A stretch of 64,000 nucleotides of DNA. Origin: an uncultured Candidatus Saccharibacteria bacterium (lineage in GTDB: Bacteria; Patescibacteriota; Minisyncoccia; Phycocordibacterales; DATGWK01). This document shows, piece by piece, positions 1 through 64,000 of the stretch (positions within the stretch are counted from its first letter, which is position 1; the number at the start of each line of letters is the position of its first letter). The notes under the pieces are model-generated. The model did not search any database, was not told where the DNA came from, and saw nothing but the letters and a program-made list of their open reading frames with translations. Where the stretch lies: NCBI GenBank assembly GCA_964428845.1, contig CAYRZH010000005.1:1647-65646 (forward strand), written 5' to 3'. Position numbers and translations under genes: made by a program.

Positions 1-993
1 TTGATATATGAAATCCTCAAACATGCCAGAGAGAAACTTTCCTGGGACAGAAAAATTTACTTGGCTGGGAATATAAAGGGGGTGGCAACTTTGCCTTTTC
101 TTTCTAAAATACAATCTGGCGATATGGTTGTTGCCGAGCTTTCGAGTTGGCAACTGCAGGGTTTTGGTGAAAGCAAAACATCCCCGCATATAGCTGTCTT
201 CACAAATTTCCTCGATGATCACCTGAACTATTATAAAGACGACAGAAAAAAATATTTTAAAGACAAATCATACATATACAAATATCAGAAAAAAGGAGAT
301 TTTTTAGTTGTTTCTGAACAAGCCCTCAAGTACATTCGGGGTACAAAAGATAGACCGACGGGCAAAATTGTCGCTCCCAAGACTCTACCCGCTTCCTTTA
401 AGACGGGCTTGAGTGGTAACCACAATAGAATCAACGTATCGCTTGCTGTCGAGGTAGCAAAAATTTTAGGAGTAGAGGAAAAGATTGTAAGGGAAGCGGT
501 TCGGGACTTTAGAGGTGTGCCCGGAAGGCAAGAGCTTGTCTTAAAAGCCCATGGGATCGAAATCTACAACGATACTACTTCTACAACGCCGGACTCTATC
601 GCAGTTGCTCTCGAATCTTTCGGTAAAAAAAGAAATGTAGTGCTCATAATGGGCGGAACAGACAAAGGTCTCGATGTAAAAGAAATTTTTGATAACATAA
701 ATAAATATTGTAAAACAGTCGTACTTCTTCCTGGGACAGGAACAGAAAAGTTTAAAAAACAAATAAATAAGATTAAAAATAAATCTCTCCCTATCATCGA
801 AACAAAAAATCTGAAGGAGGCGATAAGGGAGGCGCTGAAAGGAGCTAAACGTGGTGATCGTATCATTTTTAGTCCAGGGTTCACCTCTTTTGGCATGTTC
901 AAAAACGAGTACGATAGAGGCGAGAAGTTCGACCGGGAATTGGCGAAAGTTAAAAAGGATTTACCAAAAATATTGGGCAAAGGTCAGCTTTAA
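1..993 (+). CDS. murD: UDP-N-acetylmuramoylalanine--D-glutamate ligase (MurD), C-terminal part; 5' end truncated by the window edge
   Basis: C-terminal Mur-ligase domain with ...GGTDKGLD... and SPGFTSFGMFKNEYDRGEKF typical of the MurD C-terminus. Lies immediately upstream of murC. Confidence 0.6.
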   Translation: MIYEILKHAREKLSWDRKIYLAGNIKGVATLPFLSKIQSGDMVVAELSSWQLQGFGESKTSPHIAVFTNFLDDHLNYYKDDRKKYFKDKSYIYKYQKKGDFLVVSEQALKYIRGTKDRPTGKIVAPKTLPASFKTGLSGNHNRINVSLAVEVAKILGVEEKIVREAVRDFRGVPGRQELVLKAHGIEIYNDTTSTTPDSIAVALESFGKKRNVVLIMGGTDKGLDVKEIFDNINKYCKTVVLLPGTGTEKFKKQINKIKNKSLPIIETKNLKEAIREALKGAKRGDRIIFSPGFTSFGMFKNEYDRGEKFDRELAKVKKDLPKILGKGQL

Positions 994-1008
994 CATATAC
1001 TTAAGAGA

Positions 1009-2304
1009 ATGGCTCAAATCTACCTCAAAAAGCTTAAAAAGGCCCATTTTATAGGTATTGGGGGCATTGGCATGTCTGCCGTGGCTCGTATGTTCCTGCT
1101 ACAGGGCAAAAGTGTCTCGGGTTCTGATCTGTCGGATTCCCCAATAATAGAAGAGCTTTCGGGGCTTGGAGCAAAAATAAAGATAGGGGAGGGAAAGAAG
1201 AATTTACCAGAAGACACCCAGTTGGTTGTGTACACCGTTGCCATCCCTCCAAAGAACCCAGAGTTAAAAAAATCCCTGGAGAAAAAAATCCCAACGCTAT
1301 CATACCCACAAGTACTCGGTCTCATTTCGAAGGAAAAATTTACTATTGCTGTTAGTGGGACTCATGGCAAGACAACGACTACGGCAATGATCGCGACTGC
1401 AATGATCGATGCTGGTCTTGATCCGACGGTCGTGGTCGGGAGCTTGCTTAAAGACCAAAAAAGCAACTTTATCGCTGGCAAAAGTGGCTATTTTGTCGTT
1501 GAGGCCTGTGAATACAAGAGATCATTTCTAGAACTTAGCCCAAGCATCCTCGTGATCACTAATATCGATGATGACCACCTGGATTATTACGGCAACATTG
1601 CTGGGGTACAAAAAGGTTTCAAAGAGCTGGCTGAAAAACTCAAAGAAAACGATTTTTTGGTTTGTAACCCCAGAGATCCAAATGTAAGACCGATCCTGCG
1701 GGATCTTTCCTGTGCTATTTTTGACTACACTTCAACGAAAAAAAATTTTGAATTAAAGATTCCCGGGAAGCATAACGTGGAAAATGCACAAGCCGCATTG
1801 AATACTTTGAGAATTCTTGGTGTGCCAGAAAAACAAGCCATCGCATCACTTGAGCGCTTCAGTGGTACGTGGAGGAGATTTGAATACAAGGGGAAAACGA
1901 CTGGGGAAGCAGTAGTCTATGACGACTATGCGCATCACCCGACGGAGATAAAAGCAACTCTCGCCGGGGCCCGAGAGCTTTTCCCAAAGAAAAATATTGT
2001 TGTTGTCTTTCAGCCACATCTTTATAGTAGAACAAAAGAACATCGAGATGAGTTTGCTCCAGCTTTTAAGCAAGCCGACTCGGTGATTTTTGCTCCGATT
2101 TATGCTGCCCGCGAGCCTATGGATAAAAGTATTTCGTCAGAGATTCTTGCGAAGGCAATGCGTAAGTCGAAGGGAAAGGCGGTGGCACTTCAAGATTTTG
2201 AGACAATTATCAAGTTCCTCAAAGGGTCTCTAAAATCCGGAGACATCCTTATAACTATGGGTGCCGGAGATATAAATAAAGTAGCTGAAGCCATGGTACA
2301 ATAA
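1009..2304 (+). CDS. murC: UDP-N-acetylmuramate--L-alanine ligase (MurC)
   Basis: N-terminal HFIGIGGIGMSAVARMFLLQG, P-loop GTHGKTTTTAMIA and Mur ligase C-terminal domain. SD-like site 12 nt after the murD stop. Confidence 0.85.
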   Translation: MAQIYLKKLKKAHFIGIGGIGMSAVARMFLLQGKSVSGSDLSDSPIIEELSGLGAKIKIGEGKKNLPEDTQLVVYTVAIPPKNPELKKSLEKKIPTLSYPQVLGLISKEKFTIAVSGTHGKTTTTAMIATAMIDAGLDPTVVVGSLLKDQKSNFIAGKSGYFVVEACEYKRSFLELSPSILVITNIDDDHLDYYGNIAGVQKGFKELAEKLKENDFLVCNPRDPNVRPILRDLSCAIFDYTSTKKNFELKIPGKHNVENAQAALNTLRILGVPEKQAIASLERFSGTWRRFEYKGKTTGEAVVYDDYAHHPTEIKATLAGARELFPKKNIVVVFQPHLYSRTKEHRDEFAPAFKQADSVIFAPIYAAREPMDKSISSEILAKAMRKSKGKAVALQDFETIIKFLKGSLKSGDILITMGAGDINKVAEAMVQ

Positions 2305-2329
2305 TTTCTCTAATATCCTAGCGAATCTA

Positions 2330-2917
2330 ATGGATCCGGCCGCATTACAATACTTTGAGAGCTTGTCCTATTTTGGGATTTTTTTTGCTATTGCTTTAAG
2401 CGGCCATGTCATTCCTATGCCGGAAGAGGTGATACTACTGATCGTCGGTTTTATCGCTGCAAGCGGGATTGTCAAACTCCCTCTGGCCATACTGGTTTCT
2501 GTCATTGGTATTCTCGTCGCTGATATTGGCTTCTATTTTCTAAGTGCCGAGGGGGCAAAGCTCGCAGTTCATTTTAAAAGTAAAATAAAAACAGATATTT
2601 TTGATTGGTATGCAAGCCATATGAAGGAGCGTACGTTTCTTGTGATGTTCTTATCACGTTTTGTGCCAGTCCTACGAGTTGTAAGCCCACTTGTCGCTGG
2701 GGCGGTGAGGATAAATCCTCCAAGATTTATTTTATTTAGCTTCCTCTCGGCTCTGGTATATGTTCCAATCATTGTACTCATAGGGTTCTTTTTCCAATCA
2801 AAAATCACGCCACTTATAAGTGCCGCACAGACGACTCGCCATTTTCTTTTTCTCGGACTTCTTGTCGTAACTGGAGTTGCGGTCGCATTGGTAGCAAAGA
2901 AAAAGTTTTTTACTTGA
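2330..2917 (+). CDS. DedA/SNARE-associated (TVP38/TMEM64) family membrane protein
   Basis: Polytopic 195-aa protein with a DedA-like core (VILLIVGFIAASG...FLSRFVPVLRVVSPLVAG). Confidence 0.55.
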   Translation: MDPAALQYFESLSYFGIFFAIALSGHVIPMPEEVILLIVGFIAASGIVKLPLAILVSVIGILVADIGFYFLSAEGAKLAVHFKSKIKTDIFDWYASHMKERTFLVMFLSRFVPVLRVVSPLVAGAVRINPPRFILFSFLSALVYVPIIVLIGFFFQSKITPLISAAQTTRHFLFLGLLVVTGVAVALVAKKKFFT

Positions 2918-2918
2918 T

Positions 2919-3176
2919 TTGCTATGGTATACTCTTGCCATGATCACGAAAAATAGACTCATCCTCATCCTTGGTATCTGGATTGCTCTGATTCCTTTCC
3001 TCGGTTTTCCAAGTTCGTATAAGTCTTTTTTTGTTGTGGCTTCTGGTATCGCTGTGGCGGTTGTGTCGTTTCTGCATGCTCGTGACAGGTACCGCGCACA
3101 GATGCTTTCTTCAGGACAAGATGACAAGAAGGAAATTTTATCAGAAACATTTACAGAAAATAGTTTAAAATCTTAA
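2919..3176 (+). CDS. Small hypothetical membrane protein (85 aa, 2 TM)
   Basis: ORF abuts the DedA stop and has two hydrophobic helices. No recognisable family. Confidence 0.3.
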   Translation: MLWYTLAMITKNRLILILGIWIALIPFLGFPSSYKSFFVVASGIAVAVVSFLHARDRYRAQMLSSGQDDKKEILSETFTENSLKS

Positions 3177-3199
3177 GTTCCTTCTCTAATCCGAAGATA

Positions 3200-4468
3200 A
3201 TGTCACGGCGGCCTTCCACCTACAAATACGCGACAGCAGGAATTTTTTGTATTGGGACGTTATCATTCCTCTATTTTTTTGTGCCGGTAGCTTTTCCTTC
3301 AGAATATTATTTGGCGAGCGGGATCAAACAACTAAAAATTTCCAAAAACGAATCTAGTCCACAAACACGCCAAGAGCCAGTTTTTGTTGTCACACATCTG
3401 AAGACTCCAGTGCCGCTCAAAGCGATCTACATGACTCAATGTGTAGCTGGCCTGAAGAGTTTTAGAAATGATCTAGCGAAGATTGCTGAAACTACAGAAA
3501 TAAATTCTATAGTTATCGATATCAAGGACTACAGTGGCCGTATTTCTTTTCCAACAGAAAATCCAATGCTTAAGCCTGCTGTGGCAGAAAACTGTCGAGC
3601 CACTGACATGAAAGAATTTATCGGGTCTCTTCATGATAAAAACATCTATGTGATTGGACGAATAACTGTTTTTCAAGATCCCTTTATGACCGCGGCACAC
3701 CCAGAGCGGGCAGTGCATAAGCTATCGGATGGAGGAGTTTGGAAGGATTTTAAGGGTTTGAGTTTTATTGATGTTGGTTCAAAAGAGCATTGGGATTACA
3801 TTGTCGAACTTTCTAAGGAGTCGTACGCAGTTGGTTTTGATGAGCTTAATTTTGATTACATACGTTATCCGTCTGATGGAAATATGAAGGATACTGCCTT
3901 CATGCTCCCGACCGGGAAGACAAAACCACAAATGCTCAAAGAATTTTTTGCATATTTGGAAAGTAAAATCCGCCCTACTGGTGCAGTACTTTCGGCCGAT
4001 CTTTTCGGAATGACAACCACGAACTCGGATGACTTAAATATCGGACAAATTCTTGAACATGCTTTGGAACATTTCGACTACGTAGCACCAATGGTATATC
4101 CATCGCATTATCCACCGACTTTCAATGGTTATGGTGATCCCAACAAATATCCATATGAAGTGGTGAAATATTCTATGGATAAGGCGGTTGAAAAGGCCCA
4201 GGCTTTTGACTTATCACGTTCGCAGATGGCCACGGCAGCAGCAGTAAATAACCAAAACCTAAATCCAATCACCACAGCGGACGCCTCTTTAGGAAATTCG
4301 GCAAAGAAACTACGCCCCTGGCTTCAAGATTTCGACTATGGTGGTAACTATGACATTGCTGAAGTGCGAGCGCAGATAAAGGCGACATATGACGCGGGAC
4401 TCGACTCGTGGATGCTATGGAGCCCGAGCAATAGGTATACTCTGGGGGCATTAGAGAGAGAAATTTAA
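3200..4468 (+). CDS. Putative glycoside-hydrolase-like protein (DUF4015/GHL-type TIM barrel) with N-terminal TM anchor
   Basis: N-terminal hydrophobic segment followed by motifs typical of the DUF4015 family (INSIVIDIKDYSG..., FDELNFDYIRYP). Family assignment is from memory and not searched. Confidence 0.4.
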   Translation: MSRRPSTYKYATAGIFCIGTLSFLYFFVPVAFPSEYYLASGIKQLKISKNESSPQTRQEPVFVVTHLKTPVPLKAIYMTQCVAGLKSFRNDLAKIAETTEINSIVIDIKDYSGRISFPTENPMLKPAVAENCRATDMKEFIGSLHDKNIYVIGRITVFQDPFMTAAHPERAVHKLSDGGVWKDFKGLSFIDVGSKEHWDYIVELSKESYAVGFDELNFDYIRYPSDGNMKDTAFMLPTGKTKPQMLKEFFAYLESKIRPTGAVLSADLFGMTTTNSDDLNIGQILEHALEHFDYVAPMVYPSHYPPTFNGYGDPNKYPYEVVKYSMDKAVEKAQAFDLSRSQMATAAAVNNQNLNPITTADASLGNSAKKLRPWLQDFDYGGNYDIAEVRAQIKATYDAGLDSWMLWSPSNRYTLGALEREI

Positions 4469-4482
4469 ATTTGCGCTTGGTC

Positions 4483-4511
4483 TTGACACATACCAATGAT
4501 GAGTGTAGAAT
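4483..4511 (+). promoter_or_regulatory. Sigma70-type promoter TTGACA-17-TAGAAT driving GC-rich cassette 1
   Basis: TTGACA at 4483-4488, a 17-nt spacer and TAGAAT at 4506-4511, 15 nt after the upstream stop codon. Confidence 0.45.
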
Positions 4512-4679
4512 GCGGCGAGTATACAAAGCAGTTCTTTGGCGTAACCTTGTTGGTGGTCATAGCCAAAAGATGCTGATAAAAACTTTAATAGTTCGGCATT
4601 TTCTGGCTATGACTACCAGTGTGGTATGTCCTCTGGCAAAATCAAAACTGGCGAAAGCCTTGAGAAAGGGAAAAGCGCC

Positions 4680-5291
4680 ATGCACAAGCAAACTGCAGAG
4701 TTGATTGGCCGGATCGCCCAGAATCTTCCGGACATGGATGGAGACATCATGCAGGGCTGGATCAACAACCCCCGTGGTCTCCAGGGGGCTCTTAGATTGG
4801 CCCTCTGCCAACCAAAAGCCGGATCTGTTCCGAAGGAGGAAACTCCTCTCGACACCATCATCCGTGTCGATCGCACCATCCGTCCTGCCTACCCAAGCTG
4901 GGCAACGGAGGTGATGCACCCCGAACTGGAGACTGTTGGGCCTGCCGAGTACGACCTTGCCAAACGAATCAATCTCTGGTTCCACAACGCCCAGATAGTC
5001 GAAGGGCGATCGATGGGCACTGTCATCTACGGATTTCTGAAGGCAACCGATGGTCTGAAAACATGTCTCGGCCTTCACGGCGCAGTGGAGATTCAGCAGA
5101 AGGGCATCGTCGTTTTCCGAAAACTCTTCGGAGGTAGGGCAGTGTTCTGCTGGAAGTCGGTCGTTCGCGACCGCGATGGCAGCCTCCTCGTTCCGTACGT
5201 CTATGACGACGGTGTCAGTGTTGTGGTGCGCTGGCGCTGGCTCGGCCATGACTGGGTCTCCGACGGCCCTGCGGCTCGCTTCGTAAGTTGA
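4680..5291 (+). CDS. Hypothetical protein encoded in GC-rich cassette 1 (203 aa from ATG 4680; alternative start ATG 4626 gives 221 aa)
   Basis: ORF in a ~60% G+C stretch, with GAAAGGG SD-like site 9 nt upstream of ATG 4680 and on the same strand as the promoter and terminator. The competing antisense ORF 4557-5537(-) overlaps the next gene and looks like an antisense artefact. No family recognised. Confidence 0.4.
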   Translation: MHKQTAELIGRIAQNLPDMDGDIMQGWINNPRGLQGALRLALCQPKAGSVPKEETPLDTIIRVDRTIRPAYPSWATEVMHPELETVGPAEYDLAKRINLWFHNAQIVEGRSMGTVIYGFLKATDGLKTCLGLHGAVEIQQKGIVVFRKLFGGRAVFCWKSVVRDRDGSLLVPYVYDDGVSVVVRWRWLGHDWVSDGPAARFVS

Positions 5292-5392
5292 CACTTGGGA
5301 CTTAGTCCCTCGGGTCTTCTGGACCTCTTGATCTTTGTCCTTTGTATCGCGGCCATTTGCCGCAACGTACTCCAAAACGGTAACAATGGAAG

Positions 5393-5421
5393 CCTCGGGC
5401 AACAATGCTCGGGGTTTTTTT
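5393..5421 (+). terminator. Putative intrinsic terminator of cassette 1 (7-bp stem with 2 G-U pairs, 8-nt loop, T7)
   Basis: CCTCGGG-caacaatg-CTCGGGG followed by TTTTTTT. A second T-run follows at 5441-5447. Confidence 0.3.
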
Positions 5422-5461
5422 GTGAGCTGCCTGTCCACCGCTTTTTTTGTCTCAATTTTCC

Positions 5462-5470
5462 TGGTATAAT
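5462..5470 (+). promoter_or_regulatory. Extended -10 element (TGgTATAAT) for the VirD4-like gene
   Basis: tggtataat 20 nt upstream of ATG 5491. Confidence 0.3.
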
Positions 5471-5490
5471 TTCGCCAAAGCACATTTTCT

Positions 5491-7419
5491 ATGGACAACG
5501 ATCGCATCACATATTTCGCAGAGACCGACTCGCGCAATAAGCGAGTAGCATTTGGTATAAAATCAAAAGACCGATCTCGCCACGTCTACGTCATAGGTAA
5601 GACAGGTATGGGTAAATCCACCCTTCTTGAGAATATGGCTGTCCAAGACATCCAAAATGGGGAAGGCATGGCTTTCATAGATCCACACGGCAAGACTGCC
5701 GAGCTCCTACTTGAATACGTACCACAAGATCGCATGAAAGATGTGGTATATTTCGCGCCTTTTGACACCGAATACCCGATTTCCTTCAACGTCATGGAGG
5801 ATGTTGGTCCCAACAAACGCCATTTGGTTGCAAACGGTCTCATGAGTGCATTCAAAAAGATTTGGGTCGATGCTTGGTCGGCCCGCATGGAGTACATTTT
5901 GAATAATATTTTACTCGCTCTTCTCGAGTACCCAGATTCGACCCTGATCGGTGTAAATAGAATGCTAGCCGATAAAGACTATCGCAAGAAGGTCGTCGAC
6001 AATATCACCGATCCGTCGGTAAAAGCTTTTTGGACAGACGAGTTCGCAAAGTATGGCGATCGATATATGCAAGAAGCGGGAGCGGCAATTCAAAATAAAA
6101 TTGGGCAGTTTATCGCTAACCCTTTGGTGCGTAATATCATCGGCCAACCAAAATCGAGTTTCGATCTGCGAAAGATGATGGATGAAAACAAGATAATGAT
6201 CGTCAATCTCTCCAAGGGTCGCGTGGGCGAGGCCAACGCCAATCTCTTGGGTAGTATGCTCATCACAAAGATCTATCTGGCGGCCATGTCTCGTGCTGAT
6301 ACAAGTGAGAGTAAACTCAAGTCTCTTCCACAGTTCTATCTTTATGTCGACGAATTTCAGTCTTTTGCCAACGAATCTTTCGCCGACATTCTTTCGGAGG
6401 CTAGAAAATACAAGTTGAATCTAACCATGGCTCATCAATATATCGAGCAAATGTCGGAAGAAGTTCGAGCGGCAGTGTTTGGTAACGTCGGTACCATGAT
6501 CGTTTTCCGAGTGGGCGCTTACGACGCCGAAGTCCTCGAGAAGGAATTTGCCCCCACCTTTAGTGTAGAAGATCTGGTCAATCTGGGGTTTGTACAGATA
6601 TATCTTAAACTTATGATCGACGGCGTGACGTCTCCACCTTTTTCGGCAACCACACTGCCGCCGATCGATAAACCAGACATTTCATTCAGAGACGATATCA
6701 TAGAAAACTCAAGAAAAACCTTTGCTTCTCCAAGGAGTGAAGTGGAAGAGCAAATCAAAAAATGGCACGAGCCAGTAACTTCTATACGAAGAGATGATAG
6801 ACCAAGGCCGCCGCAAGGGACTGTAGAGTTTTCGCCGCGTCCGCAAACCCAAGCGCCGTCGTCTATGCCATCCCAACTGCCTCAACAACCGTCCCAACCG
6901 CAACCTGTTTCGAAGGTGTCACAACCACCACAACCCTCACAACCACCGCCTGCACCGCAACCTCCGCAACAAACTCCGCCACCTCCAAGACCTCCAGAGC
7001 CGCCCAGATCTATCCAGCCCACTTCTCCTCAACGGCCCCTTCAACAATCACCGCAGCCGCCGAGACCGGATTCCCATCGAGATCAACTTCCGCATCAGGC
7101 TCGACCAGTTTCTCTAGACACGCTCAAAAAAGATAAAGGACCAAGTGGTAAAAATCTTTCAGAGTTGAAAAACGCCCTTAGGGATTTGGTAGAACAGACA
7201 AAACAGCACAGCGAAAAAAAGGATGAGGGGCAGGAAGGGAAACACAACAACAAACCTCAAGAAAAACCGGCGATAGGGAATGGAAATCATAAATCCCAAG
7301 TCAAAGATAATCCTAAGCCTTCAAAAGATTCACCGCCACAAAGTCACCCCCCTCAAAAAGAAAAACCTCGGGAAGTTCCAGAAGATGTACTCCGCAAAGT
7401 CATCAACGGATCAAAGTAA
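5491..7419 (+). CDS. VirD4/TraG/TraD-like type IV secretion coupling ATPase with long C-terminal Pro/Gln-rich low-complexity tail
   Basis: Walker A VIGKTGMGKSTLLENM and Walker B-like YLYVDEFQSF. The N-terminal ITYFAETDSRNKR matches the CPR 'T4SS DNA-binding domain' protein family. The last ~210 aa are PQPSQP-type repeats. Confidence 0.6.
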   Translation: MDNDRITYFAETDSRNKRVAFGIKSKDRSRHVYVIGKTGMGKSTLLENMAVQDIQNGEGMAFIDPHGKTAELLLEYVPQDRMKDVVYFAPFDTEYPISFNVMEDVGPNKRHLVANGLMSAFKKIWVDAWSARMEYILNNILLALLEYPDSTLIGVNRMLADKDYRKKVVDNITDPSVKAFWTDEFAKYGDRYMQEAGAAIQNKIGQFIANPLVRNIIGQPKSSFDLRKMMDENKIMIVNLSKGRVGEANANLLGSMLITKIYLAAMSRADTSESKLKSLPQFYLYVDEFQSFANESFADILSEARKYKLNLTMAHQYIEQMSEEVRAAVFGNVGTMIVFRVGAYDAEVLEKEFAPTFSVEDLVNLGFVQIYLKLMIDGVTSPPFSATTLPPIDKPDISFRDDIIENSRKTFASPRSEVEEQIKKWHEPVTSIRRDDRPRPPQGTVEFSPRPQTQAPSSMPSQLPQQPSQPQPVSKVSQPPQPSQPPPAPQPPQQTPPPPRPPEPPRSIQPTSPQRPLQQSPQPPRPDSHRDQLPHQARPVSLDTLKKDKGPSGKNLSELKNALRDLVEQTKQHSEKKDEGQEGKHNNKPQEKPAIGNGNHKSQVKDNPKPSKDSPPQSHPPQKEKPREVPEDVLRKVINGSK

Positions 7420-7483
7420 AGTTAGCGGAAACTTTGTAACTCGTTTATACTCGATCTGATTGTAGTAGGATACCCGCACAGGC

Positions 7484-8677
7484 ATGAAAAAGAGAATTCT
7501 CATATTTTCCCTAGCATTTAAGCCATTTTTGGGTGGTGCTGAAATCGCTATAAAAGAGATTACCGATAGGATTTCGCCTACCGAATTGGAGTTTGACATG
7601 ATTACCCTTCGCTTCGATAGCAATCTGCCGAAGTTCGAGCGGGTAGGAAATATAAATGTGTATCGGATCGGTTTCTCAAAGAAATCTCCAACGATGACTG
7701 ATCTTGTGAAATTTCCGATGTATCTAAATAAAGTATTCTTTCCGGTCACCGCTTTTTTTAAAGCTCGGACTCTCGATCGAAAACAGAACTACAACGCGCT
7801 CTGGTGCATGATGTCTTATACAGGTTTTCCAGCTCTCTTCCTAAATTGGTTTGGGCGCCGAATTCCGATCATACTCACTCTACAAGAAGGTGATTCGATT
7901 TCTCATATTACCAAGCGTCTCCGGATTAGAATAGTCTTCCCACTTTATCGAGCCATTTTTAAAAAGGCTTCGGTGGTGCAAGCGATTTCAACATTTCTTG
8001 GAAGATTTGCCAGGGATATGGGGTTTCGTGGGCGTATCGAGATAATACCAAATGCGGTAGATACGAAACTCTTTTCAGAAAGAATCTCCGATAAAGACTT
8101 ATCGGACCTGAAGCAGAAAATGGATAAAAAAGACGGAGATGTTTTTCTCATCACCACATCTCGACTTGTGCCCAAGAACGCAGTTGGAGATGTGATCGAT
8201 TCTCTGAAACATCTCCCAGAAAACTATAAGTTTATTATTCTTGGTATCGGACCCCTTGAGAACTCACTAAAATCAAAAACTGATATGTTACATCTCAACC
8301 ACAGAGTGAGGTTTCTTGGTGAAGTCGAACATAAAATAATCCCCACATATCTTCAAGTATCAGACATCTTTATCCGCCCCTCACTCTCTGAAGGTATGGG
8401 GAATTCTTTCATAGAAGCTATGGCGGCTGGCATCCCAGTGGTGGGTACTGCTGTCGGTGGTATCACAGATTTTCTAAAAGACCGGTCGACTGGGGTTGTC
8501 TGTAAAGTAGGTGATTCTGTGGATATTGCCCAGAAGATAAAACTGCTTGTCGAGAACTCTTCTCTTCGAGAAAAAGTTATAAAAGAAGCCCGAGCTCTCG
8601 CCTTTGAAAAATACGACTGGAATCTCATCTCTAAAGAAATGAAAGAGAGGGTTTTTCAAAAGGCATTTTTTTGCTAA
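7484..8677 (+). CDS. Glycosyltransferase family 4 (GT-B, retaining)
   Basis: C-terminal EX7E region EGMGNSFIEAMAAGIPVVGTAVGGITDFL. Confidence 0.75.
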   Translation: MKKRILIFSLAFKPFLGGAEIAIKEITDRISPTELEFDMITLRFDSNLPKFERVGNINVYRIGFSKKSPTMTDLVKFPMYLNKVFFPVTAFFKARTLDRKQNYNALWCMMSYTGFPALFLNWFGRRIPIILTLQEGDSISHITKRLRIRIVFPLYRAIFKKASVVQAISTFLGRFARDMGFRGRIEIIPNAVDTKLFSERISDKDLSDLKQKMDKKDGDVFLITTSRLVPKNAVGDVIDSLKHLPENYKFIILGIGPLENSLKSKTDMLHLNHRVRFLGEVEHKIIPTYLQVSDIFIRPSLSEGMGNSFIEAMAAGIPVVGTAVGGITDFLKDRSTGVVCKVGDSVDIAQKIKLLVENSSLREKVIKEARALAFEKYDWNLISKEMKERVFQKAFFC

Positions 8678-8695
8678 ATTTAAGGTTATATTCAC

Positions 8696-9844
8696 ATGAA
8701 AGTCTTAATCTGCACGGGGATATTTCCACCCGAAATCGGTGGGCCGGCTACCTACGCCGGCCTTTTGGCGCAAGAGCTACCGAAACGTGGTTTTAGTGTC
8801 GAAATCTTCCCATTTCGGGAGGTTCGCGGTTACCCGCGGGGTATAAGGCATTTGATGTATTTCTTTGGGGTTTTTAGGCGAGGTTTTTTTGCCGATGTTA
8901 TTTTTACTCAAGATCCGGTTAGTACGGGTGTGCCAGTGGTTTGTGCCGCTTTCTTGATACGTAAAAGAGTCGTGTTGCGTGTGGCTGGAGACTATGCCTG
9001 GGAACAGGCACGCCAGCACTTTGCCGTTACTGATTCTATCGATGAATTTCAAAACAAGAAATATTCTTTTTTTGTAGAGCTTTTAAGAAAGTTGCAGACT
9101 TTTTCTGTGCGTTATTCTCATAGAGTAATAACTCCGAGCAATTATTTCAACAAGGTTGTCAGTAGTTGGCTTTGGGGCGGAGTAGAAGATATCGCGCGTA
9201 AAAATATCAGGGACAAAAATATCACCACAATTTACAACGGTATTGATATTCATGAAAACTTCAAGAAAGAATCAAAATTTTCTCAAAAAACGATTATAAG
9301 TGCCGGTAGACTGGTACCATGGAAAGGATTCGACGTGCTTATCGAAGCTTTGAGTAAAATGCCAGACTGGCAGCTCCTCATCGCCGGTGAGGGTCCTGAC
9401 AAGGGTAGACTTGTGGAAATTGTGTCGAAGCACAAGCTCGAGGATAGGGTAAATTTTTTGGGGAAGCTCGACCGCGCAGATTTGTTTTCTAAAATATATC
9501 GATCACATGTGTTTGCTCTGCTGTCTACTTTTGAGAGCTTTTCGTTTCAGGTTGTCGAAGCTATGTTTGTGGGGACTCCTGTTATCGCCGCCAAGATCGG
9601 CAATCTAGGGGAGATAATCGAAAACGAGGTGAATGGAATTCTTCTCGAGCCAAGAGATATCGATAGCTTCATAAGATACTCTAAAAAAATTGTTGAGGAT
9701 GATTCGTACAGAGGGAAAATTATTAATGCTGCATCTATACGCGCGGCCGACTTCTCCATCGACAAAACTATAGATCAACTTTCCAAAGTGCTACAAGAAA
9801 GCGGTAGGAGAAAAGATGGGAAAAGTATAGAGAAATCAAAATGA
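8696..9844 (+). CDS. Glycosyltransferase family 4
   Basis: FESFSFQVVEAMFVGTPVIAAKIGNLGEII motif and GT-B N-terminal domain (MKVLICTGIFPPEIGGPATY). Confidence 0.75.
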   Translation: MKVLICTGIFPPEIGGPATYAGLLAQELPKRGFSVEIFPFREVRGYPRGIRHLMYFFGVFRRGFFADVIFTQDPVSTGVPVVCAAFLIRKRVVLRVAGDYAWEQARQHFAVTDSIDEFQNKKYSFFVELLRKLQTFSVRYSHRVITPSNYFNKVVSSWLWGGVEDIARKNIRDKNITTIYNGIDIHENFKKESKFSQKTIISAGRLVPWKGFDVLIEALSKMPDWQLLIAGEGPDKGRLVEIVSKHKLEDRVNFLGKLDRADLFSKIYRSHVFALLSTFESFSFQVVEAMFVGTPVIAAKIGNLGEIIENEVNGILLEPRDIDSFIRYSKKIVEDDSYRGKIINAASIRAADFSIDKTIDQLSKVLQESGRRKDGKSIEKSK

Positions 9845-11001
9845 AAGTCTTAAGTATAAGTACAGATAGAAATATTTTTAAGAAAGACAGTGCTGTACGG
9901 GCGCGAATGATAAAGTACGGAACACTTTTTGATGAGTTACATATCGTTGTTTTTACCAAAAATAGTCAGCCTGCAGAAACCGAGAAAATCTCCGGAAACA
10001 TCTGGGTTTACCCCACGAAATCATGGACCAAATGGCTATTCTTGAAAGATGCCAAAAGGATCGGTTCCAGTATTATAAAGACTCATAAATTTGAAAAAAC
10101 TAAGGACGTGGTGACTGTTCAGGATCCATTTGAGACTGGGCTGGTTGGATTGAAGCTTAAGAGAAACTTTAACTTACCTCTGCATGTGCAGATCCACACC
10201 GATTTTCTAAACCCATATTTTAAAACTCATTCACTTTCAAACTGGGTCAGGGTAATGATGGCGCAGAGAGTCATATCAAAAGCCGATGGCACGCGAGTGG
10301 TTTCAGAACGCATTAGATTTTCTTTAGAAAGAAGTAATCTTACACAAAAACCGATAATGGTATTGCCGGTATTTGTCGATATTGCAAAGTTCGAGGGGGC
10401 GGCAGGTAGCCATACCTCCGGTTCAAACCTAAAAGAAAAATATCCCCAATTTAACTTTATCATTCTCATGGCTTCACGTCTGACTACCGAGAAAAATATA
10501 CCTCTGGCGTTTGGAGTTATGCAGAAGCTTGTGGAAAAGTATCCTCGCGCAGGGCTGGTCGTAGTGGGAGAAGGGCCTCTGAAAAAATATTTACTGAATC
10601 TTACAAAAAAGCTCAATATCCACAAAAATGTAGTCTTTGAGAACTGGCAAAACGATCTTACTAATTACTACAGAACCGCCAATATATTTTTGTCGACCTC
10701 ACAGTATGAAGGATATGGTCTCTCTATGGTTGAAGCTACTGCTTCTCACTGTCTCGTCGTAGCGACTGATGCTGGAGTTGCTCCCGAGCTCTTGGGAAAC
10801 CAGGAAGGGTCGCTCGTTTGTCCGGTCGGGGATGCGAACTGTCTTTCCGAGAAGATAGAAAAACTTATTTCGGACACAGGTCTCCGAGAAAGCCTTGTTC
10901 ATGAAGCTTTTGGTAAACTTGACCGGGTCGTCGTGAGGAGTGAGAGTGGCTACTTAAAAAGTTACAAGGAAAGTATAATGAATGCCTTACAGAAAGAGTA
11001 A
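9841..11001 (+). CDS. Glycosyltransferase family 4
   Basis: YEGYGLSMVEATASHCLVVATDAGVAPELL motif. Overlaps the upstream gene by 4 nt (ATGA). Confidence 0.7.
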   Translation: MKVLSISTDRNIFKKDSAVRARMIKYGTLFDELHIVVFTKNSQPAETEKISGNIWVYPTKSWTKWLFLKDAKRIGSSIIKTHKFEKTKDVVTVQDPFETGLVGLKLKRNFNLPLHVQIHTDFLNPYFKTHSLSNWVRVMMAQRVISKADGTRVVSERIRFSLERSNLTQKPIMVLPVFVDIAKFEGAAGSHTSGSNLKEKYPQFNFIILMASRLTTEKNIPLAFGVMQKLVEKYPRAGLVVVGEGPLKKYLLNLTKKLNIHKNVVFENWQNDLTNYYRTANIFLSTSQYEGYGLSMVEATASHCLVVATDAGVAPELLGNQEGSLVCPVGDANCLSEKIEKLISDTGLRESLVHEAFGKLDRVVVRSESGYLKSYKESIMNALQKE

Positions 11002-12515
11002 TGAAAAAATTACTGATTATTACTCAAAAGATAGACAAAAGGGACAGTATCCTGGGCTTTTTTCATCGTTGGGTGGAGGAGTTTGCCACCAAGTTTGAGA
11101 AAATAACAGTTATTTGTCTTGAAAAAGGGGATGTTCATTTGCCTCCAAATGTAACGGTTCTTTCTCTTGGTAAAGAGAATGGTCGATCGAGAATAAAATA
11201 CTTAGTAAATTTCTATAGACATCTGTGGTTCGAGAAGGATAATTACGATGTTGTTTTTGTGCATATGAATGAAGAATACGTTCTTCTTGGGGGCGTCTTG
11301 TGGCATCTTCTCGGCAAAAAAGTCAGCATGTGGCGCAATCATCCGATAGGAGATTTAAAAACGAGAATTGCCGTTCTTCTTTGTAACAAGGTATTTGCTA
11401 CGTCCAAATATTCCTATACTGCTGGGTTTGGAAAAACAAAAATTATGCCAGTGGGTGTCGATACATCTACTTTCAGATTGCTCGGAAGCCAGGCTACTGC
11501 AGAAGATAGGAAACCTCGGTCGATACTTTTTCTTGCCCGCATTTCTCCGATCAAAAGACCCGACGTTCTCATCGATGCCCTGAAACTGCTTCGGAAATGG
11601 GGGAAAAAATTTAGTGCCTCGATCTACGGTGATCCTCTGCCAGAAGATCTGGAATATTACCAGGCCTTGAAAGATGAAGTCACCAAAAGTGGTCTCGGAG
11701 AATTGGTTGGTTTTTCTGCAGCAGTCCCAAATGATCAAACGGTATCCATATACAATAACCATGAAATTTTTGTGAACTTGAGTCCTAGTGGAATGTATGA
11801 CAAGACAATTTTCGAAGCGGCTCTTTGCGGAGCTCTAGTTCTCAATTCGAACGAAAATTTGGCAGGGAAGATAGATTCTAGGTTGCTCTTTAAAGAAGGT
11901 TCGGTCGAAGATTTGGCCCAAAAACTTAAGACTCTCTTGGATTTGAACGACCTTCAGAAAAAAGAACTGAAGGAACAGCTAAATGCTTATGCGCATAGCG
12001 AACATTCTCTATTTGCTCTGGCGGGTCGACTCCAAAAAGAGTTGGATTTTAAACAAACCCTAATAGGGAAAATGATTAGTTTAGTTTTTCATAATCGTCT
12101 GTTTGTCAGATATCAGAAACTTTATAGGTATCTAGTTTCTGGCGGTACTTCGGCGTTTGTTGATCTGGGGTTCTTGTTTTTTTTCACCTCTGTCCTAGAG
12201 ATCTGGTACCTAGCGTCATCGGTTCTGGCGTTCATAATCGCCGTTGGGGTTAGTTTCGTGATGCAGAAATTCTGGACTTTCAGGGACCATTCGACCGAAG
12301 GCTGGAAAGCTCAAGCGGGCCTATACCTAGCCATTATTTCGACCAATAACCTCGGCCTAAACACCATTCTTATGTATGTATTTGTGGATCATCTCCACAT
12401 CCACTATTTTCTCTCCCAGTTTGTCATAAGTGGTCTTATTGCGATTGAGAGTTATTTTGTATACCAAATTTTTGTTTTTAGGAAAAAAGGACACCAAAGG
12501 AACCATGCCCAATAA
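11001..12515 (+). CDS. GT4-like glycosyltransferase fused to a C-terminal GtrA-like 4-TM domain
   Basis: The N-terminal ~350 aa are GT-B-like (...MYDKTIFEAALCGALVLNS...). The C-terminal ~140 aa carry the GtrA signature (YLVSGGTSAFVDLGFLFF...VSFVMQKFWTFRD). Confidence 0.55.
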   Translation: MKKLLIITQKIDKRDSILGFFHRWVEEFATKFEKITVICLEKGDVHLPPNVTVLSLGKENGRSRIKYLVNFYRHLWFEKDNYDVVFVHMNEEYVLLGGVLWHLLGKKVSMWRNHPIGDLKTRIAVLLCNKVFATSKYSYTAGFGKTKIMPVGVDTSTFRLLGSQATAEDRKPRSILFLARISPIKRPDVLIDALKLLRKWGKKFSASIYGDPLPEDLEYYQALKDEVTKSGLGELVGFSAAVPNDQTVSIYNNHEIFVNLSPSGMYDKTIFEAALCGALVLNSNENLAGKIDSRLLFKEGSVEDLAQKLKTLLDLNDLQKKELKEQLNAYAHSEHSLFALAGRLQKELDFKQTLIGKMISLVFHNRLFVRYQKLYRYLVSGGTSAFVDLGFLFFFTSVLEIWYLASSVLAFIIAVGVSFVMQKFWTFRDHSTEGWKAQAGLYLAIISTNNLGLNTILMYVFVDHLHIHYFLSQFVISGLIAIESYFVYQIFVFRKKGHQRNHAQ

Positions 12516-14175
12516 AAAAATCACATTTATCGTCATAGCCTTTCTCCTGGTTTTCTTTTTGATTAGAATGCCTGGCTTAGACTTGCCTTATCACCAAGAT
12601 GAATGGAAAAATGTTTCTGCGTCATCGGGCGTGGAGGAGGCTGGGAAGTTTTTTGCTCATCCGCCACTTATGCAGATGATTCTTGTTCTCGGCTATCAGA
12701 TTTTTGGGGTTACATACTTTAGATTTTTACCACTCATTTTTTCTCTTGCATCAGCGATCCTCCTGTATTTTGTTGTGAGAAGTCGATTAGGAGGAAAGGC
12801 AGCAATTTGGTCACTTGCTATTTTTACGGTCCTTTTCTACAACATTTTAGGCTCGCTTGTGCCGGATGTTGATGGTGCCATATTGCCGTTCCTTTTTCTT
12901 TTCTCTGTATATCTCTACGACAAGTGGAATGCTGCTCCAGTAGGCGAGAAAACAAAGTGGTTTATTTTTATGATCACCGTACTTTTAGTCGGCTTCTTAA
13001 CCAAATTGAGTTTTATTTTGGTGGTTGGGGCACTCGCTCTCGACTACATCATTGGAAACTGGCGAAACATGAATCCTAAAAGGATTAGCTACGTGGCTTT
13101 GGTAGCTGCTCTCTTCGGAGCTCTCTATGTCGTGCTTCTGTATGTCATCAAGATTCTCTATCCAGCTTTTGATATAAGCATTATGATGGGTCATGCCAAC
13201 CAGTATTCTGAAGGCATAGGCCGGAACTGGATACAGATAGTAGTGCAGGGCGTCAAAGCGCTTTTTTATCTTTCACCACTTGCACTTGTCCCATTATTTT
13301 TTATTTCGAGGGATACTTTAAAAAGCACTCGAGTTTTTAATATTTATTTAGTTCTGGGTCTTATTTTCTATTTTATTATCTTCGACTTTTCGAGAGGGGC
13401 ACTCGATAAATATTTGATGTTCGCGATTATCCCGCTTGCGGTTTTGGTTGGTTCCATATTTGCAAAGATTTTTGGGACGAAAGTAGACAAAAACTTTTGG
13501 CGACTGTTTTTCCCGATAGGGCTAATCCTTTCTTTTGGTCTTATTTTGCTTAATTTCCTGACACACGCTGTCTTGCCTCTTTACCCAAAAACTCTCTGGT
13601 TTAGCCGCGTTTTGCACGGGGATTGGCTCATACTGAACCCTTTCAATGGAGGTTCTGGACCCCTGGGTTTTTATGTTTCCTTTTTGTTTATTGCTATGGC
13701 CTTTATTGTTGCACTAGCCCTTGTCTGTGTTGGCTTATTTAAGAAAGAATGGCAACAAGGTATCGCTCTGGTAATAATTTTGATCGGGTTCTCATACAAT
13801 GCAGTTTTTGCAGAAGAATTGTTTTTTGGAAAAATAAACGGAAGTGCGCCGGAGGCACTCGCGGAGGCAGTAAATTTTATCGAACATGACGAAGATATAA
13901 AGAGCGTTCTCACTTACAACGATACTGGAGCGGGCCTACTTGCCAAAGTCGGAAAGTACGCTGGGCGTATATATGCCACACCGGAGTCTGAAGGTAAGTA
14001 CAAGGAGATTTTTTCTAACCACACAGCTAAAGGAGGGCATTTCTTGGTGGTCGGTATTCCACCTCTTGGGACAGAAACTTTCTATGGGAAATTTTTTGCC
14101 GAGTGTGATAGTCTCTATGAATCGATATCAGGCCGGGTGCACGCAAATGTATACAAGTGTGATATTTTCAAGTGA
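12505..14175 (+). CDS. Polytopic membrane glycosyltransferase, GT-C fold (ArnT/PMT/GT39-like)
   Basis: Start taken at ATG 12505 (AAAGGA SD-like site), 11-nt overlap with the upstream gene. More than 10 TM helices and a periplasmic loop after TM1 (LDLPYHQDEWKN) typical of GT-C enzymes. Confidence 0.45.
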   Translation: MPNKKITFIVIAFLLVFFLIRMPGLDLPYHQDEWKNVSASSGVEEAGKFFAHPPLMQMILVLGYQIFGVTYFRFLPLIFSLASAILLYFVVRSRLGGKAAIWSLAIFTVLFYNILGSLVPDVDGAILPFLFLFSVYLYDKWNAAPVGEKTKWFIFMITVLLVGFLTKLSFILVVGALALDYIIGNWRNMNPKRISYVALVAALFGALYVVLLYVIKILYPAFDISIMMGHANQYSEGIGRNWIQIVVQGVKALFYLSPLALVPLFFISRDTLKSTRVFNIYLVLGLIFYFIIFDFSRGALDKYLMFAIIPLAVLVGSIFAKIFGTKVDKNFWRLFFPIGLILSFGLILLNFLTHAVLPLYPKTLWFSRVLHGDWLILNPFNGGSGPLGFYVSFLFIAMAFIVALALVCVGLFKKEWQQGIALVIILIGFSYNAVFAEELFFGKINGSAPEALAEAVNFIEHDEDIKSVLTYNDTGAGLLAKVGKYAGRIYATPESEGKYKEIFSNHTAKGGHFLVVGIPPLGTETFYGKFFAECDSLYESISGRVHANVYKCDIFK

Positions 14176-14201
14176 TTTCCTAATACAGGATATACAATAC
14201 A

Positions 14202-15521
14202 ATGAGTTCTACGAGTTCTACAATCGAAACAAAATTCAGAGAGATTCCAACACCACGGGCTTTTTGGAAGCGATACTATTACGACTACACAAAATCTTTT
14301 ATCAAGTTTTTGACACCAAATCATGCCAGAGTTTTTTTTGTTGATCAGGTAGTGGCTGAAAAAAATAAAAAAGTAGATTTTGCCAAAGGGAATCTAGCTG
14401 AAGGATATGACTACGTCGTAGCCCAGGACGTTCTTGGATATATCCACGATATCGAATTATTTTTGCGACAGGCGGCCGGTGCTACTGTGCCAGATGGTCG
14501 CATCATAATTACTCAATATAGCGCACTGTGGGAGCCAATCTTGCGCTTAGCTTCCAAGATCGGACTAAGAAATCGCATCGTCGAACAAAATTGGATCTCG
14601 ATTGGTGATCTAAAAAACTTCGCACAACTAGCTGGACTCGAGGTCTTCAAATCTGGGACAAAAATGCTTATACCGGCTCATATTCCTCTCATCTCATATT
14701 TGTTCAATAAAATCTTAGCAAATATCTGGCCATTTAATCACGCTGGCTTGCTTCACTACGCTGTAATCCGCAAACCACTTGTTCCTGTTTTCAACAAAAA
14801 ACCATCGTTCTCAATTGTTGTCCCTGCTCGCAACGAAGCAGGTACAATCGAAAAAATTGCCCGAGAGCTACCTGATGTGGGCTCGTTTACAGAGATCATT
14901 TTTATCGAAGGGAATTCTACTGACAACACTTGGGCCGAGATAGAGAGGGTCGCAAAGGAAGTGAAAGGTTCAAAAAGAATAAAATTTGCGAAACAGGAGG
15001 GGAAGGGGAAAGGGGATGCTGTTAGAAAAGGTTTTGATATGGCAGAAGGGGATATTCTTGCTATATACGACGCAGACATGACCGTACCGCCGGAAGACGT
15101 AGCTAGGTTCTATGAAATAATTCTTGAAAACAAAGCCGACTTTGTAAATGGTTCACGTCTTATATATCCACTCGAGAAAGAATCAATGAGAGTTCTAAAT
15201 TTCTTCGGTAATAAATTCTTCAGCATGGCTTTTAGTTGGATTCTTTCTCAACCACTCAAAGATACACTTTGTGGTACGAAAGTATTGAGAAGAAAAGATT
15301 ACGAGAAAATTAAACAAAACAGAAGCTTTTTCGGCGACTTCGATCCTTTCGGCGACTTCGATCTACTCTTTGGGGCGGCCAAACTTAATCTAAGAATAAT
15401 AGATCTACCGATCCACTATCGCGAACGTGTATATGGTCGAACAAACATTAGTCGCTTCAGGCATGGCCTGCTCCTGCTTCGCATGACCTTTTTTGCGGCT
15501 CGTAAGCTCAAATTTATATGA
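14202..15521 (+). CDS. Bidomain protein: N-terminal methyltransferase-like domain fused to GT2 (polyprenyl-phosphate sugar transferase-like)
   Basis: C-terminal GT-A domain (FSIVVPARNEAGTIEKI...ILAIYDADMTVPPED, DXD). The N-terminal ~190 aa resemble a class I MTase fold fragment. Confidence 0.55.
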   Translation: MSSTSSTIETKFREIPTPRAFWKRYYYDYTKSFIKFLTPNHARVFFVDQVVAEKNKKVDFAKGNLAEGYDYVVAQDVLGYIHDIELFLRQAAGATVPDGRIIITQYSALWEPILRLASKIGLRNRIVEQNWISIGDLKNFAQLAGLEVFKSGTKMLIPAHIPLISYLFNKILANIWPFNHAGLLHYAVIRKPLVPVFNKKPSFSIVVPARNEAGTIEKIARELPDVGSFTEIIFIEGNSTDNTWAEIERVAKEVKGSKRIKFAKQEGKGKGDAVRKGFDMAEGDILAIYDADMTVPPEDVARFYEIILENKADFVNGSRLIYPLEKESMRVLNFFGNKFFSMAFSWILSQPLKDTLCGTKVLRRKDYEKIKQNRSFFGDFDPFGDFDLLFGAAKLNLRIIDLPIHYRERVYGRTNISRFRHGLLLLRMTFFAARKLKFI

Positions 15522-17257
15522 GGTTCGGTCTTACAAAGGATATGGGTAAAAAAAGTGTCTATCTTCTGATTGCAATCATTTTGGTCTCGGTATTTTTTCG
15601 AACTTGGAATATGACCAGTTTTGATGTTTCTGGAGATCATGCCTTAAACTCGCTGCGTTCTCTGGGGTGGCTCGACTATATACCAGGGGAAGGGCAAACG
15701 GGCCCAATCCAGTGGTTTGAAACCCGTCCCTCGTGGGCGGCCTGGTCGTTTCAAGACGCACCTCCGCTTGTTTTTATTATCCAGCATATAAGTTTTTTGT
15801 TTTTTGGTGATAATACATTTGCAGCTCGTTTACCGTTTGTTTTGGCGGGGATTTTGACCACCTTAATAATTTTCTTGCTTCTGAAGAAATACACCGATCA
15901 GAGGTCCGCTTTGATCGGCTCGGCATTATTTGCCATTTCTTCATATGCCGTCTGGGCAAGCCTAACTGGCTATCTGGAGGGCGTTCTGGTCTTTTTTCTT
16001 GCTCTTAGCCTATTTTTTGCCCTACCGTGGGTTACTGTAGGCGGAGGGAAAAAGAAATATCTCTGGCCTTTATTTGCGGCTTTCTCGCTTATGTCAAAAT
16101 ACACCGCTCTTTTTATCCTTCCGGCTGCAGCTGTTTCGTTTCTAGTATATTGGAGAGGCAGAGTATTTAATAAGAAAATACTCAAACATCTTGCGGTATC
16201 GTTTGTTATATTTGTGGTCATTCTTCTACCGTTAATTAACTACAACATTCATGTTTATAAGGCCCGCGGACACTTCGACTCCTCGCTCTCATCTCTCGTA
16301 GGAATATCTTCTCCAGACTTCTCTATCTTGGGTGATCGTCACGCTACGTTGGACATCGTGGGGAATGTGACATCGATGAAGAGTGTTCTCCTGGGTTCTA
16401 ATTCGTTACCATATCTGTTCCTATTTATATTTTCTGTTATCTGGCTCGTTGTTAGGTTTTTCATGAGAAGGAATAGTTTATTTGAAAATGTTCTTCTTCT
16501 CCACGTCATATTTCTAATCACCATGCTTGCTTTTTCGAGTAGTAATGCTGTGAGGATTCTCTCGGTCTTTTCTTTGTTTATGGCCACAACGTCAGCGATA
16601 TTTGTTGTTTCTTTCCATCGATTCCTAGTTTCAAGGAATAAAATTTTATCACACATATTTTTTGTGTTGTTTGCTATTATTTTTATAGCTGAAACTCTGT
16701 TTTCTCTAAACACCAACGTTCTGTCAAAACCTATTGGTTTTAAACCAGATCGTGCATCATCTTTTCTATATTCACCTTCGAGGATTTATGATAATGGTTG
16801 GAACGATATGGAGAGATATGTCGAGAAAAATATTATTTTAAAAAGAAACCCTATAGTGACAGCTACACGTTCGGAAGATATCACTCGTATTGATGACGAG
16901 ATTTATTTTAAAGGTCAGAACGTTCTTTTGTACGACGAACGGTTGAACTGGTTCAATCTATCGTGGTATTCCTATAAGTATCTAATTTATTATAAATTTC
17001 CTCTTTTTAAGGCTTCGGTGCTTGGAGAAGGCCTCGGCGGGAAAAGTTTTATTTCACAGGTCGACAGTATTGGAGCGAAACACATATACTTCATATACGG
17101 GATGGATGATGTCGTCTTGGATACTGTAAAGAAGCATGGCCCGGTTGCGGAAAGTACTAAGGCCTATAAGGAGGTACTAGATAAAGAGAAGGTTCCGTTT
17201 GAAGAAATAAAAGGTGCAGATGGTGGTGTGACGTTTAGGATTTATAAGATGAGATAA
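15518..17257 (+). CDS. ArnT/PMT-family (GT39/GT83-like) polytopic membrane glycosyltransferase
   Basis: N-terminal region (...ARLPFVLAGILTTLIIFLLLKKYTDQRSALIGSALFAISSYAV...) matches the undecaprenyl-/dolichyl-phosphate sugar transferase GT-C family. About 12 TM helices. Confidence 0.55.
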   Translation: MRFGLTKDMGKKSVYLLIAIILVSVFFRTWNMTSFDVSGDHALNSLRSLGWLDYIPGEGQTGPIQWFETRPSWAAWSFQDAPPLVFIIQHISFLFFGDNTFAARLPFVLAGILTTLIIFLLLKKYTDQRSALIGSALFAISSYAVWASLTGYLEGVLVFFLALSLFFALPWVTVGGGKKKYLWPLFAAFSLMSKYTALFILPAAAVSFLVYWRGRVFNKKILKHLAVSFVIFVVILLPLINYNIHVYKARGHFDSSLSSLVGISSPDFSILGDRHATLDIVGNVTSMKSVLLGSNSLPYLFLFIFSVIWLVVRFFMRRNSLFENVLLLHVIFLITMLAFSSSNAVRILSVFSLFMATTSAIFVVSFHRFLVSRNKILSHIFFVLFAIIFIAETLFSLNTNVLSKPIGFKPDRASSFLYSPSRIYDNGWNDMERYVEKNIILKRNPIVTATRSEDITRIDDEIYFKGQNVLLYDERLNWFNLSWYSYKYLIYYKFPLFKASVLGEGLGGKSFISQVDSIGAKHIYFIYGMDDVVLDTVKKHGPVAESTKAYKEVLDKEKVPFEEIKGADGGVTFRIYKMR

Positions 17258-17261
17258 CACA

Positions 17262-19037
17262 ATGAGGCTTTCAATAATTGTTCCAGTTTTCAATGAGCTT
17301 CGTACTCTTGAAAAAGTTCTACAAAGAATAAAACATACGCAACTCCAGGCAGGAATTGAGAAAGAGATTATTGTTGTCGACGATTTTTCAATCGATGGAA
17401 CGCGCGACCTCATTCAAAAATTGAAGGATGAGTACAAATTAAAAGTCATCCTTCAAGATAAAAACCGTGGTAAGGGGGCGGCAATACGAGCAGGGTTAAA
17501 AGCTGTGAGCGGCGATTTTGCAATAATTCAAGATGCTGACCTGGAGTATGACCCAAATGAATATGCGCAACTGCTCTCTCCAATTGTTGATAGAAAAACA
17601 GAAGTTGTGTATGGATCTAGATTCTTGGGCAAGCGTCAGATCGATCTCTTTTCTCTAAATTATTTCGCCAACAGAGTCTTAACAATAATTTCAAACTTTT
17701 TCACTGGTTTCCGGCTTACTGACATGGAGACTTGCTATAAAGTTTTTTCACAAAAAGCTCTTCAGAAAATTGCCCCAATACTTCAGTCAGACAGATTTGA
17801 TATCGAGCCAGAGATAACCGCGATGGTGGCAAGATATGGTTTTTCGATTATCGAGAGGCCGATTTCTTATAAACCCAGGACAATCAATGAGGGAAAAAAG
17901 ATAAAGTGGCGTGATGGTATTTCGGCAATCCGATCAATTGTGAAGTTTGGCTTGCCCGGGCTTTGGGGGCGCAGAACCTGGCTTTTAAGCCTAATCCTAT
18001 CCCTGACCACCCTAGCTATTTTGTTCGGTATTTTTTTAGGTCCAAACATCCTTGGTGATACTCCATCATATCTTCAGGCCATCGAAGTATTGAGCGGCTC
18101 AAAAATATCTTCGGACTTTGTTCCAAACAGGATTCTCACATCTTTTCTTGGTCTTCAGTCTATCGGTGTGATTTCAAACATAACTGGCAGTGTATTATCT
18201 GCTTGGTTTTTGTTAAATCTCTTTTTATATTTTATCGGTTGTCTATTCTTCTTTAAACTGCTTGTCAGAATGTTTGAAGACCAGAGGCTTGCCTATATCG
18301 GTTCAATGTTTCTTGCCGCTAATTATGCTTTCCTTACGTTTGGTATGAATTATTTGATGGATATAGGGGGTTGGACCTTCTACATTTTATCGTTATATTT
18401 CCTTTGGAAGTACGGTCAAACCAAAAAGACTACAGATATTTTGTTATCAGCCTCAATGATTGGGGTGGGTGCCCTTTTTAAGGAATATGCTTTTCTATCT
18501 GCTGTTGCAATTGCTATTTTTCTCATTATTGAGAACCATAGAGATATAAAAGTTCTTCTCAAAAGAGCATTTCAAACTGCTCTGGTCGCTCTTATTCCTT
18601 CCGTACTTCTTTATATATATGTCTATTCTCGTTTTGGCTATACATATCTAGATTGGTTTAGTTTCAATTCTCGTTACTATATTTATCCCTCGCGCATTGT
18701 CGAATATATCAAAGCCTTCGGTTCTCTCGTAAACGTCTTGGCATTATTGTTTATCGCTGGTTTATATGGAATTTACAAGGGTTGGAAAGAAGTCGAAACA
18801 AGGAAGAAAGTCTTTTTGTTATCAGTTTTTCTCTCGATTTTGCCTATTTTCCTTTGGCCAGCAATCACACAAAGAATACTTACAATCACGATTCCATTTA
18901 TAGTTATAGTTTCGTGCTTCCTTTTTAAGAGATATGGCAGACAATATTTCATTTTCATACCTATTTTGGTTATATATACTGTAGCTTCTTTTTTCATGGA
19001 TTCTTTTATTTTGGGTGCAATCAACTTGCCTCTGTAA
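17262..19037 (+). CDS. GT2 glycosyltransferase (DPM1/GtrB-like) fused to a C-terminal ~9-TM membrane domain
   Basis: N-terminus LSIIVPVFNELRTLEKV...VVDDFSIDGTRD...IQDADLEYDP (GT-A, DXD). Residues ~230-591 are polytopic membrane protein. Confidence 0.6.
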   Translation: MRLSIIVPVFNELRTLEKVLQRIKHTQLQAGIEKEIIVVDDFSIDGTRDLIQKLKDEYKLKVILQDKNRGKGAAIRAGLKAVSGDFAIIQDADLEYDPNEYAQLLSPIVDRKTEVVYGSRFLGKRQIDLFSLNYFANRVLTIISNFFTGFRLTDMETCYKVFSQKALQKIAPILQSDRFDIEPEITAMVARYGFSIIERPISYKPRTINEGKKIKWRDGISAIRSIVKFGLPGLWGRRTWLLSLILSLTTLAILFGIFLGPNILGDTPSYLQAIEVLSGSKISSDFVPNRILTSFLGLQSIGVISNITGSVLSAWFLLNLFLYFIGCLFFFKLLVRMFEDQRLAYIGSMFLAANYAFLTFGMNYLMDIGGWTFYILSLYFLWKYGQTKKTTDILLSASMIGVGALFKEYAFLSAVAIAIFLIIENHRDIKVLLKRAFQTALVALIPSVLLYIYVYSRFGYTYLDWFSFNSRYYIYPSRIVEYIKAFGSLVNVLALLFIAGLYGIYKGWKEVETRKKVFLLSVFLSILPIFLWPAITQRILTITIPFIVIVSCFLFKRYGRQYFIFIPILVIYTVASFFMDSFILGAINLPL

Positions 19038-19046
19038 ACATCAAAT

Positions 19047-20111
19047 ATGAAAATATGTTATTTCGGAATTTATGATCCAGAGTTTGGCCGCAATAAAGTC
19101 TACATTTCTGGTTTGAAAAAAAACGGGGTAGAGATCGTCGAATGTCGAGATAATTCTCGGGGAATATTAAAATACTTTAAACTCTGGCGCCGCCATAGGG
19201 CGATTGTAAGGGCTGGTGGGTACGATGTGCTTATTGTTGGCTATCCTGGACATATTGTTGTTCCGTTTGCAAAATTTTTGTCCAAAAAACCGGTTATTTT
19301 TGACGCACTATGCACCCTTTATGAGGGGGAGATCGTCTCACGTGATAAATATCGATGGAACCTAATTATGAGGGGGTGGGTAAATCTTATTGATCATGCC
19401 GCAGTGCTAACTGCCGATCTTATTTTTGTTGAAACTAATGCACAACGAGAATTTTTTATTAAAAGATTTTCACTTCCACCAAAGAAGATCTCGAGGATTT
19501 TTACTGGCGTAGACGAAGAGATTTTCCACTTATATCCGGAAGTAAAAAAGAAAAATCGTTTTACTGCCGTTTTCCGAGGCAAATTTCTCCCAGAAGCTGG
19601 GGTAGCTCATATTATTCAGGCCGCCAAAATCCTTGAAAATCAAGATGTGGATTTCCTTATTCTCGGCCACGGATTTCTTGAAAATGAAGTCCGTTCTCTC
19701 ATTGAGAAGACTAAAGCTAAAAATATCGAATGGGTTTCGGAAAAGCTATCGTTTGCTGAATTGGTGAAAAGGATGTCCGAATGCCATGTTTTGCTCGGTC
19801 AGTTTGAAAAACACGAGCGTTTGGAGCGAACCATTCCGCATAAGGCCTTCGAGGCCTTGGCACTTGGGCTACCGTACGTTACCGCGCGAGCTCGCGGGAT
19901 TTCCGAACTACTAACTGATGGAAAAGATTGTTTTATGGTTGGTCCAGCTAATTCAAATGAAATCGCTGACAAATTAATTTTCATGAAAAATAATCGAAAT
20001 TTACTGGAGAATATTTCCCGAAATGGCCTCCATTTGTTTCAGGAAAAATTAACATCGGCAAAACTTGCGGAAGATATTGTGGAGGTTATCGCGCGAATTA
20101 AAAAAAATTAG
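19047..20111 (+). CDS. GT-B glycosyltransferase (GT4/GT1-like)
   Basis: C-terminal ...HERLERTIPHKAFEALALGLPYVTARARGISELL... with EX7E-like geometry. Confidence 0.55.
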   Translation: MKICYFGIYDPEFGRNKVYISGLKKNGVEIVECRDNSRGILKYFKLWRRHRAIVRAGGYDVLIVGYPGHIVVPFAKFLSKKPVIFDALCTLYEGEIVSRDKYRWNLIMRGWVNLIDHAAVLTADLIFVETNAQREFFIKRFSLPPKKISRIFTGVDEEIFHLYPEVKKKNRFTAVFRGKFLPEAGVAHIIQAAKILENQDVDFLILGHGFLENEVRSLIEKTKAKNIEWVSEKLSFAELVKRMSECHVLLGQFEKHERLERTIPHKAFEALALGLPYVTARARGISELLTDGKDCFMVGPANSNEIADKLIFMKNNRNLLENISRNGLHLFQEKLTSAKLAEDIVEVIARIKKN

Positions 20112-20148
20112 ATAGAGTAATAAGATATGGGGGTAATATTACTCGTAG

Positions 20149-20176
20149 TTGACATTTGTGCTAGTTTGTGTAATCA
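20149..20176 (+). promoter_or_regulatory. Sigma70-type promoter TTGACA-16-TAATCA driving GC-rich cassette 2, preceded by the 10-bp palindrome GTAATATTAC (20133-20142)
   Basis: TTGACA at 20149-20154 and TAATCA at 20171-20176. AAAGGAA SD-like site 7 nt before ATG 20241. Confidence 0.35.
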
Positions 20177-20240
20177 TTAAGTCAGGACATCCTTCAAGTA
20201 CAAATCGAAACGAAACCACCCTTTTGAAAGGAATAGAAAC

Positions 20241-20798
20241 ATGAAATTGCTTGATGAAGCTATCCTTTTTGCGGGCTCCCGAAGAGGGGCTCCGCTAAGT
20301 GATCTCGAGGTCACGCTCCTCGTCCTACTCATGGACAGGGTCAGGTGGCCGGTGCCGCAGCAGGTCTTCGAGGCCTGGGAGGGGAACTTCTACAACTGCG
20401 CTGTCGAGCTGGGTATCGGGAGGCCTGGGGAGGAAGAAGTCTTTCTCGTTCGCCGACCGAACACCGATCGGTATTACCCCGGTCAGTGGCATATGCCGGG
20501 GAAGGTCATTCTGCCGGGGATGAATATCCAAACCACTCTGGCGGCTCTCATTGACAATGAACTTGGTGGTGTGGATCTCGGACATATGACTCGGATCGAT
20601 ACATTCGAATTCTCGAAGGTTGATCGTCCGCGTGGTCAAGGTGTCTGTTTCCTGTTCCACGCTTCTGTGGATGTTGCGACCGCGGAACTGCTTCCCAACG
20701 GCCAGTTCTTCCCGGTTGACCAACTGCCGGAACCAATGATCGGCCACCACATCCCCATGATCAGAAGGCTGTTCTACGGTCGAGGCATCTCGCTCTAG
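20241..20798 (+). CDS. Nudix-fold protein with a degenerate Nudix box (GC-rich cassette 2)
   Basis: PGQWHMPGKVILPGMNIQTTLAALIDNELGGV occupies the Nudix box (GX5EX7REUXEEXGU) but most catalytic Glu/Arg residues are replaced. About 60-65% G+C. Confidence 0.5.
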   Translation: MKLLDEAILFAGSRRGAPLSDLEVTLLVLLMDRVRWPVPQQVFEAWEGNFYNCAVELGIGRPGEEEVFLVRRPNTDRYYPGQWHMPGKVILPGMNIQTTLAALIDNELGGVDLGHMTRIDTFEFSKVDRPRGQGVCFLFHASVDVATAELLPNGQFFPVDQLPEPMIGHHIPMIRRLFYGRGISL

Positions 20799-20814
20799 GA
20801 CCAGCACTCATACC

Positions 20815-20853
20815 CCCCCCGACCGCGCATGCGCGGTCGGGGGTTATTTTTTT
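20815..20853 (+). terminator. Strong rho-independent terminator (12-bp GC stem, CATG loop, T9)
   Basis: CCCCCGACCGCG-catg-CGCGGTCGGGGG followed by TTATTTTTTT. The T-run supplies the last codons and stop of the convergent DegT-like gene. Confidence 0.7.
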
Positions 20854-21941
20854 AGAAACAAACTTATTTGCTCACAAACATAGTCCACCTCTTCATCCTT
20901 TAGATATGGGTGTATTGGGAGGGATAAGATGTGATTTACTTTTTCCTCTACCACAGGGAGATTTAGTGAATTGTATTCAGCAAAACATTTCTGTTTATGA
21001 ATCGGAATAGGGTAGTGAATGAGGGTGCCTATCTCTTTTTCTTTGAGAAACGATTGGAGTCCGTCGCGATTTTCTGCTTCTATTACAAACAAATGATTTA
21101 CATGCCCCACATCTTTTCTAAGACCGGGCAATATAATCCCCCGAACACTCTGTAGACCTTCCAAATACTTCTCGGCTATTCTCACTCGGCGCTCATTGTT
21201 TTGATCCAACGTTTTTAGTTTTTCCGACAAAATTGTCGCTTGTAATTCGTCGAGTCGGCTATTTATACCGCGGACCTCATGCTCGTATCTGTTTTTCTGC
21301 CCATAATTGCGTAAAGAAATACATTTTTCTGCGAGTGAAGCATCATTTGTGGTTATAAGTCCTCCGTCGCCGACTCCGCCTAAGTTTTTTGTCGGATAAA
21401 AACTAAAACAGCCAAAAACTCCAAATGATCCGACTTTTTTACCTTTAAACTCTGCTCCGTGTGCTTGAGCGCAATCTTCTACCATATGCAGGTTATGTTT
21501 TTTTGATATATCCAATAAAGAGTCCATGTCTGCGGGCTGACCATACAAGTGGACAGGAATAATGGCGCGTGTTCTTGAAGTTATCTTTTCTTCTATCTTT
21601 TTGACATCAATGTGGTAGAAATCATCAATATCGACAAAAACAGGTATTGCTCCTACTGCCGATATGGAGAGTGCCGTCGCGACTGCTGAAAGGGGTGTGG
21701 TGATGACTTCATCACCGGGACCAATCCCAAGAGCAAGAAGAGCAATCTGGAGAGCTTCCAACCCGTTAGCAACGCCAACTGCATGTTTTGTGTCGATGTA
21801 CCCGGCAAAATCTGTCTCAAACTTTTTAACCTCTGGACCAAGCACATAATGTCCAGATTCAAAAACCCTCTGCATTGCCGCGAGGATATCCCTTTTTTCT
21901 TCAGCGCTTTGGCCGTTTAGTATATTGAATGAAATCTTCAT
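20844..21941 (-). CDS. DegT/DnrJ/EryC1/StrS-family PLP-dependent sugar aminotransferase
   Basis: Start taken at MKISFNILNG (ATG rc at 21939-21941). Conserved region ...VLGPEVKKFETDFAGYI... and PLP-lysine context (FSFYPTKNLG). Confidence 0.75.
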   Translation of the reverse strand: MKISFNILNGQSAEEKRDILAAMQRVFESGHYVLGPEVKKFETDFAGYIDTKHAVGVANGLEALQIALLALGIGPGDEVITTPLSAVATALSISAVGAIPVFVDIDDFYHIDVKKIEEKITSRTRAIIPVHLYGQPADMDSLLDISKKHNLHMVEDCAQAHGAEFKGKKVGSFGVFGCFSFYPTKNLGGVGDGGLITTNDASLAEKCISLRNYGQKNRYEHEVRGINSRLDELQATILSEKLKTLDQNNERRVRIAEKYLEGLQSVRGIILPGLRKDVGHVNHLFVIEAENRDGLQSFLKEKEIGTLIHYPIPIHKQKCFAEYNSLNLPVVEEKVNHILSLPIHPYLKDEEVDYVCEQISLFLKK

Positions 21942-22326
21942 AATTTCTAATGTAATCTTTCTCGTCGTATTCTTGGTCGGCCAAAACCAGGAGGGAAGTC
22001 CCTGGCTTAAAGCTGTGCATGACGTGCCATACATACGGGAAAAGCCACAGTCCTTCGTTATTTTTGTTTAATACGACGCTCGTTTTGTTTTTTCCGTCGT
22101 CGAGATCTACTATGCATTCTCCCGTGGTGCAGATCAAGATTTGGTTTGTGAGGTGGTGGGTGTGACCTCCGCGCTTATCGGCGTCTTTCATGCCAGTAAT
22201 AGAAAGCACCTTCTTTATTGGGAAAGGTATACTACCTTCTTTTGCCGGTTGGTCTGCTTGAAGCATACAGAGAGTGCCATTTTTAGTATCGAAGGAAGGG
22301 AATTGTATCAGTTTAAGGGGGGGCAT
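21901..22326 (-). CDS. WxcM/FdtA-like cupin, probable dTDP-4-keto-6-deoxyhexose 3,4-ketoisomerase
   Basis: 141-aa cupin with ...KRGGHTHHLTNQILICTTGEC... and LWLFPYVWHVMHSF motifs. Confidence 0.55.
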   Translation of the reverse strand: MPPLKLIQFPSFDTKNGTLCMLQADQPAKEGSIPFPIKKVLSITGMKDADKRGGHTHHLTNQILICTTGECIVDLDDGKNKTSVVLNKNNEGLWLFPYVWHVMHSFKPGTSLLVLADQEYDEKDYIRNYEDFIQYTKRPKR

Positions 22327-22347
22327 AATTTGTGCAGTAGACTTTAA

Positions 22348-23358
22348 TTATATACCAAACACTCGATCGAGCCCCAGCATCTTTAACAACCTCTTTTTTC
22401 TACCAGGTGGCATGTTTCGAGTACGTTCCTCATTCAATCGTCTGCAGATGGGCAAGTATTCATCGAGTGTCATTTTTGGCTTCCAGCCAAGTGCCCGTAT
22501 TTTTGTCGCGTCAAGCGAATATCTCACGTCCTGACCGGGTCTATTTTCCCCATGCTCATAAAAATTTTCATCTTTCCCCATGACTCTTAGTACCTTTTTT
22601 ATAACCTCTAAATTGGTCAGTTCTTCATTTCGAGTGATATTGTAAATTTCACCATCAGCTCCCTTTTCCATAATCAAAAGTATCGCCGAACAATTGTCTT
22701 CAGTATAAATCCAGTCGCGTGTGTATGAGCCATCTCCATCAACTATAGCCCTTTGTCCTTTAATAGCCCGCTTCATTACCCTAGGGATGAGTTTTTCGGG
22801 GCGCTGACCGTAGCCATAGTTGTTGGAACTTCGACAAATTCTCCATCGTAGGCCGTAGGTACGACCCCATCCCATGACGAGTTGGTCGGCAGCGGCCTTT
22901 GTCGCTGAGTAAGGATTTGAAGGTGTCAGTCTGTCTGTTTCCTTAAAAGACCCTTCTAGTATGTCCCCATAAACCTCATCTGTTGAAATCTGAACAAATA
23001 CTGGACGTTTTTCCTCGGGCATTCTCCGCACAAGCTCAAGAAGGTTATATACACCCTGCACATTGCTCTTGAAGAAGGCAAGATTGTCTTTGATCGAATT
23101 AACCACATGTGACTCGGCTGCAAAGTTTACAATCCAGGCTACACCTTCAGGTAATTCCTTTAAGTCGCAAATATCCTTCTTTATAAAACTATAATTTGGG
23201 AAACGCTCAAAGTTGGTGTCTTCCCTTATGGCATAGGTCATTTTGTCTACGTTTATGACAAAAAATCCTTTTTTTAAAACCATTTCTACAAAAGCGCTTC
23301 CGATAAAGCCAAGGCCGCCGGTTACCAGTATTTTTTTAGGATTGCTTACGTCTGCCAT
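22348..23358 (-). CDS. rfbB: dTDP-glucose 4,6-dehydratase (RmlB/RfbB)
   Basis: KILVTGGLGFIGSAFV Rossmann motif and YSATKAAADQL catalytic YxxxK. Length 336 aa. Confidence 0.8.
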   Translation of the reverse strand: MADVSNPKKILVTGGLGFIGSAFVEMVLKKGFFVINVDKMTYAIREDTNFERFPNYSFIKKDICDLKELPEGVAWIVNFAAESHVVNSIKDNLAFFKSNVQGVYNLLELVRRMPEEKRPVFVQISTDEVYGDILEGSFKETDRLTPSNPYSATKAAADQLVMGWGRTYGLRWRICRSSNNYGYGQRPEKLIPRVMKRAIKGQRAIVDGDGSYTRDWIYTEDNCSAILLIMEKGADGEIYNITRNEELTNLEVIKKVLRVMGKDENFYEHGENRPGQDVRYSLDATKIRALGWKPKMTLDEYLPICRRLNEERTRNMPPGRKKRLLKMLGLDRVFGI

Positions 23359-23362
23359 TTTA

Positions 23363-24316
23363 TTATCTAGTCGCTCGAAGGACTATATACTGCTTGATTA
23401 CTCGTAATATATCAAGTTTCTTAACACACCCATAGGTCCAAGATGAATCGATTGCCCGGACACGATCATAGGCTTTTTGCAGGGCTCTCACATATAACCG
23501 ATAAATCGTCCGGTCGAATATCGAGACCGGGTAGGGACGGATTTTTCCACCTGATGTCATGTAAATTTTAAGACCGTGGAAGTGGTATAGGATAAGGGGA
23601 AATTTTTTATTGGAAATTTTTTCGGTCCCTTCGATCTTGCCACCTTTTTTTACGTCAAACTTAAAACGGTCTGTATTCCACGAAGCTACATCCACACCAG
23701 GGTCTGTAAGTACGAAGACTTTTTTAAATCGTGTTGGCCAGTCATTTAAATATAACTGGTCGCCAAACTTTCCGTCTTCATATCGATTGTAGCACCACTC
23801 TATACACCTGTCTTTCCACCATCTTAAACACTCCAAACCACACTCGTCGTTTCTAAAAATCATCATTCCAACATTATATTTACCACTCGTCTTCTCGCGC
23901 TCTTTATGTTTCTCGGAAAATGCGTGGGGGATTATCATTATCGAATTGTTACCAAATTGGTGGTAAATATCATCAACTGGTGCGTAAAAGTACATATCAA
24001 CATCAACATAAGTGACAGTGTCCATACTCGGATTTTTTTCGAGGATATAGAGAGGTAAGCATGAGCTAAACATCCAACAATATTCTGCCGTTGTTCGACC
24101 GGGTTTTACCGCAAGCATTCGGTCATCTTCAACATCAGATAGTTTCAGTAGTTTTGTTCTATCTAAATTTAGTTTTTGGAGCATCGAGTGGCTTTCGTTG
24201 TCCATACAGAGCATCCAGAGGACAAAATCTGGGCATTGTTCCGTTAGGGAACGATGGAGAGCTACCGCCCGGGTCAAAAAGCCCTTATCAAAAACCGCGC
24301 AGAAGTTATACATCAT
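23363..24316 (-). CDS. Nucleotide-diphospho-sugar transferase (GT-A fold, GT8/Nucleotid_trans-like)
   Basis: 317 aa with DxD-type motifs (YVDVDMYF) and a HFHG motif. Not searched. Confidence 0.45.
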   Translation of the reverse strand: MMYNFCAVFDKGFLTRAVALHRSLTEQCPDFVLWMLCMDNESHSMLQKLNLDRTKLLKLSDVEDDRMLAVKPGRTTAEYCWMFSSCLPLYILEKNPSMDTVTYVDVDMYFYAPVDDIYHQFGNNSIMIIPHAFSEKHKEREKTSGKYNVGMMIFRNDECGLECLRWWKDRCIEWCYNRYEDGKFGDQLYLNDWPTRFKKVFVLTDPGVDVASWNTDRFKFDVKKGGKIEGTEKISNKKFPLILYHFHGLKIYMTSGGKIRPYPVSIFDRTIYRLYVRALQKAYDRVRAIDSSWTYGCVKKLDILRVIKQYIVLRATR

Positions 24317-24349
24317 TTCAAAATACTATCATTTTTGACTTTTATGCAC

Positions 24350-24376
24350 AAAAAAACGGCCCCGAAGGCGGGGCCG
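24350..24376 (-). terminator. Rho-independent terminator of GC-rich cassette 3 (minus strand)
   Basis: On the minus strand: CGGCCCCG-ccuu-CGGGGCCG followed by TTTTTTT. The T-run continues into the -35 (TTGTGC-17-TAGTAT) of the downstream GT8-like gene. Confidence 0.6.
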
Positions 24377-24416
24377 CTGTGTTCTTCTCTGTCTTCACTC
24401 TGTCCGACTGGTCCGG

Positions 24417-25103
24417 TCACCGGCCGACAGGCTTCCATCCACCGCGCACATCGGCGAAGGATGGGCGATGAGGATCGAGAACCCATTGGAGCAGGTAACA
24501 GTTGTGGTCGACGATTCGCGGGTCCCCTCGCCTCACTTCATCCGGGGTGAAGATTGTCCACTCACCCTCGAAACCCTCCACGTCCACCACAGAGACCTTC
24601 CTGCGGTGCATGATTGTCGCGCAAGCGCAACGTCTTTCGGGTTCGTCGTGGATCGTCACACCGAGGAACTGGATACCCGGTCTCATGGGGAGGAGATCAT
24701 CTCCGGCGTCACGGAAATCCCTTTCCAGGGCGCTTGCTGGCGTATCGAATCTTCGGATAACTGTGCACGGGCTGTGGTACAGCCCGGCCCACGCGTCGCC
24801 GACCTCGGTCGCCGGATCGCGAAGCTTCAGGGCAAATCCCAGAAACTCGTTACCCTTCCACACTTCATGAACGATCTGAACCGAAGCGCAGAATCCTGCC
24901 ATGCCGACGAGAAGTTCGAAGACCTCTTTCGGCACGCCGCCCATCGTTGTACTCCTGCTTCCATGCCGGGCCCGTTCGGTCAGCTCTGCGATGTGGGAGA
25001 TGATTGGGGCGAGCTCCACGAGCGGAATGTCCCTGATCATCCCCAGGGCACTAAGCGCCAGGGACTGGTGAGAGCTGTCTCGCGTCTGCGCAATCGTCTT
25101 CAT
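24417..25103 (-). CDS. Hypothetical protein, 228 aa (GC-rich cassette 3)
   Basis: ORF in ~57% G+C DNA, flanked on the same strand by a perfect consensus promoter and a terminator. AAAGAAAGGG SD-like site before the ATG. No family recognised. Confidence 0.5.
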   Translation of the reverse strand: MKTIAQTRDSSHQSLALSALGMIRDIPLVELAPIISHIAELTERARHGSRSTTMGGVPKEVFELLVGMAGFCASVQIVHEVWKGNEFLGFALKLRDPATEVGDAWAGLYHSPCTVIRRFDTPASALERDFRDAGDDLLPMRPGIQFLGVTIHDEPERRCACATIMHRRKVSVVDVEGFEGEWTIFTPDEVRRGDPRIVDHNCYLLQWVLDPHRPSFADVRGGWKPVGR

Positions 25104-25166
25104 GGCAACCCTTTCTTTGGTTGGTTGTGTTCGGGGCGAAAACCACGGGAACTCCTATCTTCCTGT

Positions 25167-25195
25167 ATTATAGTACTTCTATTGACTATTGTCAA
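25167..25195 (-). promoter_or_regulatory. Perfect consensus sigma70 promoter TTGACA-17-TATAAT (minus strand) for cassette 3
   Basis: On the minus strand TTGACA (25195-25190), a 17-nt spacer and TATAAT (25172-25167). The -35 is embedded in the partial palindrome TTGACaataGTCAA. Confidence 0.5.
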
Positions 25196-25211
25196 ATGAC
25201 CTAAAATTGTT

Positions 25212-25936
25212 CTAAGATTTCCGTGCCAAAACCACGTTATCCATATACAAATCCTGGTTTGCCGGCAAGATTTTTGAAAGCACAATTCCTAAAATCGTGA
25301 AAGGTGAAATGAGTAAAACATACCAAAATACTCGAAGCCAGTATGACTGAATCCATTCAAGTCTTTTGTGAATAAAGCAAGCGACAAGCTGAAATATGAC
25401 GCGAACGTCCGACGCAGTTTTTATATGTCTTTCAATTTTAAAACCACTTTTTCTTAGGAGGTGTGCGAGACCAAAAGATGAGTATCTTGCATAATCGTGG
25501 GGCTTTTCGTGCTCGTCCCAAACGAAAGGCACGGTGAGAAGAAGAGCACCTCCAGGCATCGTTACTCGCGCTACCTCTTTCAAGAACTGATCAGGATTAA
25601 AAACATGTTCCAATACTTGAGTGGCAATAACAGAATCGAAGGAGTTATTCTCAAAAGGAAATTTCTCGCCACTGTACCAGGTATCAATCCTCTTGAAGCG
25701 AGCGCGATTTTCTGGCGAGTCAAATTCCATGCCGATATAAGGTGAAACATGGGTAAAAATCTTCTCGTAAGGCCGCTCGCCACAGCCGACATCAAGCGTT
25801 TTCCCGTGGATTTCTGCACCAAGACACTACCTGGCCCTTCGTAGCTCTCGCCGAACCAAATAGAAGGGATTGATAAAGATACCCAATAATCCCGGGTTAA
25901 AATATTGGTCGCGAATATATGATTTTATGCCAGTCA
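25212..25936 (-). pseudogene. Class I SAM-dependent methyltransferase interrupted by a single in-frame TAG (complement 25827-25829)
   Basis: The frame reads MTGIKSYIRDQYFNPG...RRAR-TAG-CLGAEIHGKTLDVGCGERPYEK... and continues into ORF 25212-25730. The SAM motif I (LDVGCG) lies downstream of the stop with no in-frame start, so the gene is disrupted as assembled. Confidence 0.5.
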
Positions 25937-25941
25937 TCGGA

Positions 25942-26757
25942 TTATTTCTTTGAAAAAGTAAAATGCCTCAAAGGAACCAAGTTTTCTGTTCCATTATAAG
26001 ACATCGTATCCTGGTTGTACTCAACAATTGTACTGTAACCGTTCCTCTCAAAGAACTCTTTTAATTTAGTAGAATTCAAAATCCATGCCGAATATGAAGC
26101 GTCATATATTCTCGGTGACACTTTTTGGATTGTCAGGCAATCATTTTCATCCCAGAGAGGGGTCCTATCAAATACAACTGATTCAAACCTACTCGAAACA
26201 ACTTTCGTGAGTAGTTCGTATGGATTTTCGATGTACTGGATAGCGCTTGAAGCTAAAAATACTTGTGGTCGAATCTCCCTCAAACCTTCTTCGAGCGAGT
26301 CTCGAAACAAAAGTTGTTCATTTTGAAAATATTGTCTACCGTGTTCGGAGAGTTTTTTTTGCTCCACGATAACCCACCGGAGATTCTTCAAATATTTGAA
26401 GAATTCGATATTTTGAAAATAGACACTTCCAAAAGCCCCACCGAAATCAAGAACATTCAAATTATTTTCATGACGTGAGGCGGACCAGAGAAGTGTCGCT
26501 ACTACTGGCCATGAATATTTTTTAGTATCAAAAGTAACTCCATCGCGTTCAGAGACAGCCAACCCCCCCTTTACCTTACGAGCTGCTTCCTTTACCTTTT
26601 CAAAAATAATGGGGGAGTCGTATCCGTCTGAATCAGCCAGCGCTTCTTTCCAGCTCGCATAATTTCCGAAAAATCCGTATTCTGTCGGTTTCTTCCAAAC
26701 ATTAATAATGATTGGTGGAAGTATATTTTTCAAAACACCTTTAATTTTTTGTTTCAT
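25942..26757 (-). CDS. Putative SAM-dependent methyltransferase (TIGR04325-like family common in glycan loci)
   Basis: Start taken at MKQKIKGV. LDFGGAFGSVYFQN motif. Family assignment is from memory. Confidence 0.4.
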   Translation of the reverse strand: MKQKIKGVLKNILPPIIINVWKKPTEYGFFGNYASWKEALADSDGYDSPIIFEKVKEAARKVKGGLAVSERDGVTFDTKKYSWPVVATLLWSASRHENNLNVLDFGGAFGSVYFQNIEFFKYLKNLRWVIVEQKKLSEHGRQYFQNEQLLFRDSLEEGLREIRPQVFLASSAIQYIENPYELLTKVVSSRFESVVFDRTPLWDENDCLTIQKVSPRIYDASYSAWILNSTKLKEFFERNGYSTIVEYNQDTMSYNGTENLVPLRHFTFSKK

Positions 26758-27502
26758 GTATTGAGTGTGGCCAACCGGGTGTAAAAGGAAGTTCCCGGTC
26801 GCTCGCCCAAAAATAAAGATTATGCCGATCTGGGTATATGGTTTCAAAAATAGTTACCTTTTTGAAGTGTGGAGAAAAGAAACGCATTAGGTCTTCTTTA
26901 TTTTTAAATTCGTATTCATGATGAGATAGTGATTTCTGGCCATTGTTTTTCTCGACGATTGTATATCCACTTAAGATTCCATTTTTCTTCAACCGAAGTT
27001 TTATCTCTTTAATAATTTTTTCTATTTCGATTGGAGTGAAGTGTTCAATCGCTGCATCCCAAATCACATTATCAAAATTACCAGTAGGCATGTTGTTCCT
27101 AATATCTGCCAAGATAAATCGAACGTTTGGCGCTCGATTTATTTTGTTGGCGGTTTGAATGGCTTTTTTATCGAAATCGCATGCAATAACACTCCGTGAT
27201 TTCAAGCTGTAAAAATTTCTTGCGTTGAACCCGTCTCCGCATGCGAGTTCTAACACATCTCCGCCTTCGATCGTTAGATTGCCAAAAACCCCCCTCTCTA
27301 CCCAAAAAGGGTTTCTTGTCCGGAGCCATTTGTAATAGAGATCAATTTGATGATCAAAATGTTCCGGTTGTGGAGGTAGAGACCACTCCACCCATTTTAG
27401 TCTTTTGTGCGCTGAGGAAACCCAAATAGACGATAGCAGGCATTCGACCTGGGACAGAGGTTCCAGTATCTTTTTCGTTGCTTTTTTGAGGGCATTTTTC
27501 AT
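26741..27502 (-). CDS. Class I SAM-dependent methyltransferase
   Basis: VLELACGDGFNARNF (motif I) and an acidic residue after beta2 (IACDFDKKAI). Confidence 0.6.
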   Translation of the reverse strand: MKNALKKATKKILEPLSQVECLLSSIWVSSAHKRLKWVEWSLPPQPEHFDHQIDLYYKWLRTRNPFWVERGVFGNLTIEGGDVLELACGDGFNARNFYSLKSRSVIACDFDKKAIQTANKINRAPNVRFILADIRNNMPTGNFDNVIWDAAIEHFTPIEIEKIIKEIKLRLKKNGILSGYTIVEKNNGQKSLSHHEYEFKNKEDLMRFFSPHFKKVTIFETIYPDRHNLYFWASDRELPFTPGWPHSIHETKN

Positions 27503-27505
27503 GTT

Positions 27506-28426
27506 TTAGTGTCGGATTATTTTCCTTATGATTCTTTGGAGTAAGCTAGTTTTCAGAGACCTTAGCTCGTCTATAATAATCTTCTTTGCCCGCACATTTT
27601 CTTCAATCCGGATTGGCTTTATGTCTATCTGACGTTCAGCCACAGCTTTTTTAAAACTGTTCGAATTTCCACCATGAGTGCCACTGCCATCCCTACCTAT
27701 ATTTTCTATAAGTGATGTTCCCGGGTAGAGAGTCAATACTCCTGCCAGAAATGTGGATGCATACCAAAGTATGGCCCAAGAATCATTCTGTCCCTGGATT
27801 TGCCTTTTCAACATCCCAGAAAAATCATAAGTTCCATCAAAGTCGAATTCGCGCAACAATTTCTCTTTTTCTAGCTTTTTTAGAAGTTTTTTCCCATCCT
27901 GTTCGAACAATTTCCATCCTCTTTTCCATGTTGCCCAGCCCCAGCAGTCTGATCCTCTCAAAAAAAATGTCTCAGGCAGAGCCTTTTTGACTGGGTAGAC
28001 ATAGCCATGAATTGATACAACCCTATTTTCGTTCTCGTACAGGGTCAAAGCATCGTTCATATACTTCAGAAAGTAAGGCGAAGTAAGCAAATCGTCTTCA
28101 AGTACGATTACGCTCCCATATTTGTTTACAATATCGGTGACTCCAGTAATGATCGATCTTGCCAGACCCAAATTTTCACTTCGTTCTATTACGTTAACAT
28201 TTTTGAAACCGGAGACCGTCTTGATAAGATTTCGCACTTCTGCCACCCCCTTTTTTGATTCTTCGTTTTTTGCGCCATCTGAAAAAATAAAAAGATCACT
28301 CTCCTTTGCCAATGTATTTCTTTGCAGGGCTTCGACGGTCCTTTTGGTATGCTCTGGCCGGTTATAGACAAACAAGGTTATAGGGGCGAGCTTCATATTT
28401 GTGCATCGTAACACACGAATAGTCAC
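27506..28426 (-). CDS. GT-A fold glycosyltransferase with GnT-I (GT13)-like N-terminus
   Basis: ITLFVYNRPEHTKRTVEALQRN...FIFSDG pattern resembling the GnT-I family N-terminus, and a DD motif (VLEDDLL). The start could also be ATG at 28396. Confidence 0.4.
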   Translation of the reverse strand: MTIRVLRCTNMKLAPITLFVYNRPEHTKRTVEALQRNTLAKESDLFIFSDGAKNEESKKGVAEVRNLIKTVSGFKNVNVIERSENLGLARSIITGVTDIVNKYGSVIVLEDDLLTSPYFLKYMNDALTLYENENRVVSIHGYVYPVKKALPETFFLRGSDCWGWATWKRGWKLFEQDGKKLLKKLEKEKLLREFDFDGTYDFSGMLKRQIQGQNDSWAILWYASTFLAGVLTLYPGTSLIENIGRDGSGTHGGNSNSFKKAVAERQIDIKPIRIEENVRAKKIIIDELRSLKTSLLQRIIRKIIRH

Positions 28427-28437
28427 TTAACAAAAAT

Positions 28438-30171
28438 CTATTCTATAACCCGTTTCAGATTATATTCTAGGTTATATGGCCTAATAGTATTTTCTCTGAC
28501 AGTCTTGTGTTTGAAAAGAGCTTTGTAAAGTTTTTGCACTTCTGCTCGGATAGCAAGATTTTCTTCTATTTCCGTCGCTTGGTCTGCCAAAATATCTTCC
28601 GTATTGACAAGTGTTTTTGATGATCGGATGAGCATTCTTTCTACACCAGAGATATCGATTTGCTTGCCGAACTGATTTTGAGATTCGATTCGCAACCTTC
28701 TTGAGCGTCTAACACCGCTAAGAAAATGGCGAATTTTACTCGGGATCAGGTAATACAAAAAAATTTTTTTAGTCAGCAGCGGACCATGTCCTTTTGTTTG
28801 TACTGATTCACCTTCTCTTTCCCGCAATCTCATGATCGTTCGGTAGTAGTAAAGCGCCATCCAACGAAACGTTTTTTTCATTCTTTCGTAACCCCACCCA
28901 TCCTGTAGTGCTTGTTCGATTTTTTCGAAATAATCTGCCCGATTTTGCGCGAGATAGTTCAAATCTGGAGGATATGAGATAAGTTCGCTCGAGTAAATCA
29001 CCACAGGAATTCCGAGCAGACTCATCTCTGCACCAGCAGAAGACCAACCGTTCAAAAATAAATCTGCTTCAGTCGCCAGATCATAAAGAGAGATATTGTC
29101 AGCCGGCCAGTTTATCTTCACATTGTCTGGCAGTCCCTTGAGGATGTGCTCAAGCATTTTGGCATGGTCTGATTTCATACCGTCACGTTTGTTTGGAAAT
29201 TCACGTGGGTGAACGCGAATAATCAGAAATAGCTCTGGTTTGTTTTTTATATAGTCGATCAGTGCCCCTATCCATTCCGCCTGTGAAGAAAAAATCAGAT
29301 TGTGTGGTTTGTCACGAGCTCCTGTATACTCTGCGGCGAATAACTCATCGTAACTACTCATTGTTGCAACGATAATTTTTTGCCTATCTCCAACATTGAA
29401 GAAAATTCTAATTCTTGTTGGCGTGTCACTTTTGGGGGACGAATAGACGAAGGGGTTTCGGGCTTCTAAAAGTGCCAGAAAATGTTCGGATACATATGAA
29501 AGCGCTTTTCCTGTTGTGGGGATTTCTTTTACTTGTGCCCAGATCGCTTTTAATTCATCAATGTATGGGGTAGTACTTCTTCTTGCAACTATGAGTGTGT
29601 TGGCCATATCGGACATATTTACTCCATGGTGAAGAAAGTATGTTGGAATTCCTTTTGATTCGGCGTATATCTCCCAAACTCTATTTACTGAATATAAATT
29701 ATTGTACATTATGATTCTGTCTGGTTTTTCTTTTTCACAAATAAGTCGACAGGCAAAATAAGAAACTAGAGTGTTTTTAATTTCTTCCTGACACTCGACC
29801 CATTCACTCTCATTTAAATGTCTCAAAGACATTTTTTTGGTCTTGATTAGAAACTCGTACATGGCAATCCTACCGATATCAATCCCGTCAACTTTCAAAT
29901 TTTCAAAATTGTCCTTCGTTAAACCATTCAGAAGTTTTTGTATTTCTTGTCTTTCTTTTTTTGTTAGAACATGACCGATTCCGTACCCTTTAAGGTGAAA
30001 TTCCTCTCTTAATATCTTTTCATTTTGGGTACTTGATTTTCTTACGAATTCTTTGCCAGGAGTGATATATAAGACGTCGTGGCCTCTTTTTAATAATGCG
30101 GAAGCAATAATTGCTTCCGCAAAAGCAAAAGTCCATATTGAGGAGTGTGATGAAAAAGATATTATTTTCAT
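28438..30171 (-). CDS. Large putative GT-B-like sugar transferase / capsule-type polysaccharide biosynthesis protein (577 aa)
   Basis: Sits directly downstream of the NeuB-family synthase, so it is a candidate nonulosonate/glycan transferase. Only weak GT-B-like features (...LIIRVHPREFP..., ...GWSSAGAEMSLLGIPVV...). Confidence 0.3.
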   Translation of the reverse strand: MKIISFSSHSSIWTFAFAEAIIASALLKRGHDVLYITPGKEFVRKSSTQNEKILREEFHLKGYGIGHVLTKKERQEIQKLLNGLTKDNFENLKVDGIDIGRIAMYEFLIKTKKMSLRHLNESEWVECQEEIKNTLVSYFACRLICEKEKPDRIIMYNNLYSVNRVWEIYAESKGIPTYFLHHGVNMSDMANTLIVARRSTTPYIDELKAIWAQVKEIPTTGKALSYVSEHFLALLEARNPFVYSSPKSDTPTRIRIFFNVGDRQKIIVATMSSYDELFAAEYTGARDKPHNLIFSSQAEWIGALIDYIKNKPELFLIIRVHPREFPNKRDGMKSDHAKMLEHILKGLPDNVKINWPADNISLYDLATEADLFLNGWSSAGAEMSLLGIPVVIYSSELISYPPDLNYLAQNRADYFEKIEQALQDGWGYERMKKTFRWMALYYYRTIMRLREREGESVQTKGHGPLLTKKIFLYYLIPSKIRHFLSGVRRSRRLRIESQNQFGKQIDISGVERMLIRSSKTLVNTEDILADQATEIEENLAIRAEVQKLYKALFKHKTVRENTIRPYNLEYNLKRVIE

Positions 30172-30183
30172 TCTTGGATCGAA

Positions 30184-31248
30184 TTAAGATCTGATATGTT
30201 TCCACTCAAGCGGCGTGCCACGCTCGATGTCTTTCTTTGCTGTCATGCCCATAACTTTGTGAATATTTTCCGGTGCCAGTCCAAAAGCTGGTCGGATACA
30301 TCGAACATTTTTTTTAGTAAATTTTTCGCCCATCTTTATATCCGAAACAGCAAAAAGTGAGCGACGATGCTCTGCCCCAATCTCTTCCTCCTTATCTCGT
30401 GCGTAGTTCGGTTTCCCTAGGGAGGATTCGACTTCTCTAACAGATTTAACTAATGATGCAAATTCTTTCGGCTCAAGTGAAAACGACGAATCAGGCCCAC
30501 CGTCAGAACGGGCGAGGGTCATATGTTTCTCGATTATGCTCGCGCCAAGAACTACCGCACCGAGAGAAACATTTATTCCAAGGGAGTGATCTGACAAGCC
30601 ACTTACTACTCCGAATCTTTTTGCAATATCTGGAATGGTCTTTAGATTCATCTTGCTTGGGTCGGCGGGGTAGATACTTACGCAATGAAGGACTGCGATC
30701 TCCTTTGTTCCAGATTTTTGTAAGGTCTTTATCGCTAAAGAGATTTCTTTGGCAGAAGCCATACCTCGCGCCAATATAACGGGCTTTTTGGTCTTGCCGA
30801 TCTTTTCTAGTAAAGGCAGGTCTGTAATCTCGTATGAAGCAACCTTATAGAGAGGAATTTTCAATTTTTCTAGAAAATCTACTGCTGTCTCGTCGAAGGG
30901 GGTTGAAAATACGACTAGACCTTTTCTTTCGGCGTACTTCTTTAGTTTCGCTTGCCATTTCCAGGGGGTATATGCTTCCTCGTATAGTTTATAAAGAATT
31001 TTATCTTTCCAAACATTATTTACCCTAACCCGGAAGTAGTCGTTGTCGCAGTTCAAAGTCATTGTGTCTGGTGTATATGTCTGAAATTTGATGGCATCAA
31101 CTTTTGCCAATGCCGCGGCATCGATTATTTCCATGGCTCGTTTCAGGCTTTGATTATGGTTGCCAGACATTTCTGCTACGATGAAGACCGGCTCTCCCGG
31201 GCCGATCCTCCTTTTACCCTTAGGTGTTTTAATCGTTATGTGTCTCAT
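30184..31248 (-). CDS. pseI: N-acetylneuraminate-synthase family enzyme, probable pseudaminic acid synthase PseI
   Basis: NeuB TIM-barrel (IFIVAEMSGNHNQSLKRAMEIIDAAALAKVDAIKFQTY) plus a C-terminal SAF domain. Co-operonic with pseB/pseC/pseH/pseF homologs. Confidence 0.7.
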   Translation of the reverse strand: MRHITIKTPKGKRRIGPGEPVFIVAEMSGNHNQSLKRAMEIIDAAALAKVDAIKFQTYTPDTMTLNCDNDYFRVRVNNVWKDKILYKLYEEAYTPWKWQAKLKKYAERKGLVVFSTPFDETAVDFLEKLKIPLYKVASYEITDLPLLEKIGKTKKPVILARGMASAKEISLAIKTLQKSGTKEIAVLHCVSIYPADPSKMNLKTIPDIAKRFGVVSGLSDHSLGINVSLGAVVLGASIIEKHMTLARSDGGPDSSFSLEPKEFASLVKSVREVESSLGKPNYARDKEEEIGAEHRRSLFAVSDIKMGEKFTKKNVRCIRPAFGLAPENIHKVMGMTAKKDIERGTPLEWKHIRS

Positions 31249-31259
31249 TTATCAGTATT

Positions 31260-31877
31260 TTACTTTTTCTCTAGGTATCTCTCGATAAGAAACAAATCCC
31301 TGGGTTCTCTGATAAGAATGGAATTTATTCCAGCTTCCTTGGCACCCCCTATGTCACAGACAATATCATCACCGATCATTAGGGCCTCGTGTGCCTCTAC
31401 CTCGAAAGAGGTTAGAACGTCCTTAAAAACTTTTTTGTGAGGTTTTTCAAACTCCTTACCATTTTCCTGTGCGAAGAAAAATTTATCAAAATATTGCTCC
31501 AACTGCAACGCCTGAACTTTTCTTTTTTGTACCTCTACTGCACCATTTGTGAGTATAGTGAGCTTATATTTTTTGGACAAACTTCTCAAAACCGGCTCTG
31601 CCTCTGGATAAAGTTTCAGCTCCGGTAAATGCCCACGGTAAACTCGGACGAGTTCCTCTATCGAAATATCATCGAGTGGAAACTTCTCTTTGAGTTCATC
31701 AAAATTTCTGCCGCGCCCATTTCCAAGGAAGGACTCACACAATGAATTAAAAATTTCTTCTTTTGATAGATTTCTTTTATTGCTTACATAGTCAGCAACA
31801 GCACGAAAACCGCTTAAAACATATTCATGTTCGCTCGAGAGGGTGTTGTCTAGATCAAAGATTAATAATTTTATCAT
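31260..31877 (-). CDS. HAD-superfamily hydrolase (subfamily IA-like)
   Basis: N-terminal LLIFDLDNTL motif I and ...MIGDDIVCDIGGAKEAG motif IV. Confidence 0.6.
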   Translation of the reverse strand: MIKLLIFDLDNTLSSEHEYVLSGFRAVADYVSNKRNLSKEEIFNSLCESFLGNGRGRNFDELKEKFPLDDISIEELVRVYRGHLPELKLYPEAEPVLRSLSKKYKLTILTNGAVEVQKRKVQALQLEQYFDKFFFAQENGKEFEKPHKKVFKDVLTSFEVEAHEALMIGDDIVCDIGGAKEAGINSILIREPRDLFLIERYLEKK

Positions 31878-32841
31878 GGGGAATGAACAGATCTTTGTTG
31901 TAACGCATCATGACCAAATCGGCCTGGAAACTTTTCTGCTCTGGCACTTTCTCGCCACGAAGAAGTCTCACAAGAAATTCAGCGCTGTTTCCTCCTGCAG
32001 CCAGCGCTAGGGGTGAACCTCCGCCGAAACGAGCTGGATTGGCTTCAAGGAAAAAAATCTTGCCATCTTTTGTTTTGAAACATTGAATTGTGTTGTGGCC
32101 GATAAGGCCAAGCGTCTGGCCGATTTTTTTTGTCAAAGCAATCATTTCTTTTTCATTTTTTGTAATCGTGACTTTTGATTCTCCACCCACGACTTTCAGT
32201 CGAATTCGCGGGATGGTCGAAATTGGCTTTCCAGAGAAATCAGCGAAATAGTCAATAGAGTATTCTGTGCCCTCGATTTTTTTCTGGATTATTTTTCCGG
32301 TGAGCTCTTGTTTTTTTAGTTCTTCGATGCTTCCAATCACCTCTACGCCTATACTAGCGGCACCAATTATGGGCTTTATGATGCAAGGGAATTGCAAATT
32401 TTTAGGTGGCTTGAGCCAGCTTTCTATGGGTCTTAAGTTTTTTGCTTTTAGAAATTTGTAAAACTTCCACTTATCATTGCAGATTGATGCGGCCTTTAAA
32501 GATGGCACCATGATCTTTGTACCCAATTTTTCAAAGCGCTTCTTGTTTTTCGCAAGATACATTACATCTTCGTCTCGGGTAGGGATAATCAGGGAAATTT
32601 TTTCTCTGGTAATGATTTCGGCCAGACGGGCAGGGAATTTTTTGCTATCCATGCGTGGCACTAGATATCCTTTATCAGCGAGGTAGAGACCGGGGCAAAA
32701 TGGGTCAATGTCGGTGGCGACGGTTTTACCCTCTACACCGAGAGATGAAAGAGCGGTGCGGAAGTGCTCAAAAAGGTGGCTCTTATTGCCGATACTTGTA
32801 AATAGAAAGTTTACGGACTTATTTGATTTTGCTTTTTTCAT
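31855..32841 (-). CDS. ATP-grasp domain protein
   Basis: 328 aa with an ATP-grasp-like layout (...CIIKPIIGAASIGVEVI..., ...FFLEANPARFGGG...). Possibly an amide-forming tailoring enzyme for the nonulosonate. Confidence 0.45.
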   Translation of the reverse strand: MKKAKSNKSVNFLFTSIGNKSHLFEHFRTALSSLGVEGKTVATDIDPFCPGLYLADKGYLVPRMDSKKFPARLAEIITREKISLIIPTRDEDVMYLAKNKKRFEKLGTKIMVPSLKAASICNDKWKFYKFLKAKNLRPIESWLKPPKNLQFPCIIKPIIGAASIGVEVIGSIEELKKQELTGKIIQKKIEGTEYSIDYFADFSGKPISTIPRIRLKVVGGESKVTITKNEKEMIALTKKIGQTLGLIGHNTIQCFKTKDGKIFFLEANPARFGGGSPLALAAGGNSAEFLVRLLRGEKVPEQKSFQADLVMMRYNKDLFIPHDKIINL

Positions 32842-33766
32842 GAGAGACTATCTGTCTTATGCCATCGGCAATGCTTATTTCCGGCGACCATCCGGTGGTG
32901 TCTTTGAGCCTGCTTATGTCGCCTCGACTGGCTTCAGGAAATATGGACTCATTGACTTCGGTAAATTTGGCTTCCGGAATTTCTTTTTGTACGAGCCCTG
33001 CGACCTCTGCGATCGTGTTGCTTTTGCCAAAACTCAAATTGATAACGCCAGTGGCATTCTTACAGATTGCCATTTTCATTAACCCTTTCGCCACATCGGT
33101 AGCGTGAATGTAATCAAATGAATTATTTTTGTCAAAGATTTTTAGTGTTTCGCCGCGAAGAGCACCACGTACCCAGCGCGAAATGATGTCTCGCGAATCT
33201 TTACCGTAGACCCGAAAGATCCTGGCATGCGCATAGGTAAATTTACCGCCCATCTGTTCGCTTAAAAATTCAATATCTCGCTCGGTTTGTAATTTGGCTA
33301 TGCCACATAGGTTGCGTGGTTCGATTGCTGAAGATTCACTAAGAATATTGTCCCGTCCTACAACGTTGTAGAGTGATTTATGGTAAATCAGATAACTTGA
33401 AGCAAAAATAATTTTTTTGAGTTCTTCACCTTGGACTATTCTTCGAAGAGTATAATGGGATGCCAAAATATTGTTGTAAAAATTACTTTCCCAAAAATCT
33501 AGACTCTCGGTACTACGCTCAAAATCGGCGGCAAGATGGAAAACATATTCTGGTTCGAAATGGAACGAAAATTGCTCGTCTCTGTGGGACAGGTCACATT
33601 GGAAATACTGAACATCACTAGGGAAGGCTCGAGGCCGCTCGAGCATGTCAACCGCGCGAACCACAGCTCCTTCGGCAGTAAGTAGGCCTACAAGTTCCTG
33701 GCCTATTACACCGGCTGCGCCAGTAACCAAAACTTTTTTATCCTTAAGTGTAACGAGATTTTCCAT
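32819..33766 (-). CDS. NAD-dependent epimerase/dehydratase (extended SDR)
   Basis: VLVTGAAGVIGQELV Rossmann motif and YxxxK (YGIAKLQTE). Confidence 0.65.
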   Translation of the reverse strand: MENLVTLKDKKVLVTGAAGVIGQELVGLLTAEGAVVRAVDMLERPRAFPSDVQYFQCDLSHRDEQFSFHFEPEYVFHLAADFERSTESLDFWESNFYNNILASHYTLRRIVQGEELKKIIFASSYLIYHKSLYNVVGRDNILSESSAIEPRNLCGIAKLQTERDIEFLSEQMGGKFTYAHARIFRVYGKDSRDIISRWVRGALRGETLKIFDKNNSFDYIHATDVAKGLMKMAICKNATGVINLSFGKSNTIAEVAGLVQKEIPEAKFTEVNESIFPEASRGDISRLKDTTGWSPEISIADGIRQIVSHEKSKIK

Positions 33767-33771
33767 TGAAG

Positions 33772-34320
33772 TTACTTCTTATTTATAATGGAGTGAATAA
33801 GCGAATCAGAAAAACGATTTTTTTTCCAAACATGATCGGGCAATCTAGCGTCTCGCTTGAAGCCAGATTTTTCTAAAAGATTGATGTGAAACTTCCTAAA
33901 TGCCCATGTTTCCGTAAAAATTTTGTGCAAAATGAGCTTTTTAAAGGCATAATCGCGGAGCATTACCATGGTTTCGAGAAAAAGCATTGAATATTCGGAG
34001 TGCCTTTTTTCTGTACCTGTTTCCAGGATAAATGATATTTCTCCGCGTTTATTTTCCCAATCAATATGCACAATACCGCAATACCCGATAAGTCTGCCAT
34101 TTTTGTCTAAAATTGAAAAGAGAACCTGGTTCTTATCCCTTTTGAGTTTTTTGTAAAATTTTTCCTGATCCTTGTCAGTCAGCGGTTTGCTCTGCCTCAA
34201 GATGTCCATTTGCTCATTACGCCATTTTTTAAGAAATGGTAAATCTTCTTTGAGTAGATTTGAGAGAATAATATGTCGGCCCAACGAAATTCTTTTTCTT
34301 TTCATAAATTTTAGTATCAA
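33772..34320 (-). CDS. pseH: GNAT N-acetyltransferase, PseH-like
   Basis: 182-aa GNAT whose N-terminal region (LKEDLPFLKKWRNEQMDILRQ) resembles PseH-type acetyltransferases. Located within the pse operon. Confidence 0.5.
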   Translation of the reverse strand: MILKFMKRKRISLGRHIILSNLLKEDLPFLKKWRNEQMDILRQSKPLTDKDQEKFYKKLKRDKNQVLFSILDKNGRLIGYCGIVHIDWENKRGEISFILETGTEKRHSEYSMLFLETMVMLRDYAFKKLILHKIFTETWAFRKFHINLLEKSGFKRDARLPDHVWKKNRFSDSLIHSIINKK

Positions 34321-35222
34321 ACTTTCCGCGAATGAGTAGCAAAACAGATAAGATTACGGCCGAGACCCATATCAGCCAACGCTTCATAAAATTTGTTAAC
34401 TTTTTTAGGTGAGGTTTTGTGCACAAGATTTTCTAACTCGACTCGCGCCTGATGACAAGATTTGCCCTTGGCTTTGTCGATAACGTAGTTGGTGTCTTTG
34501 TTAAGAAGATTTATATCGACAGGGAAGTCGGCCGTAAACCGCTCTGGGCGAAGTCCGGCTGCCTGAACGAGTGCCTCAAGCCCCGTTTTATTGAAGTAGG
34601 AAATATGATCTGGTATAACAATCCAAAAAGGACTTTTCACATAACCATGCTTGTACAAATATAGTTGTAGAATCGAAAAATCGTTTGGTACCACTACAAC
34701 TATAACTCCTTGATTATGAAGTAGTTTCTTGCAATCACCGAGCAATTGGAAAGGATTCAAAACATGCTCCAGAGTATGCTCCATGAAAATAACATCAAAC
34801 TTCTGTTTTTCCTTTATGAGTGATGGGATTTGCTCATAGATATCTCCTTTACGGATAAATGGCAGGCACCTTTTGTTGTGAGTCTTGGTGCCGGAACTAC
34901 TATAGTCGAGGCCTGTGACGGCAAAACCTTTTTTTCTGAAGTAATCTAGAGCCCAGCCTTCGCCGCAGCCAATGTCTAAAAAGCTAAATTTTTCACGGCG
35001 CATTGGTCCGAGCAACTCTTTTATTGTCAGATACTTATCGTCTAGCTTGTTTTTAAAAAAAATAATTTCATCTTTCGAATACGATTGTCTATAGTTACCC
35101 CTTGATTGTTCGTAATACTTATCTATATAGTACTGTTCCAACTCTTTAGGGTTTGGTTTATGTTTCAATTCAAAATAACCAAACTTATTTTTTCTGACAT
35201 TCCTGAAGAGATTATTGCCCAT
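34317..35222 (-). CDS. Class I SAM-dependent methyltransferase
   Basis: FLDIGCGEGWALDYF (motif I) and VTGLDYS. Confidence 0.6.
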   Translation of the reverse strand: MGNNLFRNVRKNKFGYFELKHKPNPKELEQYYIDKYYEQSRGNYRQSYSKDEIIFFKNKLDDKYLTIKELLGPMRREKFSFLDIGCGEGWALDYFRKKGFAVTGLDYSSSGTKTHNKRCLPFIRKGDIYEQIPSLIKEKQKFDVIFMEHTLEHVLNPFQLLGDCKKLLHNQGVIVVVVPNDFSILQLYLYKHGYVKSPFWIVIPDHISYFNKTGLEALVQAAGLRPERFTADFPVDINLLNKDTNYVIDKAKGKSCHQARVELENLVHKTSPKKVNKFYEALADMGLGRNLICFATHSRKV

Positions 35223-35241
35223 TTGGGGGTGGCTAGACTGT

Positions 35242-35913
35242 TTAAACTATTTTGCGGACGACACGAAAGGCTTCAGCACCAGTGAGACCGACTTCAATTC
35301 CACGATACTTCGAAAGTATTTCAATACCCTCAAGCGAACGAGGATGAGGATATTTTCGTAATTCGTCCCCATAGAAATTCATCAAAGCTTTTTTCTCCTC
35401 AACATATTTTGAGATATCAACGTAGTGATTTGGTTTAAAAACGCGGTGGTCCTTAATCTGCCATTCTGTGCAGGAAAGAACTTCAAAAGATAGAATTTCG
35501 GATACACAAAAGTTGGGTTGTGGTCGGCAAGCAGTTAACACTGCTCCGCAGGTTAGTCGGTGGTCTACATTCAGGTCATCGATATGATGTGTATAAACCA
35601 CATCGGGCTTAACTTCAGCAATAACCTTTTCTACTGCTTGTGCCAGACTGATCAGAGAAACCGTATCGAATTTGTTATCCGGGAAATTTTCTAGGAAAAG
35701 TTTGGCACCCAATTTATCAGAGACACCTCTAGCTTGAGAAAATCTTTTTTCAGGATCACTTACAGATCCCCGAGAATCTTCTCCGTTTGCTAGGATTAGA
35801 ATGGATATAGAATCACCGCGGTCACGGTGAACGCAAAGCGTGCCGCCAGCGCCGAGAACCTCATCGTCTGGGTGCGCGACTACAGCCAAAATTTTTTTAT
35901 TTTTTTCCATCAT
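35242..35913 (-). CDS. PIG-L/LmbE-family N-acetylglucosaminyl deacetylase
   Basis: ILAVVAHPDDEVLGAGGTL and HxDH (HHIDDLNVDH) motifs. Confidence 0.65.
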   Translation of the reverse strand: MMEKNKKILAVVAHPDDEVLGAGGTLCVHRDRGDSISILILANGEDSRGSVSDPEKRFSQARGVSDKLGAKLFLENFPDNKFDTVSLISLAQAVEKVIAEVKPDVVYTHHIDDLNVDHRLTCGAVLTACRPQPNFCVSEILSFEVLSCTEWQIKDHRVFKPNHYVDISKYVEEKKALMNFYGDELRKYPHPRSLEGIEILSKYRGIEVGLTGAEAFRVVRKIV

Positions 35914-36631
35914 TTTTTATTGGTGAAATTTTAACTTTTGCAGTTACGGTATCTCCCGTAAATTCTGCTTCACTAAATTCAAATCTCTGTTCTCCAACGT
36001 CCAAAAACGCCCTTGGGTAACCATCAGCATCAAGCATTCTTATAAAATCATATAGCATTCTTCCTGACAAATCACCCAGGATTCTACTTTGTTCGGGCTT
36101 CCTGCGTTTGAAAGTAAAACCACGACCTCGTTGGGGTTTTGGCTTCGGTTGCTTCAAAAGTATTTCGCTCATCATTTCATAGACGATGGCAGAAATCTTA
36201 TAAAATATATCTTGAGCAGAGCCTCGACTCATGTCAACGGGCTTTTTTAAATAAATCGGTCCAGTATCAAGCCCTGCCTCGACGCGAAGTGCGGAAATTT
36301 TTACTTTGTAAATTCCTCTAACGATGTGGTTCTGGATCGGGCTACCGCCGCGACCGTATGGCAGGTTTGCTTCATGAAATACAACACACTCAAAATTTTC
36401 ATAAATTTCAGGCGGGATTATCCAAGACCAATGTGGGAAAAATACAAACCTCGGTTTTATTTTAGAAAGACGTTCAAAAGTAAGTTTTTTGGGCGATGTT
36501 ATGAGAAGTTTCCGGTAACCCTTCGGGACTTTCCATTCACTGAACCTTTTTATGTTCCAGGGTCGAATCGTCGCTACGACAATATTGTCGAGGTTAGCAT
36601 TATCTTTTTGCCTTTTTGTTTTTAAGCTCAT
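35897..36631 (-). CDS. Formyltransferase-domain protein (Fmt N-terminal-domain-like)
   Basis: ...VVFHEANLPYGRGGSPIQNHIVRG... matches the formyl_trans_N catalytic region (the Asn/His/Asp triad context). Confidence 0.5.
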   Translation of the reverse strand: MSLKTKRQKDNANLDNIVVATIRPWNIKRFSEWKVPKGYRKLLITSPKKLTFERLSKIKPRFVFFPHWSWIIPPEIYENFECVVFHEANLPYGRGGSPIQNHIVRGIYKVKISALRVEAGLDTGPIYLKKPVDMSRGSAQDIFYKISAIVYEMMSEILLKQPKPKPQRGRGFTFKRRKPEQSRILGDLSGRMLYDFIRMLDADGYPRAFLDVGEQRFEFSEAEFTGDTVTAKVKISPIKNDGKK

Positions 36632-37317
36632 TTCAGCAGTTTATATTTTATTTCAGCAATTTTCCAATCCTCCTCATTATCAATGTCCTGCATTTCTGAT
36701 TCTGGTATTGGTATAGATCTAGTATTATCAGTGAAGATCTTTTTTTGATTCAAGAAATTTTTCACATTTAGGTAAAAAAACTGTCCTGTATCATGATATG
36801 CAGGTTCCAAATCCTGTGAGCGCACCACAGCATTTTCTGGCCACATCATTTTTAATTTTCCAAACTCGTCGATCCTCAAGGCTCTCTGAATTGGGTAAGA
36901 AAAACGGGCGACTGGCAAAACTGAATCGGCACCAGTCTCTACTATCAAATCCATTGCTTTCTTGAGATTTTCAATTTTTAAAAAGGGAGCGGTCGGGTAA
37001 ATACAGCAGGCCAAATCAAATTCTCGGCCAAGACTTTTGTACCGAACGAGAACTTCTTCCATAACGTCGGGGATCTGTGCAAGATCACCCGAATTCTTCT
37101 CTGACCTAAAGAAGGGGACTTTGGCACCAAAACCTAAGGCGACTTCGGCGATCTCTTTATCATCTGTTGAGACCATTACTTCGTCAAAAAGTCCGCTCGT
37201 TAGTGCGGCATCAATAGAATATTTTATAATCGGCTGTCCGGAAAAGAATTTTATATTTTTCTTCGGAATTCTTTTGCTACCGCCTCGCGCAGGTATAATG
37301 GCAACTATCTTTTTCAT
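36628..37317 (-). CDS. pseF: CMP-nonulosonate (pseudaminic acid) cytidylyltransferase, PseF/NeuA-like
   Basis: IVAIIPARGGSKRIPKKNIKFFSGQPII N-terminal motif of the acylneuraminate cytidylyltransferase family. Confidence 0.7.
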   Translation of the reverse strand: MKKIVAIIPARGGSKRIPKKNIKFFSGQPIIKYSIDAALTSGLFDEVMVSTDDKEIAEVALGFGAKVPFFRSEKNSGDLAQIPDVMEEVLVRYKSLGREFDLACCIYPTAPFLKIENLKKAMDLIVETGADSVLPVARFSYPIQRALRIDEFGKLKMMWPENAVVRSQDLEPAYHDTGQFFYLNVKNFLNQKKIFTDNTRSIPIPESEMQDIDNEEDWKIAEIKYKLLK

Positions 37318-37323
37318 AGGATG

Positions 37324-38442
37324 TTATTTTCTCGAATAATAGAAAGATTTTATTGCATTGATAATATGAGAAGCTTCTCTCGATGTGACGTTTGTGTGGA
37401 GTGGCAAGGTCAAACAGCGTGAAAAATAGTCCAGAGAATAGGGTGCTTTGTCAGTGTAGAAGCCATTTTTTCGGTAGTATGGTTGAGAAAAGACTGGGGG
37501 ATAATGGTAGTTAATTCCGATCTTAGCGGCTGATAAAAAAGTGGCTAGTTCTTTTTTGATTTTTTCATTTTCTGTCAGGATGACAAAAATATGCCATCCG
37601 GAAACGCTGTGTTCTGGTTCTTTTGGTAGCGAGATTTCTTTTACACTACTTAAACCCTTTTTATATTGGGCGACAAGTTTACGTCGTTTTGCGATAAACT
37701 GATCAAGTCGTCTAAGCTGACTCAATCCCAATGCACATTGCATATCGGTCAAACGATAATTGAAACCGAGCTCTTGCATAACATTCACACCATCTTTATT
37801 TTTTGCTACGCCGTGACTTCGAAGAAGTAATAATTTCTCATATATATTTTTGTTTTTTGTCACGACGGCTCCTCCTTCGCCAGTCGTTATCGGTTTAATA
37901 GCGTGGAAACTAAAGCATATGGCACTTGAGGACAGGGATCCAATTTTTTTGCCCCTATATCTAGAGCCGAGCGCATGTGATGCATCCTCGATTATTTTAA
38001 GATTGTGTTTTTTCGCTATCTTAATAATAGAGTTCATTTCGCAGGGACCTCCGGCAAAATGGACAGGTACAATAGCCTTAGTTTTTTTGGTAATTAAACT
38101 GGAGATTTTTTTCTCGTCGATGTTGTAAGTGTCTGGACGGATATCACAGAATATCGGTTTGGCACCAACGGCAAGTAACATATTGGAAGTGGCGACAAAT
38201 GTATTGGGGGTTGTTATAACCTCATCCCCGGCCTTTAGACCACAAGCCAGGTAGGCTAAGTGTAGGGCACTGGTGCCATTATTTACTGCCACGACGTAGG
38301 GCACTCCTATATAAGCGGCTAGAGCATTTTCGAATTCTTTTACTCTTGGACCTTGGGTCAGGAAGTCTGATGTCAAAGCGGCACTTACGGCTCTAATATC
38401 ACTGTCGTTTATATTTTGCCGCGCATACGGAACATATTTCAT
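37324..38442 (-). CDS. pseC: DegT-family aminotransferase, PseC-like
   Basis: Start at MKYVPYARQNI (ATGA overlap with the pseB stop). PLP-dependent fold with the FSFHAIKPITTGEGG lysine region. Confidence 0.75.
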   Translation of the reverse strand: MKYVPYARQNINDSDIRAVSAALTSDFLTQGPRVKEFENALAAYIGVPYVVAVNNGTSALHLAYLACGLKAGDEVITTPNTFVATSNMLLAVGAKPIFCDIRPDTYNIDEKKISSLITKKTKAIVPVHFAGGPCEMNSIIKIAKKHNLKIIEDASHALGSRYRGKKIGSLSSSAICFSFHAIKPITTGEGGAVVTKNKNIYEKLLLLRSHGVAKNKDGVNVMQELGFNYRLTDMQCALGLSQLRRLDQFIAKRRKLVAQYKKGLSSVKEISLPKEPEHSVSGWHIFVILTENEKIKKELATFLSAAKIGINYHYPPVFSQPYYRKNGFYTDKAPYSLDYFSRCLTLPLHTNVTSREASHIINAIKSFYYSRK

Positions 38443-39401
38443 AAAATATCCAGAAGCTTCTTTTTGTTTAGCCACGAAGTATTTGTGTCGCTCGTGAAGC
38501 GAAAGTTCGGTTTCACTTTTTTCCCACGTTTTAGGTGCTTTTCAAACTTTTTGTCTCCCAGAAACTCCGGCAGGATAACATAATATTTTTCTAATTCGGC
38601 GCTGTGGCGTGCCTCCTGTTCCGTCAGTAAAATTTCATGAGTTTTTTCTCCATGTCTGATGCCGATAACTTCCTTCTTGGCGCGTGGCGCCATAGCATCA
38701 AAGAGGGCAGTTAGTTTCATGCTAGGTATTTTCGGTACAAAAATCTCTCCACCCTCCATATGCTCAAGTGCATAAAGTACCAAATCGAAAGTTTGCTCCA
38801 AGGTGATCCAGAACCGAGTCATCTTGACGTCTGTGATCTGAACCTTTTTTGCGTTCGGGTTATTTTTTAATGTCTCGACGATACTACCACGACTCCCGAT
38901 GACGTTGCCGTATCTCACACAACCGAATTTTGTCTCACCATTTGTGTAGGAGTTGCCACTGATGAATAATTTTTCTGCACATAGTTTGGTTGAACCATAT
39001 AAATTGCTAGGGTGGACAGCTTTATCTGTGGAAACAAGCAAAACCCGGCCCACTTTCTTATTGATAGCCGCTTCTATAACATTCTGACTTCCCAAGATAT
39101 TGGTTTTGACTGCCTCGAAGGGATTGTATTCGAGCATTGGTACTTGTTTGAGGGCGGCGGCATGGACGACGATATCAACACCATCGAATGCACGTTCGAG
39201 GCGTGAGATATCTCGAACGTCCCCCAAGAAGAAACGAACTCGTGGGTCGTTTAACTCTTTTTGTATGTGAAATTGTTTAAGTTCGTCACGACTAAAAATA
39301 ATCAACTTTTTAGGCTTAAAGTTGGCAAGAATATGAGTGGCAAAACTTTTGCCAAATGAGCCGGTACCGCCAGTGATTAAAATAGTCTTATTATTAAGCA
39401 T
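38439..39401 (-). CDS. pseB: UDP-N-acetylglucosamine 4,6-dehydratase (inverting), PseB/FlaA1-like
   Basis: MLNNKTILITGGTGSFGKSF...FSRDELKQ closely resembles FlaA1/PseB. Short SDR of 320 aa. Confidence 0.8.
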   Translation of the reverse strand: MLNNKTILITGGTGSFGKSFATHILANFKPKKLIIFSRDELKQFHIQKELNDPRVRFFLGDVRDISRLERAFDGVDIVVHAAALKQVPMLEYNPFEAVKTNILGSQNVIEAAINKKVGRVLLVSTDKAVHPSNLYGSTKLCAEKLFISGNSYTNGETKFGCVRYGNVIGSRGSIVETLKNNPNAKKVQITDVKMTRFWITLEQTFDLVLYALEHMEGGEIFVPKIPSMKLTALFDAMAPRAKKEVIGIRHGEKTHEILLTEQEARHSAELEKYYVILPEFLGDKKFEKHLKRGKKVKPNFRFTSDTNTSWLNKKKLLDIL

Positions 39402-39471
39402 AAATTCTCGATTTACCCCTTAGACTTCACATAATAACTCTGATTTTACTTGATGTCTATTAGAAATTTGT

Positions 39472-39504
39472 AAAAAAAGACCACCAAGTTTTATCTCGGT
39501 GGTC
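39472..39504 (-). terminator. Rho-independent terminator of GC-rich cassette 4 (minus strand)
   Basis: On the minus strand GACCACCgagauaaaacuuGGUGGUC followed by TTTTTTT. A TAGACA-17-TATTAT promoter for pseB follows immediately at 39454-39426. Confidence 0.5.
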
Positions 39505-39531
39505 GACGGAAGTGATTTGTAGATGGTCAAT

Positions 39532-40569
39532 TCAGATCAATGTGGCAACCATTCTCCGTATCGCTTGACCCCTCTCTTCGAGCTTGGGAACAGGGAAGGC
39601 TGATTCTTGGTGTGCCCTCATGGATTCGAATCCGCCCGGGTGCAGCAGCCTTTTGATGGTACAAGCTAGTTTATCGACAGAACCAAAGTAGACCCCCTCT
39701 GAAGCACCAAGTTCTACCAGCTTCCATGGGTCCTTACCGATTGTAGCTGGCCGGCCTTTGAGTGCGACGGTGGTACAGAAGTCAATGACGGGTTTACGCA
39801 GGCAAGCTGCCTGGATGCCTATTGTCGAATTGAACTCTACCACCATATCGCACCCAATGACTATCTCGGAGGTGGGGATTCCGACGTGTTTACCAACGAC
39901 CTTTACCGGACAGCCGGCATACCGCCAGACATCCTCGTACAAAGATGGGCTATTCAGATCACCAGGATGAAATCCAATCAACAGTTCGATCTGCGAACCA
40001 AACCTTCGATTGAGCGAACCAACTGCTTCTCCGGCTGCTCCAAAAAGCAGCATGTTAAGGGCAAGATACTTGTCGCCTGGGCAAAGGATGAGTTTGCGGT
40101 CATCGAAGACCGAGAGTCGCTCTCGTGCCTGAACCCGTGTCTGTACGGGGAAAGCAAACTCCTCCCATCTTGGATTTCCCGTCGCTACGATGTTGGCTTT
40201 CGGGAAATAGGTGGCTGCATCCCGTCCTTCATCCGCGTTGATGACAAAGAGTGTTTCCACGAAATCTCGGACTGGCTCAAAAGCCGGTAGTCGGTGATTA
40301 CCAAATGTGTCGGCATAAAGACTGCAACGTACCCCGATTCGATGAGCTTCTGTTACGGCCATCACCTCGTCGTCAGACAGGTTGGACATTGTTACCACCA
40401 AGTTGTTAGCTGAGGCGATTTCGTGCTTGATAGCCTCGGTTGGCAGAGCTTCTGCTCGTCCACCGCGCAGGAAAGACACAACCTCGACACCACGCTCTTG
40501 GAGTACTTCTCCTAACATTCGCATAACTTCTGACTGCGCAAAGTCACCGGCCACAAGCACAGTTTTCAC
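39532..40569 (-). CDS. GT-B-like sugar transferase with weak LpxB (GT19)-like motifs (GC-rich cassette 4)
   Basis: GTG start 6 nt after an AGGAGG SD. N-terminal VLVAGDFAQSEVMRMLGEVLQERG resembles the LpxB N-terminus (ALVAGEASGDILGAGLIRALK). The LILCPGDK and CDMVVEFNSTIGIQAACLRKPVI regions fit a GT-B C-domain. About 50-55% G+C. From memory only. Confidence 0.4.
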   Translation of the reverse strand: MKTVLVAGDFAQSEVMRMLGEVLQERGVEVVSFLRGGRAEALPTEAIKHEIASANNLVVTMSNLSDDEVMAVTEAHRIGVRCSLYADTFGNHRLPAFEPVRDFVETLFVINADEGRDAATYFPKANIVATGNPRWEEFAFPVQTRVQARERLSVFDDRKLILCPGDKYLALNMLLFGAAGEAVGSLNRRFGSQIELLIGFHPGDLNSPSLYEDVWRYAGCPVKVVGKHVGIPTSEIVIGCDMVVEFNSTIGIQAACLRKPVIDFCTTVALKGRPATIGKDPWKLVELGASEGVYFGSVDKLACTIKRLLHPGGFESMRAHQESAFPVPKLEERGQAIRRMVATLI

Positions 40570-40645
40570 CAAACACCTCCTTCTTCCTGGTTTTAAGGTT
40601 TTTTATCTCGGAATAGGCACAAAAAATTACCCATGGTCCTATAGA

Positions 40646-40675
40646 TTTATACCACAACTTTATGAGTGGAGTCAA
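40646..40675 (-). promoter_or_regulatory. Sigma70 promoter TTGACT-18-TATAAA with extended -10 (TGgTATAAA), minus strand, for cassette 4
   Basis: On the minus strand TTGACT (40675-40670) then ...TGTGGTATAAAT. Confidence 0.4.
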
Positions 40676-40715
40676 TCTAACCAAAACTGAAACAATACCG
40701 TTTGATCTATCTACC

Positions 40716-41759
40716 CTAATCGACGAGCTTGATATTGGATGAATAAACTGGGTTCTTCTGGCAGAAATCCTTAAATGACGGAGATGCGTTTTTAATTTCC
40801 AGTTTTGTATACTTCGCACCAAACATAGAGTCTGTATACTGAAACTCAAGTACCAGTCGATGATCTTTTTTAAGAGGAGTACCTTTATGCCAACATTTTG
40901 TGTCTCCGGCAAATACAGTCCCGGCTGGGGCACAAACTTCAATAAAATCTTCTTTGGTATAATGTCCCTTTAGATCAGAATCAGGAATGCGAGCGTACCC
41001 TCTTTTTAGTAGATTTGCTGGTTTTTTCCCAGGTAGGTGTGAACCTCTAATGTAGCGGTGAGGGCCGGTGTCTGGATTGACATCAGTCAGGTAAATAAAA
41101 ATTTTGAGCCATTTGATCCTATCCATATCAAAATGATAAAGCTGTGCCGCTTCAGAAGAAGCTTCTTTTAGAAAAGACGTACTCCACCACATAGCTGGAA
41201 AATCGAAAATCGGCTCACATCCCAAATAGTTTCTAGCGATATTTATAAAAACAGGGTCCATTATGAGGGATTGAATATCTTTGTTATTGACTAGATCAAT
41301 TACGTCGAATCTATATATCTCGGCAAGGGGGTGAGCCGGATCATAAACGATCTTGGTGTCGTAAGCTGGAGGTATTTTTGCTCCGCTCGTTCCCGCGTAC
41401 TGGTATAAATTTGAAACAGTCTCTTGAGGTAGTTTTTTATCAAAGAGTGCGTATCCGTCTCTATTTAGGGTACTATTGAAATTTTTAAATCTGATTTCGT
41501 CGAATGTACCAATTACCCCTTGGAGCGGAACATCAACGGACTGGGGTGGATTCTTGGCCGCTATTTTTCGATGCTCATCTTCGCTAAACTTGCCGTTGGT
41601 GGCACAGTAAAGCTGGATCAGTGCAGAATAAGATTTTGGTGGTGTTATTTTTGTTTCTTCAAAAACTTTGTAACCCTGGTAGAAATCGTTATAGGCGCCC
41701 TTGCGTTTATAAGTTTCGTGAGCAATTTTATTTTTAATCTTTTTAAACAGGGTATTCAT
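40716..41759 (-). CDS. PhyH-family Fe(II)/2-oxoglutarate dioxygenase-like protein
   Basis: HxD (YHFDMD) ...H (PHRYIRGSH) pattern typical of phytanoyl-CoA dioxygenase-like hydroxylases. Confidence 0.5.
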   Translation of the reverse strand: MNTLFKKIKNKIAHETYKRKGAYNDFYQGYKVFEETKITPPKSYSALIQLYCATNGKFSEDEHRKIAAKNPPQSVDVPLQGVIGTFDEIRFKNFNSTLNRDGYALFDKKLPQETVSNLYQYAGTSGAKIPPAYDTKIVYDPAHPLAEIYRFDVIDLVNNKDIQSLIMDPVFINIARNYLGCEPIFDFPAMWWSTSFLKEASSEAAQLYHFDMDRIKWLKIFIYLTDVNPDTGPHRYIRGSHLPGKKPANLLKRGYARIPDSDLKGHYTKEDFIEVCAPAGTVFAGDTKCWHKGTPLKKDHRLVLEFQYTDSMFGAKYTKLEIKNASPSFKDFCQKNPVYSSNIKLVD

Positions 41760-41770
41760 AATTTTTGGTG

Positions 41771-42481
41771 TTATGTAAGTAATTGTGAAATCACGACAGT
41801 ACTCAAATCATTCTTGTTGTAATGATCATATTCAAAAACGATACGATTTTCAGAAACAGAACTTATTAGCTTTTTTAAGTCGTCCGTGGAATTGAGGTTG
41901 TTGACTCGCACAGCGCCCAATCCCTCTCTGTCCTGTAAAGGATTGTGTTGTATGCCGATTCCTAGTAGGCCTCCAGGTTTGAGAATTCGTTGGCATTCCT
42001 TTACAACTCCTACAGGATCTTTTGAATAACTAATCATCCATCCTAAAAGTACAACGTCATATGTTTTGTCAGCAAACTCTGTGCGGTGGATGTCGCCGAC
42101 AATAATGTTATCAGAATAAGAAAACAAATCTAGCCCATATGTATCTTTAAATCTGTATGCTCGTAACCAATAGATATCATCTTCTGTTCGACAGCCGACC
42201 ACTAGTATTTTTTTCCTATCTCGATCCTTAGTGAAGTAGGCGATAATCGGGTAGATCAGGAGACCCATGCGTCCACCACACCCGAAAACTGCCCTAGGAA
42301 AATTGAATGCAGATAAATTGTGAGAGATAGTTTGTTCCCCAATTTTGTCGGACTTGAGACTATCAAAACGCAAGTGTTTCTTGAGTAAAAAATGTCTAGT
42401 TCGAACGAACCAATATCTTAGTCTGTAAAATCGGAGTAGGGGGGTAAACAATCGGTCAGAGATATTAGAGAGCGTTTTCAT
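41771..42481 (-). CDS. SAM-dependent methyltransferase
   Basis: KILVVGCRTEDD (motif I-like) and ILKPGGLLGIG (motif III-like). Confidence 0.5.
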   Translation of the reverse strand: MKTLSNISDRLFTPLLRFYRLRYWFVRTRHFLLKKHLRFDSLKSDKIGEQTISHNLSAFNFPRAVFGCGGRMGLLIYPIIAYFTKDRDRKKILVVGCRTEDDIYWLRAYRFKDTYGLDLFSYSDNIIVGDIHRTEFADKTYDVVLLGWMISYSKDPVGVVKECQRILKPGGLLGIGIQHNPLQDREGLGAVRVNNLNSTDDLKKLISSVSENRIVFEYDHYNKNDLSTVVISQLLT

Positions 42482-43748
42482 TATGGATTTTTAAAGTGTA
42501 CGGTAATGAAACAAAACCGATATTCTCATGAGCGTCATTGCTTGATGGAAGTATGTTTAACATAGGAATATTTACATTTTCGTCAACGACATCATAAAAA
42601 ATGGAAGCCTCTTTGTTGGCTAGAGAAAAATATAAAGAGTACTGGCCTGGTCGAAGTGTTTTTTTGGGAATTGAAACACTGAAGGATAAGCTTTGGCCAG
42701 CATGGATCGCTTTTTCGGAAACTAAAGTTTTTATATTGGAAACGATTTCCTTCGATAGGGGCTGTCGCAAGGCCATATAGAATAGCAGGCTATCTATGTC
42801 TTTTTCTGCCACAACCGTAAACTCAAATGTAATGTCCTCGTTAAAATTAAAATCCCAACATTCTTTTCCACGTTTTGTTCCTTGGGCCTTATGAAAAGTT
42901 GTACCGCCGGCTGTCCTCTTCAGCCTGTTTTTCAATGACACTGCCCCCAAGTTTTTCGTCTGCGATGAGATAATTCCGTTGTATGTGGAAATAACTTTTC
43001 TTGTGTCACCTGAATCTACAACACGACCATTCTTTAATAGTATCGCTCTCGTACACAAGGACTGAACAGCCGCTATGTTGTGACTGACGAAAAGTATTGT
43101 TCTCCCATCTTTTCTTGTAATCTCATCCATCTTTCCAAGACATTTTTTTTGAAATTCTGCATCACCAACGGCGAGCACTTCGTCGACGAGAAGTATATCT
43201 GGTTCCATGTGTGCGGCTACCGAAAAAGCCAGACGCACATACATACCACTTGAATAATATTTGACCGGGGTATCGAGAAATTTTTCAATACCGGCAAAGG
43301 CTACAATCTCGTCGAACTTGTTGGCAATCTCGTGTTTTTTCATTCCCAGAATTGCGCCGTTTAGAAAAATATTTTCTCTGCCCGTGAGTTCTGGATGGAA
43401 ACCAGTACCAACTTCGAGGAGTGAACCAACACGTCCACGTAAGACAACCTCGCCTTCAGAAGGCGGGGTAATTTGAGACAAGATTTTAAGAAGGGTAGAT
43501 TTTCCTGCACCGTTCGGCCCAATAATACCAACGACCTCACCCTTATTGACCGTGAAGTCAATATTTTTTAAGGCCCAAAACTCCTCTTTCTTTTCAAGAC
43601 CCACAGTGCGTTTGGCTTTATGTTTTAGATAGGAAAAGGGACGTCTAGCAATATTTGCAATAACATCACGTAACGCAATATAACCTCCGCGCATGTGGGC
43701 AATGTCATATTTTTTGCCAAGATTTCTGACTTCGATAATGGGAGACAT
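42465..43748 (-). CDS. wzt: ABC transporter ATP-binding protein, Wzt/TagH-like (O-antigen/teichoic-acid type exporter), with C-terminal extension
   Basis: Start at MSPIIEVRNLGKKY. Walker A GIIGPNGAGKSTLL, signature YSSGMYVRLAFSVA and Walker B ILLVDEVLAVGD. The C-terminal ~190 aa form a candidate glycan-binding domain. Confidence 0.75.
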   Translation of the reverse strand: MSPIIEVRNLGKKYDIAHMRGGYIALRDVIANIARRPFSYLKHKAKRTVGLEKKEEFWALKNIDFTVNKGEVVGIIGPNGAGKSTLLKILSQITPPSEGEVVLRGRVGSLLEVGTGFHPELTGRENIFLNGAILGMKKHEIANKFDEIVAFAGIEKFLDTPVKYYSSGMYVRLAFSVAAHMEPDILLVDEVLAVGDAEFQKKCLGKMDEITRKDGRTILFVSHNIAAVQSLCTRAILLKNGRVVDSGDTRKVISTYNGIISSQTKNLGAVSLKNRLKRTAGGTTFHKAQGTKRGKECWDFNFNEDITFEFTVVAEKDIDSLLFYMALRQPLSKEIVSNIKTLVSEKAIHAGQSLSFSVSIPKKTLRPGQYSLYFSLANKEASIFYDVVDENVNIPMLNILPSSNDAHENIGFVSLPYTLKIHNENAL

Positions 43749-43756
43749 ATTTTTAC

Positions 43757-44581
43757 TTAAATGATATCTGCAAAATAACGTTCTGTTTTTTTGAAATATG
43801 TAATACCAATTATAAAAATGACAGAGCAGCCTATAAATGAAGCCAGAATCAAAGCCCAATTGATCGGAGTTGTGCCCAACAGTGCTGCTCGAGCGCTTTG
43901 GATAATACCCATCATTGGGTTTAGAGCGAGGATTTTGGAATACGCCCCGGCAATTGAGGCTGGATATATAACTGGTGTGACAAACAAAAGAAGTTGTATG
44001 AAGAAAGGTAAAGCATAACGAACATCTCGATACTTAACATTGACCGACGAAAGAAATAAACCGAGACCAACCGCTGTCATAAAGGTTAAAATAAGAAGAA
44101 GGGGTAGGATAAGAAATCCTCCGAGGTGGGGGGTATAGCCGTAGTAGATCATAAGACCCACGAGGATCACTGATGCGATTAAAAAATCTACAAGTTTCGT
44201 AAACACAGTTGAAATCGGCAGAAGTAGTCTTGGAAAATAGACTTTGGTGACGATTGCTTTATTCGCCAAAAGTGAATTGCTCGTTTCTCCCAAAGCGTCG
44301 GAAAAAAACTGCCAGAATAGAAGACCTACATAAACGAAAACAGGATAGGGAACTCCATCAGAAGGGATCTGGGCAAGTTTCCCAAAAAAAATGGTAAAGA
44401 CCACCATGGTAATGAGTGGTTGAAGGATTGACCAAAGTACACCGATTGCTGTTTGTTTGTATCTGACCTTCAGATCTCTCCAGGTGAAAAAATATAAGAG
44501 CTCCCTGTAATACCAAAGCTCTTTTAGGTCTCGGAAGCTGAATATTTTTTTGGGTTTGATTACCGTGGTTTGGACCTGCAT
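43757..44581 (-). CDS. wzm: ABC-2 type transporter permease, Wzm/TagG-like
   Basis: 274 aa with 6 TM helices. The N-terminus IFSFRDLKELWYYRELLYFFTWRDLKVRYKQT is typical of Wzm. Confidence 0.7.
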   Translation of the reverse strand: MQVQTTVIKPKKIFSFRDLKELWYYRELLYFFTWRDLKVRYKQTAIGVLWSILQPLITMVVFTIFFGKLAQIPSDGVPYPVFVYVGLLFWQFFSDALGETSNSLLANKAIVTKVYFPRLLLPISTVFTKLVDFLIASVILVGLMIYYGYTPHLGGFLILPLLLILTFMTAVGLGLFLSSVNVKYRDVRYALPFFIQLLLFVTPVIYPASIAGAYSKILALNPMMGIIQSARAALLGTTPINWALILASFIGCSVIFIIGITYFKKTERYFADII

Positions 44582-44644
44582 ATCACTATTTATTCAAAGA
44601 TTGTACCATAGGCAATACTCTATGTACGTGCTATATTTGAGCCC

Positions 44645-46840
44645 ATGAATATAAATACAACATTAAAAGGCCTTATCCTTTTAGGTATTTTTGCAATCCT
44701 TTTTACTCCTTTCATAGTAGCTAACCACCAATTCTTTCCTTTTATTACGGGTAAAGCCTTTGTATTCCGAATAGCGATCGAAATTATCTTTGCTATTTGG
44801 ATTTTTCTATTTATCAGAGATAAGCAGTACATGCCAAAGTTTTCTTGGATAACTGCAAGCATTCTCATTTTTATCGGTATTATCGCTCTGGCTGATATCT
44901 TTGGCGAAAATCCATACAAAAGTTTCTGGAGCAATTTTGAGCGTATGGAAGGTCTCATTGGTCTTATTCATCTTCTGTTGTACTTCCTTGTTGCATCGAG
45001 CATGCTTACGACAGAGAAATTGTGGAAAACATTCCTAAACACTTCGATTGTGGCAAGCGTCTTGATGGCTTTCTTCAGTTTCTTTCAGCTCGCCGGTAAA
45101 TTACCGATCAATCAGGGCGGTGTCCGTGTTGATGGAACCTTCGGTAATGCTACCTATTTGGCAGTCTACATGCTTATAAATATGTTTTTTGCGACCCTGC
45201 TTTTTGCACGATCAAAAGGGAAAATTTATCTGAAAGTTCTCTATAGTATTGCATTTATTCTACAGGGCATCGTTCTCTACTACACGGCTACCCGAGGAGC
45301 TATCTTGGGTCTTGTTGGGGGCTTCGCTTTGTTTGGACTCATTCTCGCCTTGTTTGCCAGAGGCAACAAGAAAGCTAGGATTACCGGAGTTTCAATCGTT
45401 GTATTTATCGCAATTATTGCTGGAGGTTTTTTCTCTCTCCGAAATACTGATTTTGTCAAAAATAGTTTAACTCTTAGTCGCTTTGCTTCTCTTTCTTCTG
45501 AAAGCATCAAGTCACAAGGAAGATACTATGTCTGGCCAATGGCTATCGAGGGTTTTAAAGAACGTCCGATTTTGGGCTGGGGTCAAGAAAATTTCAGTTA
45601 TGTTTTCAACAAAAATTATAGTTCACAAATGTACACCCAGGAACAATGGTTTGATAGAACACATAACATTTTCTTAGACTGGTTGGTGGCTGGCGGGATC
45701 TTGGGTTTTCTTTCTTACTGGGTTATCTACATAGTGGCCCTTTGGTATCTATGGAGAAAGAAGAGCAGTTTTTCTTTTGTGGACAAATCAATTTTAACCG
45801 GCCTTATCGCCGCTTACATTGCCCAGAACATTTTTGTCTTCGATAATTTGATAAGCTATATCCTATTCTTCTCAATTCTTGCCTACATTCATTCGATGAG
45901 CGTCGCGTCTCGTGAACCGTTGAGGTGGTTATCTAGGCTAACGAATAATTCGGAATTCGCGCAACGTGTTGCCCTACCTCTTATCATCATCGCTATTATT
46001 CCCGCCCTTTACTTTCTGAATGCCAAACCAATCTTTGCCAACCGTGCTCTCATCCGGGCGATCAGCTTTGGACAGACTACTCCTGCTAAGAGTTTGGAAG
46101 ATTTCAAAAAAACTTTCTCGTACAATACCTTTGGTAGTACTGAAGCACGAGAACAATTACCATCTGCCGTATCAAAGTTTGTTTCTGAAGGGGTTCCAGC
46201 CCAAGTAAGGGACGAATTTATCGATCTCGCCAAGAGACAAATGCTCATCCAGGTAAACGAAACACCCCTTGATACCCGCACTCTTCTTTTTACAGGTAAT
46301 TTGTTCAACCAAATTGGTGAGAGTGGAAACGCTATCGAATATTTTGAGCGAGCACTTAAAACTTCTCCTCAAAAACAGACTATCTATTTTGGATTGGGAG
46401 CCGCCTATCTAGCGATGGGGAATAAAGAATATCCTAAAGCTCTGGAAATGTTTAAGAAAGCGTACGAACTCGAACCGAACTATTCTGAAGCCAGACTTAT
46501 CTATGGAATTGGGGCAATTTACAATGGCAACAGCAAGCTTGCTAATGAGATGTTTGCGACTATCGAACCACAACGGGCCATCTTTGACGACAGAATCCTT
46601 TCAGCTTTTCTTGTTACCGGCCAATACAATGATATTGTGAAATTGCTAGAAACGCGTGTCGCTCTAGACCCAAAAAATGCCAAGATTCGCTTTCAGTTGG
46701 CAGCAGCCTATTTCCAAATTGGGGACAGATTCCGAGCAGTAGAACAGCTAAAAGTGGCTATAACACTAGATTCTAACGTTAAGGAGCAAGCAGAATACCT
46801 CATAAAAGAGATACAGGCAGGGAGAAATCCACTGCAATAG
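44645..46840 (+). CDS. O-antigen ligase/polymerase-like (Wzy_C) membrane protein with C-terminal TPR repeats
   Basis: About 12 TM helices with a Wzy_C-like loop (...YTATRGAILGL...). The C-terminal ~250 aa are TPR-like repeats (AIEYFERALK..., ALEMFKKAYELEPNY...). Confidence 0.6.
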   Translation: MNINTTLKGLILLGIFAILFTPFIVANHQFFPFITGKAFVFRIAIEIIFAIWIFLFIRDKQYMPKFSWITASILIFIGIIALADIFGENPYKSFWSNFERMEGLIGLIHLLLYFLVASSMLTTEKLWKTFLNTSIVASVLMAFFSFFQLAGKLPINQGGVRVDGTFGNATYLAVYMLINMFFATLLFARSKGKIYLKVLYSIAFILQGIVLYYTATRGAILGLVGGFALFGLILALFARGNKKARITGVSIVVFIAIIAGGFFSLRNTDFVKNSLTLSRFASLSSESIKSQGRYYVWPMAIEGFKERPILGWGQENFSYVFNKNYSSQMYTQEQWFDRTHNIFLDWLVAGGILGFLSYWVIYIVALWYLWRKKSSFSFVDKSILTGLIAAYIAQNIFVFDNLISYILFFSILAYIHSMSVASREPLRWLSRLTNNSEFAQRVALPLIIIAIIPALYFLNAKPIFANRALIRAISFGQTTPAKSLEDFKKTFSYNTFGSTEAREQLPSAVSKFVSEGVPAQVRDEFIDLAKRQMLIQVNETPLDTRTLLFTGNLFNQIGESGNAIEYFERALKTSPQKQTIYFGLGAAYLAMGNKEYPKALEMFKKAYELEPNYSEARLIYGIGAIYNGNSKLANEMFATIEPQRAIFDDRILSAFLVTGQYNDIVKLLETRVALDPKNAKIRFQLAAAYFQIGDRFRAVEQLKVAITLDSNVKEQAEYLIKEIQAGRNPLQ

Positions 46841-46844
46841 AGCT

Positions 46845-46872
46845 TGACTTATTGCCCGGAATTTGCTAGTAT
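46845..46872 (+). promoter_or_regulatory. Candidate promoter TTGACT-16-TAGTAT, 5 nt after the stop of the preceding gene
   Basis: TTGACT at 46845-46850 and TAGTAT at 46867-46872. Confidence 0.3.
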
Positions 46873-46874
46873 AT

Positions 46875-46960
46875 CCTTGTGAGTGCCGACGTAAATGTTG
46901 GCCCAAACAAACGAATGTCTGCGAAAGGCTCCGCTTCGGCGGAGCTTTTCGTTTGTGTAC
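46875..46960 (+). ncRNA. Candidate small RNA (~80 nt) defined by the promoter at 46845 and the UUCG-loop terminator
   Basis: No ORF. Promoter-to-terminator distance is ~80 nt. Purely structural inference. Confidence 0.15.
46924..46960 (+). terminator. Rho-independent terminator (7-11-bp stem, UUCG tetraloop, T-rich tail)
   Basis: AAAGGCTCCGC-ttcg-GCGGAGCTTTT followed by cgtttgtg...tttttttt. Confidence 0.55.
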
Positions 46961-47048
46961 TTTAGTTTTTTTTAAAGAAGTATTTATCAAGAATATGTTG
47001 TCCTATGGTGACTACTGTATTATTATGAAGCCAAGAAGATTGCGCGAG

Positions 47049-47113
47049 GTCATGGTCGGCGGTTCGCACTCACATAGACATTTGTTTTGGAGCTAGCTGC
47101 CGCCGACCATGAC
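47049..47113. repeat. 14-bp perfect GC-rich inverted repeat (GTCATGGTCGGCGG / CCGCCGACCATGAC) with 37-nt loop in the murB leader
   Basis: Arms at 47049-47062 and 47100-47113, downstream of a TTGTCC-17-TATTAT promoter (46998-47026) and 30 nt before the murB ATG. Confidence 0.5.
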
Positions 47114-47143
47114 TTTGCACAATTTACTCTCGAAGTTACCACA

Positions 47144-48175
47144 ATGAAAATCGAGAAGAACGTTCTTCTAGAAAAATTCACGACATTTCGTGTTGGTGGG
47201 CCGGCCAAAGAGTTTGTCGAAGTTTCTTCAATAGAGGAACTTAGCGAGGCTGTTGCCTATGCCCGCAAGAATAATCTGAAAATCTTTATCCTCGGTGGAG
47301 GATCTAATGTCCTGATTTCAGATAAAGGTTTCGAAGGTCTTGTAATTCATATAACTTTTAAGGGCATTAGCTATGTATCAGTAGGAGAGAAGGTTCGTGT
47401 TACCGCCATGGGAGGTCTCGACTGGGATGATCTTGTTTCTGACACGGTTTCCCGTGGGCTTTACGGTCTTGAAAATCTCTCTGGTATACCGGGAAGTGTT
47501 GGTGCTGCACCTGTTCAGAACATAGGAGCATATGGTGGAGAGCTAAAAGACGTCCTCTTATCACTTGAAATTTTTGATACTGAAACTCTTGAGGCAAAAT
47601 CCCTTTCTGCCGAGGAGTGTCGCTTCGGTTATCGCGATAGTTTATTTAAAAAGGAGCAAGGACACAGATTGGTTGTCACCTCAATAACTCTCGAGCTAAA
47701 AAAAACGGGCCCTGTAAACATAACCTACCGGGACCTAGCTCAATATTTTTCGGGGAAAGAAAGTCAGCCACTTACGGCGGTGGATGTCCGAGAAGCGGTT
47801 CTCTCCATTCGCAAAAACAAACTTCCAGACGTGAAAACATACGGCACAGCCGGCTCATTTTTCAAAAATCCAATCGTTTCCATAAGGGAATCTGAAGAGC
47901 TTCGGACCAAATTCCCAGAAATGCCTTCATATAAGGAGGATGATGGCCGAGTGAAAATTCCTGCGGCTTGGCTTATAGATAGGGTTTGCAACCTCAAGGA
48001 TTTTCGATCGGGGGATGTTGGAACATATCCTAAACAACCCCTCGCCATAGTAAATTATGGCGGGGCATCAGCCAGTGAGATTTCTCAATTTGCCCAGACG
48101 ATCCAGAAATCAGTTTCAGAAAAAACTGGAATAAATTTGGAATGGGAGGTGGCAAAGATTGGAAAATTTGATTAG
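47144..48175 (+). CDS. murB: UDP-N-acetylenolpyruvoylglucosamine reductase (MurB)
   Basis: FAD-binding N-terminus FTTFRVGGPAKEFVEVSS...ILGGGSNVL and a C-terminal MurB domain. Start taken at ATG 47144. Confidence 0.8.
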   Translation: MKIEKNVLLEKFTTFRVGGPAKEFVEVSSIEELSEAVAYARKNNLKIFILGGGSNVLISDKGFEGLVIHITFKGISYVSVGEKVRVTAMGGLDWDDLVSDTVSRGLYGLENLSGIPGSVGAAPVQNIGAYGGELKDVLLSLEIFDTETLEAKSLSAEECRFGYRDSLFKKEQGHRLVVTSITLELKKTGPVNITYRDLAQYFSGKESQPLTAVDVREAVLSIRKNKLPDVKTYGTAGSFFKNPIVSIRESEELRTKFPEMPSYKEDDGRVKIPAAWLIDRVCNLKDFRSGDVGTYPKQPLAIVNYGGASASEISQFAQTIQKSVSEKTGINLEWEVAKIGKFD

Positions 48176-48257
48176 CTTTGACTCAAACCAGCCTTCGGTT
48201 AAATTTTAGTGGAGTTTTGTGCTAAAATACACTGGTTTTTCCTGGTCTATACATTTT

Positions 48258-50774
48258 ATGGCAATTCTTAAGAGCATTATTGGCGACAGCAATACGAGAA
48301 GTCTCAAACCCTTCAGTGAGATAGTTCGAAAAATCAACTCTCTTGAAAGTGACTACGAAAAACTTTCATCTGAAGAACTGAAAGGGAAGACGACTTCTCT
48401 CAAACAAAGACTCGCCGCCGGCGAGACTCTAGACGCGTGTTTGCCCGAAGCTTTTGCTTTGGTCCGAGAGGCAGCCAAGCGTACCCTAAAACAGAGACAC
48501 TTTGATGTTCAGCTTCTTGGTGGTATTGTCCTTCATCGTGGTAGTGGGGCAGAGATGAGAACGGGCGAAGGGAAAACCCTAGTAGCCACTCTTCCAGCCT
48601 ACTTAAACGCACTCGAAGGAAAGGGGGTTCATGTTGTCACAGTAAATGACTATCTTTCTCGTCGTGATGCGGTTTGGATGGGTCAAATTTATTCTTTTCT
48701 TGGATTGTCGGTCGGAGTTTTGAACCACGAAGAATCATTTCTATACGATCCCAACCAAAAGGAACTCGATGCCGAACGTGACGAAGTGGGTTCTTTCCAC
48801 GTCGTTCATGAATTCTTGAGAAGGTGTTCTCGCCGGGAAGCTTATGAGGCTGACATCACTTACGGAACAAATAATGAATTTGGATTTGATTACCTCCGCG
48901 ACAATATCGAGTATGACAATCTTCGACTCCGTCAGAGAGGCTACAACTTCGCTATCGTCGACGAGGTCGATTCTATTCTTATCGACGAAGCAAGAACCCC
49001 CCTCATTATTTCTGGTCCGACCGGTGATTCGGAAAGCCTCTACTCTCTTTTTGCTACGATTGCCAAAAGTCTTTCTCCGGAAGTGGACTATGCTGTGGAT
49101 GAAAAACTGAAGGCGATCAGCGTGACCGAGCAAGGCATCGAGAAAACAGAGAAACTACTCGGGGTAGAAAATATATATACTGACAAAGGAATAAAATATG
49201 TCCACCACCTAGAGACAGCAATACGCGCCAAAGCTTTGTTTCATCGTGATCGTGACTATGTGGTACGAGAAGACGGCGTGATAATTGTCGACGAATTTAC
49301 GGGCAGGCTCCAGCCTGGGCGTCGTTGGTCAGAAGGTCTGCATCAAGCCATTGAAGCAAAAGAGGGTGTAAAGATAGAAAAAGAATCACGAACATACGCC
49401 TCTATTACATTTCAAAATTATTTCAGGCTGTATAAGAAACTTGCTGGCATGACGGGTACTGCCATCACTTCGAAAGAAGAATTCTATAAGGTTTACGGCC
49501 TAGATATTTTTGCTATTCCTACCAACAAGGCACCGCGTCGAGTCGACCACAACGACCTCATCTTTCAGACAGAACACGGCAAATTTAAAGCAGTTGCTCG
49601 AGCTGTAAAAGAGCTAAATAAGAAAGGACAGCCGGTACTTATCGGCACGGTTTCTATAGAAAAGAACGAACTCCTTTCAGAATATTTAAATAAAGAGGGA
49701 ATTAAGCACGAACTTTTGAATGCCAAAAATCATGAGAAAGAAGGCGAGATTATTTCGCAGGCTGGCCGCAGGGGTGCAGTCACGCTTGCTACCAACATGG
49801 CTGGCCGTGGAGTCGACATCAGGCTTGGAGGCAACCCTTCAAGTCAGGAAGAAAATAGAGAGGTGGAAGCCCTCGGCGGCCTCTTTGTGATCGGAACCGA
49901 GCGGCATGAGGCGCGACGTATAGACAATCAGCTACGCGGTAGGTCTGGCCGCCAGGGTGATCGTGGTGAAACACAATTTTTCGTGTCTCTCTCTGACAGT
50001 CTGATGCGTATTTTTGCTTCTGACACTATCAAAAAACTTATGGGGAAAATTGGCATTGCCGAAGATGAGCCTATCCAAAACAGAATGATTACCCGCGCCC
50101 TCGAGGCAGCTCAAACTAAGATAGAAGGTTATAACTTTGACGCCAGAAAACACGTCTTACAATTCGATGATGTGCTGAATCATCAGAGAAAAATCATCTA
50201 CGATCGTCGCCGCAAAATTCTCACTGGTTCCATAGATGATGTGTACAATTATATTTATGAAATTATTGCCGAACTTGGTGAAGCAAATTTGAAGTCGGTT
50301 ATCGATGAGAAGCGTAGAGTGGTGGGGGAAGAGCGCTTCGCTCTTTCACTGCAACGATCGGCACTTCAGACCATCGATCTCTTCTGGGTGGAACATCTAG
50401 AAATGATGGATTATATGAGGGGCAGTGTAAACCTACGTGCATACGGCCAGCGTGACCCACTTGTTGAATACAAAAAAGAGGGTTTGAGGCTCTTTAAAGA
50501 AATGGAGGAAGCATCTAAGATTGAAATTTTGAAACTTATTCCAAAGATTGGAGGAGAGGTTTTTGTCAGTGAACCTGAACATTTGAAGGAGATTCATGAG
50601 CAGGCGGCTATGATAGGCAAAAGCGAAGATGATACTGATACCTCAACAGGATCACATATGAAAAATGTTGGTAGAAATGATCCCTGTCCGTGCGGAAGCG
50701 GAAAAAAGTATAAACACTGTGGCCTTTCAAACTCACGCGAACACCAGAGTCGCATGAAGCTAGATGTAAAATAA
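48258..50774 (+). CDS. secA: Preprotein translocase ATPase SecA
   Basis: MAILKSIIGDSNTRSLK N-terminus, Walker A MRTGEGKTLVATL, DEVD motor box and a C-terminal zinc-finger CPCGSGKKYKHC. Confidence 0.9.
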   Translation: MAILKSIIGDSNTRSLKPFSEIVRKINSLESDYEKLSSEELKGKTTSLKQRLAAGETLDACLPEAFALVREAAKRTLKQRHFDVQLLGGIVLHRGSGAEMRTGEGKTLVATLPAYLNALEGKGVHVVTVNDYLSRRDAVWMGQIYSFLGLSVGVLNHEESFLYDPNQKELDAERDEVGSFHVVHEFLRRCSRREAYEADITYGTNNEFGFDYLRDNIEYDNLRLRQRGYNFAIVDEVDSILIDEARTPLIISGPTGDSESLYSLFATIAKSLSPEVDYAVDEKLKAISVTEQGIEKTEKLLGVENIYTDKGIKYVHHLETAIRAKALFHRDRDYVVREDGVIIVDEFTGRLQPGRRWSEGLHQAIEAKEGVKIEKESRTYASITFQNYFRLYKKLAGMTGTAITSKEEFYKVYGLDIFAIPTNKAPRRVDHNDLIFQTEHGKFKAVARAVKELNKKGQPVLIGTVSIEKNELLSEYLNKEGIKHELLNAKNHEKEGEIISQAGRRGAVTLATNMAGRGVDIRLGGNPSSQEENREVEALGGLFVIGTERHEARRIDNQLRGRSGRQGDRGETQFFVSLSDSLMRIFASDTIKKLMGKIGIAEDEPIQNRMITRALEAAQTKIEGYNFDARKHVLQFDDVLNHQRKIIYDRRRKILTGSIDDVYNYIYEIIAELGEANLKSVIDEKRRVVGEERFALSLQRSALQTIDLFWVEHLEMMDYMRGSVNLRAYGQRDPLVEYKKEGLRLFKEMEEASKIEILKLIPKIGGEVFVSEPEHLKEIHEQAAMIGKSEDDTDTSTGSHMKNVGRNDPCPCGSGKKYKHCGLSNSREHQSRMKLDVK

Positions 50775-50776
50775 AT

Positions 50777-51424
50777 ATGATTGCCTACGTAGTAGAGATA
50801 CTCGAGATATATGTTATCCCACTAGGGGCCCTCGGTGTTTTTGCTGCTGCAGTTCTTGAGGAAATAATCGCCCCTATCCCTTCGGCAGTAGTTCAGATTG
50901 GATCCGGTTTTCTTTTTGTAAGTGGGGCCGTATCGTTTTCCACTGTCTCCAAATTGATTTTTATAGTTGTTTTGCCTGCCGCTCTTGGTGTCACGGTAGG
51001 GTCTCTCCTTGTCTACGGCCTCGCGTATCGATTTGGTAAGCCGGCTCTCCTCAAATGGGGTAAATGGCTCGGTCTTACTTGGGGTGATGTAGAGAGAGTG
51101 CAGGCCAGGTTCGAACAATCGTCTCTGGACGAATGGGTCCTTCTCATTTTTCGAGCTATCCCTGCTCTTCCGAGTGTGGCGGTCTCTGCTCTCTCTGGTC
51201 TAATGAGAATTCCTCTCAAAGAATATTTAATTTACACATTTTTAGGGACGTGTATCAGAGCTCTTGTGCTCGGAGCTGTTGGTTGGCAAGTCGGTGTTCT
51301 CTATGACCGCTATGCTAGTTTTGTGAATAGCATAGAAAAAGGAATTTTTATAATTGTTATCTTGGCTGTAGTTGTTTTTGTTGGCTGGAGGACTGCTGTT
51401 TCTAGGAAAAATCGAGCTAAATAA
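50777..51424 (+). CDS. DedA/SNARE-associated family membrane protein (second paralog)
   Basis: ...YGLAYRFGKPALLKWGKW... and ...LIFRAIPALPSVAVSALSGLMRIPLKEYLIYTFLGT, the DedA core. Confidence 0.55.
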   Translation: MIAYVVEILEIYVIPLGALGVFAAAVLEEIIAPIPSAVVQIGSGFLFVSGAVSFSTVSKLIFIVVLPAALGVTVGSLLVYGLAYRFGKPALLKWGKWLGLTWGDVERVQARFEQSSLDEWVLLIFRAIPALPSVAVSALSGLMRIPLKEYLIYTFLGTCIRALVLGAVGWQVGVLYDRYASFVNSIEKGIFIIVILAVVVFVGWRTAVSRKNRAK

Positions 51425-51466
51425 TCGAATATAAATATTGGGGTTAGCATCTAACCCTGTGCTATA

Positions 51467-51850
51467 ATGCTCGTTATGAAAACCAAGAATATTGTTATTG
51501 GCATAGTTATTATTGTTATTATTGCCGGAGGTATTTTTTGGCTTATAAAAACACCCGGCAAACCAGGTCAGTATGATACTTTTGCACAGTGTTTAGGAGA
51601 AAAAGGTGCAAAGTTTTTTGGAGCTTTCTGGTGTCCTCATTGTAGAGATCAAAAAGCTTTATTTGGCAGATCGGCAAGCCTTTTGCCATACACAGAGTGC
51701 TCGACCCCAGACGGCAAAGGTACCCTTCAGGTTTGTCTCGATCAAAAGATCCAAGGATACCCAACCTGGGAATTCGCTGGTGGAGAACGGATTGTGGCTG
51801 TGATGAGTCTTGAGGAGCTTTCCGAAAAAACAAGTTGTCCACTACCTTAA
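51467..51850 (+). CDS. Thioredoxin-like thiol-disulfide oxidoreductase (membrane-anchored, CPHC active site)
   Basis: N-terminal TM helix and FGAFWCPHCRDQKALFG, as found in VKOR/DsbB-associated thioredoxin-like domains. Confidence 0.55.
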   Translation: MLVMKTKNIVIGIVIIVIIAGGIFWLIKTPGKPGQYDTFAQCLGEKGAKFFGAFWCPHCRDQKALFGRSASLLPYTECSTPDGKGTLQVCLDQKIQGYPTWEFAGGERIVAVMSLEELSEKTSCPLP

Positions 51851-51868
51851 CCTAGTTTCCCAAACATT

Positions 51869-52408
51869 ATGTCTCAATCGTTTATAGTCAATGCTTCTGC
51901 TATAGGGACTCTTGTGGTTCATGTTGTCCTAGTAATTTTTGGGTTGACTCTTATTTTACACAAAGAGTCTGCTTTTCGGTTTATGCGTTATTTCTCTCCA
52001 TACGCATTTATTTTTTCCTTTGCTGTGGCACTTCTCGGGATTGTTGGAAGTATTTTGTACTCAGAAATTATTGGTTTTGATCCATGCGTTCTCTGTTGGC
52101 TCGAGAGAGTTTTGTTGTACCCCCAGGTAATAATTTTTGGGATAGCAATCTTTCGTCGCGATGACTCCATTATTCCGTATATACTTGGGCTATCTATCCC
52201 TGGAGTTATTCTTTCTCTTTATCACGCCTCCGTCCAACTTGGAGGTTTTTCCCTCACAGCTTGCACTTCAGAAGGGGGTTCGTGTTCCAAGGTGTACGTT
52301 CTCGAATATGGCTACATAACAATACCTCTCATGGCTTTTACGGCGTTTCTTCTTATTGTTATAAGCACTCTTATACGAAAAAAGAATTTAGGAAAATTGG
52401 CTTCGTAA
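51869..52408 (+). CDS. Disulfide bond formation protein B homolog (DsbB/BdbC family)
   Basis: 4-TM protein with ...EIIGFDPCVLCWLERVLLYPQV... (CxxC) matching the BdbC/DsbB N-terminal pattern, and a second Cys pair (TACTSEGGSCS). Confidence 0.55.
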   Translation: MSQSFIVNASAIGTLVVHVVLVIFGLTLILHKESAFRFMRYFSPYAFIFSFAVALLGIVGSILYSEIIGFDPCVLCWLERVLLYPQVIIFGIAIFRRDDSIIPYILGLSIPGVILSLYHASVQLGGFSLTACTSEGGSCSKVYVLEYGYITIPLMAFTAFLLIVISTLIRKKNLGKLAS

Positions 52409-52411
52409 GGA

Positions 52412-55147
52412 TTGTCTATGCCAAGCTCAAACGACAAAGATCTTCAAACCGTGGCGGAGAAACCAGATATACCTTGGCCTAGTTTATCTATAGAGGAAAT
52501 TCTGCCAAAACTTTCCTCTTCTCTTTCTGGTCTTTCTTCCACAGAGGCGATTCGTCGGCTTAGATCCCATGGCCCTAATGCACTGCCTCAAAAACCACCA
52601 CCGAGTCGTTTGGTGATATTTTTCAGACAATTTCAAAGCCCGCTTATTTATATACTTCTTCTGTCAAGTATAATCGTTTATTTTCTTGGAGGAGTTACGG
52701 ATTCTATTGCGATTCTAGTCGTACTCTTCATAAACGCCTGCGTCGGCTTTTTCCAAGAAGGTAAAGCTGAAAATACACTTGCTGCCCTAAGAAAATTTAC
52801 AAAGACAGATGCCACCACTCTTCGGGATGATATGGAGGTGGTGTTAAGCGATGAAGAGATAGTCACTGGTGACATGGTCGTTTTGCGAGAGGGAGACAAA
52901 GTTCCCGCTGATGCTCGTATTGTTGAAGAAAAAATATTTCGTGTCGATGAATCGGCTCTTACTGGCGAATCAATGCCAGTCGTGAAGACGAGTGAAAGGA
53001 TCAGTCGAGACGTGTCAACAACTTCTGATCAAAAAAATATGGTGTTTAGGGGTACCTTTGTCATGGGTGGGTTTGCTAAAGCTATTGTGGTGCGTACGGG
53101 TATTTCTACTCTTATGGGTGCTCTGTCGGAGAAGATAGCGAGTATTGATACAGATGTTCCGCTCAAAAAAAATATTACAATCCTATCGAGGTTTATTGGT
53201 GTCGGAGTTATTTTTGCAAGTATTCTAGTATTTCTGATCGGACTATCTTACGGCAATTCTGTGAGAGATATGTTTTTTACTGCGGTCACAGTTGCGGTTT
53301 CTCTTATTCCCGAGGGTTTGCCAATTGTTATTACTCTGGTTCTTGCCACTGGAGTCTATCGGATGGCTAAACAAAACGCTTTGGTCAAAAAACTCGGTGC
53401 GGTCGAGGCTCTCGGTCAGGCCACCCTTATCGCTGTCGATAAGACAGGTACTATCACAAAGAACGAGTTGATGGTTGAGGAGGTCTATGTGGGTGAAAAA
53501 CTTTTTTCAATTCTTGGAAATGGGTACGAACCAAAGGGTGATGTTCTGCTCTCCGGCAATAAGATAGAACCGGCCAATCATCAGGAATTGCTTTTGGCAG
53601 GGAAATTGGCCACTTTTTGTTCCAATGCCAGGGTCTCTCTGGTCGAGGGTGAAGGAGTTTTTAGAGTTATTGGGGATCCGACAGAGGCCGCTTTGGGAGT
53701 TTTTGGTGAGAAAGTTGGTTTCCCAAAGAATGATCTTGAAGCCGAAGAACCACAGATTACCGAATTACCGTTTGACTCCAAAAGGAAATATCACGCCACT
53801 CTTCATAAGGTCGGGAGGAGAAAATTTCTTTCTGTGATCGGGGCTCCAGAGGCGGTACTCAATGTTTGCACATCGATCGGTAGAGACGGAAAAACGTACA
53901 AACTTACGGCAGAGGAACGTGGGCATATAGAATCTGTTATTCATGAAATGTCCAAAAAAAGTTTGCGAGTCTTGGTTTGCGGAGTGATAGAAAATTTTAA
54001 GGGGGATTTTGGGTCGGGTATATTTGAAAATTTAGTCTTTATGAGTATTTATGGGTTACGAGATGTGTTGCGTGAAGGTGTCCGAGAATCAATCGAAGAT
54101 GCTCGCGCCCTTGGGCTTCGTGTCATTATGATTACTGGTGACCATCGCAACACTGCAGAATCTATAGCAAGGGAAGCTGGTATCTACCACGAGGGAGATC
54201 ATGTTCTCTCGGACATTGATCTTTCCAGCATGAAAGATGAGGAACTCATGGCCCGATTACCAAAAACTACTGTCTTTTCGCGCATCACCCCAGAGCATAA
54301 GTTTAAAATTATAGAGCTCGCAAGAAGACGTGGAGATGTTATCGCTATGACTGGGGATGGGGTAAATGACGCACTCTCCCTTGCTGCTGCTGATCTGGGT
54401 ATCGCAATGGGTAAGGGTGGAACAGAAGTGAGTAAAGAAGCTTCGGATATTGTTCTTTTGGACGACAATTTCAGAAGTATTGTTTTGGCTATCGAAGAGG
54501 GCAGGAATATGTACCGCACTATAAGAAAAGTCATTACCTATCTTTTTTCTACTGGTCTTGGAGAGCTTTTTACCATAATCGGGGCTATGCTACTGCTTCT
54601 GCCTTTACCCTTTGTACCGACACAGATTCTGTGGCTGAATCTTGTGACTGACGGGTTCCTTGTTGTAGCCTTGGCCATGGAGCCCAGAGAGCGATTTGAG
54701 AATTTCAAAAATGGTGATAATTCAAAAAGGGTACCCAAATCATCAATCTTTGATCGGCTGATGTTTTTTAGAACTTTTATGATGGGGCTCATTATGGCCA
54801 TCGGTAGCGTCCTACTTTTTTACTTTTTTGTATCGAAGGACCCATTCCGAGCTTCGACGATTGCCCTTACTGCTTTAGCAAGTTTTCAGTGGTGGAATGC
54901 GTGGAATGTTCGTTCGGATCGTTCCTCGATCTTTTCTTCGGGTATTTTTTCAAACAAATATTTGATTTTGGCCACTGTCCTAGTCGTTATCTTGCAGTTG
55001 TTCGCAATATACAATCCACTTATGCAAAAAGTCCTTTCTACTGTAAGCTTGTCTTTCGGCGAGTTACTTATAGCTTTCACGATTCCGCTCTCTATTGTGG
55101 TTGTCGAAGAGCTTCGTAAGATATTGAGGCGCAGAAAATCGAAATGA
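52412..55147 (+). CDS. P-type cation-transporting ATPase (type IIA/Ca2+-ATPase-like)
   Basis: TGES (LTGESMPV), phosphorylation site DKTGTIT, hinge TGDGVNDALSLAAADLGIAMG and 10 TM helices. Confidence 0.8.
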   Translation: MSMPSSNDKDLQTVAEKPDIPWPSLSIEEILPKLSSSLSGLSSTEAIRRLRSHGPNALPQKPPPSRLVIFFRQFQSPLIYILLLSSIIVYFLGGVTDSIAILVVLFINACVGFFQEGKAENTLAALRKFTKTDATTLRDDMEVVLSDEEIVTGDMVVLREGDKVPADARIVEEKIFRVDESALTGESMPVVKTSERISRDVSTTSDQKNMVFRGTFVMGGFAKAIVVRTGISTLMGALSEKIASIDTDVPLKKNITILSRFIGVGVIFASILVFLIGLSYGNSVRDMFFTAVTVAVSLIPEGLPIVITLVLATGVYRMAKQNALVKKLGAVEALGQATLIAVDKTGTITKNELMVEEVYVGEKLFSILGNGYEPKGDVLLSGNKIEPANHQELLLAGKLATFCSNARVSLVEGEGVFRVIGDPTEAALGVFGEKVGFPKNDLEAEEPQITELPFDSKRKYHATLHKVGRRKFLSVIGAPEAVLNVCTSIGRDGKTYKLTAEERGHIESVIHEMSKKSLRVLVCGVIENFKGDFGSGIFENLVFMSIYGLRDVLREGVRESIEDARALGLRVIMITGDHRNTAESIAREAGIYHEGDHVLSDIDLSSMKDEELMARLPKTTVFSRITPEHKFKIIELARRRGDVIAMTGDGVNDALSLAAADLGIAMGKGGTEVSKEASDIVLLDDNFRSIVLAIEEGRNMYRTIRKVITYLFSTGLGELFTIIGAMLLLLPLPFVPTQILWLNLVTDGFLVVALAMEPRERFENFKNGDNSKRVPKSSIFDRLMFFRTFMMGLIMAIGSVLLFYFFVSKDPFRASTIALTALASFQWWNAWNVRSDRSSIFSSGIFSNKYLILATVLVVILQLFAIYNPLMQKVLSTVSLSFGELLIAFTIPLSIVVVEELRKILRRRKSK

Positions 55148-56031
55148 AAAAACACAAAATCATAACCCATAGTGGTTCTTATCACTGCGATGATGTCATG
55201 GCTGTTGCTACCTTGTCTCTTTTTCTAGGTAAGGATGCCGTGGAAATTGTTCGAACCAGAGACGAAGAGGTAATTAAAACTGGAGACTACGTTGTCGATG
55301 TTGGTGGCATCTACGATGAAACTAGATATCGGTTTGACCACCACCAAAAAGAAGGAGCCGGAGTCCGTCCCAACGGTATTGCTTACGCTTCTTTTGGTTT
55401 GGTCTGGAAATATTGTGGAGAAAAGGTAAGTACTTCGAGCGAAGTCGCGCAGATAGTTGAGAGGAAGCTAGTAGAACCTGTCGATGCTGTTGATAATGGT
55501 ATCGATTTGGTGGATTATAGAATTCCTAATACACATCTGTATTTAATCCAGGATTTTTTTCGTTCTTTTTCTCCAACCTGGAAAGAGGAGGGTGCTGATG
55601 TTGATGAAATATTTTTCAAATTGGTAGATGTTGCTCGAGATTTGCTCACGAGAGAGATAAAAAGAGCCAAAGATGGAGTCGAAGCAGTACGACTAGTAGA
55701 GGAAGCTTATAAAAATAGTTCGGACAAACGGCTAATTATATTAGAAAAAGATTGGCCGTGGAGACAAGTTCTCGACAAGTACACCGAACCTGTTTATGTT
55801 GTATCACCGGATAGAGATGGTCACTGGAATGCCCGAACCGTTCAAAAGAAGCTTCTCTCTTTTGAAAATAGGAAGGATTTTCCTACCGAGTGGGCAGGGA
55901 AGAAAGGAGAAGAGTTTAGGAAAATAAGTGGAGTAGAGGATGCGATCTTCTGCCACAAGAACCTTTTCTTTGCCTGTGCCGAGTCTAAAGAAGGTACTAT
56001 AAAGCTTGCCAAGCTTGCTCTAGAAAAATAA
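55144..56031 (+). CDS. UPF0160/MYG1-family metal-dependent hydrolase
   Basis: IITHSGSYHCDDVMAVATLSLFLG and RFDHHQKEG motifs. Confidence 0.6.
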   Translation: MKKHKIITHSGSYHCDDVMAVATLSLFLGKDAVEIVRTRDEEVIKTGDYVVDVGGIYDETRYRFDHHQKEGAGVRPNGIAYASFGLVWKYCGEKVSTSSEVAQIVERKLVEPVDAVDNGIDLVDYRIPNTHLYLIQDFFRSFSPTWKEEGADVDEIFFKLVDVARDLLTREIKRAKDGVEAVRLVEEAYKNSSDKRLIILEKDWPWRQVLDKYTEPVYVVSPDRDGHWNARTVQKKLLSFENRKDFPTEWAGKKGEEFRKISGVEDAIFCHKNLFFACAESKEGTIKLAKLALEK

Positions 56032-56032
56032 T

Positions 56033-57001
56033 ATGGCTTTCGTCGATGAAATAAAACTACATCTTGAGGCGGGCAGTGGTGGTTCTGGGGTTGTCCGTTG
56101 GCGTCACGAGAAAGGAAAGGATAAAGCCGGAGCTGCCGGTGGAAATGGTGGAAGAGGTGGGGATGTGTACATGCAAACAGTCCGTGATCTGGGCGTACTT
56201 GCCCGATACAAACAGATAAAAGTTTTTCGTGCCAAAAATGGTGAAGATGGTATGCAAAGTAGCATGCATGGCAAAAAAGGAGAAGATCTGTCTATAGATG
56301 TCCCCATTGGTAGTGCTGTCACAAATCTTCTAAATGGTAAAAAGATAAATTTTCTAAAGGAAGGGGAGAAGGTCCTGGTTCTGTCTGGTGGTAACGGGGG
56401 GTTAGGAAACGAGCATTTCAAAGCTTCTACAAATGTAAAACCGAAAGAACATACTCCAGGGAAAGCGGGCGAGTCCGCCGATTTCCTAATAGAGCTCGAA
56501 CTTGTCGCAGATCTTGGGCTTGTTGGTCTTCCGAATGCCGGTAAGTCTAGTCTACTCAACGCTCTGACCAATGCCAAATCAAAAGTAGCAAGCTATCCAT
56601 TTACTACTCTCGAGCCTGATCTGGGGGACATGTTTGGCTTTATTATCGCTGATATCCCGGGTCTCATTGAAGGAGCCTCTATGGGTAAGGGACTCGGTCA
56701 CAAGTTTTTGAGACACATAAAGAGGACGAGAATGATTCTTCATTGTGTAGCAGCCGACAGTGAAGATATTTTGAATACGTACAAAACAATCCGCAATGAG
56801 CTCAAAACATACAGTAAAGAACTATCAGAAAAACCAGAGATTATTATAATCACAAAAATAGATGAAGTTCCCCAGGAAGTTGTTAAAGAAAAAACAAAAA
56901 TACTTTCAAAATTCTCAAAACACATTTTTACTGTTTCTGTGCTCGATGATTCATCTGTGAAGGGTCTACGGGATGGGCTGATTAAAATTTTGAACAAATA
57001 G
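56033..57001 (+). CDS. obg: GTPase Obg/CgtA
   Basis: Glycine-rich Obg fold (GGSGVVRW...GGNGGRGGDVY) and G-domain GLVGLPNAGKSSLLNALTNA, DIPGLIEGA, TKID. Confidence 0.8.
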   Translation: MAFVDEIKLHLEAGSGGSGVVRWRHEKGKDKAGAAGGNGGRGGDVYMQTVRDLGVLARYKQIKVFRAKNGEDGMQSSMHGKKGEDLSIDVPIGSAVTNLLNGKKINFLKEGEKVLVLSGGNGGLGNEHFKASTNVKPKEHTPGKAGESADFLIELELVADLGLVGLPNAGKSSLLNALTNAKSKVASYPFTTLEPDLGDMFGFIIADIPGLIEGASMGKGLGHKFLRHIKRTRMILHCVAADSEDILNTYKTIRNELKTYSKELSEKPEIIIITKIDEVPQEVVKEKTKILSKFSKHIFTVSVLDDSSVKGLRDGLIKILNK

Positions 57002-57017
57002 AAAGCGCGCCGTCTTC

Positions 57018-57662
57018 TTAGACTAGCGCGCCTTGAGGTCTCCTTTCTCTCATCATCGTGCGGAGGATGAGGCAGACCGTGATGCCCGAAGTGATTGCTG
57101 CTCTCGTTCCGTAAAGAAATCCGAGGGCATCGTTTTTCTCTATCGCGGGCACAAGACAGAGAATCGACGAGATGCAAATGCTGGCCCAGGTGAAGAGTGA
57201 TTCGGTCTTCTCGTTCTGTCCCCAGAGCTTCTGGGCGAGGGCAGTGTAGCCGATCACCATAAGAATCTGGGTCAAGACGTTCGAAATCGTCGCCGCAAGT
57301 TCGTTGCCCACGTAGAACCGCAAGATGCACCAGAGTGCAACGATTCCTGCAGACCAAATGAGGCATCTTACTTGGAATCGGCTGAACTTCACCCGAAGCT
57401 CTTTTCTGCAGAGCTGTATCAGGGCCACTGCCACGAGAATCGAACCCGTAGATACAATGGCGCTCAAGTTCCCGATGTTCCCGACGAGACTGTGGTTCGG
57501 GGAGTTCCAATAACTCCAGAAGCCGATGGCTATTGTTGTACCGAAAATAATCCAGGATGCCAAGACGGGGCGAATCTTGCCGCGGAGGGCAAGATAGATG
57601 TACCATGCGGTGCCGAGCCCTATGCCGGCAACCGACAACAGGACTGCTGCACTCGATAGCAT
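57018..57662 (-). CDS. Hypothetical 6-7 TM membrane protein, 214 aa (GC-rich cassette 5)
   Basis: Start ATG (rc 57660-57662) 6 nt after a GGAGAG SD-like site. About 55% G+C. Hydrophobic helices throughout. No family recognised; size and topology are compatible with a small-solute transporter. The alternative-frame ORF 56740-57669(-) was rejected. Confidence 0.45.
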   Translation of the reverse strand: MLSSAAVLLSVAGIGLGTAWYIYLALRGKIRPVLASWIIFGTTIAIGFWSYWNSPNHSLVGNIGNLSAIVSTGSILVAVALIQLCRKELRVKFSRFQVRCLIWSAGIVALWCILRFYVGNELAATISNVLTQILMVIGYTALAQKLWGQNEKTESLFTWASICISSILCLVPAIEKNDALGFLYGTRAAITSGITVCLILRTMMRERRPQGALV

Positions 57663-57692
57663 GACACACTCTCCATTCAAAAGAACTTTCTT

Positions 57693-57713
57693 ATGGTGAT
57701 ACGTTATCACCAT
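57693..57713. promoter_or_regulatory. Perfect 9-3-9 palindrome ATGGTGATA-cgt-TATCACCAT in the leader of the cassette-5 gene (operator-like or leader hairpin)
   Basis: Lies between the -10 (57729-57724) and the start codon (57662) on the minus strand. Confidence 0.35.
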
Positions 57714-57723
57714 TTCTGCTACT

Positions 57724-57752
57724 ATGATAGCATATTTGACTCTTTTTGTCAA
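57724..57752 (-). promoter_or_regulatory. Sigma70 promoter TTGACA-17-TATCAT (minus strand) for cassette 5
   Basis: On the minus strand TTGACA (57752-57747), a 17-nt spacer and TATCAT (57729-57724). Confidence 0.45.
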
Positions 57753-57829
57753 TAAAAAAGATATATCAAAAGCGCCAATCTTAGGCGTATAATTCGAGTA
57801 ACTTTTGAACTTATGATACAATCGCCGTT

Positions 57830-59254
57830 ATGAACAAGGAATACGTCACTACCGTCGGTCTTGAGATACATGCGGAACTCAAAACCAAGACAAAAATGTT
57901 CTGTGATTCCAAAAACGACCCTGATGAAACTAGGCCAAACGTAAACATTTGTCCGATATGTATGGGGCACCCCGGGACACTTCCGGTTACGAACAAAGAA
58001 GCAGTGAAGCATGTCCTTCGGGTGGGGGTGGCTCTGGGTGGAACTCTAGCAGACTTTACAGAGTTTGATCGCAAAAATTATTTTTACCCAGATATTCCTA
58101 AGGGCTACCAGATCAGCCAGTACAAAAATCCTCTCGTTGTCGGTGGAAGCCTTCTCGGGGTAAAAATCACAAGAATCCATCTTGAGGAGGATACCGCAAA
58201 GTCAACCCATGACACGGGCGAGCATAGTTTAGTCGACTTCAATCGGGCTGGAGTGCCTCTTATGGAGCTTGTCACCGAGCCGGTGATTCATTCGGCTCAA
58301 GATGCTTCAAATTTTGCTAAGGAGCTTCAGCTTTTACTCCAGTATTTGGGAGCTAGTGATGCCAACATGGAGAAGGGAGAGATGCGAATAGAGGCAAATA
58401 TTTCAGTCGCTCCCGCTGGTAAACGCGGTACGAAAGTCGAAGTCAAGAATCTGAATTCGTTTCGTTCGGTTGAGAGAGCAATTCTTTTTGAAACAAAAAG
58501 GCATGTGGAATTGATCGAAGGAGGTGGAATTGTCGTCCAGGAAACCAGAGGCTGGGACGAGACTAAAAATACTAGTTTCTCGCAGAGGCTTAAAGAAGAA
58601 TCACATGATTACAGGTACTTTCCAGATCCAGATTTACCTAAGCTCAAACTGTCAGAAATTAAAGATTTTCAGAGGGAAAAATTAAGGGAGGAACTTCCTG
58701 AATTACCCTGGCAAAAGAGAGAAAGGCTAAAAAAGGAGTTTGGTCTAAAAGATGAAGATGTCGAAGTTTTTGTACGTTCTCATGAGTGGGGCAAGTATCT
58801 CGAGTCGGTCGCGGCATCTCTTGGTGGAAATAAAAAACTTGTTGTTCTCGCTTCCAACTATATAACATCTGATCTAGCGGGACTTGTTAAAAATTCTTCT
58901 GTTGTCTGGGACGGCAATACTCCTACCGCGTCAAATTTTTCAAGGCTAATGCTGATGATTGACTCGGGCAAGATCTCCTCACGTGGTGCGAAGGATATCC
59001 TAAAGGTCATGTACGAGAAAGGCACTGAACCCGAGGTGGTCGCAGAAAAACAAAATCTTCTACAGAAGAGCGACGAAGGCGAGTTGGGAGCTATTATCAA
59101 AAAGATTATTGATGCAAACAGCGCGGTTGTCCTAGATTATAAGAATGGTAAGGAGCCAGCACTTCAGTTTCTGATCGGGCAGGCGATGAAGGAGACAAAA
59201 GGTTCTGCTAACCCAGAAATTCTAAAAAAGTTATTTTTGTCATCCATCCAGTAG
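57830..59254 (+). CDS. gatB: Aspartyl/glutamyl-tRNA(Asn/Gln) amidotransferase subunit B (GatB)
   Basis: VGLEIHAELKTKTKMFC N-terminal motif and a C-terminal YqeY-like tail (LQFLIGQAMKETKGSANP). Confidence 0.85.
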   Translation: MNKEYVTTVGLEIHAELKTKTKMFCDSKNDPDETRPNVNICPICMGHPGTLPVTNKEAVKHVLRVGVALGGTLADFTEFDRKNYFYPDIPKGYQISQYKNPLVVGGSLLGVKITRIHLEEDTAKSTHDTGEHSLVDFNRAGVPLMELVTEPVIHSAQDASNFAKELQLLLQYLGASDANMEKGEMRIEANISVAPAGKRGTKVEVKNLNSFRSVERAILFETKRHVELIEGGGIVVQETRGWDETKNTSFSQRLKEESHDYRYFPDPDLPKLKLSEIKDFQREKLREELPELPWQKRERLKKEFGLKDEDVEVFVRSHEWGKYLESVAASLGGNKKLVVLASNYITSDLAGLVKNSSVVWDGNTPTASNFSRLMLMIDSGKISSRGAKDILKVMYEKGTEPEVVAEKQNLLQKSDEGELGAIIKKIIDANSAVVLDYKNGKEPALQFLIGQAMKETKGSANPEILKKLFLSSIQ

Positions 59255-59377
59255 TTGTCTCGTTTTCCATAGTACACAAGTTCTCCCCACGTTGTCCTAC
59301 TTCTTCTCGTTTGGCTTTTATGTCTATAAATAGTGCCCTCTGATATAATTCAGACCATTACAATCTAAGCTTTTAAA

Positions 59378-60214
59378 ATGGCAAAAAAAGAAGGAGGGGA
59401 GAAAATAGTCTCGCCAATAAGGCAAAAAATTTACCATTTTATCTCCGGTATGCCGAGAAGTGGGTCCACTCTTCTTGCAAATATTCTTGCTCAAAATCCT
59501 CGTTTTCACACTACAAGCACGAGTGGCATTATGGATGTGATGTTTGGCGTTCGCAACAACTGGGACAAGTTAGTCGAATTTCAGGCTACACCAAACGACG
59601 CCGCCAAGGTTAGGGTGCTTCGTGGAATCCTCGATACATTTTATGCTGACGTAGATAAACCAATAATTTTCGATAAGTGCCGTGGGTGGCTCTCACTTCT
59701 TGAGATGGCAGAAACTGTCCTTGGGTACAGGGTAAAGGTTCTCGTACCGGTGCGTGATGTTCGCGATATTTTGTCTAGTTTTGAAAAACTATGGAGGGAA
59801 ACCTCCAAAACGAGCCAGGTCTCTCAGGAAAGTGCCAATTATTTCAAATTTCAAACTGTACAGGGTAGATGCGATGTCTGGATGTCGGCAGGGGAACCAC
59901 TTGGTCTTGCATACAACAGAGTGACCGACGCCCTTGTCCGTGGATACAAGGACAGAATGTATTTTATTGACTTTGATGATTTAACTCGGGAACCGGAAAG
60001 AGTGTTTTCGAGCATATACACATTTCTTGGGGAAGAACCTTTTAAGCATGATTTCAATAATGTAGTCCAAGTAACCTGGGAGGACGATACTGTTCACGGT
60101 TTTAAGGGTCTTCATGACATAAGGAGCAGGGTTGAGCCTATGAAACCTCAATGGCCAACTGTTCTGGGGCAGTGGGCAGAAAGCTTAAATAAACTTAATT
60201 TCTGGAAACAGTAG
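59378..60214 (+). CDS. Sulfotransferase-family protein
   Basis: 5'-PSB-like SGMPRSGSTLLANIL P-loop and 3'-PB-like ...VLVPVRDVRDILSS..., 278 aa. Confidence 0.45.
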   Translation: MAKKEGGEKIVSPIRQKIYHFISGMPRSGSTLLANILAQNPRFHTTSTSGIMDVMFGVRNNWDKLVEFQATPNDAAKVRVLRGILDTFYADVDKPIIFDKCRGWLSLLEMAETVLGYRVKVLVPVRDVRDILSSFEKLWRETSKTSQVSQESANYFKFQTVQGRCDVWMSAGEPLGLAYNRVTDALVRGYKDRMYFIDFDDLTREPERVFSSIYTFLGEEPFKHDFNNVVQVTWEDDTVHGFKGLHDIRSRVEPMKPQWPTVLGQWAESLNKLNFWKQ

Positions 60215-60237
60215 GGCCCGGGGATCTCAATAAAACA

Positions 60238-61374
60238 CTAAATCTCCTCTTTTAGGAGTTTGTGGTATCTGTTGGTAAAAAAGGACTCGGGAATAAGAGG
60301 AATTATAATGTTTACTCCCTTTCTGATCCATTTTGATTTAATAAATGCCCAAGCTCGCATTTTGTTTGTAAGTGATCGGGCAATTTTTACTCTTTCCTTT
60401 CTAACTCTCTCGTATCGCTCAAATGCCCGCTTGAATGAGTAAGATTCTGAAATTTTCATCAACACCGCTGCGAGGACATAACCATCTTCCATTGCCATAG
60501 AAGCTCCTATGCCTGCGTGAGGTTCAAAGCCGTGAGCTGCATCCCCAACAAGCACGACTCTCCCTTTAGTAAATTTCTTTAGTCTCACACAACTCAAATC
60601 AGTTGGAACCAAGTCTTTGTCTTTTAGATTAGTTAAAAAATCATTCAGTATGGTTTCGTCCTTAAATATTTTCTTCAGGCGCGTGATTCGATTGTGGACA
60701 CTGTCCCAGGCTTTATGGTCGGCAGGGGAGATAAGTACAGCTAGAGCTTTTTTACCGACATCAAATATTCCGACGAATTCACTAGGTTCAACATATTCTG
60801 TTACAGTAGCATTTTGCTTAAACTTGTTGTCCACCCATGCGTACCAAACACGCCAATTATCAAATCGCTCGCAGTTCTCGGTGAAATACAAATTTCTAAT
60901 TTTTGAATGAATACCATCGGCCCCGATTACAAAATCAAAAGCAGCCTTTTCTCCATCACTGAACACGACCTCGACCCCGGTATCATTTTCTAAAATTGAA
61001 TCGATAGTCATTCCCAACCTGACCTTGCTGGGATTGATGAGGTCACGTAGCCAACGGTGTAGGGAGGTACGATCAATGTGAGTATAGGCTGTTCCGTATT
61101 CAGAATAAAAATTTTTTAAATTATAACTGCGTATCAATTTTCCTTTACCGTCGCACACTCTATAAAAGTTGATGTGATTTCCTTGTTTATCAAATTTATC
61201 TGCAAGCCCAAGTTTTGCCAAAATGTTTCGTCCGTTATTCCAAAGACCGATAGAGAATCCCTGGCTATCCCAATTATGTTGCTTATCAATAATTTGGAAA
61301 TCTATATTTGAATCCTTGAGGAAGGCGGCTAGCGTGAGACCGGCGATTCCTGCACCAACTATCAAAATTCTCAT
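60238..61374 (-). CDS. FAD-dependent monooxygenase/oxidoreductase (UbiH/salicylate-hydroxylase-like)
   Basis: MRILIVGAGIAGLTLAAFL dinucleotide-binding motif and GDAAHGFEPHAGIGASMAMEDG second FAD motif. Confidence 0.6.
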   Translation of the reverse strand: MRILIVGAGIAGLTLAAFLKDSNIDFQIIDKQHNWDSQGFSIGLWNNGRNILAKLGLADKFDKQGNHINFYRVCDGKGKLIRSYNLKNFYSEYGTAYTHIDRTSLHRWLRDLINPSKVRLGMTIDSILENDTGVEVVFSDGEKAAFDFVIGADGIHSKIRNLYFTENCERFDNWRVWYAWVDNKFKQNATVTEYVEPSEFVGIFDVGKKALAVLISPADHKAWDSVHNRITRLKKIFKDETILNDFLTNLKDKDLVPTDLSCVRLKKFTKGRVVLVGDAAHGFEPHAGIGASMAMEDGYVLAAVLMKISESYSFKRAFERYERVRKERVKIARSLTNKMRAWAFIKSKWIRKGVNIIIPLIPESFFTNRYHKLLKEEI

Positions 61375-61376
61375 GG

Positions 61377-61619
61377 CTAATTGTCTAAGTGTTTTACAGA
61401 CAATTTCTTCACTTGATTTTTAGGCTTTCGCATTGTCCAACTCTTTGAGCGAATGTCCTCGATAAGCATCTCCACCTCGTCCCGTTTATACACTCTGTAG
61501 TTGTTTATGGGGTGTCTCGAAGCGGTAAACTTACCACTCTTGTCCCAATTACGAAGGGTGAGGGTAGATACCCCAAGCATCTTCGCGGCCTCTTTGATTG
61601 TTAAAAAATTATCCTTCAT
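61377..61619 (-). CDS. MerR-family helix-turn-helix DNA-binding protein (HTH domain only, 80 aa)
   Basis: LTIKEAAKMLGVSTLTLRNWDKSGKFTASRHPINNYRVYKRDEV matches the MerR/excisionase-type winged HTH. Its stop abuts the start of the FAD monooxygenase gene. Confidence 0.5.
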   Translation of the reverse strand: MKDNFLTIKEAAKMLGVSTLTLRNWDKSGKFTASRHPINNYRVYKRDEVEMLIEDIRSKSWTMRKPKNQVKKLSVKHLDN

Positions 61620-61919
61620 TTGCTTGATATAACCTATATAAACATTGATAATGATTTATAGATATTGAATCTAGAATGGCAATCTTTATTAAGGTTAATT
61701 AAGAATTGTTTTGGTTCCATTGTGATGATAAAAAAAATTATTTTGGATATTTTTTTGTAGGCACATCACGAAATGGCAGTGTGGCCCCGAGGTTGAATTT
61801 AAATCTAAAATCTATCCTTAACCTACGGATTTAAGCTGCGGCTGGCCTGGTACAAGTTTACACCCAAAAAAAGTTTTTTGTAATCGTTCTACTATCCACA
61901 GAAAATCGCGTTTTTTGAG

Positions 61920-62990
61920 GTGTCTGGAGGATATAATATTCCCATGGGTAATGAGCTCGATTTTGAGGGGAAAAAATATATCTCGGCTAGGCGAGCTTCT
62001 GAAATTAGCGGCTATAATTCCGATTATATCGGCCAGCTATGCAGAAAAGGATCCTTGGATTGCAGGCTAGTCGGCAGAAGTTGGTTTGTCAACGAAATTT
62101 CACTTCGAGAGCACAAGGATGTAGCTAGCAAAACTCCCCGTGGTAGAATCCCAATTCTTGAAAATAGAGCTGCCTCCGGTGAGAAAAGCGATAAAACTAC
62201 GTTTGCCCATAAAGCCGAGATCCCAAAAACTGCAGCAATTCAGAAGGGGGTGACTAGGCCCGTTGTGTCTGAATTTGCTACAGGTGTACAAAAGGAACCA
62301 GAGAGCTTTGATGATAGTTATCTTTCATTTCGCTCACACGAACACCAGGAATTTTCTTATGATGTTGCTTCTGGTGACAATGGAAGTAATTTTGCAAAAA
62401 AAATTTTTGCCGTGTGTGCAATTGTGCTCATTTTTATTTTCTCTGCCCCGTACTTCCTAAAAAGTATAAGTAGCGATAGTAAGTTTGTAGTTATCCCCGA
62501 CGAGGGAATCGAACTAGTAAATGAAATAAAAATTTTGGCTTCACCATATCTATCATCGGCGAACGCCCTTTTTGCCGAAGTCCACGAGTCGATTCTTTTT
62601 GGAAACAGTCTGGGAGCTTTCTTCGAAGGGAAACTACGCGAGTTTGCGTTTGAAACATACCAAACAATTCTCGCGCTTCCAGACACGATTTTCGATACGG
62701 CGAAAAACATGAAAAGAATCGTCATGGGTGAACCTAGACAGACAAAAGAAAACTTTGCGAGCGATGAACTTCTGGGCACCGATTCAGAAAATCGAGCCGG
62801 CATTACAGTTGTTCTATCAACTGGAGACAAAGAGAAAGACGAAAAATTGAAGCAATATATTAAAGATTCATTTTCTGGAGAAACCAACGTCTTGCCTGAC
62901 GATACGGGCGAATCCGGAATCATCAAGCCTGTATTCAAAGAGCAGAACGATCAGGATTATTTGTATGTAATTGTGCCAGTCAAAGAGTGA
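61920..62990 (+). CDS. Hypothetical protein with N-terminal HTH-like segment and one TM helix
   Basis: ISARRASEISGYNSDYIGQLCRKGSL... (HTH_17-like) then KIFAVCAIVLIFIFSAPYFL (TM). The remainder has no recognisable family. Confidence 0.35.
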   Translation: MSGGYNIPMGNELDFEGKKYISARRASEISGYNSDYIGQLCRKGSLDCRLVGRSWFVNEISLREHKDVASKTPRGRIPILENRAASGEKSDKTTFAHKAEIPKTAAIQKGVTRPVVSEFATGVQKEPESFDDSYLSFRSHEHQEFSYDVASGDNGSNFAKKIFAVCAIVLIFIFSAPYFLKSISSDSKFVVIPDEGIELVNEIKILASPYLSSANALFAEVHESILFGNSLGAFFEGKLREFAFETYQTILALPDTIFDTAKNMKRIVMGEPRQTKENFASDELLGTDSENRAGITVVLSTGDKEKDEKLKQYIKDSFSGETNVLPDDTGESGIIKPVFKEQNDQDYLYVIVPVKE

Positions 62991-63077
62991 TGCGGATCAA
63001 CCAGAGGGAACTCTTTTTTGAGCGAAGGGTTCTCCAGGTTGCTATACAAACTCGATTGGGGGTTTAAAAAAAGGAAA

Positions 63078-64000
63078 ATGGAAAAAATGAAATTCACAAA
63101 AAGTAATATCACCCGAAAAAGCCTCAAGGTTTCTTTTTTTGTTCTGTTTCTTTGCCTCTTGTCGCCCACCGGGGTTTTGTCTGCGTACCAAATCGAAAGT
63201 GTGGCTAGTGCACAGATCAATAACGGTTTTGTTGTGAGCCCTGGAAAGGTAGAAGTCGAGCTTAAGTCTGGGGGGAAAAAAATCGTTCCTATAAAAGTTT
63301 TGAATCATACTGGAAGTACAAAAACTTTTAGTATCGGCGTAGAAGATTTTAGTGGTTCAAAAAATCCACTTGAAACAGTCTTGCTTTTGGGAAGTGAACG
63401 GGGTCCGTATTCTCTGAAAGATTATCTTCGTGTGGACGAAAAAAGTTTTGAATTAAAAAATAATGAACAGGCAACTGTTCCGGTATATATTTCTATCCCG
63501 ACTGACGCCGAACCAAGCGGCCTCTATGGTGCTCTCATTGTGAGCACCGCTTCAGGAGATGATTCAACGAGTAGAGGTACATCAGCTGTCATCTCGCGGC
63601 TGGGCGTACTTTTCTTTGTTAAGGTTTCAGGAAATATTTTTGAACAAGGTCAGGTCGTAAGTTTTGAGACTGCACCAAGCGGAGGTTTTCTCTCTCATGG
63701 CCCGATCACATTTAGGCTTCTTTATGAAAATACTGGATCAGCCCATTTGAATCCATATGGCCAAATCAAGATAAAAAATATATTTGGGAAAGAAGTTGGT
63801 ACCGTAACCCTGGATCCTTGGTTTACAATGCCTCAATCACTTCGATTGCGAGAAATTTCTTGGAATAAAACTTTTCTCTTTGGTCGATACAGGGCAGAAG
63901 CTTCTGTTAACAGAGGTTATTCAGATATTGTCGATTCAAATTCTCTCTCTTTTTGGGTAATTCCTTGGTGGGTTTCTGTCATTGCTGTGGCTCTAATAAT
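63078..64000 (+). CDS. Secreted/cell-surface protein with signal peptide (DUF916-like), 3' end outside the window
   Basis: ATG 63078, Lys-rich n-region plus hydrophobic h-region (SFFVLFLCLLSPTGVLSA) and a beta-rich body. The ORF runs off the window end and is not in the supplied ORF track. Confidence 0.4.
   Translation, partial: MEKMKFTKSNITRKSLKVSFFVLFLCLLSPTGVLSAYQIESVASAQINNGFVVSPGKVEVELKSGGKKIVPIKVLNHTGSTKTFSIGVEDFSGSKNPLETVLLLGSERGPYSLKDYLRVDEKSFELKNNEQATVPVYISIPTDAEPSGLYGALIVSTASGDDSTSRGTSAVISRLGVLFFVKVSGNIFEQGQVVSFETAPSGGFLSHGPITFRLLYENTGSAHLNPYGQIKIKNIFGKEVGTVTLDPWFTMPQSLRLREISWNKTFLFGRYRAEASVNRGYSDIVDSNSLSFWVIPWWVSVIAVALI

Follow-up and report, generated by a model that had tools for sequence, protein, structure and literature searches.

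The window analysed here, a 64,000 nt stretch of DNA, contains five G+C-rich cassettes (c1–c5), each with a single coding sequence, lying between the genes of an AT-rich genome. The original prediction took them for repeated acquisitions of foreign genes, or for a dispersed set of accessory genes acting together. The question raised by this locus is whether genes of such deviant composition entered the genome recently or are long-standing residents, and, if the latter, what might keep their G+C content high.

Base composition of the cassettes

The 49 native ORFs of the window have 41.4 ± 2.1% G+C and a GC3 of 0.394 ± 0.029. The cassette coding sequences are c1 (203 aa; nt 4680–5291, plus strand; 57.7% G+C, GC3 0.66), c2 (185 aa; 20241–20798, plus strand; 56.3%, 0.65), c3 (228 aa; 24417–25103, minus strand; 60.0%, 0.69), c4 (345 aa; 39532–40569, minus strand; 52.2%, 0.52) and c5 (214 aa; 57018–57662, minus strand; 53.8%, 0.67). 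At 52–60% G+C they bear out the prediction of five G+C-rich segments in an AT-rich genome, and the GC3 of every one of them is higher than that of all 49 native genes. In codon usage the cassettes are clear outliers from the native genes, with C-ending and G-ending codons both raised, and amino acid usage is shifted as well (lysine is 3.2% in cassettes and 8.1% in native proteins). All five have the host-unlike composition and codon usage of a foreign gene or islet.

The excess is located in the coding sequences and the terminator stems. The intergenic flanks have 34–48% G+C, except for the 45 bp terminator slot at nt 20799–20843 (76%), and the promoter regions are AT-rich and host-like. A search for special mRNA structure turned up none, and in three related genomes the GC3 of the ribosomal protein L31 genes is not raised. 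A sixth G+C bump, at nt 6800–7200, is just the Pro/Gln-rich tail of a native gene.

Promoters and terminators

Both strands of the whole window were scanned against TTGACA-N16–18-TATAAT, with a score out of 12. Only three sites score 11 or more, and these are correctly oriented upstream of c1 (TTGACA-17-TAGAAT, nt 4483–4511, plus strand, 11/12), c3 (TTGACA-17-TATAAT, nt 25167–25195, minus strand, a perfect 12/12) and c5 (TTGACA-17-TATCAT, nt 57724–57752, minus strand, 11/12). The promoter-like site of c2 (nt 20149–20177, plus strand, 10/12) has the TTGACA described originally, while the spacing and −10 element are read as 17-AATCAT, not 16-TAATCA. That of c4 is TTGACT-18-TATAAA with an upstream TG, i.e., an extended −10 (nt 40646–40675, minus strand). 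The near-consensus, sigma70-type signals predicted for each cassette are in place as candidate promoters.

Terminator-like hairpins followed by T-runs lie downstream of c1 (nt 5389–5421, plus strand, −18 kcal/mol), c2 (nt 20814–20853, plus strand, −28 kcal/mol), c3 (GGCCCCG-CCUUC-GGGGCC and seven T, nt 24350–24378, minus strand) and c4 (nt 39472–39504, minus strand, −17 kcal/mol), the four spanning −17 to −28 kcal/mol. The close fit of c2 between its neighbours was confirmed: the stem ends at nt 20843, beyond which the T-run shares positions with the stop codon (nt 20844–20846) and final codons of the convergent DegT gene. Cassette c5 had been credited with a weak hairpin only, but its hairpin (nt 56995–57032, minus strand) reaches −18 kcal/mol with a T-rich tail, and overlaps the stop codons of c5 and Obg. 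By these sequence-level signals, the five cassettes are predicted to be independent transcription units.

Genomic setting

The neighbours of the cassettes include Obg, GatB, MurB, a Mur ligase and glycan genes. The Obg of the window is 50–60% identical to those of Parcubacteria/Paceibacteria metagenome-assembled genomes, and the host is a Paceibacteria-like member of the Patescibacteria. The exact c2, c4 and c5 proteins are found on a 67,890 bp NCBI contig together with Obg, GatB and a native glycosyltransferase.

Cassettes c2, c3 and c4 are inside a surface-glycan cluster of about 40 kb that carries a nonulosonic-acid pathway and a Wzm/Wzt exporter; this location, and a relationship between c2 and c3 described below, lend partial support to the suggestion of accessory genes acting together, to which neither c1 nor c5 could be linked. 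Cassette c1 has also been counted within the ~40 kb surface-glycan region. No homologue of c2 or c3 occurs within 8–10 kb in the loci of c4 homologues.

Target-site duplications and terminal repeats at the cassettes do not exceed chance expectation, and viral and phage collections held no relatives of those tested. Integron gene cassettes, which are promoterless ORFs with an attC recombination site after them, in arrays beside an integrase, were considered and rejected: the units have their own promoters, are spread over 53 kb and share no terminal repeats, and there is no integrase among the annotated genes.

Conservation in related genomes

An independently assembled relative (L044) carries homologues of c2 and c3 in identical slots, with flanking proteins 56–79% identical to those of the window. 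Its gene order is GT2, two methyltransferases, the c3 homologue, an unknown 317 aa gene, dehydratase, FdtA-like, DegT and the convergent c2 homologue. Identity to the window is 54–55% for c3 and 47–48% for c2, and the two homologues have 55% G+C compared to 41–45% in their neighbours. Both boundaries of c3 can be aligned, both promoter hexamers are identical, and conservation extends to the terminator T-run and the sequence downstream of it. Between the window and L044 synonymous sites (dS) are saturated, and GC3 is still 0.60–0.70 in both.

In the closest relative (L042) the gene order is Obg, c5 homologue, GatB; the GatB N-terminus is 87% identical to that of the window and c5 63%, and a homologous c5 promoter is present. 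The L042 c5 is without a G+C excess and differs from that of the window by 7.6 G+C points. In most relatives the Obg–GatB slot is empty (20–130 bp), which means that c5 was either gained, or often lost, within the group. The cassettes diverge faster than most of their flanks, as seen in c5 against GatB and in c2 (47%) and c3 (54%) against the proteins around them. The sites of c2 and c3 in L044, and of c5 in L042, are occupied; for c1 and c4, no syntenic relative turned up. The original prediction was to fall if orthologous genomes had these genes at these loci with host-like composition, and the outcome is half-way: genes and loci agree, but the c2 and c3 homologues are still not host-like in composition.

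Homologues of c1, c3, c4 and c5 are the GC3-richest genes of their loci in other Patescibacteria-type contigs (background 36–47% G+C). Cassette GC3 is above that of the host in 10 of 11 independent loci outside the window (binomial p = 0.012), and wherever a locus has several genes the homologue has the highest GC3, in a sample of two to five loci per family in which several comparison loci have one flanking gene only. In the c4 family, across hosts with a GC3 of 0.27 to 0.53, the relationship is GC3 = 1.07 × host GC3 + 0.108 (r = 0.9965, n = 5). An own promoter and terminator recur in six related loci (L041, L043, L044, L045, L048 and L050), e.g., TTGACA-17-TACTAT at the L043 locus homologous to c1 and TTGACT-17-TATAAA at the c4 homologue of L050.

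The homologue contexts examined are all CPR-like contigs of 36–47% G+C with glycan or housekeeping genes, and the only homologue with a source name (P0012) is assigned by it to Patescibacteria. None of these contexts is as GC-rich as the gene it contains, and no GC-matched donor lineage was found among them.

Origin of the G+C excess

Foreign-looking composition, outlying codon usage, self-contained signals and the mostly empty Obg–GatB slot all speak for repeated acquisition as originally proposed, taken here as five independent and fairly recent arrivals from GC-rich donors, each bringing expression signals of its own, much like phage morons, the independent transcription units found inserted among the genes of phages (PMC3594210). 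Like a moron, each cassette is one gene flanked by a promoter and a terminator of its own and differs in composition from the host, and c5 lies between genes that are adjacent in relatives. Unlike morons, they reside in the chromosome of a cell, amid housekeeping and glycan genes rather than in a phage or prophage, and are conserved in position across diverged genomes with their composition excess persisting. Recent arrival is very unlikely for the five as a set, and is largely refuted for c2, c3 and c5, which occupy the same slots with alignable boundaries in diverged relatives; c2 and c3 retain their excess at saturated dS, the homologue contexts examined are all CPR-like neighbourhoods, there are no insertion scars, and the promoter regions are AT-rich and host-like. 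The near-consensus promoters and textbook terminators could also be seen as designed, but chimeric assembly, contamination, or inserted or engineered cassettes are extremely improbable, as the arrangement of gene, slot and signals is reproduced in assemblies of other samples (L041, L042, L044, L045, L048 and L050), the junction arrangements of c2, c3 and c5 are seen again in independent assemblies, and each cassette is a complete unit set exactly between genes.

In 1997, Lawrence and Ochman reportedly described how acquired islets drift to host composition (amelioration). The cassettes resemble such islets in being outliers at all codon positions and in codon usage, and in their narrow taxonomic spread. 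However, convergence on the host is expected once synonymous sites are saturated, whereas in both lineages cassette GC3 stays higher than that of the host by 0.12–0.29, and in the c4 family its offset from host GC3 is constant. A continuing supply of new alleles would offer another route, in which the slots are fixed and the coding sequences are repeatedly swapped, by homologous recombination within Patescibacteria, for those of GC-richer relatives, never reaching host composition. Gene transfer has been detected in Patescibacteria, mostly between Patescibacteria (PMC12455944), some Paceibacteria loci have 50–58% G+C and are possible donors, and recombination could be anchored in the conserved promoter and terminator. 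The greater divergence of the cassette proteins and the 7.6-point difference in c5 between two genomes with 87%-identical GatB N-termini also fit. On the other hand, none of the hosts in which a family member was found equals or exceeds the cassette itself in G+C, the closest homologues are 47–64% identical with no recent donor visible among 5.8 billion protein clusters, and the constant c4 excess across hosts (r = 0.997) is unlike the product of a fixed donor pool, leaving recurrent replacement rather unlikely, if less so than recent acquisition.

The five cassettes are, then, probably old, lineage-restricted and separately transcribed genes of Patescibacteria, with a G+C excess upheld by a gene-specific force. 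Each unit would be kept with a strong sigma70-type promoter, an SD site and an intrinsic terminator, its coding region held 7–18 G+C points (0.12–0.29 in GC3) above the host genome by a G+C-favouring force that balances the AT-biased mutation of the host. On a logit scale this force would be about 0.5–0.6 for c4 and 0.7–1.2 for c3. Selection may be at work, on either the coding DNA or the transcript of genes that are expressed strongly and separately; alternatively, the force may be GC-biased gene conversion where loci recombine often. The latter, known from bacterial genes that recombine (Lassalle et al. 2015, PMC4450053), resembles the present case in its gene-specific rise of GC3, amino acid effects, faster rate and lack of a foreign origin, but conversion tracts should raise neutral intergenic sites too. 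Because the cassette excess stops sharply at the CDS/UTR boundaries, there is a slight lean towards selection. Against residence under a gene-specific force, composition at all codon positions and amino acid usage are what a gene long resident in a GC-richer genome would show, the faster divergence of the cassettes would also follow from replacement by divergent alleles, and the closest relative has a c5 without G+C excess in a slot that most relatives leave empty.

More tentatively, the cassettes may represent a class of stand-alone, strongly promoted Patescibacteria genes in which a gene-specific force (selection or GC-biased conversion) keeps the G+C of the coding sequence well above that of the genome, the excess being heritable, family-specific and approximately constant on the logit scale across hosts of any composition. 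If so, these would be composition outliers that are not foreign and on which methods that detect gene transfer by composition would go wrong; they would also provide a natural system in which to measure G+C-favouring forces in bacteria.

Predicted proteins

The c2 protein matches the Pfam NUDIX family (PF00293; E = 7.8e-6, 26.4 bits, cut-off 21.1 bits); its NCBIfam matches, limited to MutT, NudI and a generic Nudix family hydrolase model, fall well short of the respective cut-offs. Described at first as an orphan, c3 belongs to a family of 82 representative clusters and has no match in NCBIfam; its model (pLDDT 92) takes a Nudix fold. Foldseek returned 109 PDB matches at E ≤ 0.001 for c3, with Nudix proteins dominating the matches listed; the best is 1rya (target TM 0.69–0.73, 18–20% identity), and the solved structure closest to the predicted fold is that of GDP-mannose mannosyl hydrolase. 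Alignment of c2 to the c3 family (hhalign, probability 92%, E = 5e-7) identifies the two as distant paralogues. By direct reading, the catalytic Nudix box (GX5EX7REUXEEXGU) is absent from both. The box region of c2 is G-KVILP-G-MNIQTTL-AALIDNELG, with the Glu and Arg-Glu positions replaced, in keeping with its prediction as a degenerate Nudix-fold protein; that of c3 is C-TVIRR-F-DTPASAL-ERDFRDAGD, and just R...E.FG is kept in the family consensus.

The best structural match of c3 (and of c2 through homology) is Gmm (WcaH/NudD) of E. coli, which sits in the colanic-acid cluster. Similarly, c2 and c3 have a GDP-mannose-4,6-dehydratase-like gene and a DegT aminotransferase as neighbours within a polysaccharide cluster, and by analogy would act on nucleotide sugars in the manner of GDP-mannose mannosyl hydrolase. 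They differ from Gmm in the low identity (18–20%), the degenerate box, about 70 aa of additional N-terminal helices, and a conserved C-terminal IVDHH motif.

The start codon of c4 is corrected to GTG at nt 40569, consistent with the 345 aa NCBI protein. Searches of Pfam, NCBIfam and PDB sequences gave no match, and the family (16 homologues) occurs here only in glycan-cluster contigs resembling Patescibacteria. In the structure model (pLDDT 91, pTM 0.85) two Rossmann-like domains are predicted in a GT-B arrangement, and of the 224 PDB matches by Foldseek at E ≤ 0.001, those listed are GT-B enzymes. These include MshA/BshA, the UDP-GlcNAc 2-epimerases WecB/MnaA/NeuC, LpxB and MGD1 (TM ~0.6–0.68), but identity to the matched structures is 11–17%, and the 15 aligned family members have their own motifs (YADTFG, TGNPRWEEF and LHPGD). 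Of the proposed GT-B/LpxB-like assignment, the fold stands and LpxB does not: it ranks only 11–12, with an rmsd of 20 Å, among many equally distant GT-B matches, there is no Pfam or NCBIfam match, and the context is a nonulosonic-acid/glycan cluster, not a lipid A pathway. The gene adjoins a PseB-like gene, and c4 may transfer or otherwise process a nucleotide sugar in a glycan pathway.

The hydrophobic c5 protein, for which four homologues were found, reads as a predicted polytopic membrane protein. The product of c1 has no match in Pfam, NCBIfam, PADLOC or phages; it is an orphan in this respect, but at least one relative exists (L043, 53% identity). The c1 start was placed previously at nt 4626, but the ATG at nt 4680 is most likely the start, since in a homologue the corresponding ATG is preceded by a stop codon in the same frame. 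The 5′ leader of c1 contains a long hairpin (nt 4552–4617, plus strand; fold z = −4.8), the left arm of which is missing from the L043 leader by two-sequence alignment and folding, while a small stem adjoining the SD and AUG (GGCG...CGCC) is common to both.

Composition and expression signals of the five cassettes

Atypical G+C is a standard flag for foreign DNA. A 400-nt composition profile of the window displayed five clear G+C peaks, at the same places as the five G+C-rich segments of the original prediction. The corresponding coding sequences, c1 (4680..5291, + strand), c2 (20241..20798, +), c3 (24417..25103, −), c4 (39532..40569, −) and c5 (57018..57662, −, between Obg and GatB), have 52–60% G+C and a G+C at third codon positions (GC3) of 0.52–0.69. 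The native genes of the window (n = 49) have 41.4 ± 2.1% G+C and a GC3 of 0.394 ± 0.029, and not one of them reaches the GC3 of any cassette. Both C-ending and G-ending codons are more frequent in the cassettes than in native genes (AAG rises from 0.30 to 0.58, CTG from 0.11 to 0.25 and CCG from 0.22 to 0.40), and the encoded proteins contain less Lys (3.2%, native 8.1%) and more Arg, Ala, Gly and Val. The promoter and leader DNA beside the cassettes is as AT-rich as other intergenic DNA (34–48% G+C).

A sixth G+C bump at 6800–7200 (+) lies within ORF 5491–7419 and represents the Pro/Gln-rich, low-complexity C-terminal tail of a native TrwB/VirD4-like ATPase, with a strong skew of C over G. 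The homologous gene in contig L040 of a related genome has a similar peak towards its 3′ end (1101–1750).

A single NCBI contig of 67,890 bp carries c2, c4 and c5 as well as Obg, GatB and a native glycosyltransferase. Compared by Obg, the nearest species genomes (50–60% identity) are metagenome-assembled genomes of Parcubacteria/Paceibacteria. Planted or engineered cassettes can be dismissed, since the exact proteins occur on the NCBI contig and the same architecture is present in other assemblies. The five-cassette pattern is neither an artefact nor an ordinary islet.

Each cassette had been predicted to carry its own promoter, and a consensus scan of both strands of the whole window bears this out. 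Only three sites match TTGACA-N16-18-TATAAT at 11/12 or better, and each lies 5′ of a cassette in the correct orientation: c1, c3 (where the match is a full 12/12) and c5. The promoter-like site of c2 scores 10/12, and that of c4 is TTGACT-18-TATAAA with an upstream TG. Every one of the five units closes with a hairpin (−17 to −28 kcal/mol) and a T-rich tail behind it, so the terminators proposed for four cassettes stand, and the description of the c5 hairpin as weak does not.

Two of the 5′ leaders contain hairpins. That of c1 (4552–4617, +) has a stem of ~27 bp and a fold z of −4.8; its left arm is absent from the homologous leader in contig L043, but the two leaders have in common a short GGCG...CGCC stem beside the SD/AUG and ~60 nt of roughly 75% identity. 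The c1 leader may thus have a regulatory or stabilising role. In the c5 leader (57695–57711, −) there is a perfect hairpin, GGTGATA-ACG-TATCACC, and contig L042 has a different hairpin (~545–570) in the same relative position, 3′ of the homologous promoter, so that this may be a conserved leader structure.

Cassette genes in related genomes

An 8.3-kb contig from another sample, L044, is collinear with the window between 20.2 and 28.4 kb, and its flanking proteins are 56–79% identical to those of the window. Its c3 homologue (55% identity) occupies the slot that c3 has in the window, and convergent to DegT is a c2 homologue (48% identity over the part present on the contig). Both have 55% G+C and a GC3 of 0.62–0.63, compared with 41–45% and 0.41–0.52 in their neighbours. 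Both boundaries of c3 can be aligned between window and L044; the −35 and −10 hexamers are identical, the spacer is largely kept, the 5′ leader has diverged, and the terminator T-run and downstream sequence are conserved. In L042, the C-terminus of Obg, a c5 homologue (63% identity) and the N-terminus of GatB (87%) are arranged as in the window, with a homologous promoter. The gap between Obg and GatB in most other relatives is only 20–130 bp.

Further homologues of c1 (L043), c3 (L045, L046/L047), c4 (L039, L040, L048, L050) and c5 (L041) reside in backgrounds of 36–47% G+C. A TTGACA- or TTGACT-type promoter is visible at each of them except in L046/L047, and is perfect in L041 and L044; a hairpin/T-run terminator follows the homologue in L044, L045, L048 and L050. 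The GC3 of the homologue exceeds that of its neighbours in 10 of 11 loci outside the window (binomial p = 0.012), and wherever a locus contains several genes the homologue is the GC3-richest. The sole exception is the L042 c5 homologue, with a composition equal to that of its host. The original prediction had pointed to orthologues as a comparison: the same genes do occupy the same slots in L044 (c2, c3) and L042 (c5), and host-like composition is restricted to the latter. Within the c4 family, GC3 equals 1.07 × host GC3 + 0.108 (r = 0.9965, n = 5), and the logit offset stays at 0.48–0.63 over hosts ranging in GC3 from 0.27 to 0.53.

Some side observations were made in these loci. The sole detected relative of c1 (L043, 979–1515) contains a frameshift around nt 1293–1320 that breaks it in two, which may reflect pseudogene formation or faulty assembly. 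In L041, a Y1 transposase-like (IS200/IS605-type) gene (6355–7017, −) of unusually low G+C (33%, compared with 44%) lies ~1 kb away from the homologue of c5.

Origin of the cassettes and of their G+C excess

Repeated acquisition of foreign genes had been proposed for the cassettes. Their foreign-looking composition is real, and in that respect the observation is confirmed; the interpretation is partly supported, as recent independent acquisition is refuted for c2, c3 and c5 by the shared slots and by the G+C excess kept in relatives, and is unlikely for c4. The cassette units are older than at least the splits between window and L044 and between window and L042, and each has been retained as a transcription unit of its own. 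Synonymous divergence between window and L044 is saturated in flanks and cassettes alike (NG86 dS > 1.5 or undefined), and a simple leftover of an acquisition before the split should therefore have decayed. The G+C excess behaves like a family trait that balances the mutation bias of the host, and not like a fading foreign signature. Searches for signs of mobility gave no relatives among viral contigs (for c2, c3 and c4) or phage records (for c1 and c5), no direct or inverted repeats at the ten boundaries longer than expected by chance, and no known RNA families or tRNA genes in the window that could serve as integration targets. A serious rival is recurrent swapping of alleles among Patescibacteria, which would account for the high divergence of the cassettes and for the L042 c5 exception, and fits the finding that gene transfer in this phylum is mostly internal (PMC12455944), but would not account for the constant c4 offset.

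Two candidates remain for the force behind the excess: selection that acts on these strongly promoted genes at the level of coding DNA or transcript, and GC-biased gene conversion at often-recombining loci (PMC4450053). The faster divergence of the cassette proteins and their amino-acid shift are compatible with either. Selection is slightly preferred over biased conversion as the G+C-favouring force because the excess ends sharply at the CDS/UTR boundaries. Selected mRNA structure is unsupported, as shuffling of synonymous codons gave z values of −2.5 to +0.2, with native genes in the same range. Expression-linked codon bias is not supported: the shift also takes in G-ending and four-fold codons and amino-acid usage; L31 genes in related genomes lie at the locus median GC3 (n = 3), weak evidence against a link between expression and GC3. 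The long antisense ORFs over c1 and c3 were not accepted as real genes: in the window they occupy the codon-aligned antisense frame, a frame that remains open wherever TTA, CTA and TCA codons are rare, and the antisense ORF is in a different frame in L044 and is absent from L043.

Cassette proteins and the surface glycan region

A single large region for cell-surface glycans spans the window between ~3 and 47 kb. It begins with a DUF4015 gene, c1 and the TrwB-like ATPase, followed by several GT4, GT1 and GT2 glycosyltransferases with PMT_2 genes, and c2. Next are DegT, an FdtA-like gene, a GDP-mannose-dehydratase-like gene, a 317-aa gene without assigned function, and c3; then methyltransferases, GT2, NeuB, a HAD hydrolase, an ATP-grasp enzyme, an epimerase, a GNAT acetyltransferase and a PIG-L deacetylase. 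A formyltransferase, a CMP-sugar cytidylyltransferase, a second DegT, a PseB-like gene and c4 come after these, and the region ends with a PhyH-like gene, a methyltransferase, the Wzt and Wzm exporter genes and a divergent Wzy_C-TPR protein.

The c2 protein passes the Pfam NUDIX threshold, and the canonical Nudix box is absent from both c2 and c3 as read from sequences and alignment, in keeping with the degenerate Nudix fold suggested for c2. By contrast, c3 is no orphan as had been thought, with 82 representative clusters in an exhaustive search. Its family profile matches c2 over the full c2 length (hhalign probability 92%, E = 5e-7), which makes the two proteins distantly related paralogues. 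A Nudix fold is seen in the model of c3 (pLDDT 92), with the E. coli GDP-mannose mannosyl hydrolase as best solved match. Sixteen homologues of c4 were found (35–52% identity), and no match in Pfam, NCBIfam or PDB sequence searches. Its model (pLDDT 91) has the expected GT-B fold, although the likeness to LpxB is not specific: MshA/BshA, UDP-GlcNAc 2-epimerases, MGD1 and LpxB match about equally. The c5 product is a hydrophobic protein of 214 aa with four homologues.

From models and gene neighbourhood, c2 and c3 probably act on nucleotide sugars, by binding or hydrolysis, in the adjacent GDP-6-deoxy-aminosugar branch, and c4 is probably a glycosyltransferase, epimerase or hydrolase of the nonulosonic-acid branch, beside the PseB-like gene. 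No c2 or c3 homologues occur within 8–10 kb of c4 in four c4 loci, and PADLOC gave nothing meaningful on defence-system membership.

The segment 20844–44581 (−) holds an apparently complete nonulosonic-acid (pseudaminic/legionaminic-type) pathway in a Paceibacteria-like genome: PseB-like, two DegT genes, GNAT, NeuB and CMP-sugar cytidylyltransferase, accompanied by formyltransferase, PIG-L, ATP-grasp, HAD, several methyltransferases and a Wzm/Wzt ABC exporter. The methyltransferase gene just upstream of c3 (25212–25937, −) has an in-frame TAG at codon 37 (25829–25827), and its 172-aa remainder is the sole ORF-list entry. It aligns at full length with the intact 241-aa L044 gene (77% identity, 240 aa), and possible explanations of the TAG are nonsense mutation (making this a pseudogene), an error of sequencing, and read-through.

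Significance and further GC-rich genes

Atypical G+C here marks genes inherited in place across diverged genomes. As far as found, and in small samples, stand-alone, persistently GC-rich genes are a reproducible and apparently undescribed pattern in Patescibacteria. If the fixed c4 offset holds in a larger sample, genomic islands predicted in the streamlined genomes of candidate phyla would have to be reconsidered, and a clean natural case would be available for separating mutation bias, G+C selection and biased gene conversion. It would also indicate a small set of separately expressed, fast-evolving accessory enzymes of surface glycans, namely two Gmm-like Nudix proteins and a new GT-B family, which may matter for surface presentation by episymbionts.

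In a crude scan of 597 ORFs from related loci, GC3 outliers more often had a promoter-like site of at least 11/12 (4 of 20, compared with 8 of 577), a result that is suggestive only, as the ORF calls include some antisense frames. The cassette families of the window are not the sole outliers, since G+C is also elevated in a DUF218 gene of L050 (7958–8569; 48.5%, compared with 39.9%) and in GHMP kinase, SIS, transaldolase, radical SAM and GFO/IDH genes of L048 (2951–3931, 4728–6296 and 11199–13509; 51–54%, compared with 47%). Small genes in two other Paceibacteria loci, L008 (5139–5696, −; 16980–17255, +) and L016 (15865–16356, +), have a GC3 0.14–0.23 above the locus median, TTGACA/TTGACT-type promoters (10–11/12) and weak or no Pfam matches, and may be further members of the GC-rich stand-alone class.

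What the first reader, a model, noticed from the sequence alone, without database searches (positions are those of the whole stretch)
4470..5445. Cassette 1: orphan ~200-aa protein behind a TTGACA-17-TAGAAT promoter with a long leader
The promoter starts 15 nt after the upstream stop. A ~110-165-nt leader of intermediate G+C precedes the CDS, and its length leaves room for a structured regulatory RNA. Two candidate starts exist (4626 and 4680). The ORF lies in ~60% G+C DNA and encodes a Trp/Arg-rich protein I cannot place (MHKQTAELIGRIAQNLPDMDGDIMQGWINNPRGLQGALRLAL...).
Basis: seen in the sequence. Interest (0 to 1): 0.55.

Follow-up and report, generated by a model that had tools for sequence, protein, structure and literature searches.

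The report
Stand-alone DGR hypervariable-protein gene cassette
The "orphan" gene belongs to a large family of proteins from ultra-small (CPR) bacteria whose C-terminal ends are rewritten by a reverse-transcriptase diversification system (a DGR); this copy sits alone, without that machinery nearby, behind a conserved promoter and an undescribed conserved RNA hairpin.

Summary
ORF 4680-5291 (+) belongs to a CPR/Patescibacteria family of at least 1,312 clusters at 50% identity, with no Pfam model. In 23 of 50 informative homologous loci the gene is followed by a template repeat, an Avd gene and a reverse transcriptase. Template/variable-repeat mismatches there fall almost only on template adenines, so this family is the variable protein of diversity-generating retroelements (DGRs).

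The window's last ~126 nt (5163-5288) are the variable repeat. They differ from the family template consensus preferentially at adenine columns (p = 5e-5). The 64-kb window holds no RT, Avd or template repeat, so this is a stand-alone target. It is either diversified in trans or a fixed relic, and I cannot tell which.

The promoter (4483-4511) and a 66-nt leader hairpin (4551-4618) are conserved in 30 loci. The hairpin shows strong covariation and is not in Rfam. ATG 4680 is the start. A conserved 3' flank and a terminator close a ~950-nt unit.

The high G+C is a family trait, not a mark of recent transfer. The antisense ORF is spurious, yet it is the public gene call.

Verdict: new member of a known kind, with a possibly new leader RNA motif.

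The parts
4483..4511 (+). Sigma-70-type promoter, TTGACA-17-TAGAAT; TSS inferred near 4518.
   Evidence: 11/12. It is one of three sites scoring >=11/12 in 64 kb. The best promoter-like site 13-51 nt (mostly 15-38) upstream of the hairpin scores 9-12 of 12 in all 30 family loci, 10 or more in 28 of them. Transcription itself was not tested.
4530..4549 (+). Conserved 5'-proximal leader motif AGTTCTTTGG...AACCTTG (family consensus GTTCTTTGAtannCTACTTGC).
   Evidence: Seen in the upstream alignments. Function unknown.
4551..4618 (+). Conserved leader hairpin. The lower stem GGTGGTCATAGCCA/TGGCTATGACTACC is sequence-conserved and the upper stem covaries. The covariance-model hit spans 4542-4628.
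   Evidence: 26-nt arms; 91.9% paired, 11/24 pairs compensatory, 0/500 shuffles, slid controls 31-46%. CM R1 scores 71.5 bits here, hits once per locus, and adds 11 loci outside the training set; 55 G.U against 14 A.C cells, which favours the sense strand and hence RNA. No Rfam family matches.
4650..4679 (+). Conserved motif next to the start codon, GGCGAAAGCC..GAGAAAGGGAAAAGCGCC. It contains the Shine-Dalgarno sequence; the GGCG/CGCC ends can pair.
   Evidence: Invariant columns. The pattern is found only in the window's subfamily (0.02 expected by chance). The indels are not multiples of three, so the region is non-coding.
4680..5291 (+). CDS, 203 aa plus stop: a DGR variable-protein family member. 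It has an N-terminal three-helix module (about 4680-4830) and a conserved 152-aa C-terminal domain (4833-5288).
   Evidence: Homologues. Start codon. Sense-frame selection: (differences at codon positions 1/2/3 = 30/26/73). AF2 models: pLDDT 87.9 for the full protein and 95.7 for the domain.
5163..5288 (+). Variable repeat (VR), equivalent to the ~126-nt template repeats of homologous DGRs. It encodes ...VVRDRDGSLLVPYVYDDGVSVVVRWRWLGHDWVSDGPAARFVS.
   Evidence: It aligns with TR/VR pairs of L001, L004 and L078. Against the consensus of 26 TRs the window is substituted at 17 of 29 adenine columns and at 11 of 68 conserved non-adenine columns (Fisher p = 5.5e-5). By my own codon-by-codon reading of the alignment against the L004 TR, window codons at TR AAC positions are all NNY. 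No cognate TR lies in the window.
5292..5365 (+). Conserved 3' flank: CTTnG-type repeats and short inverted repeats (5297-5309 GGGAC/GTCCC; 5312-5326 GGTC/GACC). Candidate DGR target-recognition element or 3'-UTR element.
   Evidence: Conserved in both DGR-linked and stand-alone loci and absent from the TR flanks. RNAalifold finds no consensus structure, so a structural role is inferred only by analogy to Guo et al. 2011 (PMC3240598).
5390..5421 (+). Intrinsic terminator: a 12-bp stem, an ACAA loop and a U7 tail.
   Evidence: Equivalent terminators follow the 3' flank in other loci.
4557..5537 (-). Antisense stop-free ORF (326 aa from TTG; publicly called as 308 aa from GTG at 5483). Spurious.
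   Evidence: The longest antisense stop-free stretch ranges from 80 to 342 aa across 18 loci. Substitutions are mostly non-synonymous in that frame: 10 synonymous against 84 non-synonymous, compared with 47/47 in the sense frame. No Pfam match. The public call P0348 is a singleton.

Best explanation
The region 4483-5421 is a monocistronic cassette encoding a variable (target) protein of a diversity-generating retroelement.

Shown:
- It belongs to a large CPR protein family.
- In about half of its loci that family sits directly upstream of TR, Avd (minus strand) and RT, with adenine-specific TR-to-VR differences.
- Population variation in the family is confined to the C-terminal ~42 residues.
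- The window copy keeps every cis feature shared by the family: a near-consensus promoter, the conserved leader hairpin, the VR scaffold with substitutions concentrated at template-adenine positions, the conserved 3' flank and a terminator.
- The 64 kb contain no RT, Avd or TR.

Inferred mechanism:
- A DGR elsewhere in the genome transcribes its TR.
- The RT-Avd complex makes adenine-mutagenised cDNA.
- That cDNA replaces VR 5163-5288 by retrohoming, guided by the G+C-rich 3' end of the VR and the conserved 3' flank.
- This rewrites about a dozen NNY codons on the surface of a small soluble binding protein.
- The strong promoter and the leader hairpin, an mRNA-level structure, set the gene's expression by controlling stability, processing or translation.

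The protein is under purifying selection and functional whether or not diversification is still going on.
For: DGR linkage of the family:
- Context look-ups show bAvd and RVT_1 next to homologues.
- tblastn finds an RT within 3 kb in 23 of 50 informative loci.
- TR/VR pairs have mismatches at TR adenines in 20/20, 18/18, 23/24 and 23/23 cases, among others.

Hypervariation:
- Within 90%-identity clusters P0001 and P0044, differences are confined to discrete VR positions.

Trans targeting exists in the family:
- The VR of L045 matches the TR of L031, on another contig of the same MAG, with 4 mismatches, 3 of them at adenines.
- Stand-alone L068, L063 and L003 differ from the L078 TR at adenines in 18/23, 16/20 and 19/23 mismatches.
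- L067, L053 and L056 keep a TR without Avd or RT.

The window copy:
- It is 66-70% identical to the closest cluster.
- Substitutions are enriched at adenine columns, p = 5.5e-5.
- Promoter, hairpin and 3' flank are conserved.
- The ORF is intact and shows a sense-frame substitution pattern.
- The unit shared between the DGR-linked L078 and the stand-alone L068 is 940 nt, from the promoter to about 160 nt past the stop, which matches the window cassette.
Against: No RT, Avd or TR lies anywhere in the 64 kb, and the rest of the genome could not be searched. Current diversification of this copy is therefore unproven.

Against the closest available TR (L078) the window has 17 non-adenine mismatches as well as 20 at adenines. 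This fits a divergent cognate TR, but it fits drift after loss of the DGR equally well.

The 3'-terminal motif reads CGTAA where the family consensus is CGCAA. L063 shares this variant.

The downstream inverted repeats are short (4-5 bp, T-rich loops). They are unlike the 7-10-bp G+C-rich GRNA-loop hairpins of phage DGR targets, and no consensus structure was found.

The fold could not be assigned to the C-type-lectin class used by known DGR variable proteins.
Confidence: 0.6

Rival explanations
1. Relic target. The genome has lost its DGR, or this copy has escaped it. The gene now encodes a fixed-sequence binding protein that keeps the family's promoter, leader and 3' flank by inheritance and by selection on expression only.
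For: No RT, Avd or TR in 64 kb. 27 of 50 informative loci lack an RT within up to 10 kb. The window VR has many non-adenine differences from the closest known TR (17 of 37). It also has a T in the otherwise conserved CGCAA 3' motif.
Against: Stand-alone relatives L068, L063 and L003 differ from the L078 TR mainly at its adenine positions, so lack of a nearby RT does not imply inactivity. The 3' flank, which serves no obvious protein-coding purpose, is still conserved in the window. Remote and non-adjacent DGR targets are documented (Wu et al. 2018, PMC5758913), and metagenome surveys cannot see them (Roux et al. 2021, PMC8144416).
Confidence: 0.35
2. One reading: an unplaceable orphan protein on a recently acquired high-G+C island, controlled by a riboswitch-like leader.
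For: No Pfam, PDB-sequence or Foldseek match. G+C z-score of 4.1. A structured, conserved leader. The gene sits at a site that is empty in L065 and holds a different ORF in the syntenic L063.
Against: More than 1,300 family clusters exist, with a clear DGR association. High G+C is a family-wide trait: the domain averages 0.57 against flanks of 0.45 in 51 loci, in hosts of 0.29-0.62, while the linked RT genes are more A+T-rich than their flanks. Divergence from the L063 homologue (64%) is in the range of neighbouring housekeeping proteins (54-77%), which argues against recent transfer. The hairpin is a simple stem-loop with no ligand-pocket-like conserved junction, and no Rfam riboswitch matches.
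Confidence: 0.03
3. The expressed product is the antisense 308/326-aa ORF, as in the public gene call.
For: It is the longest ORF at the locus. The public protein collection holds it (P0348) and does not hold the sense product.
Against: P0348 is a singleton cluster with no Pfam match. The longest antisense stop-free stretch ranges from 80 to 342 aa in homologous loci. Substitutions concentrate at sense codon position 3, with 47 synonymous codon changes in the sense frame against 10 in the antisense register. Promoter, Shine-Dalgarno sequence and terminator all serve the + strand.
Confidence: 0.01

Closest known systems
Diversity-generating retroelement variable proteins of CPR bacteria (Paul et al. 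2017, not readable here; CPR set and 'UVR1-6'/ungrouped VR classes of Wu et al. 2018, PMC5758913; DGR clade 2 of Roux et al. 2021, PMC8144416)
   Same: A small protein with a C-terminal ~42-residue VR. Homologues lie next to TR, Avd and RT with adenine-specific mutagenesis. No transmembrane or known domain, as reported for CPR targets. An N-terminal module that varies between members, as Roux et al. describe.
   Different: This copy has no DGR within 64 kb. [quoted passage not shown] Here 27 of 50 informative loci of one CPR family are stand-alone or keep only a TR. I could not determine which published VR class the family corresponds to, because the supplements are not held.
Bordetella phage BPP-1 Mtd / DGR target-site architecture (Guo et al. 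2011, PMC3240598)
   Same: The VR is at the 3' end of the gene. VR/TR homology ends near the stop codon. A conserved element immediately downstream of the VR is absent from the TR flank and contains inverted repeats.
   Different: The inverted repeats here are 4-5 bp with T-rich loops, not 7-10-bp G+C-rich stems with GRNA loops. No consensus structure was detected. There is no detectable sequence or Foldseek similarity to Mtd or other C-type-lectin-fold variable proteins. The conserved 5' leader hairpin has no counterpart in BPP-1, where sequences upstream of the VR are dispensable.
Remote or non-adjacent DGR targets (Treponema denticola, Legionella; Wu et al. 2018)
   Same: A target gene lies far from any RT. 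Within the family, a VR matches a TR on another contig of the same genome.
   Different: For the window itself the cognate TR and RT were not found, so trans targeting is inferred and not shown.
Structured 5'-UTR stem-loops that stabilise or regulate bacterial mRNAs (e.g. the ompA 5' hairpin; recalled from general knowledge, not tested)
   Same: A long, conserved, sense-strand-specific hairpin lies between a strong promoter and the ribosome-binding site.
   Different: It starts about 30 nt from the inferred 5' end rather than at it. It is tied to one functional class of genes: DGR targets of at least two different VR-domain families. No Rfam family matches.

Membership tests
DGR variable (target) protein gene | Homology to proteins whose genes carry a VR paired with a nearby TR that differs almost only at TR adenines. 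| tested here: met
   More than 25 homologous loci have TR/VR pairs in which at least 75% of mismatches, and usually 90-100%, fall at TR adenines.
DGR variable (target) protein gene | This copy's own VR is paired with a cognate TR (A-to-N differences only). | tested here: not met
   No repeat of 5163-5288 occurs anywhere in the 64 kb. Indirect support only: substitutions relative to the family TR consensus are enriched at adenine columns (17/29 against 11/68, p = 5.5e-5).
DGR variable (target) protein gene | A DGR-type reverse transcriptase and an accessory Avd gene in the vicinity. | tested here: not met
   tblastn with two CPR DGR RTs and three Avds against the window gave nothing below E = 0.2. 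The RT queries find an RT in 23 of the 50 informative loci.
DGR variable (target) protein gene | Hypervariation confined to the VR among closely related sequences. | tested here: inconclusive
   Met for the closest cluster (P0001 and members) and for P0044. Not testable for the window's own population, because its exact protein is absent from the collection.
DGR variable (target) protein gene | A target-recognition element (IMH-like G+C-rich end, plus an inverted repeat downstream of the VR). | tested here: inconclusive
   The G+C-rich VR 3' end and about 75 nt of downstream flank are conserved in linked and stand-alone loci, including the window. Short inverted repeats are present, but RNAalifold finds no consensus structure.
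C-type-lectin-fold DGR variable proteins (Mtd, TvpA, AvpA, TaqVP) | The VR is displayed on a C-type-lectin fold detectable by structure comparison. | tested here: inconclusive
Any Rfam cis-regulatory RNA (riboswitch, leader, thermometer) | A covariance-model match at or above the gathering score. | tested here: not met
   No gathering-level hit in the window. At E <= 10 only microRNA-precursor models match, which means a generic long hairpin.
Any Pfam / PDB-sequence protein family | A significant profile match. | tested here: not met

The most novel reading that the evidence does not exclude
The promoter, 5' motif and leader hairpin, together with the conserved 3' flank, form a portable 'target cassette' specific to CPR DGRs. 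The hairpin also precedes a second, unrelated VR-domain family in L045. On this reading the hairpin is not only an expression element. It would mark transcripts or loci for the DGR machinery, or couple target transcription to retrohoming. That would let one RT/TR service dispersed targets, and would explain why ~950-nt cassettes recur at unrelated genomic sites with higher identity than their flanks. The family's constant ~57% G+C in hosts of 29-62% G+C would then reflect a constraint imposed by the retroelement and not by the host.
Probability: 0.15. Interest if true: 0.75.

Novelty: new member of a known kind. Interest (0 to 1): 0.5.

Why it matters
DGRs are the only known prokaryotic system of targeted protein hypervariation, and CPR bacteria are among the taxa most enriched in them. 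Yet their targets are described only as unannotated hypotheticals.

This locus contributes four things:
- It gives a name and an anatomy to a family of more than 1,300 clusters that has no Pfam model and no Foldseek-detectable structural relative, despite a very confident model.
- It shows that about half of the family's genes stand alone. Surveys anchored on the RT therefore miss them, and gene callers can even choose the wrong strand, as happened here.
- It reveals a conserved, covarying leader hairpin and a conserved 3' flank shared by linked and stand-alone targets. These are testable candidates for expression control or target recognition in a DGR lineage that has never been studied experimentally.
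- It shows that the high G+C, which looks like foreign DNA, is an intrinsic family trait.

None of this changes the known DGR mechanism.

Tried and rejected
- Rfam scans of the leader and of the whole window gave only microRNA-like chance hits. There are no tRNAs.
- Pfam on the protein and on 31 family members, and a PDB sequence profile search, gave nothing.
- The window has no paralogue, no copy of the hairpin and no TR.
- Exact look-ups of the window's target protein and of its neighbour failed to return contigs. The source genome beyond the window could therefore not be reached. The genome is not among the GTDB representatives scanned.
- The metagenome scan gave only 9 loci.
- RNAalifold on the 3' flank found no structure. 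I did not pursue a hand-built structural alignment, so the downstream-hairpin idea remains unproven.
- I tested whether the other G+C-rich, strong-promoter cassette (24417-25103, minus strand) is a second DGR target. It is a different conserved CPR family with evenly spread conservation and no VR-like pattern.
- An IS200/IS605-like or integron-cassette reading, prompted by the hairpins, was considered and dropped. There is no transposase or integrase signature. The hairpin lies upstream of the gene inside the transcript, and it is sense-strand biased.
- Paul et al. 2017 and the Wu et al. supplements are not held.

Full report
**Observation.**

The sequence features are as described. TTGACA-17-TAGAAT lies at 4483-4511, and its -35 hexamer starts 15 nt after the stop codon of the upstream DUF4015 gene. 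Only three sites in the 64 kb reach 11 of 12 consensus positions, against a simulated mean of 1.1.

ORF 4626/4680-5291 is open. Its G+C is 0.577 against a window mean of 0.424 (z = 4.1). Seven of 1,268 sliding windows are as high or higher, five in the 24.2-24.7 kb island and two overlapping this gene. The leader folds much better than shuffled sequence (z = -5.1) because of a 26-bp-arm hairpin at 4551-4618. An intrinsic terminator lies at 5390-5421.

**Not an orphan.**

A search of 5.8 billion proteins gave 193+ homologues with E-values down to 1e-83, all unnamed. The few that carry a source name come from CPR/Patescibacteria lineages such as Moranbacteria, Kerfeldbacteria and Taylorbacteria; the related genome loci add Saccharibacteria and Nomurabacteria. 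A profile search of 1.84 billion cluster representatives gave 1,312 clusters at E <= 1e-3 and 915 at E <= 1e-10.

The family has a variable N-terminal ~50-70 residues and a conserved ~150-residue C-terminal domain. It has no Pfam or PDB-sequence match.

**What the family is.**

Genomic contexts of homologues show a bAvd gene on the opposite strand and an RVT_1 reverse transcriptase about 0.9 kb downstream. The last ~125 nt of the gene are repeated roughly 310-410 nt after the stop. The differences between the two copies fall almost exclusively on adenines of the downstream copy: 20/20, 18/18, 23/24 and 23/23. This is the signature of a diversity-generating retroelement (DGR). The gene is its variable protein, its 3' end is the variable repeat (VR), and the downstream copy is the template repeat (TR).

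Within 90%-identity clusters, sequence differences are confined to discrete positions in the C-terminal ~42 residues. By my own comparison of those alignments with the TR consensus, the variable positions coincide with adenine-containing TR codons.

Of 50 informative loci, 23 have an RT within 3 kb and 27 have none in up to 10 kb on each side. Three of the 27 keep only a TR.

**The window copy.**

tblastn with CPR DGR RTs and Avds finds nothing in the window. Self-comparison finds no TR-like repeat. The copy is therefore stand-alone.

Its 3' end (5163-5288) aligns with TRs and VRs of relatives. Against a consensus of 26 TRs it is substituted at 17 of 29 adenine columns but at only 11 of 68 conserved non-adenine columns (Fisher p = 5.5e-5). 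By my own codon-by-codon reading against the L004 TR, its codons at TR AAC positions are all NNY. The VR therefore carries the footprint of adenine mutagenesis.

Whether that is still happening cannot be decided.
- For activity: stand-alone relatives L068, L063 and L003 differ from the TR of the linked relative L078 mainly at its adenines (18/23, 16/20, 19/23). One stand-alone VR matches a TR on another contig of the same MAG.
- Against: the window has 17 non-adenine mismatches to the closest TR available and a variant 3' motif. This fits either a divergent cognate TR or drift after loss.

**Start codon and strand.**

The closest homologues begin at the position of ATG 4680. The sequence upstream of it is conserved, but with indels that are not multiples of three and, in L063, apparent in-frame stops (read by eye from the alignment). 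It is therefore non-coding. It contains a motif specific to the subfamily, GGCGAAAnCC...AGAAAGGAAAAAnCGCC-ATG.

The antisense ORF is an artefact of G+C-rich coding DNA.
- The longest antisense stop-free stretch ranges from 80 to 342 aa among homologous loci.
- Between the window and L068, differences at sense codon positions 1/2/3 are 30/26/73. There are 47 synonymous codon changes in the sense frame against 10 in the antisense register.

The public protein collection nevertheless holds the antisense product (P0348, 308 aa, a singleton from the 67,890-bp NCBI contig) and not the sense protein, while the neighbouring genes are present. This helps explain why the gene looks like an orphan.

**Leader.**

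The promoter and leader are conserved far beyond the window's subfamily. In 30 loci a promoter-like site scoring 9-12 of 12 (10 or more in 28) lies 13-51 nt (mostly 15-38) upstream of the element. It is followed by a GTTCTTTGAtannCTACTTGC motif and the hairpin.

In a MAFFT alignment of 19 loci the proposed 24-pair helix is 91.9% paired. Eleven pairs show changes on both sides, no shuffle of 500 reaches the observed values, and slid controls pair at 31-46%. The lower stem is conserved in sequence and the upper stem covaries.

G.U pairs outnumber A.C cells 55 to 14. Pairing is therefore 91.9% on the sense strand and 82.9% on the other strand, which favours an RNA structure in the mRNA.

A covariance model finds the element on the + strand once per locus in 954 kb, in each case upstream of the DGR-target gene, as far as I compared coordinates. 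It adds 11 loci that were not used to build it. The element occurs in both DGR-linked and stand-alone loci. In L045 it also precedes a second target with an unrelated VR domain. No Rfam family matches. Its function was not tested. I infer control of mRNA stability, processing or translation.

**3' flank.**

About 75 nt after the stop are conserved across linked and stand-alone loci. They carry CTTnG-type repeats and short inverted repeats, followed by a terminator. This sequence is absent from the TR flanks.

In phage BPP-1 a hairpin just downstream of the VR is required for retrohoming (Guo et al. 2011, PMC3240598). Here the repeats are shorter, and RNAalifold finds no consensus structure. 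A target-recognition role is therefore only an analogy.

**Cassette and composition.**

The DGR-linked L078 and the stand-alone L068 share 940 nt at 90% identity, from the promoter to about 160 nt past the stop, and nothing else of note. L068 and L003 share the cassette at 84% while their syntenic flanks are about 64% identical.

In the window the cassette lies between DUF4015 and a type IV coupling-protein-like ATPase. That site is empty in L065 and holds a different ORF in the syntenic L063, where the family gene sits elsewhere. Housekeeping proteins of the window and L063 are 54-77% identical, compared with 64% for the target protein. No recent transfer need be invoked.

Across 51 loci the conserved domain averages 0.57 G+C against 0.45 for the flanks, in hosts from 0.29 to 0.62. 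Linked RT genes average 0.40, which is below their flanks. The anomaly is thus a family trait, and it is unexplained.

**Fold.**

AlphaFold2 gives pLDDT 87.9 for the full protein and 95.7 (pTM 0.88) for the C-terminal domain. The VR forms the C-terminal beta-hairpins.

**Literature.**

CPR DGRs and their unannotated targets are known (Wu et al. 2018; Roux et al. 2021). Wu et al. state that CPR DGRs tend to have single adjacent targets and that remote targets occur in another lineage. Roux et al. note that their method cannot see remote targets. I found no description of the leader hairpin, but Paul et al. 2017 could not be read.

**Verdict.**

This is a real, functional gene of a known kind, a DGR variable protein, in a stand-alone configuration. 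It carries a well-supported and apparently undescribed conserved leader RNA hairpin. Confidence is about 0.97 that it belongs to the DGR-target family, and about 0.6 that it is still diversified in trans.

Noticed in passing
window 24417-25199 (minus strand): The highest-G+C island in the window (0.60) holds a 228-aa ORF behind a perfect TTGACA-17-TATAAT promoter at 25195 (minus strand). It belongs to another conserved CPR family with no Pfam match (16 homologues; named sources include Lloydbacteria and Berkelbacteria). Conservation is evenly spread and there is no VR-like pattern. The public call is a shorter 175-aa version (P0326).
   Followed up: partly
window 56740-57821 (minus strand): This is the third of only three sigma-70 sites scoring >=11/12 in the window (57752, minus strand). 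It precedes a moderately G+C-rich ORF that looks like a multi-pass membrane protein, with no Pfam hit.
   Followed up: no
window 4557-5483 (minus strand): The public protein collection holds the antisense 308-aa ORF (P0348, a singleton) for this locus instead of the DGR-target protein. This looks like a gene-calling error caused by G+C-rich coding DNA.
   Followed up: yes
L045 1257-2027: A second DGR target gene (211 aa) has a different VR domain (...LLYAYRDGDGRWLGACYDRPGNGWVRGHGFAFVV...) but carries the same leader hairpin. Its N-terminal motif resembles that of some members of the studied family. The leader and N-terminal modules therefore seem to be shared between target families.
   Followed up: partly
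L067 7653-7776; L053 1185-1310; L056 6257-6365: A template repeat lies next to the target gene, but no Avd or RT is detectable within the sequence available downstream (about 3.5 to 10 kb). These look like split or partly decayed DGRs.
   Followed up: partly
51 family loci: The target gene keeps about 57% G+C (GC3 about 0.70) in hosts of 29-62% G+C, including outside the VR. The adjacent RT gene is more A+T-rich than its flanks. No explanation was found.
   Followed up: partly
P0184 (792 aa), P0185 (658 aa): The top hits of the representative search carry 3-4 tandem copies of the family domain. They could be fusions, tandem targets or merged gene calls.
   Followed up: no
window 6800-7100: The C-terminal part of the type IV coupling-protein-like ATPase (5491-7419) is a Pro/Gln-rich low-complexity tract with G+C 0.60 and strong negative GC skew. 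This tract is not aligned with the L063 orthologue.
   Followed up: no
window 20816-20843 and 30088-30130: A perfect 28-nt palindrome lies between the convergent NUDIX ORF (20241-20798, also G+C-rich) and the gene at 20844-22034, and is probably a bidirectional terminator. A second, imperfect 43-nt palindrome lies at 30088-30130.
   Followed up: no
window 1009-12515: The surrounding genes are cell-envelope functions: a Mur-ligase-family gene (three Mur ligase Pfam domains), a DedA/VTT protein, a DUF4015 glycosyl-hydrolase-like protein, a type IV coupling-protein-like ATPase, three or four GT4 glycosyltransferases and a GtrA fusion. The order is syntenic with L063. The window has no tRNA or rRNA genes.
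   Followed up: partly

Follow-up and report, generated by a model that had tools for sequence, protein, structure and literature searches.

A compositionally foreign gene for a Nudix-fold protein with a degenerate catalytic box in a nucleotide-sugar locus of a Saccharibacteria bacterium

The window analysed here is a 64-kb stretch of DNA from an uncultured Candidatus Saccharibacteria bacterium. It carries a coding sequence for a protein of 185 amino acids (20241..20798, + strand), flanked on one side by a GT4 gene and on the other by a convergent DegT-FdtA-RmlB-like operon. The sequence itself shows a Shine-Dalgarno-like element, GAAAGGAA (20226..20233, +), some 8 nt upstream of the ATG, and the codon positions of the frame follow the order GC1>GC2<GC3, as in a real coding frame. 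The DegT/FdtB-like gene of the convergent operon occupies 20844..22034 on the minus strand.

The gene is flanked by transcription signals of its own. Upstream lies a predicted sigma-70-type promoter (20149..20177, +), with the -35 element TTGACA (20149-20154), a spacer of 17 nt and a TG-extended -10 element AATCAT (20172-20177; TGnAATCAT), which together match the consensus at 10 of 12 positions plus the TG. Downstream, an intrinsic terminator is predicted at 20816..20853 (+), consisting of a G+C stem of 12 bp, a 4-nt loop and the tract TTATTTTTTT. Its hairpin (20816-20843) has a perfect 12-bp stem and is the longest perfect hairpin within the 64 kb, and the element as a whole is the strongest hairpin terminator of the window. 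The convergent DegT ORF ends at 20844, and its stop codon and final codons share sequence with the T-run (20844-20853). An earlier sequence-only reading had given the gene its own promoter and a GC-stem terminator whose T-run extends into the DegT-like gene; both signals are present, and they suggest that the gene forms an independent transcription unit. An Rfam search over the unit and the whole window revealed neither a riboswitch nor an sRNA.

The composition of the gene is foreign to its surroundings, as that reading had also proposed. Its GC content is 56%, 14 points above the 42% of the rest of the window, and its GC3 is 65% versus 36-45% in the neighbouring genes. A second GC-rich autonomous unit, related to the gene but separate from it, occupies 24355..25195 on the minus strand and comprises a TTGACA-17-TATAAT promoter, a 228-aa ORF (25103..24417) and a hairpin terminator. 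This ORF scores 17.8 bits against the HMM of the protein family described below (hhalign probability 85.9%, E 5e-6), and its product is probably paralogous to the Nudix-like family, though very diverged. At least four such islands occur in the window, and all three matches to the sigma-70 consensus at 11 or more of 12 positions precede GC-rich islands.

The same arrangement was found in a second Saccharibacteria genome (L006), in which an orthologue of 48-51% identity is accompanied by the same promoter, terminator and convergent DegT gene, the latter at 66% identity. The L006 promoter (TTGACA-16-TATTAT) occupies the same relative place as that of the window. Meanwhile, the perfect 10-bp palindrome GTAATATTAC (20133..20142), which had been put forward as a possible regulator site, does lie 6 nt upstream of the -35 element, but it is probably fortuitous. 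Perfect 10-nt palindromes number 71 in the window, or one per 901 nt, so that any 60-nt stretch has a chance of about 6% of containing one, and GTAATATTAC is absent upstream of the orthologous L006 promoter. On its frequency and its absence from L006, we reject it as an operator.

The 185-aa protein adopts a Nudix fold, in agreement with the initial assignment. Pfam NUDIX matches residues 64-176 with 26.4 bits, above the gathering score of 21.1, and both profile and predicted structure place the protein in the superfamily (PF00293, clan CL0261). The AF2 model, built from an alignment of 133 sequences, consists of three N-terminal helices followed by the Nudix fold and reached a pLDDT of 93.7 (37 when a single sequence was the input). 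Foldseek related the model at probability 1.0 to many Nudix structures, including MutT, NrtR and GDP-mannose mannosyl hydrolase (GDPMH); the matches to AraR, MutT, NrtR, NudC and GDPMH each stood at about 1e-7. The frame 20241..20798 is a genuine ORF for a Nudix-fold protein.

The Nudix box of this protein is degenerate. Alignment to NudI and family column statistics place it at K88..G110 (KVILPGMNIQTTLAALIDNELGG; 20502..20570, +), in the register K88(G) x5 M94(E) x7 A102(R) L103(E) I104(U) D105 N106(E) E107(E) L108 G109(G) G110(U), where the canonical residue is given in brackets. Compared with the canonical GX5EX7REUXEEXGU, the matches are E107, G109 and the hydrophobic I104. The register K88-x5-M94-x7-A102-L-I-D-N-E107-L-G109-G therefore leaves the last glutamate and the glycine alone, and as judged from this alignment almost all of the classical catalytic residues are gone. 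The protein thus lacks the box of a canonical Nudix pyrophosphohydrolase, and the consensus of its family likewise lacks the glutamate of RE and the first glutamate of the EE pair. The sequence-only reading had described an eroded catalytic box. Its string began one residue early, and the degeneracy holds in the corrected register, with the canonical Glu and Arg positions substituted. However, the word eroded implies decay, yet the reduced box is a trait conserved across the family (E107 in 95% and R102 in 80% of sequences).

This family was defined in the present analysis as the uncurated 'WH-x-PG / RG / HH' Nudix family of Patescibacteria. A word-indexed homologue search with the 185-aa protein returned only the protein itself, and scanning genome contigs with it alone gave no match; an exhaustive HMMER search retrieved 327 relatives at E<=1e-3, 53 of them at E<=1e-10, with about 35% identity each over residues 19-177. 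The family comprises some 300 proteins, for the most part from Patescibacteria, and 21 of the 24 genome loci carrying it bear Patescibacteria/CPR names. Pfam NUDIX matched 28 of 34 relatives examined, and the family HMM scores the 185-aa protein at 182 bits, its alignment (A2) including this protein. No Pfam or NCBIfam model matches the family specifically, and a literature search for a characterised member found nothing relevant. It is a small, previously undescribed Nudix lineage that occurs mostly in ultra-small (CPR/Patescibacteria) bacteria.

Members share a signature of N-terminal L[TS]xxE...PxPxxVFxAW helices, followed by E56, R72, D76, W83-H84-x-P-G87, E107, R131-G132, F-F-P...L-P163 and H170, every residue of which is present in the 185-aa protein. 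Across 133 sequences, the near-invariant columns are E56 (94%), R72 (99%), D76 (92%), H84 (95%), G87 (100%), E107 (95%), R131 (92%), P163 (96%) and H170 (85%). The window protein retains all of them, including the seven polar ones. The family-wide box in the same sequences reads [TS]x5[ED]x7RLxxxExG (E/D 78%, R 80%, L 61%, E 95%, G 52%). Most members are stand-alone proteins; those of one clade are fused to an LMW phosphatase and lie in a housekeeping context.

Although these polar residues stay, the 185-aa protein departs from its own family at three positions that are commonly kept, displaying M94 where 78% have E/D, A102 where 80% have R, and G134 where 61% have E. The loss of E94 and R102 is coupled: both are present in 99 sequences, both absent in 21 and mixed in 13 (Fisher 1e-13). 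In the subclade without them, R72, D76 and H84 are kept in 21 of 21 sequences, and E107, R131 and H170 in 20 of 21. Judging from these columns, the further loss in the subclade of the window protein is a coupled change. The atypical composition, the three substitutions at family-conserved positions and the lack of a close homologue (the best non-self match in protein libraries has 37% identity, with 48-51% in L006) would fit a decaying, non-functional remnant of a transfer event. We nevertheless consider such a remnant highly improbable: the ORF is intact with a coding pattern in its codon positions, the fold is predicted with confidence, none of the seven family-invariant polar residues has been lost, and promoter, gene, terminator and synteny have persisted in a genome whose DegT diverged to 66% identity. 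On these sequence grounds, the gene is not decaying.

A reduced box is compatible with catalysis. The GDP-sugar glycosyl hydrolases NudD/Gmm have the reduced box GX5EX7RLX2AEXGU, and the active enzymes GDPMH and isopentenyl-diphosphate isomerase (IDI, GX5EX7RRX2YEXGU) have equally reduced boxes (PMC5389931). The family resembles GDPMH (E. coli NudD=WcaH, Gmm; PDB 1RYA, 2I8T) in several respects. Both have a reduced box with the GX5E acid, the Arg and the last Glu only (RLxxAE in GDPMH, RLxxxE in the family), both have an N-terminal helix ahead of strand 1 (P-x-x-V-F-x-A-W in the family, EDFATVV in GDPMH), and both are encoded in surface-polysaccharide loci beside ManC-, SDR- and DegT-type genes. 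An hhalign comparison gave 95.7% probability and paired E56 with D22, R72 with R37, R102 with R65 and E107 with E70. The family consensus fits the GDP-sugar hydrolase box, of which the 185-aa protein retains L103, E107 and G109 only.

Differences were also observed. By profile, GDPMH ranks only 13th among the solved relatives (E 2.5e-5), and the family has two extra N-terminal helices, with H84 and H170 as invariant residues of its own. In the window protein, the Arg (A102) and the GX5E acid (M94) are also missing, and its adjoining pathway resembles that of a dTDP-3-amino-6-deoxyhexose rather than GDP-mannose. GDPMH carries its catalytic base His124, together with Gln123, on a loop that precedes the last strand, and its Arg52 follows PGG; these positions were checked on 1RYA. 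Neither the Q123/H124 loop nor R52 has a counterpart here: hhalign stops at GDPMH residue 105, V89 aligns with R52, and the corresponding loop of the 185-aa protein, LLPNGQFF, is shorter and without His or Gln. Equating the family H170 with GDPMH H124 is wrong, as H124 lies on that earlier, absent loop.

In type 1 isopentenyl-diphosphate isomerase, catalysis relies on a Cys and a Glu, together with a His/Glu metal site. No IDI chain appeared among the 60 best PDB profile matches of our protein, and Cys is missing from its segment after WH-PG. Readings of the protein as IDI-like, MutY-like or an ADPRase were all rejected on missing catalytic residues and on profile matches that were weak or lacking.

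The best Foldseek and profile matches were the effector (Nudix) domains of the Nudix-related transcriptional regulators NrtR and Bacteroides AraR, and COG1051/YjhB-like proteins (PDB 3GZ8, 5BS6, 2FML), with profile E-values of 1e-10 for 2fml, 2.7e-7 for NrtR and 2.6e-6 for AraR. The family shares with them an acidic residue on strand 1 and, downstream of the Nudix helix, an 'RG' motif. The boxes of NrtR and AraR are degenerate too, and these proteins bind ADP-ribose or sugar without hydrolysis; in 2FML, by contrast, the box is intact. The family differs from this group in keeping E107 as the canonical Mg-binding glutamate. An NrtR-like autoregulator that binds GTAATATTAC at its own promoter, and switches transcription by a nucleotide or sugar ligand, would account for both this fold and the palindrome near the -35 element. 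We regard it as exceedingly improbable. NrtR and AraR have a C-terminal winged helix-turn-helix DNA-binding domain, which the 185-aa protein lacks; it has N-terminal helices instead, and it ends at residue 185, directly behind the C-terminal Nudix helix and about 15 residues past the Nudix fold. NUDIX is its sole Pfam match, and likewise among 34 relatives, with no HTH family found in any of these proteins. The palindrome at 20133..20142, at chance level and missing from the orthologous promoter, is also not a conserved operator of the kind seen in NrtR/AraR regulation.

The genomic neighbourhoods of the family point in another direction. Among 149 genes flanking 27 copies, Pfam identified 19 Epimerase/SDR, 12 GT2, 7 GT1, 6 DegT, 6 RmlC and 6 NTP_transferase genes. 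A nucleotide-sugar or glycosyltransferase gene (DegT, SDR, RmlA/C-like) lies within 3.5 kb of 34 of the 44 non-redundant copies, and the other 10 have no recognised sugar gene nearby. Sugar and glycan classes make up 40% of immediate neighbours versus 21% of genes at least 5 kb away, which is a comparison by distance; since these classes still stand at 21% at that distance, the association is with large glycan loci, with no single proven partner. Some copies are operonic, in the orders SDR-family-DegT (L014), family-RmlC-SDR-GT2 (L027), ManC-like-family (L001/L011) and GT4-family (L005). In three loci (L020, L022, L039), two or three divergent copies of differing GC content lie side by side.

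These nucleotide-sugar and glycan loci, which came to light on inspecting the neighbours of homologues in other genomes, replace the framing first given to the gene, in which it was linked to NAD/ADP-ribose signalling or phage defence. A phage moron is a lone gene of deviant composition that brings its own promoter and terminator, and the unit is built alike: its single ORF stands between a near-consensus promoter and a strong terminator, with GC 14 points above its flanks; two relatives (P0151, P0004) are annotated by JGI as 'ADP-ribose pyrophosphatase YjhB'. Even so, a Nudix protein of NAD/ADP-ribose signalling or anti-phage defence, or a moron on a prophage, is very unlikely. The gene lies in a chromosomal glycan locus that is syntenic in a related genome, flanked by glycosyltransferase and sugar-nucleotide genes, with no prophage, and the residues used by ADP-ribose pyrophosphatases are absent. 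PADLOC returned no hits at E<=0.1, PHROG gave no matches to phage families, and a search of 2.9 million viral contigs with the family pattern recovered no relatives.

A role in binding would also be consistent with the state of the box. Non-catalytic Nudix folds such as NUDT21/CFIm25, DBC1, the NUDT9-H domain of human TRPM2 and the N-terminal Nudix-like domain of NudC use the scaffold with a substituted box for binding, and NUDT21 likewise has RLxxE (PMC5389931), although no specific sequence relationship to them was detected and their organisms, partners and contexts differ. The protein may be a non-catalytic pseudo-Nudix, that is, a ligand-sensing or scaffolding subunit that forms a hetero- or homodimer and whose partner is a canonical Nudix hydrolase or the sugar-nucleotide enzymes, an explanation that we hold as possible but tentative. 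Its nearest solved relatives by profile and Foldseek include the non-catalytic effector domains of NrtR (an ADP-ribose binder) and AraR (an L-arabinose binder), which such a subunit would resemble, as it would the rudimentary N-terminal Nudix domain of NudC, and the window protein has lost additional box residues. Family domains are fused in either order to a Nudix domain whose canonical box (GFLDVGETHEDAAQRELKEETGY) is intact in the L015 ORF, P0092 and P0022, and form tandem doublets in P0003, P0106, P0112 and P0132, as expected for an obligate dimer partner. Conversely, the 64-kb window encodes no canonical Nudix box, members mostly stand alone, GDPMH and IDI are active despite equally reduced boxes, and seven near-invariant polar residues, including two histidines and a metal-binding glutamate, look more like an active site.

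The explanation that we prefer, and to which we give about an even chance, is that the gene, a copy of this mostly patescibacterial Nudix-fold family, was acquired horizontally and is transcribed autonomously, and that the family acts on the nucleotide-sugar branch of surface-glycan synthesis. Such a protein would work with the retained fold, the single Nudix-helix glutamate E107 and the polar set E56, R72, D76, H84, R131 and H169/H170. With one Nudix-helix glutamate left, classical multi-metal pyrophosphohydrolysis would therefore be precluded. Most likely, one divalent cation and the arginines would mediate its binding to the NDP moiety of a 6-deoxy/amino-hexose precursor, which the adjacent RmlB-like dehydratase, FdtA isomerase and DegT/FdtB aminotransferase would supply. 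The protein could then either cleave this precursor in a non-canonical way, as GDP-mannose mannosyl hydrolase does, thereby controlling its pool, or hold it as a non-catalytic partner. GDP-sugar glycosyl hydrolases attack an NDP-sugar at C1 of the sugar and release NDP and the free sugar. Binding or cleaving the NDP-sugar of the adjacent 6-deoxy-amino-sugar pathway is the most likely role suggested by sequence and context, from which we infer the putative ligand, metal site and any catalysis of the 185-aa protein.

Among the copies of the family, near-consensus promoters precede 7 of 12 GC-enriched ones versus 3 of 28 with native GC, and strong terminators follow 5 of 12 versus 2 of 29. A literature search on GC-rich cassettes in CPR bacteria found nothing relevant. 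The gene might belong to a class of GC-rich, single-gene cassettes with promoter and terminator that circulate among Patescibacteria and accumulate in surface-glycan loci, a proposal that we consider rather unlikely. If true, the family would represent a module for specificity or conflict that evolves fast and is exchangeable, with non-canonical Nudix chemistry at a His/Glu/Arg site, for example one that rewires or drains an NDP-amino-sugar pool and so varies the surface glycan seen by phages or hosts.

More than once, reduced-box Nudix proteins have yielded new chemistry (GDPMH, IDI) or new binding roles (NrtR, AraR, CFIm25), and the lineage described here is uncurated, without a specific Pfam or NCBIfam model. 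GC-rich, self-sufficient units that recur in AT-rich reduced genomes are a lead on how foreign genes are acquired and expressed. The family is concentrated in Patescibacteria, whose surface glycans are thought to mediate their episymbiotic lifestyle and are biochemically unexplored. Its tight link to DegT, SDR, RmlA/C-type and glycosyltransferase genes narrows the candidate ligands to a small set.

The ORF at 20241..20798 (+) encodes a 185-aa protein that belongs to the Nudix superfamily, as the sequence-only reading had proposed. Residues 64-176 matched the Pfam NUDIX model (26.4 bits vs. a gathering score of 21.1), and AlphaFold2, given a 133-sequence alignment, returned a model (pLDDT 93.7, pTM 0.86) in which three N-terminal helices (2-13, 21-33, and 40-49) precede the Nudix sandwich and one more helix (170-182) closes the chain. 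Foldseek assigned probability 1.0 to many Nudix structures in the PDB, the best matches being Bacteroides AraR, MutT, NrtR, NudC, and GDP-mannose mannosyl hydrolase (GDPMH), all near E 1e-7. TM-scores were 0.5-0.6 because the N-terminal helices of the window protein were unmatched.

This protein is not a canonical Nudix hydrolase. When the register was set by alignment to NudI, the signature GX5EX7REUXEEXGU fell on K88 (G), M94 (E of GX5E), A102 (R), L103 (E of RE), I104 (U), D105 (x), N106 and E107 (first and last E of EE), L108 (x), G109 (G), and G110 (U). From the four glutamates and the arginine of the signature, only the final glutamate is kept, so the box had rightly been called degenerate, although the string quoted for it started one residue early. 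The classical mechanism requires two or three metal ions held by the REUXEE glutamates (PMC5389931). Since E107 is the sole glutamate left, classical Nudix chemistry is excluded.

The family to which this protein belongs is uncurated. A word-indexed search of 5.8 billion proteins matched the query itself only, and an exhaustive HMMER run against 1.84 billion cluster representatives recovered 327 proteins at E<=1e-3 (53 at E<=1e-10), mostly 160-200 aa long and about 35% identical across residues 19-177. No curated model describes the family; generic NUDIX, MutT, and 'Nudix family hydrolase' models matched, weakly. In the 133-sequence alignment, near-invariant positions were E56 (94%), R72 (99%), D76 (92%), H84 (95%), P86, G87 (100%), E107 (95%), R131 (92%), P163 (96%), and H170 (85%), all present in the window protein. 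The family has its own box consensus, [TS]88-x5-[ED]94 (78%)-x7-R102 (80%)-L103 (61%)-x-x-x-E107-x-G109, in which two signature glutamates, that of 'RE' and the first in 'EE', are absent throughout. The earlier term 'eroded' would imply decay, yet the reduced box is conserved across the family. A decaying pseudogene was rejected on the intact frame, retained invariant residues, confident fold, and syntenic orthologue.

The window protein falls in a subclade (21/133) lacking both acid 94 and arginine 102. Both residues were present in 99 sequences, neither in 21, and 13 were mixed (Fisher 1.3e-13, phylogeny ignored). Members of this subclade kept R72, D76, H84, and G87 (21/21) and E107, R131, and H170 (20/21 each). 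We take the change at 94/102 to mean that two coupled residues of structural importance were lost, and not the functional site.

The family box is exactly the pattern that Srouji et al. (PMC5389931) report for NudD and Gmm, two GDP-sugar glycosyl hydrolases, GX5EX7RLX2AEXGU; in their account, the GX5E glutamate is a probable stabiliser of the loop-helix-loop. One reading of the protein is a putative non-canonical enzyme. Besides the shared family box, hhalign (95.7%) paired E56, R72, R102, and E107 with GDPMH D22, R37, R65, and E70 (positions checked on the 1RYA sequence of GDPMH), the gene lies in polysaccharide loci, as do gmm/wbdQ, and a role in catalysis or metal binding is suggested by an Asp and two histidines that are invariant. 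However, the Q123/H124 loop and R52 of GDPMH are absent; the likeness to these hydrolases extends to the family's box pattern and context but not to the catalytic residues.

The main rival, rather unlikely in our judgement, is a pseudo-enzyme, that is, a putative non-catalytic binder of NDP-sugars or sugars. The closest solved profile relatives were 2FML, NrtR, and AraR (1e-10 to 3e-6), with GDPMH behind them (2.5e-5), and NrtR and AraR serve as ligand sensors. In fusion proteins, the family domain stands either before or after a canonical Nudix domain whose GX5EX7REUXEEXGU box is intact (the ORF at 7176-8549 of locus L015, and proteins P0092 and P0022), and tandem doublets of the family domain occur, as expected of a dimer partner. 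Yet no canonical Nudix protein is encoded anywhere in the 64-kb window. In fold, the window protein resembles the NrtR/AraR effector domains, but it lacks their DNA-binding domain. Within an NDP-sugar accessory role, we slightly favour putative single-metal, non-canonical hydrolysis over pure binding. Fusion and doublet proteins, tandem double family domains among them, comprised the L015 ORF, P0092, P0022, P0003, P0106, P0112, P0132, and P0111; a further fusion type joins the family domain to a low-molecular-weight phosphotyrosine phosphatase domain. IDI- or MutY-type activity was rejected, as profile support was absent and catalytic residues were missing.

When one genome per GTDB species was scanned with a pattern, the family was found at 24 loci, 21 of them under Patescibacteria/CPR names (Saccharibacteria, Staskawicz-, Taylor-, Magasanik-, Komeili-, Andersen-, Falkow-, Moranbacteria, Peribacteria, Paceibacterota, and Minisyncoccia); one is an unclassified 'bacterium' and two bear Gammaproteobacteria and Bdellovibrionales labels. 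A metagenome scan added 39 loci, and a scan of viral contigs none. Pfam annotation of three genes on either side of 27 copies (149 proteins) revealed Epimerase/SDR (19), GT2 (12), GT1 (7), DegT (6), RmlC-type (6), and sugar-phosphate nucleotidyltransferases (6). Genes of nucleotide-sugar or glycosyltransferase classes lay within 3.5 kb of 34 out of 44 non-redundant copies (SDR 23, DegT 15, GT2 11, nucleotidyltransferase 10, RmlC-like 9, GT4 9). Their share fell from 40% among immediate neighbours to 32% within 2 kb and 21% at 5 kb or more, which places the family inside large glycan loci. Several arrangements look operonic: SDR-family-DegT (L014), family-DegT-SDR-RmlC (L023), family-RmlC-SDR-GT2 (L027), ManC-like-family (L001, L011), and GT4-family with a 4-nt overlap (L005). 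The suggested lead of NAD/ADP-ribose signalling or phage defence was dropped, as was a prophage moron: PADLOC, PHROG, and viral matches were nil and the neighbours are glycan genes.

In the window, several consecutive glycosyltransferase and PMT_2 genes precede the Nudix gene. Facing it lies a minus-strand operon encoding DegT (FdtB-like), an FdtA ketoisomerase, an RmlB-like 4,6-dehydratase, and a protein of 317 aa that matched nothing in Pfam. Judging by these Pfam families, such a gene set would be characteristic of a dTDP-3-amino-3,6-dideoxyhexose pathway. That the window protein is an NDP-sugar-directed accessory of this adjacent deoxy-amino-sugar pathway has, in our view, an even chance of being correct. 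The longest DegT ORF (20844..22034, -) overlaps the upstream FdtA ORF (21901..22326, -) by 134 nt; since Pfam matches the DegT product from residue 46 onwards, translation probably begins at the internal methionine of MKISF... A nonulosonic-acid-type cluster occupies 30184..39401 (-), with a NeuB-family synthase (30184..31248), HAD hydrolase, ATP-grasp protein, SDRs, a DegT/PseC-like aminotransferase (37324..38475), and a protein (38439..39401) that BLAST groups with SDR-type dehydratases and that we read as PseB-like. A GC-rich 346-aa orphan ORF (39532..40572) heads it.

The Nudix gene has its own predicted signals: a perfect -35 TTGACA (20149-20154), a TG-extended -10 AATCAT (20172-20177) after a 17-nt spacer, and a Shine-Dalgarno-like GAAAGGAA about 8 nt 5' of the ATG, all on the plus strand. 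The terminator held up as described, with a perfect 12-bp G+C stem and 4-nt loop (20816-20843) followed by TTATTTTTTT; its stem is the longest perfect hairpin within the 64-kb window, and its T-run overlaps the final codons, stop included, of the DegT-family gene that converges on it (end at 20844). No Rfam family matched the unit or the rest of the window. The gene has 56% G+C vs. 42% in the remainder of the window and a GC3 of 65% vs. 36-45% in neighbouring genes, with the GC1>GC2<GC3 pattern typical of a real reading frame.

The nearest relative (48-51% identity) is encoded by L006, a Saccharibacteria MAG locus with the same layout: TTGACA-16-TATTAT, gene, hairpin with T7, and a convergent DegT (66% identical to that of the window). 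The unit therefore predates the split between the two genomes and has kept its signals since. The perfect 10-nt palindrome GTAATATTAC (20133-20142), proposed as a regulator site, is not conserved in L006 and carries no statistical weight because the window holds 71 such palindromes, one per 901 nt. An NrtR-like autoregulator was rejected on this palindrome and the missing DNA-binding domain. The observations of the sequence-only reading are real except for the palindrome, and its interpretation is partly right.

Its description of the gene as foreign and independently expressed finds support in other copies of the family. At least 8 points more G+C than the flanks were found in 13/44 copies, with a maximum of +23 points in L020, L022, and L016. 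GC-enriched copies more often had a promoter match of >=10/12 (7/12 vs. 3/28 native-GC copies, Fisher p 0.003) and a strong hairpin with T-run (5/12 vs. 2/29, p 0.016). In a rough NJ tree, the window protein grouped with L006, L007, L016, L017, L030, L031, and L033, and GC excess was positive in all members of this clade where measured, which adds to this support. In L020 (6083-6553, 7959-8504) and L022 (7764-8393, 8512-9135), a GC-rich copy and a native-GC copy lie within 2 kb of each other, and L039 has three copies (5075-5596, 5690-6163, 6523-7068) with 41, 50, and 54% G+C. The divergent copies in these tandem or near-tandem arrays share 27-40% identity, span 37-63% G+C, and usually adjoin a 434-446-aa DegT-type aminotransferase.

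Besides the Nudix gene, four or more other GC-rich single-gene islands occur in the window (GC3 52-69% vs. 36-45% in neighbours), at 4483-5330 (+), 24355-25195 (-), 39479-40572 (-), and ~57000-57752 (-), whose ORFs had no Pfam, PADLOC, or PHROG matches. The only three sigma-70 consensus matches of >=11/12 in the 64 kb (4483, 25195, 57752) each lie directly 5' of an island, and strong hairpin terminators occur at those ending at 24355 and 39479. The 228-aa product (24417..25103, -) of the second island scored 17.8 bits with the family HMM and aligned over 136 columns (hhalign 85.9%, E 5e-6), with Cys in place of G87; this protein probably represents a second, strongly diverged branch member of the Nudix-like family. 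Its gene and the 185-aa gene flank the minus-strand dTDP-sugar operon (20844-24316) on either side. Directly after the first island comes an ORF (5491..7419, +) for a TraG/VirD4-type coupling-protein ATPase, whose C-terminal tail of ~250 aa is proline/glutamine-rich.

We would class the window protein as a new Nudix-fold variant, so far uncurated, that is linked to glycan-precursor metabolism in Patescibacteria, and the most unusual aspect of it is the recurrent GC-rich, self-sufficient cassette format together with the multi-copy arrays.
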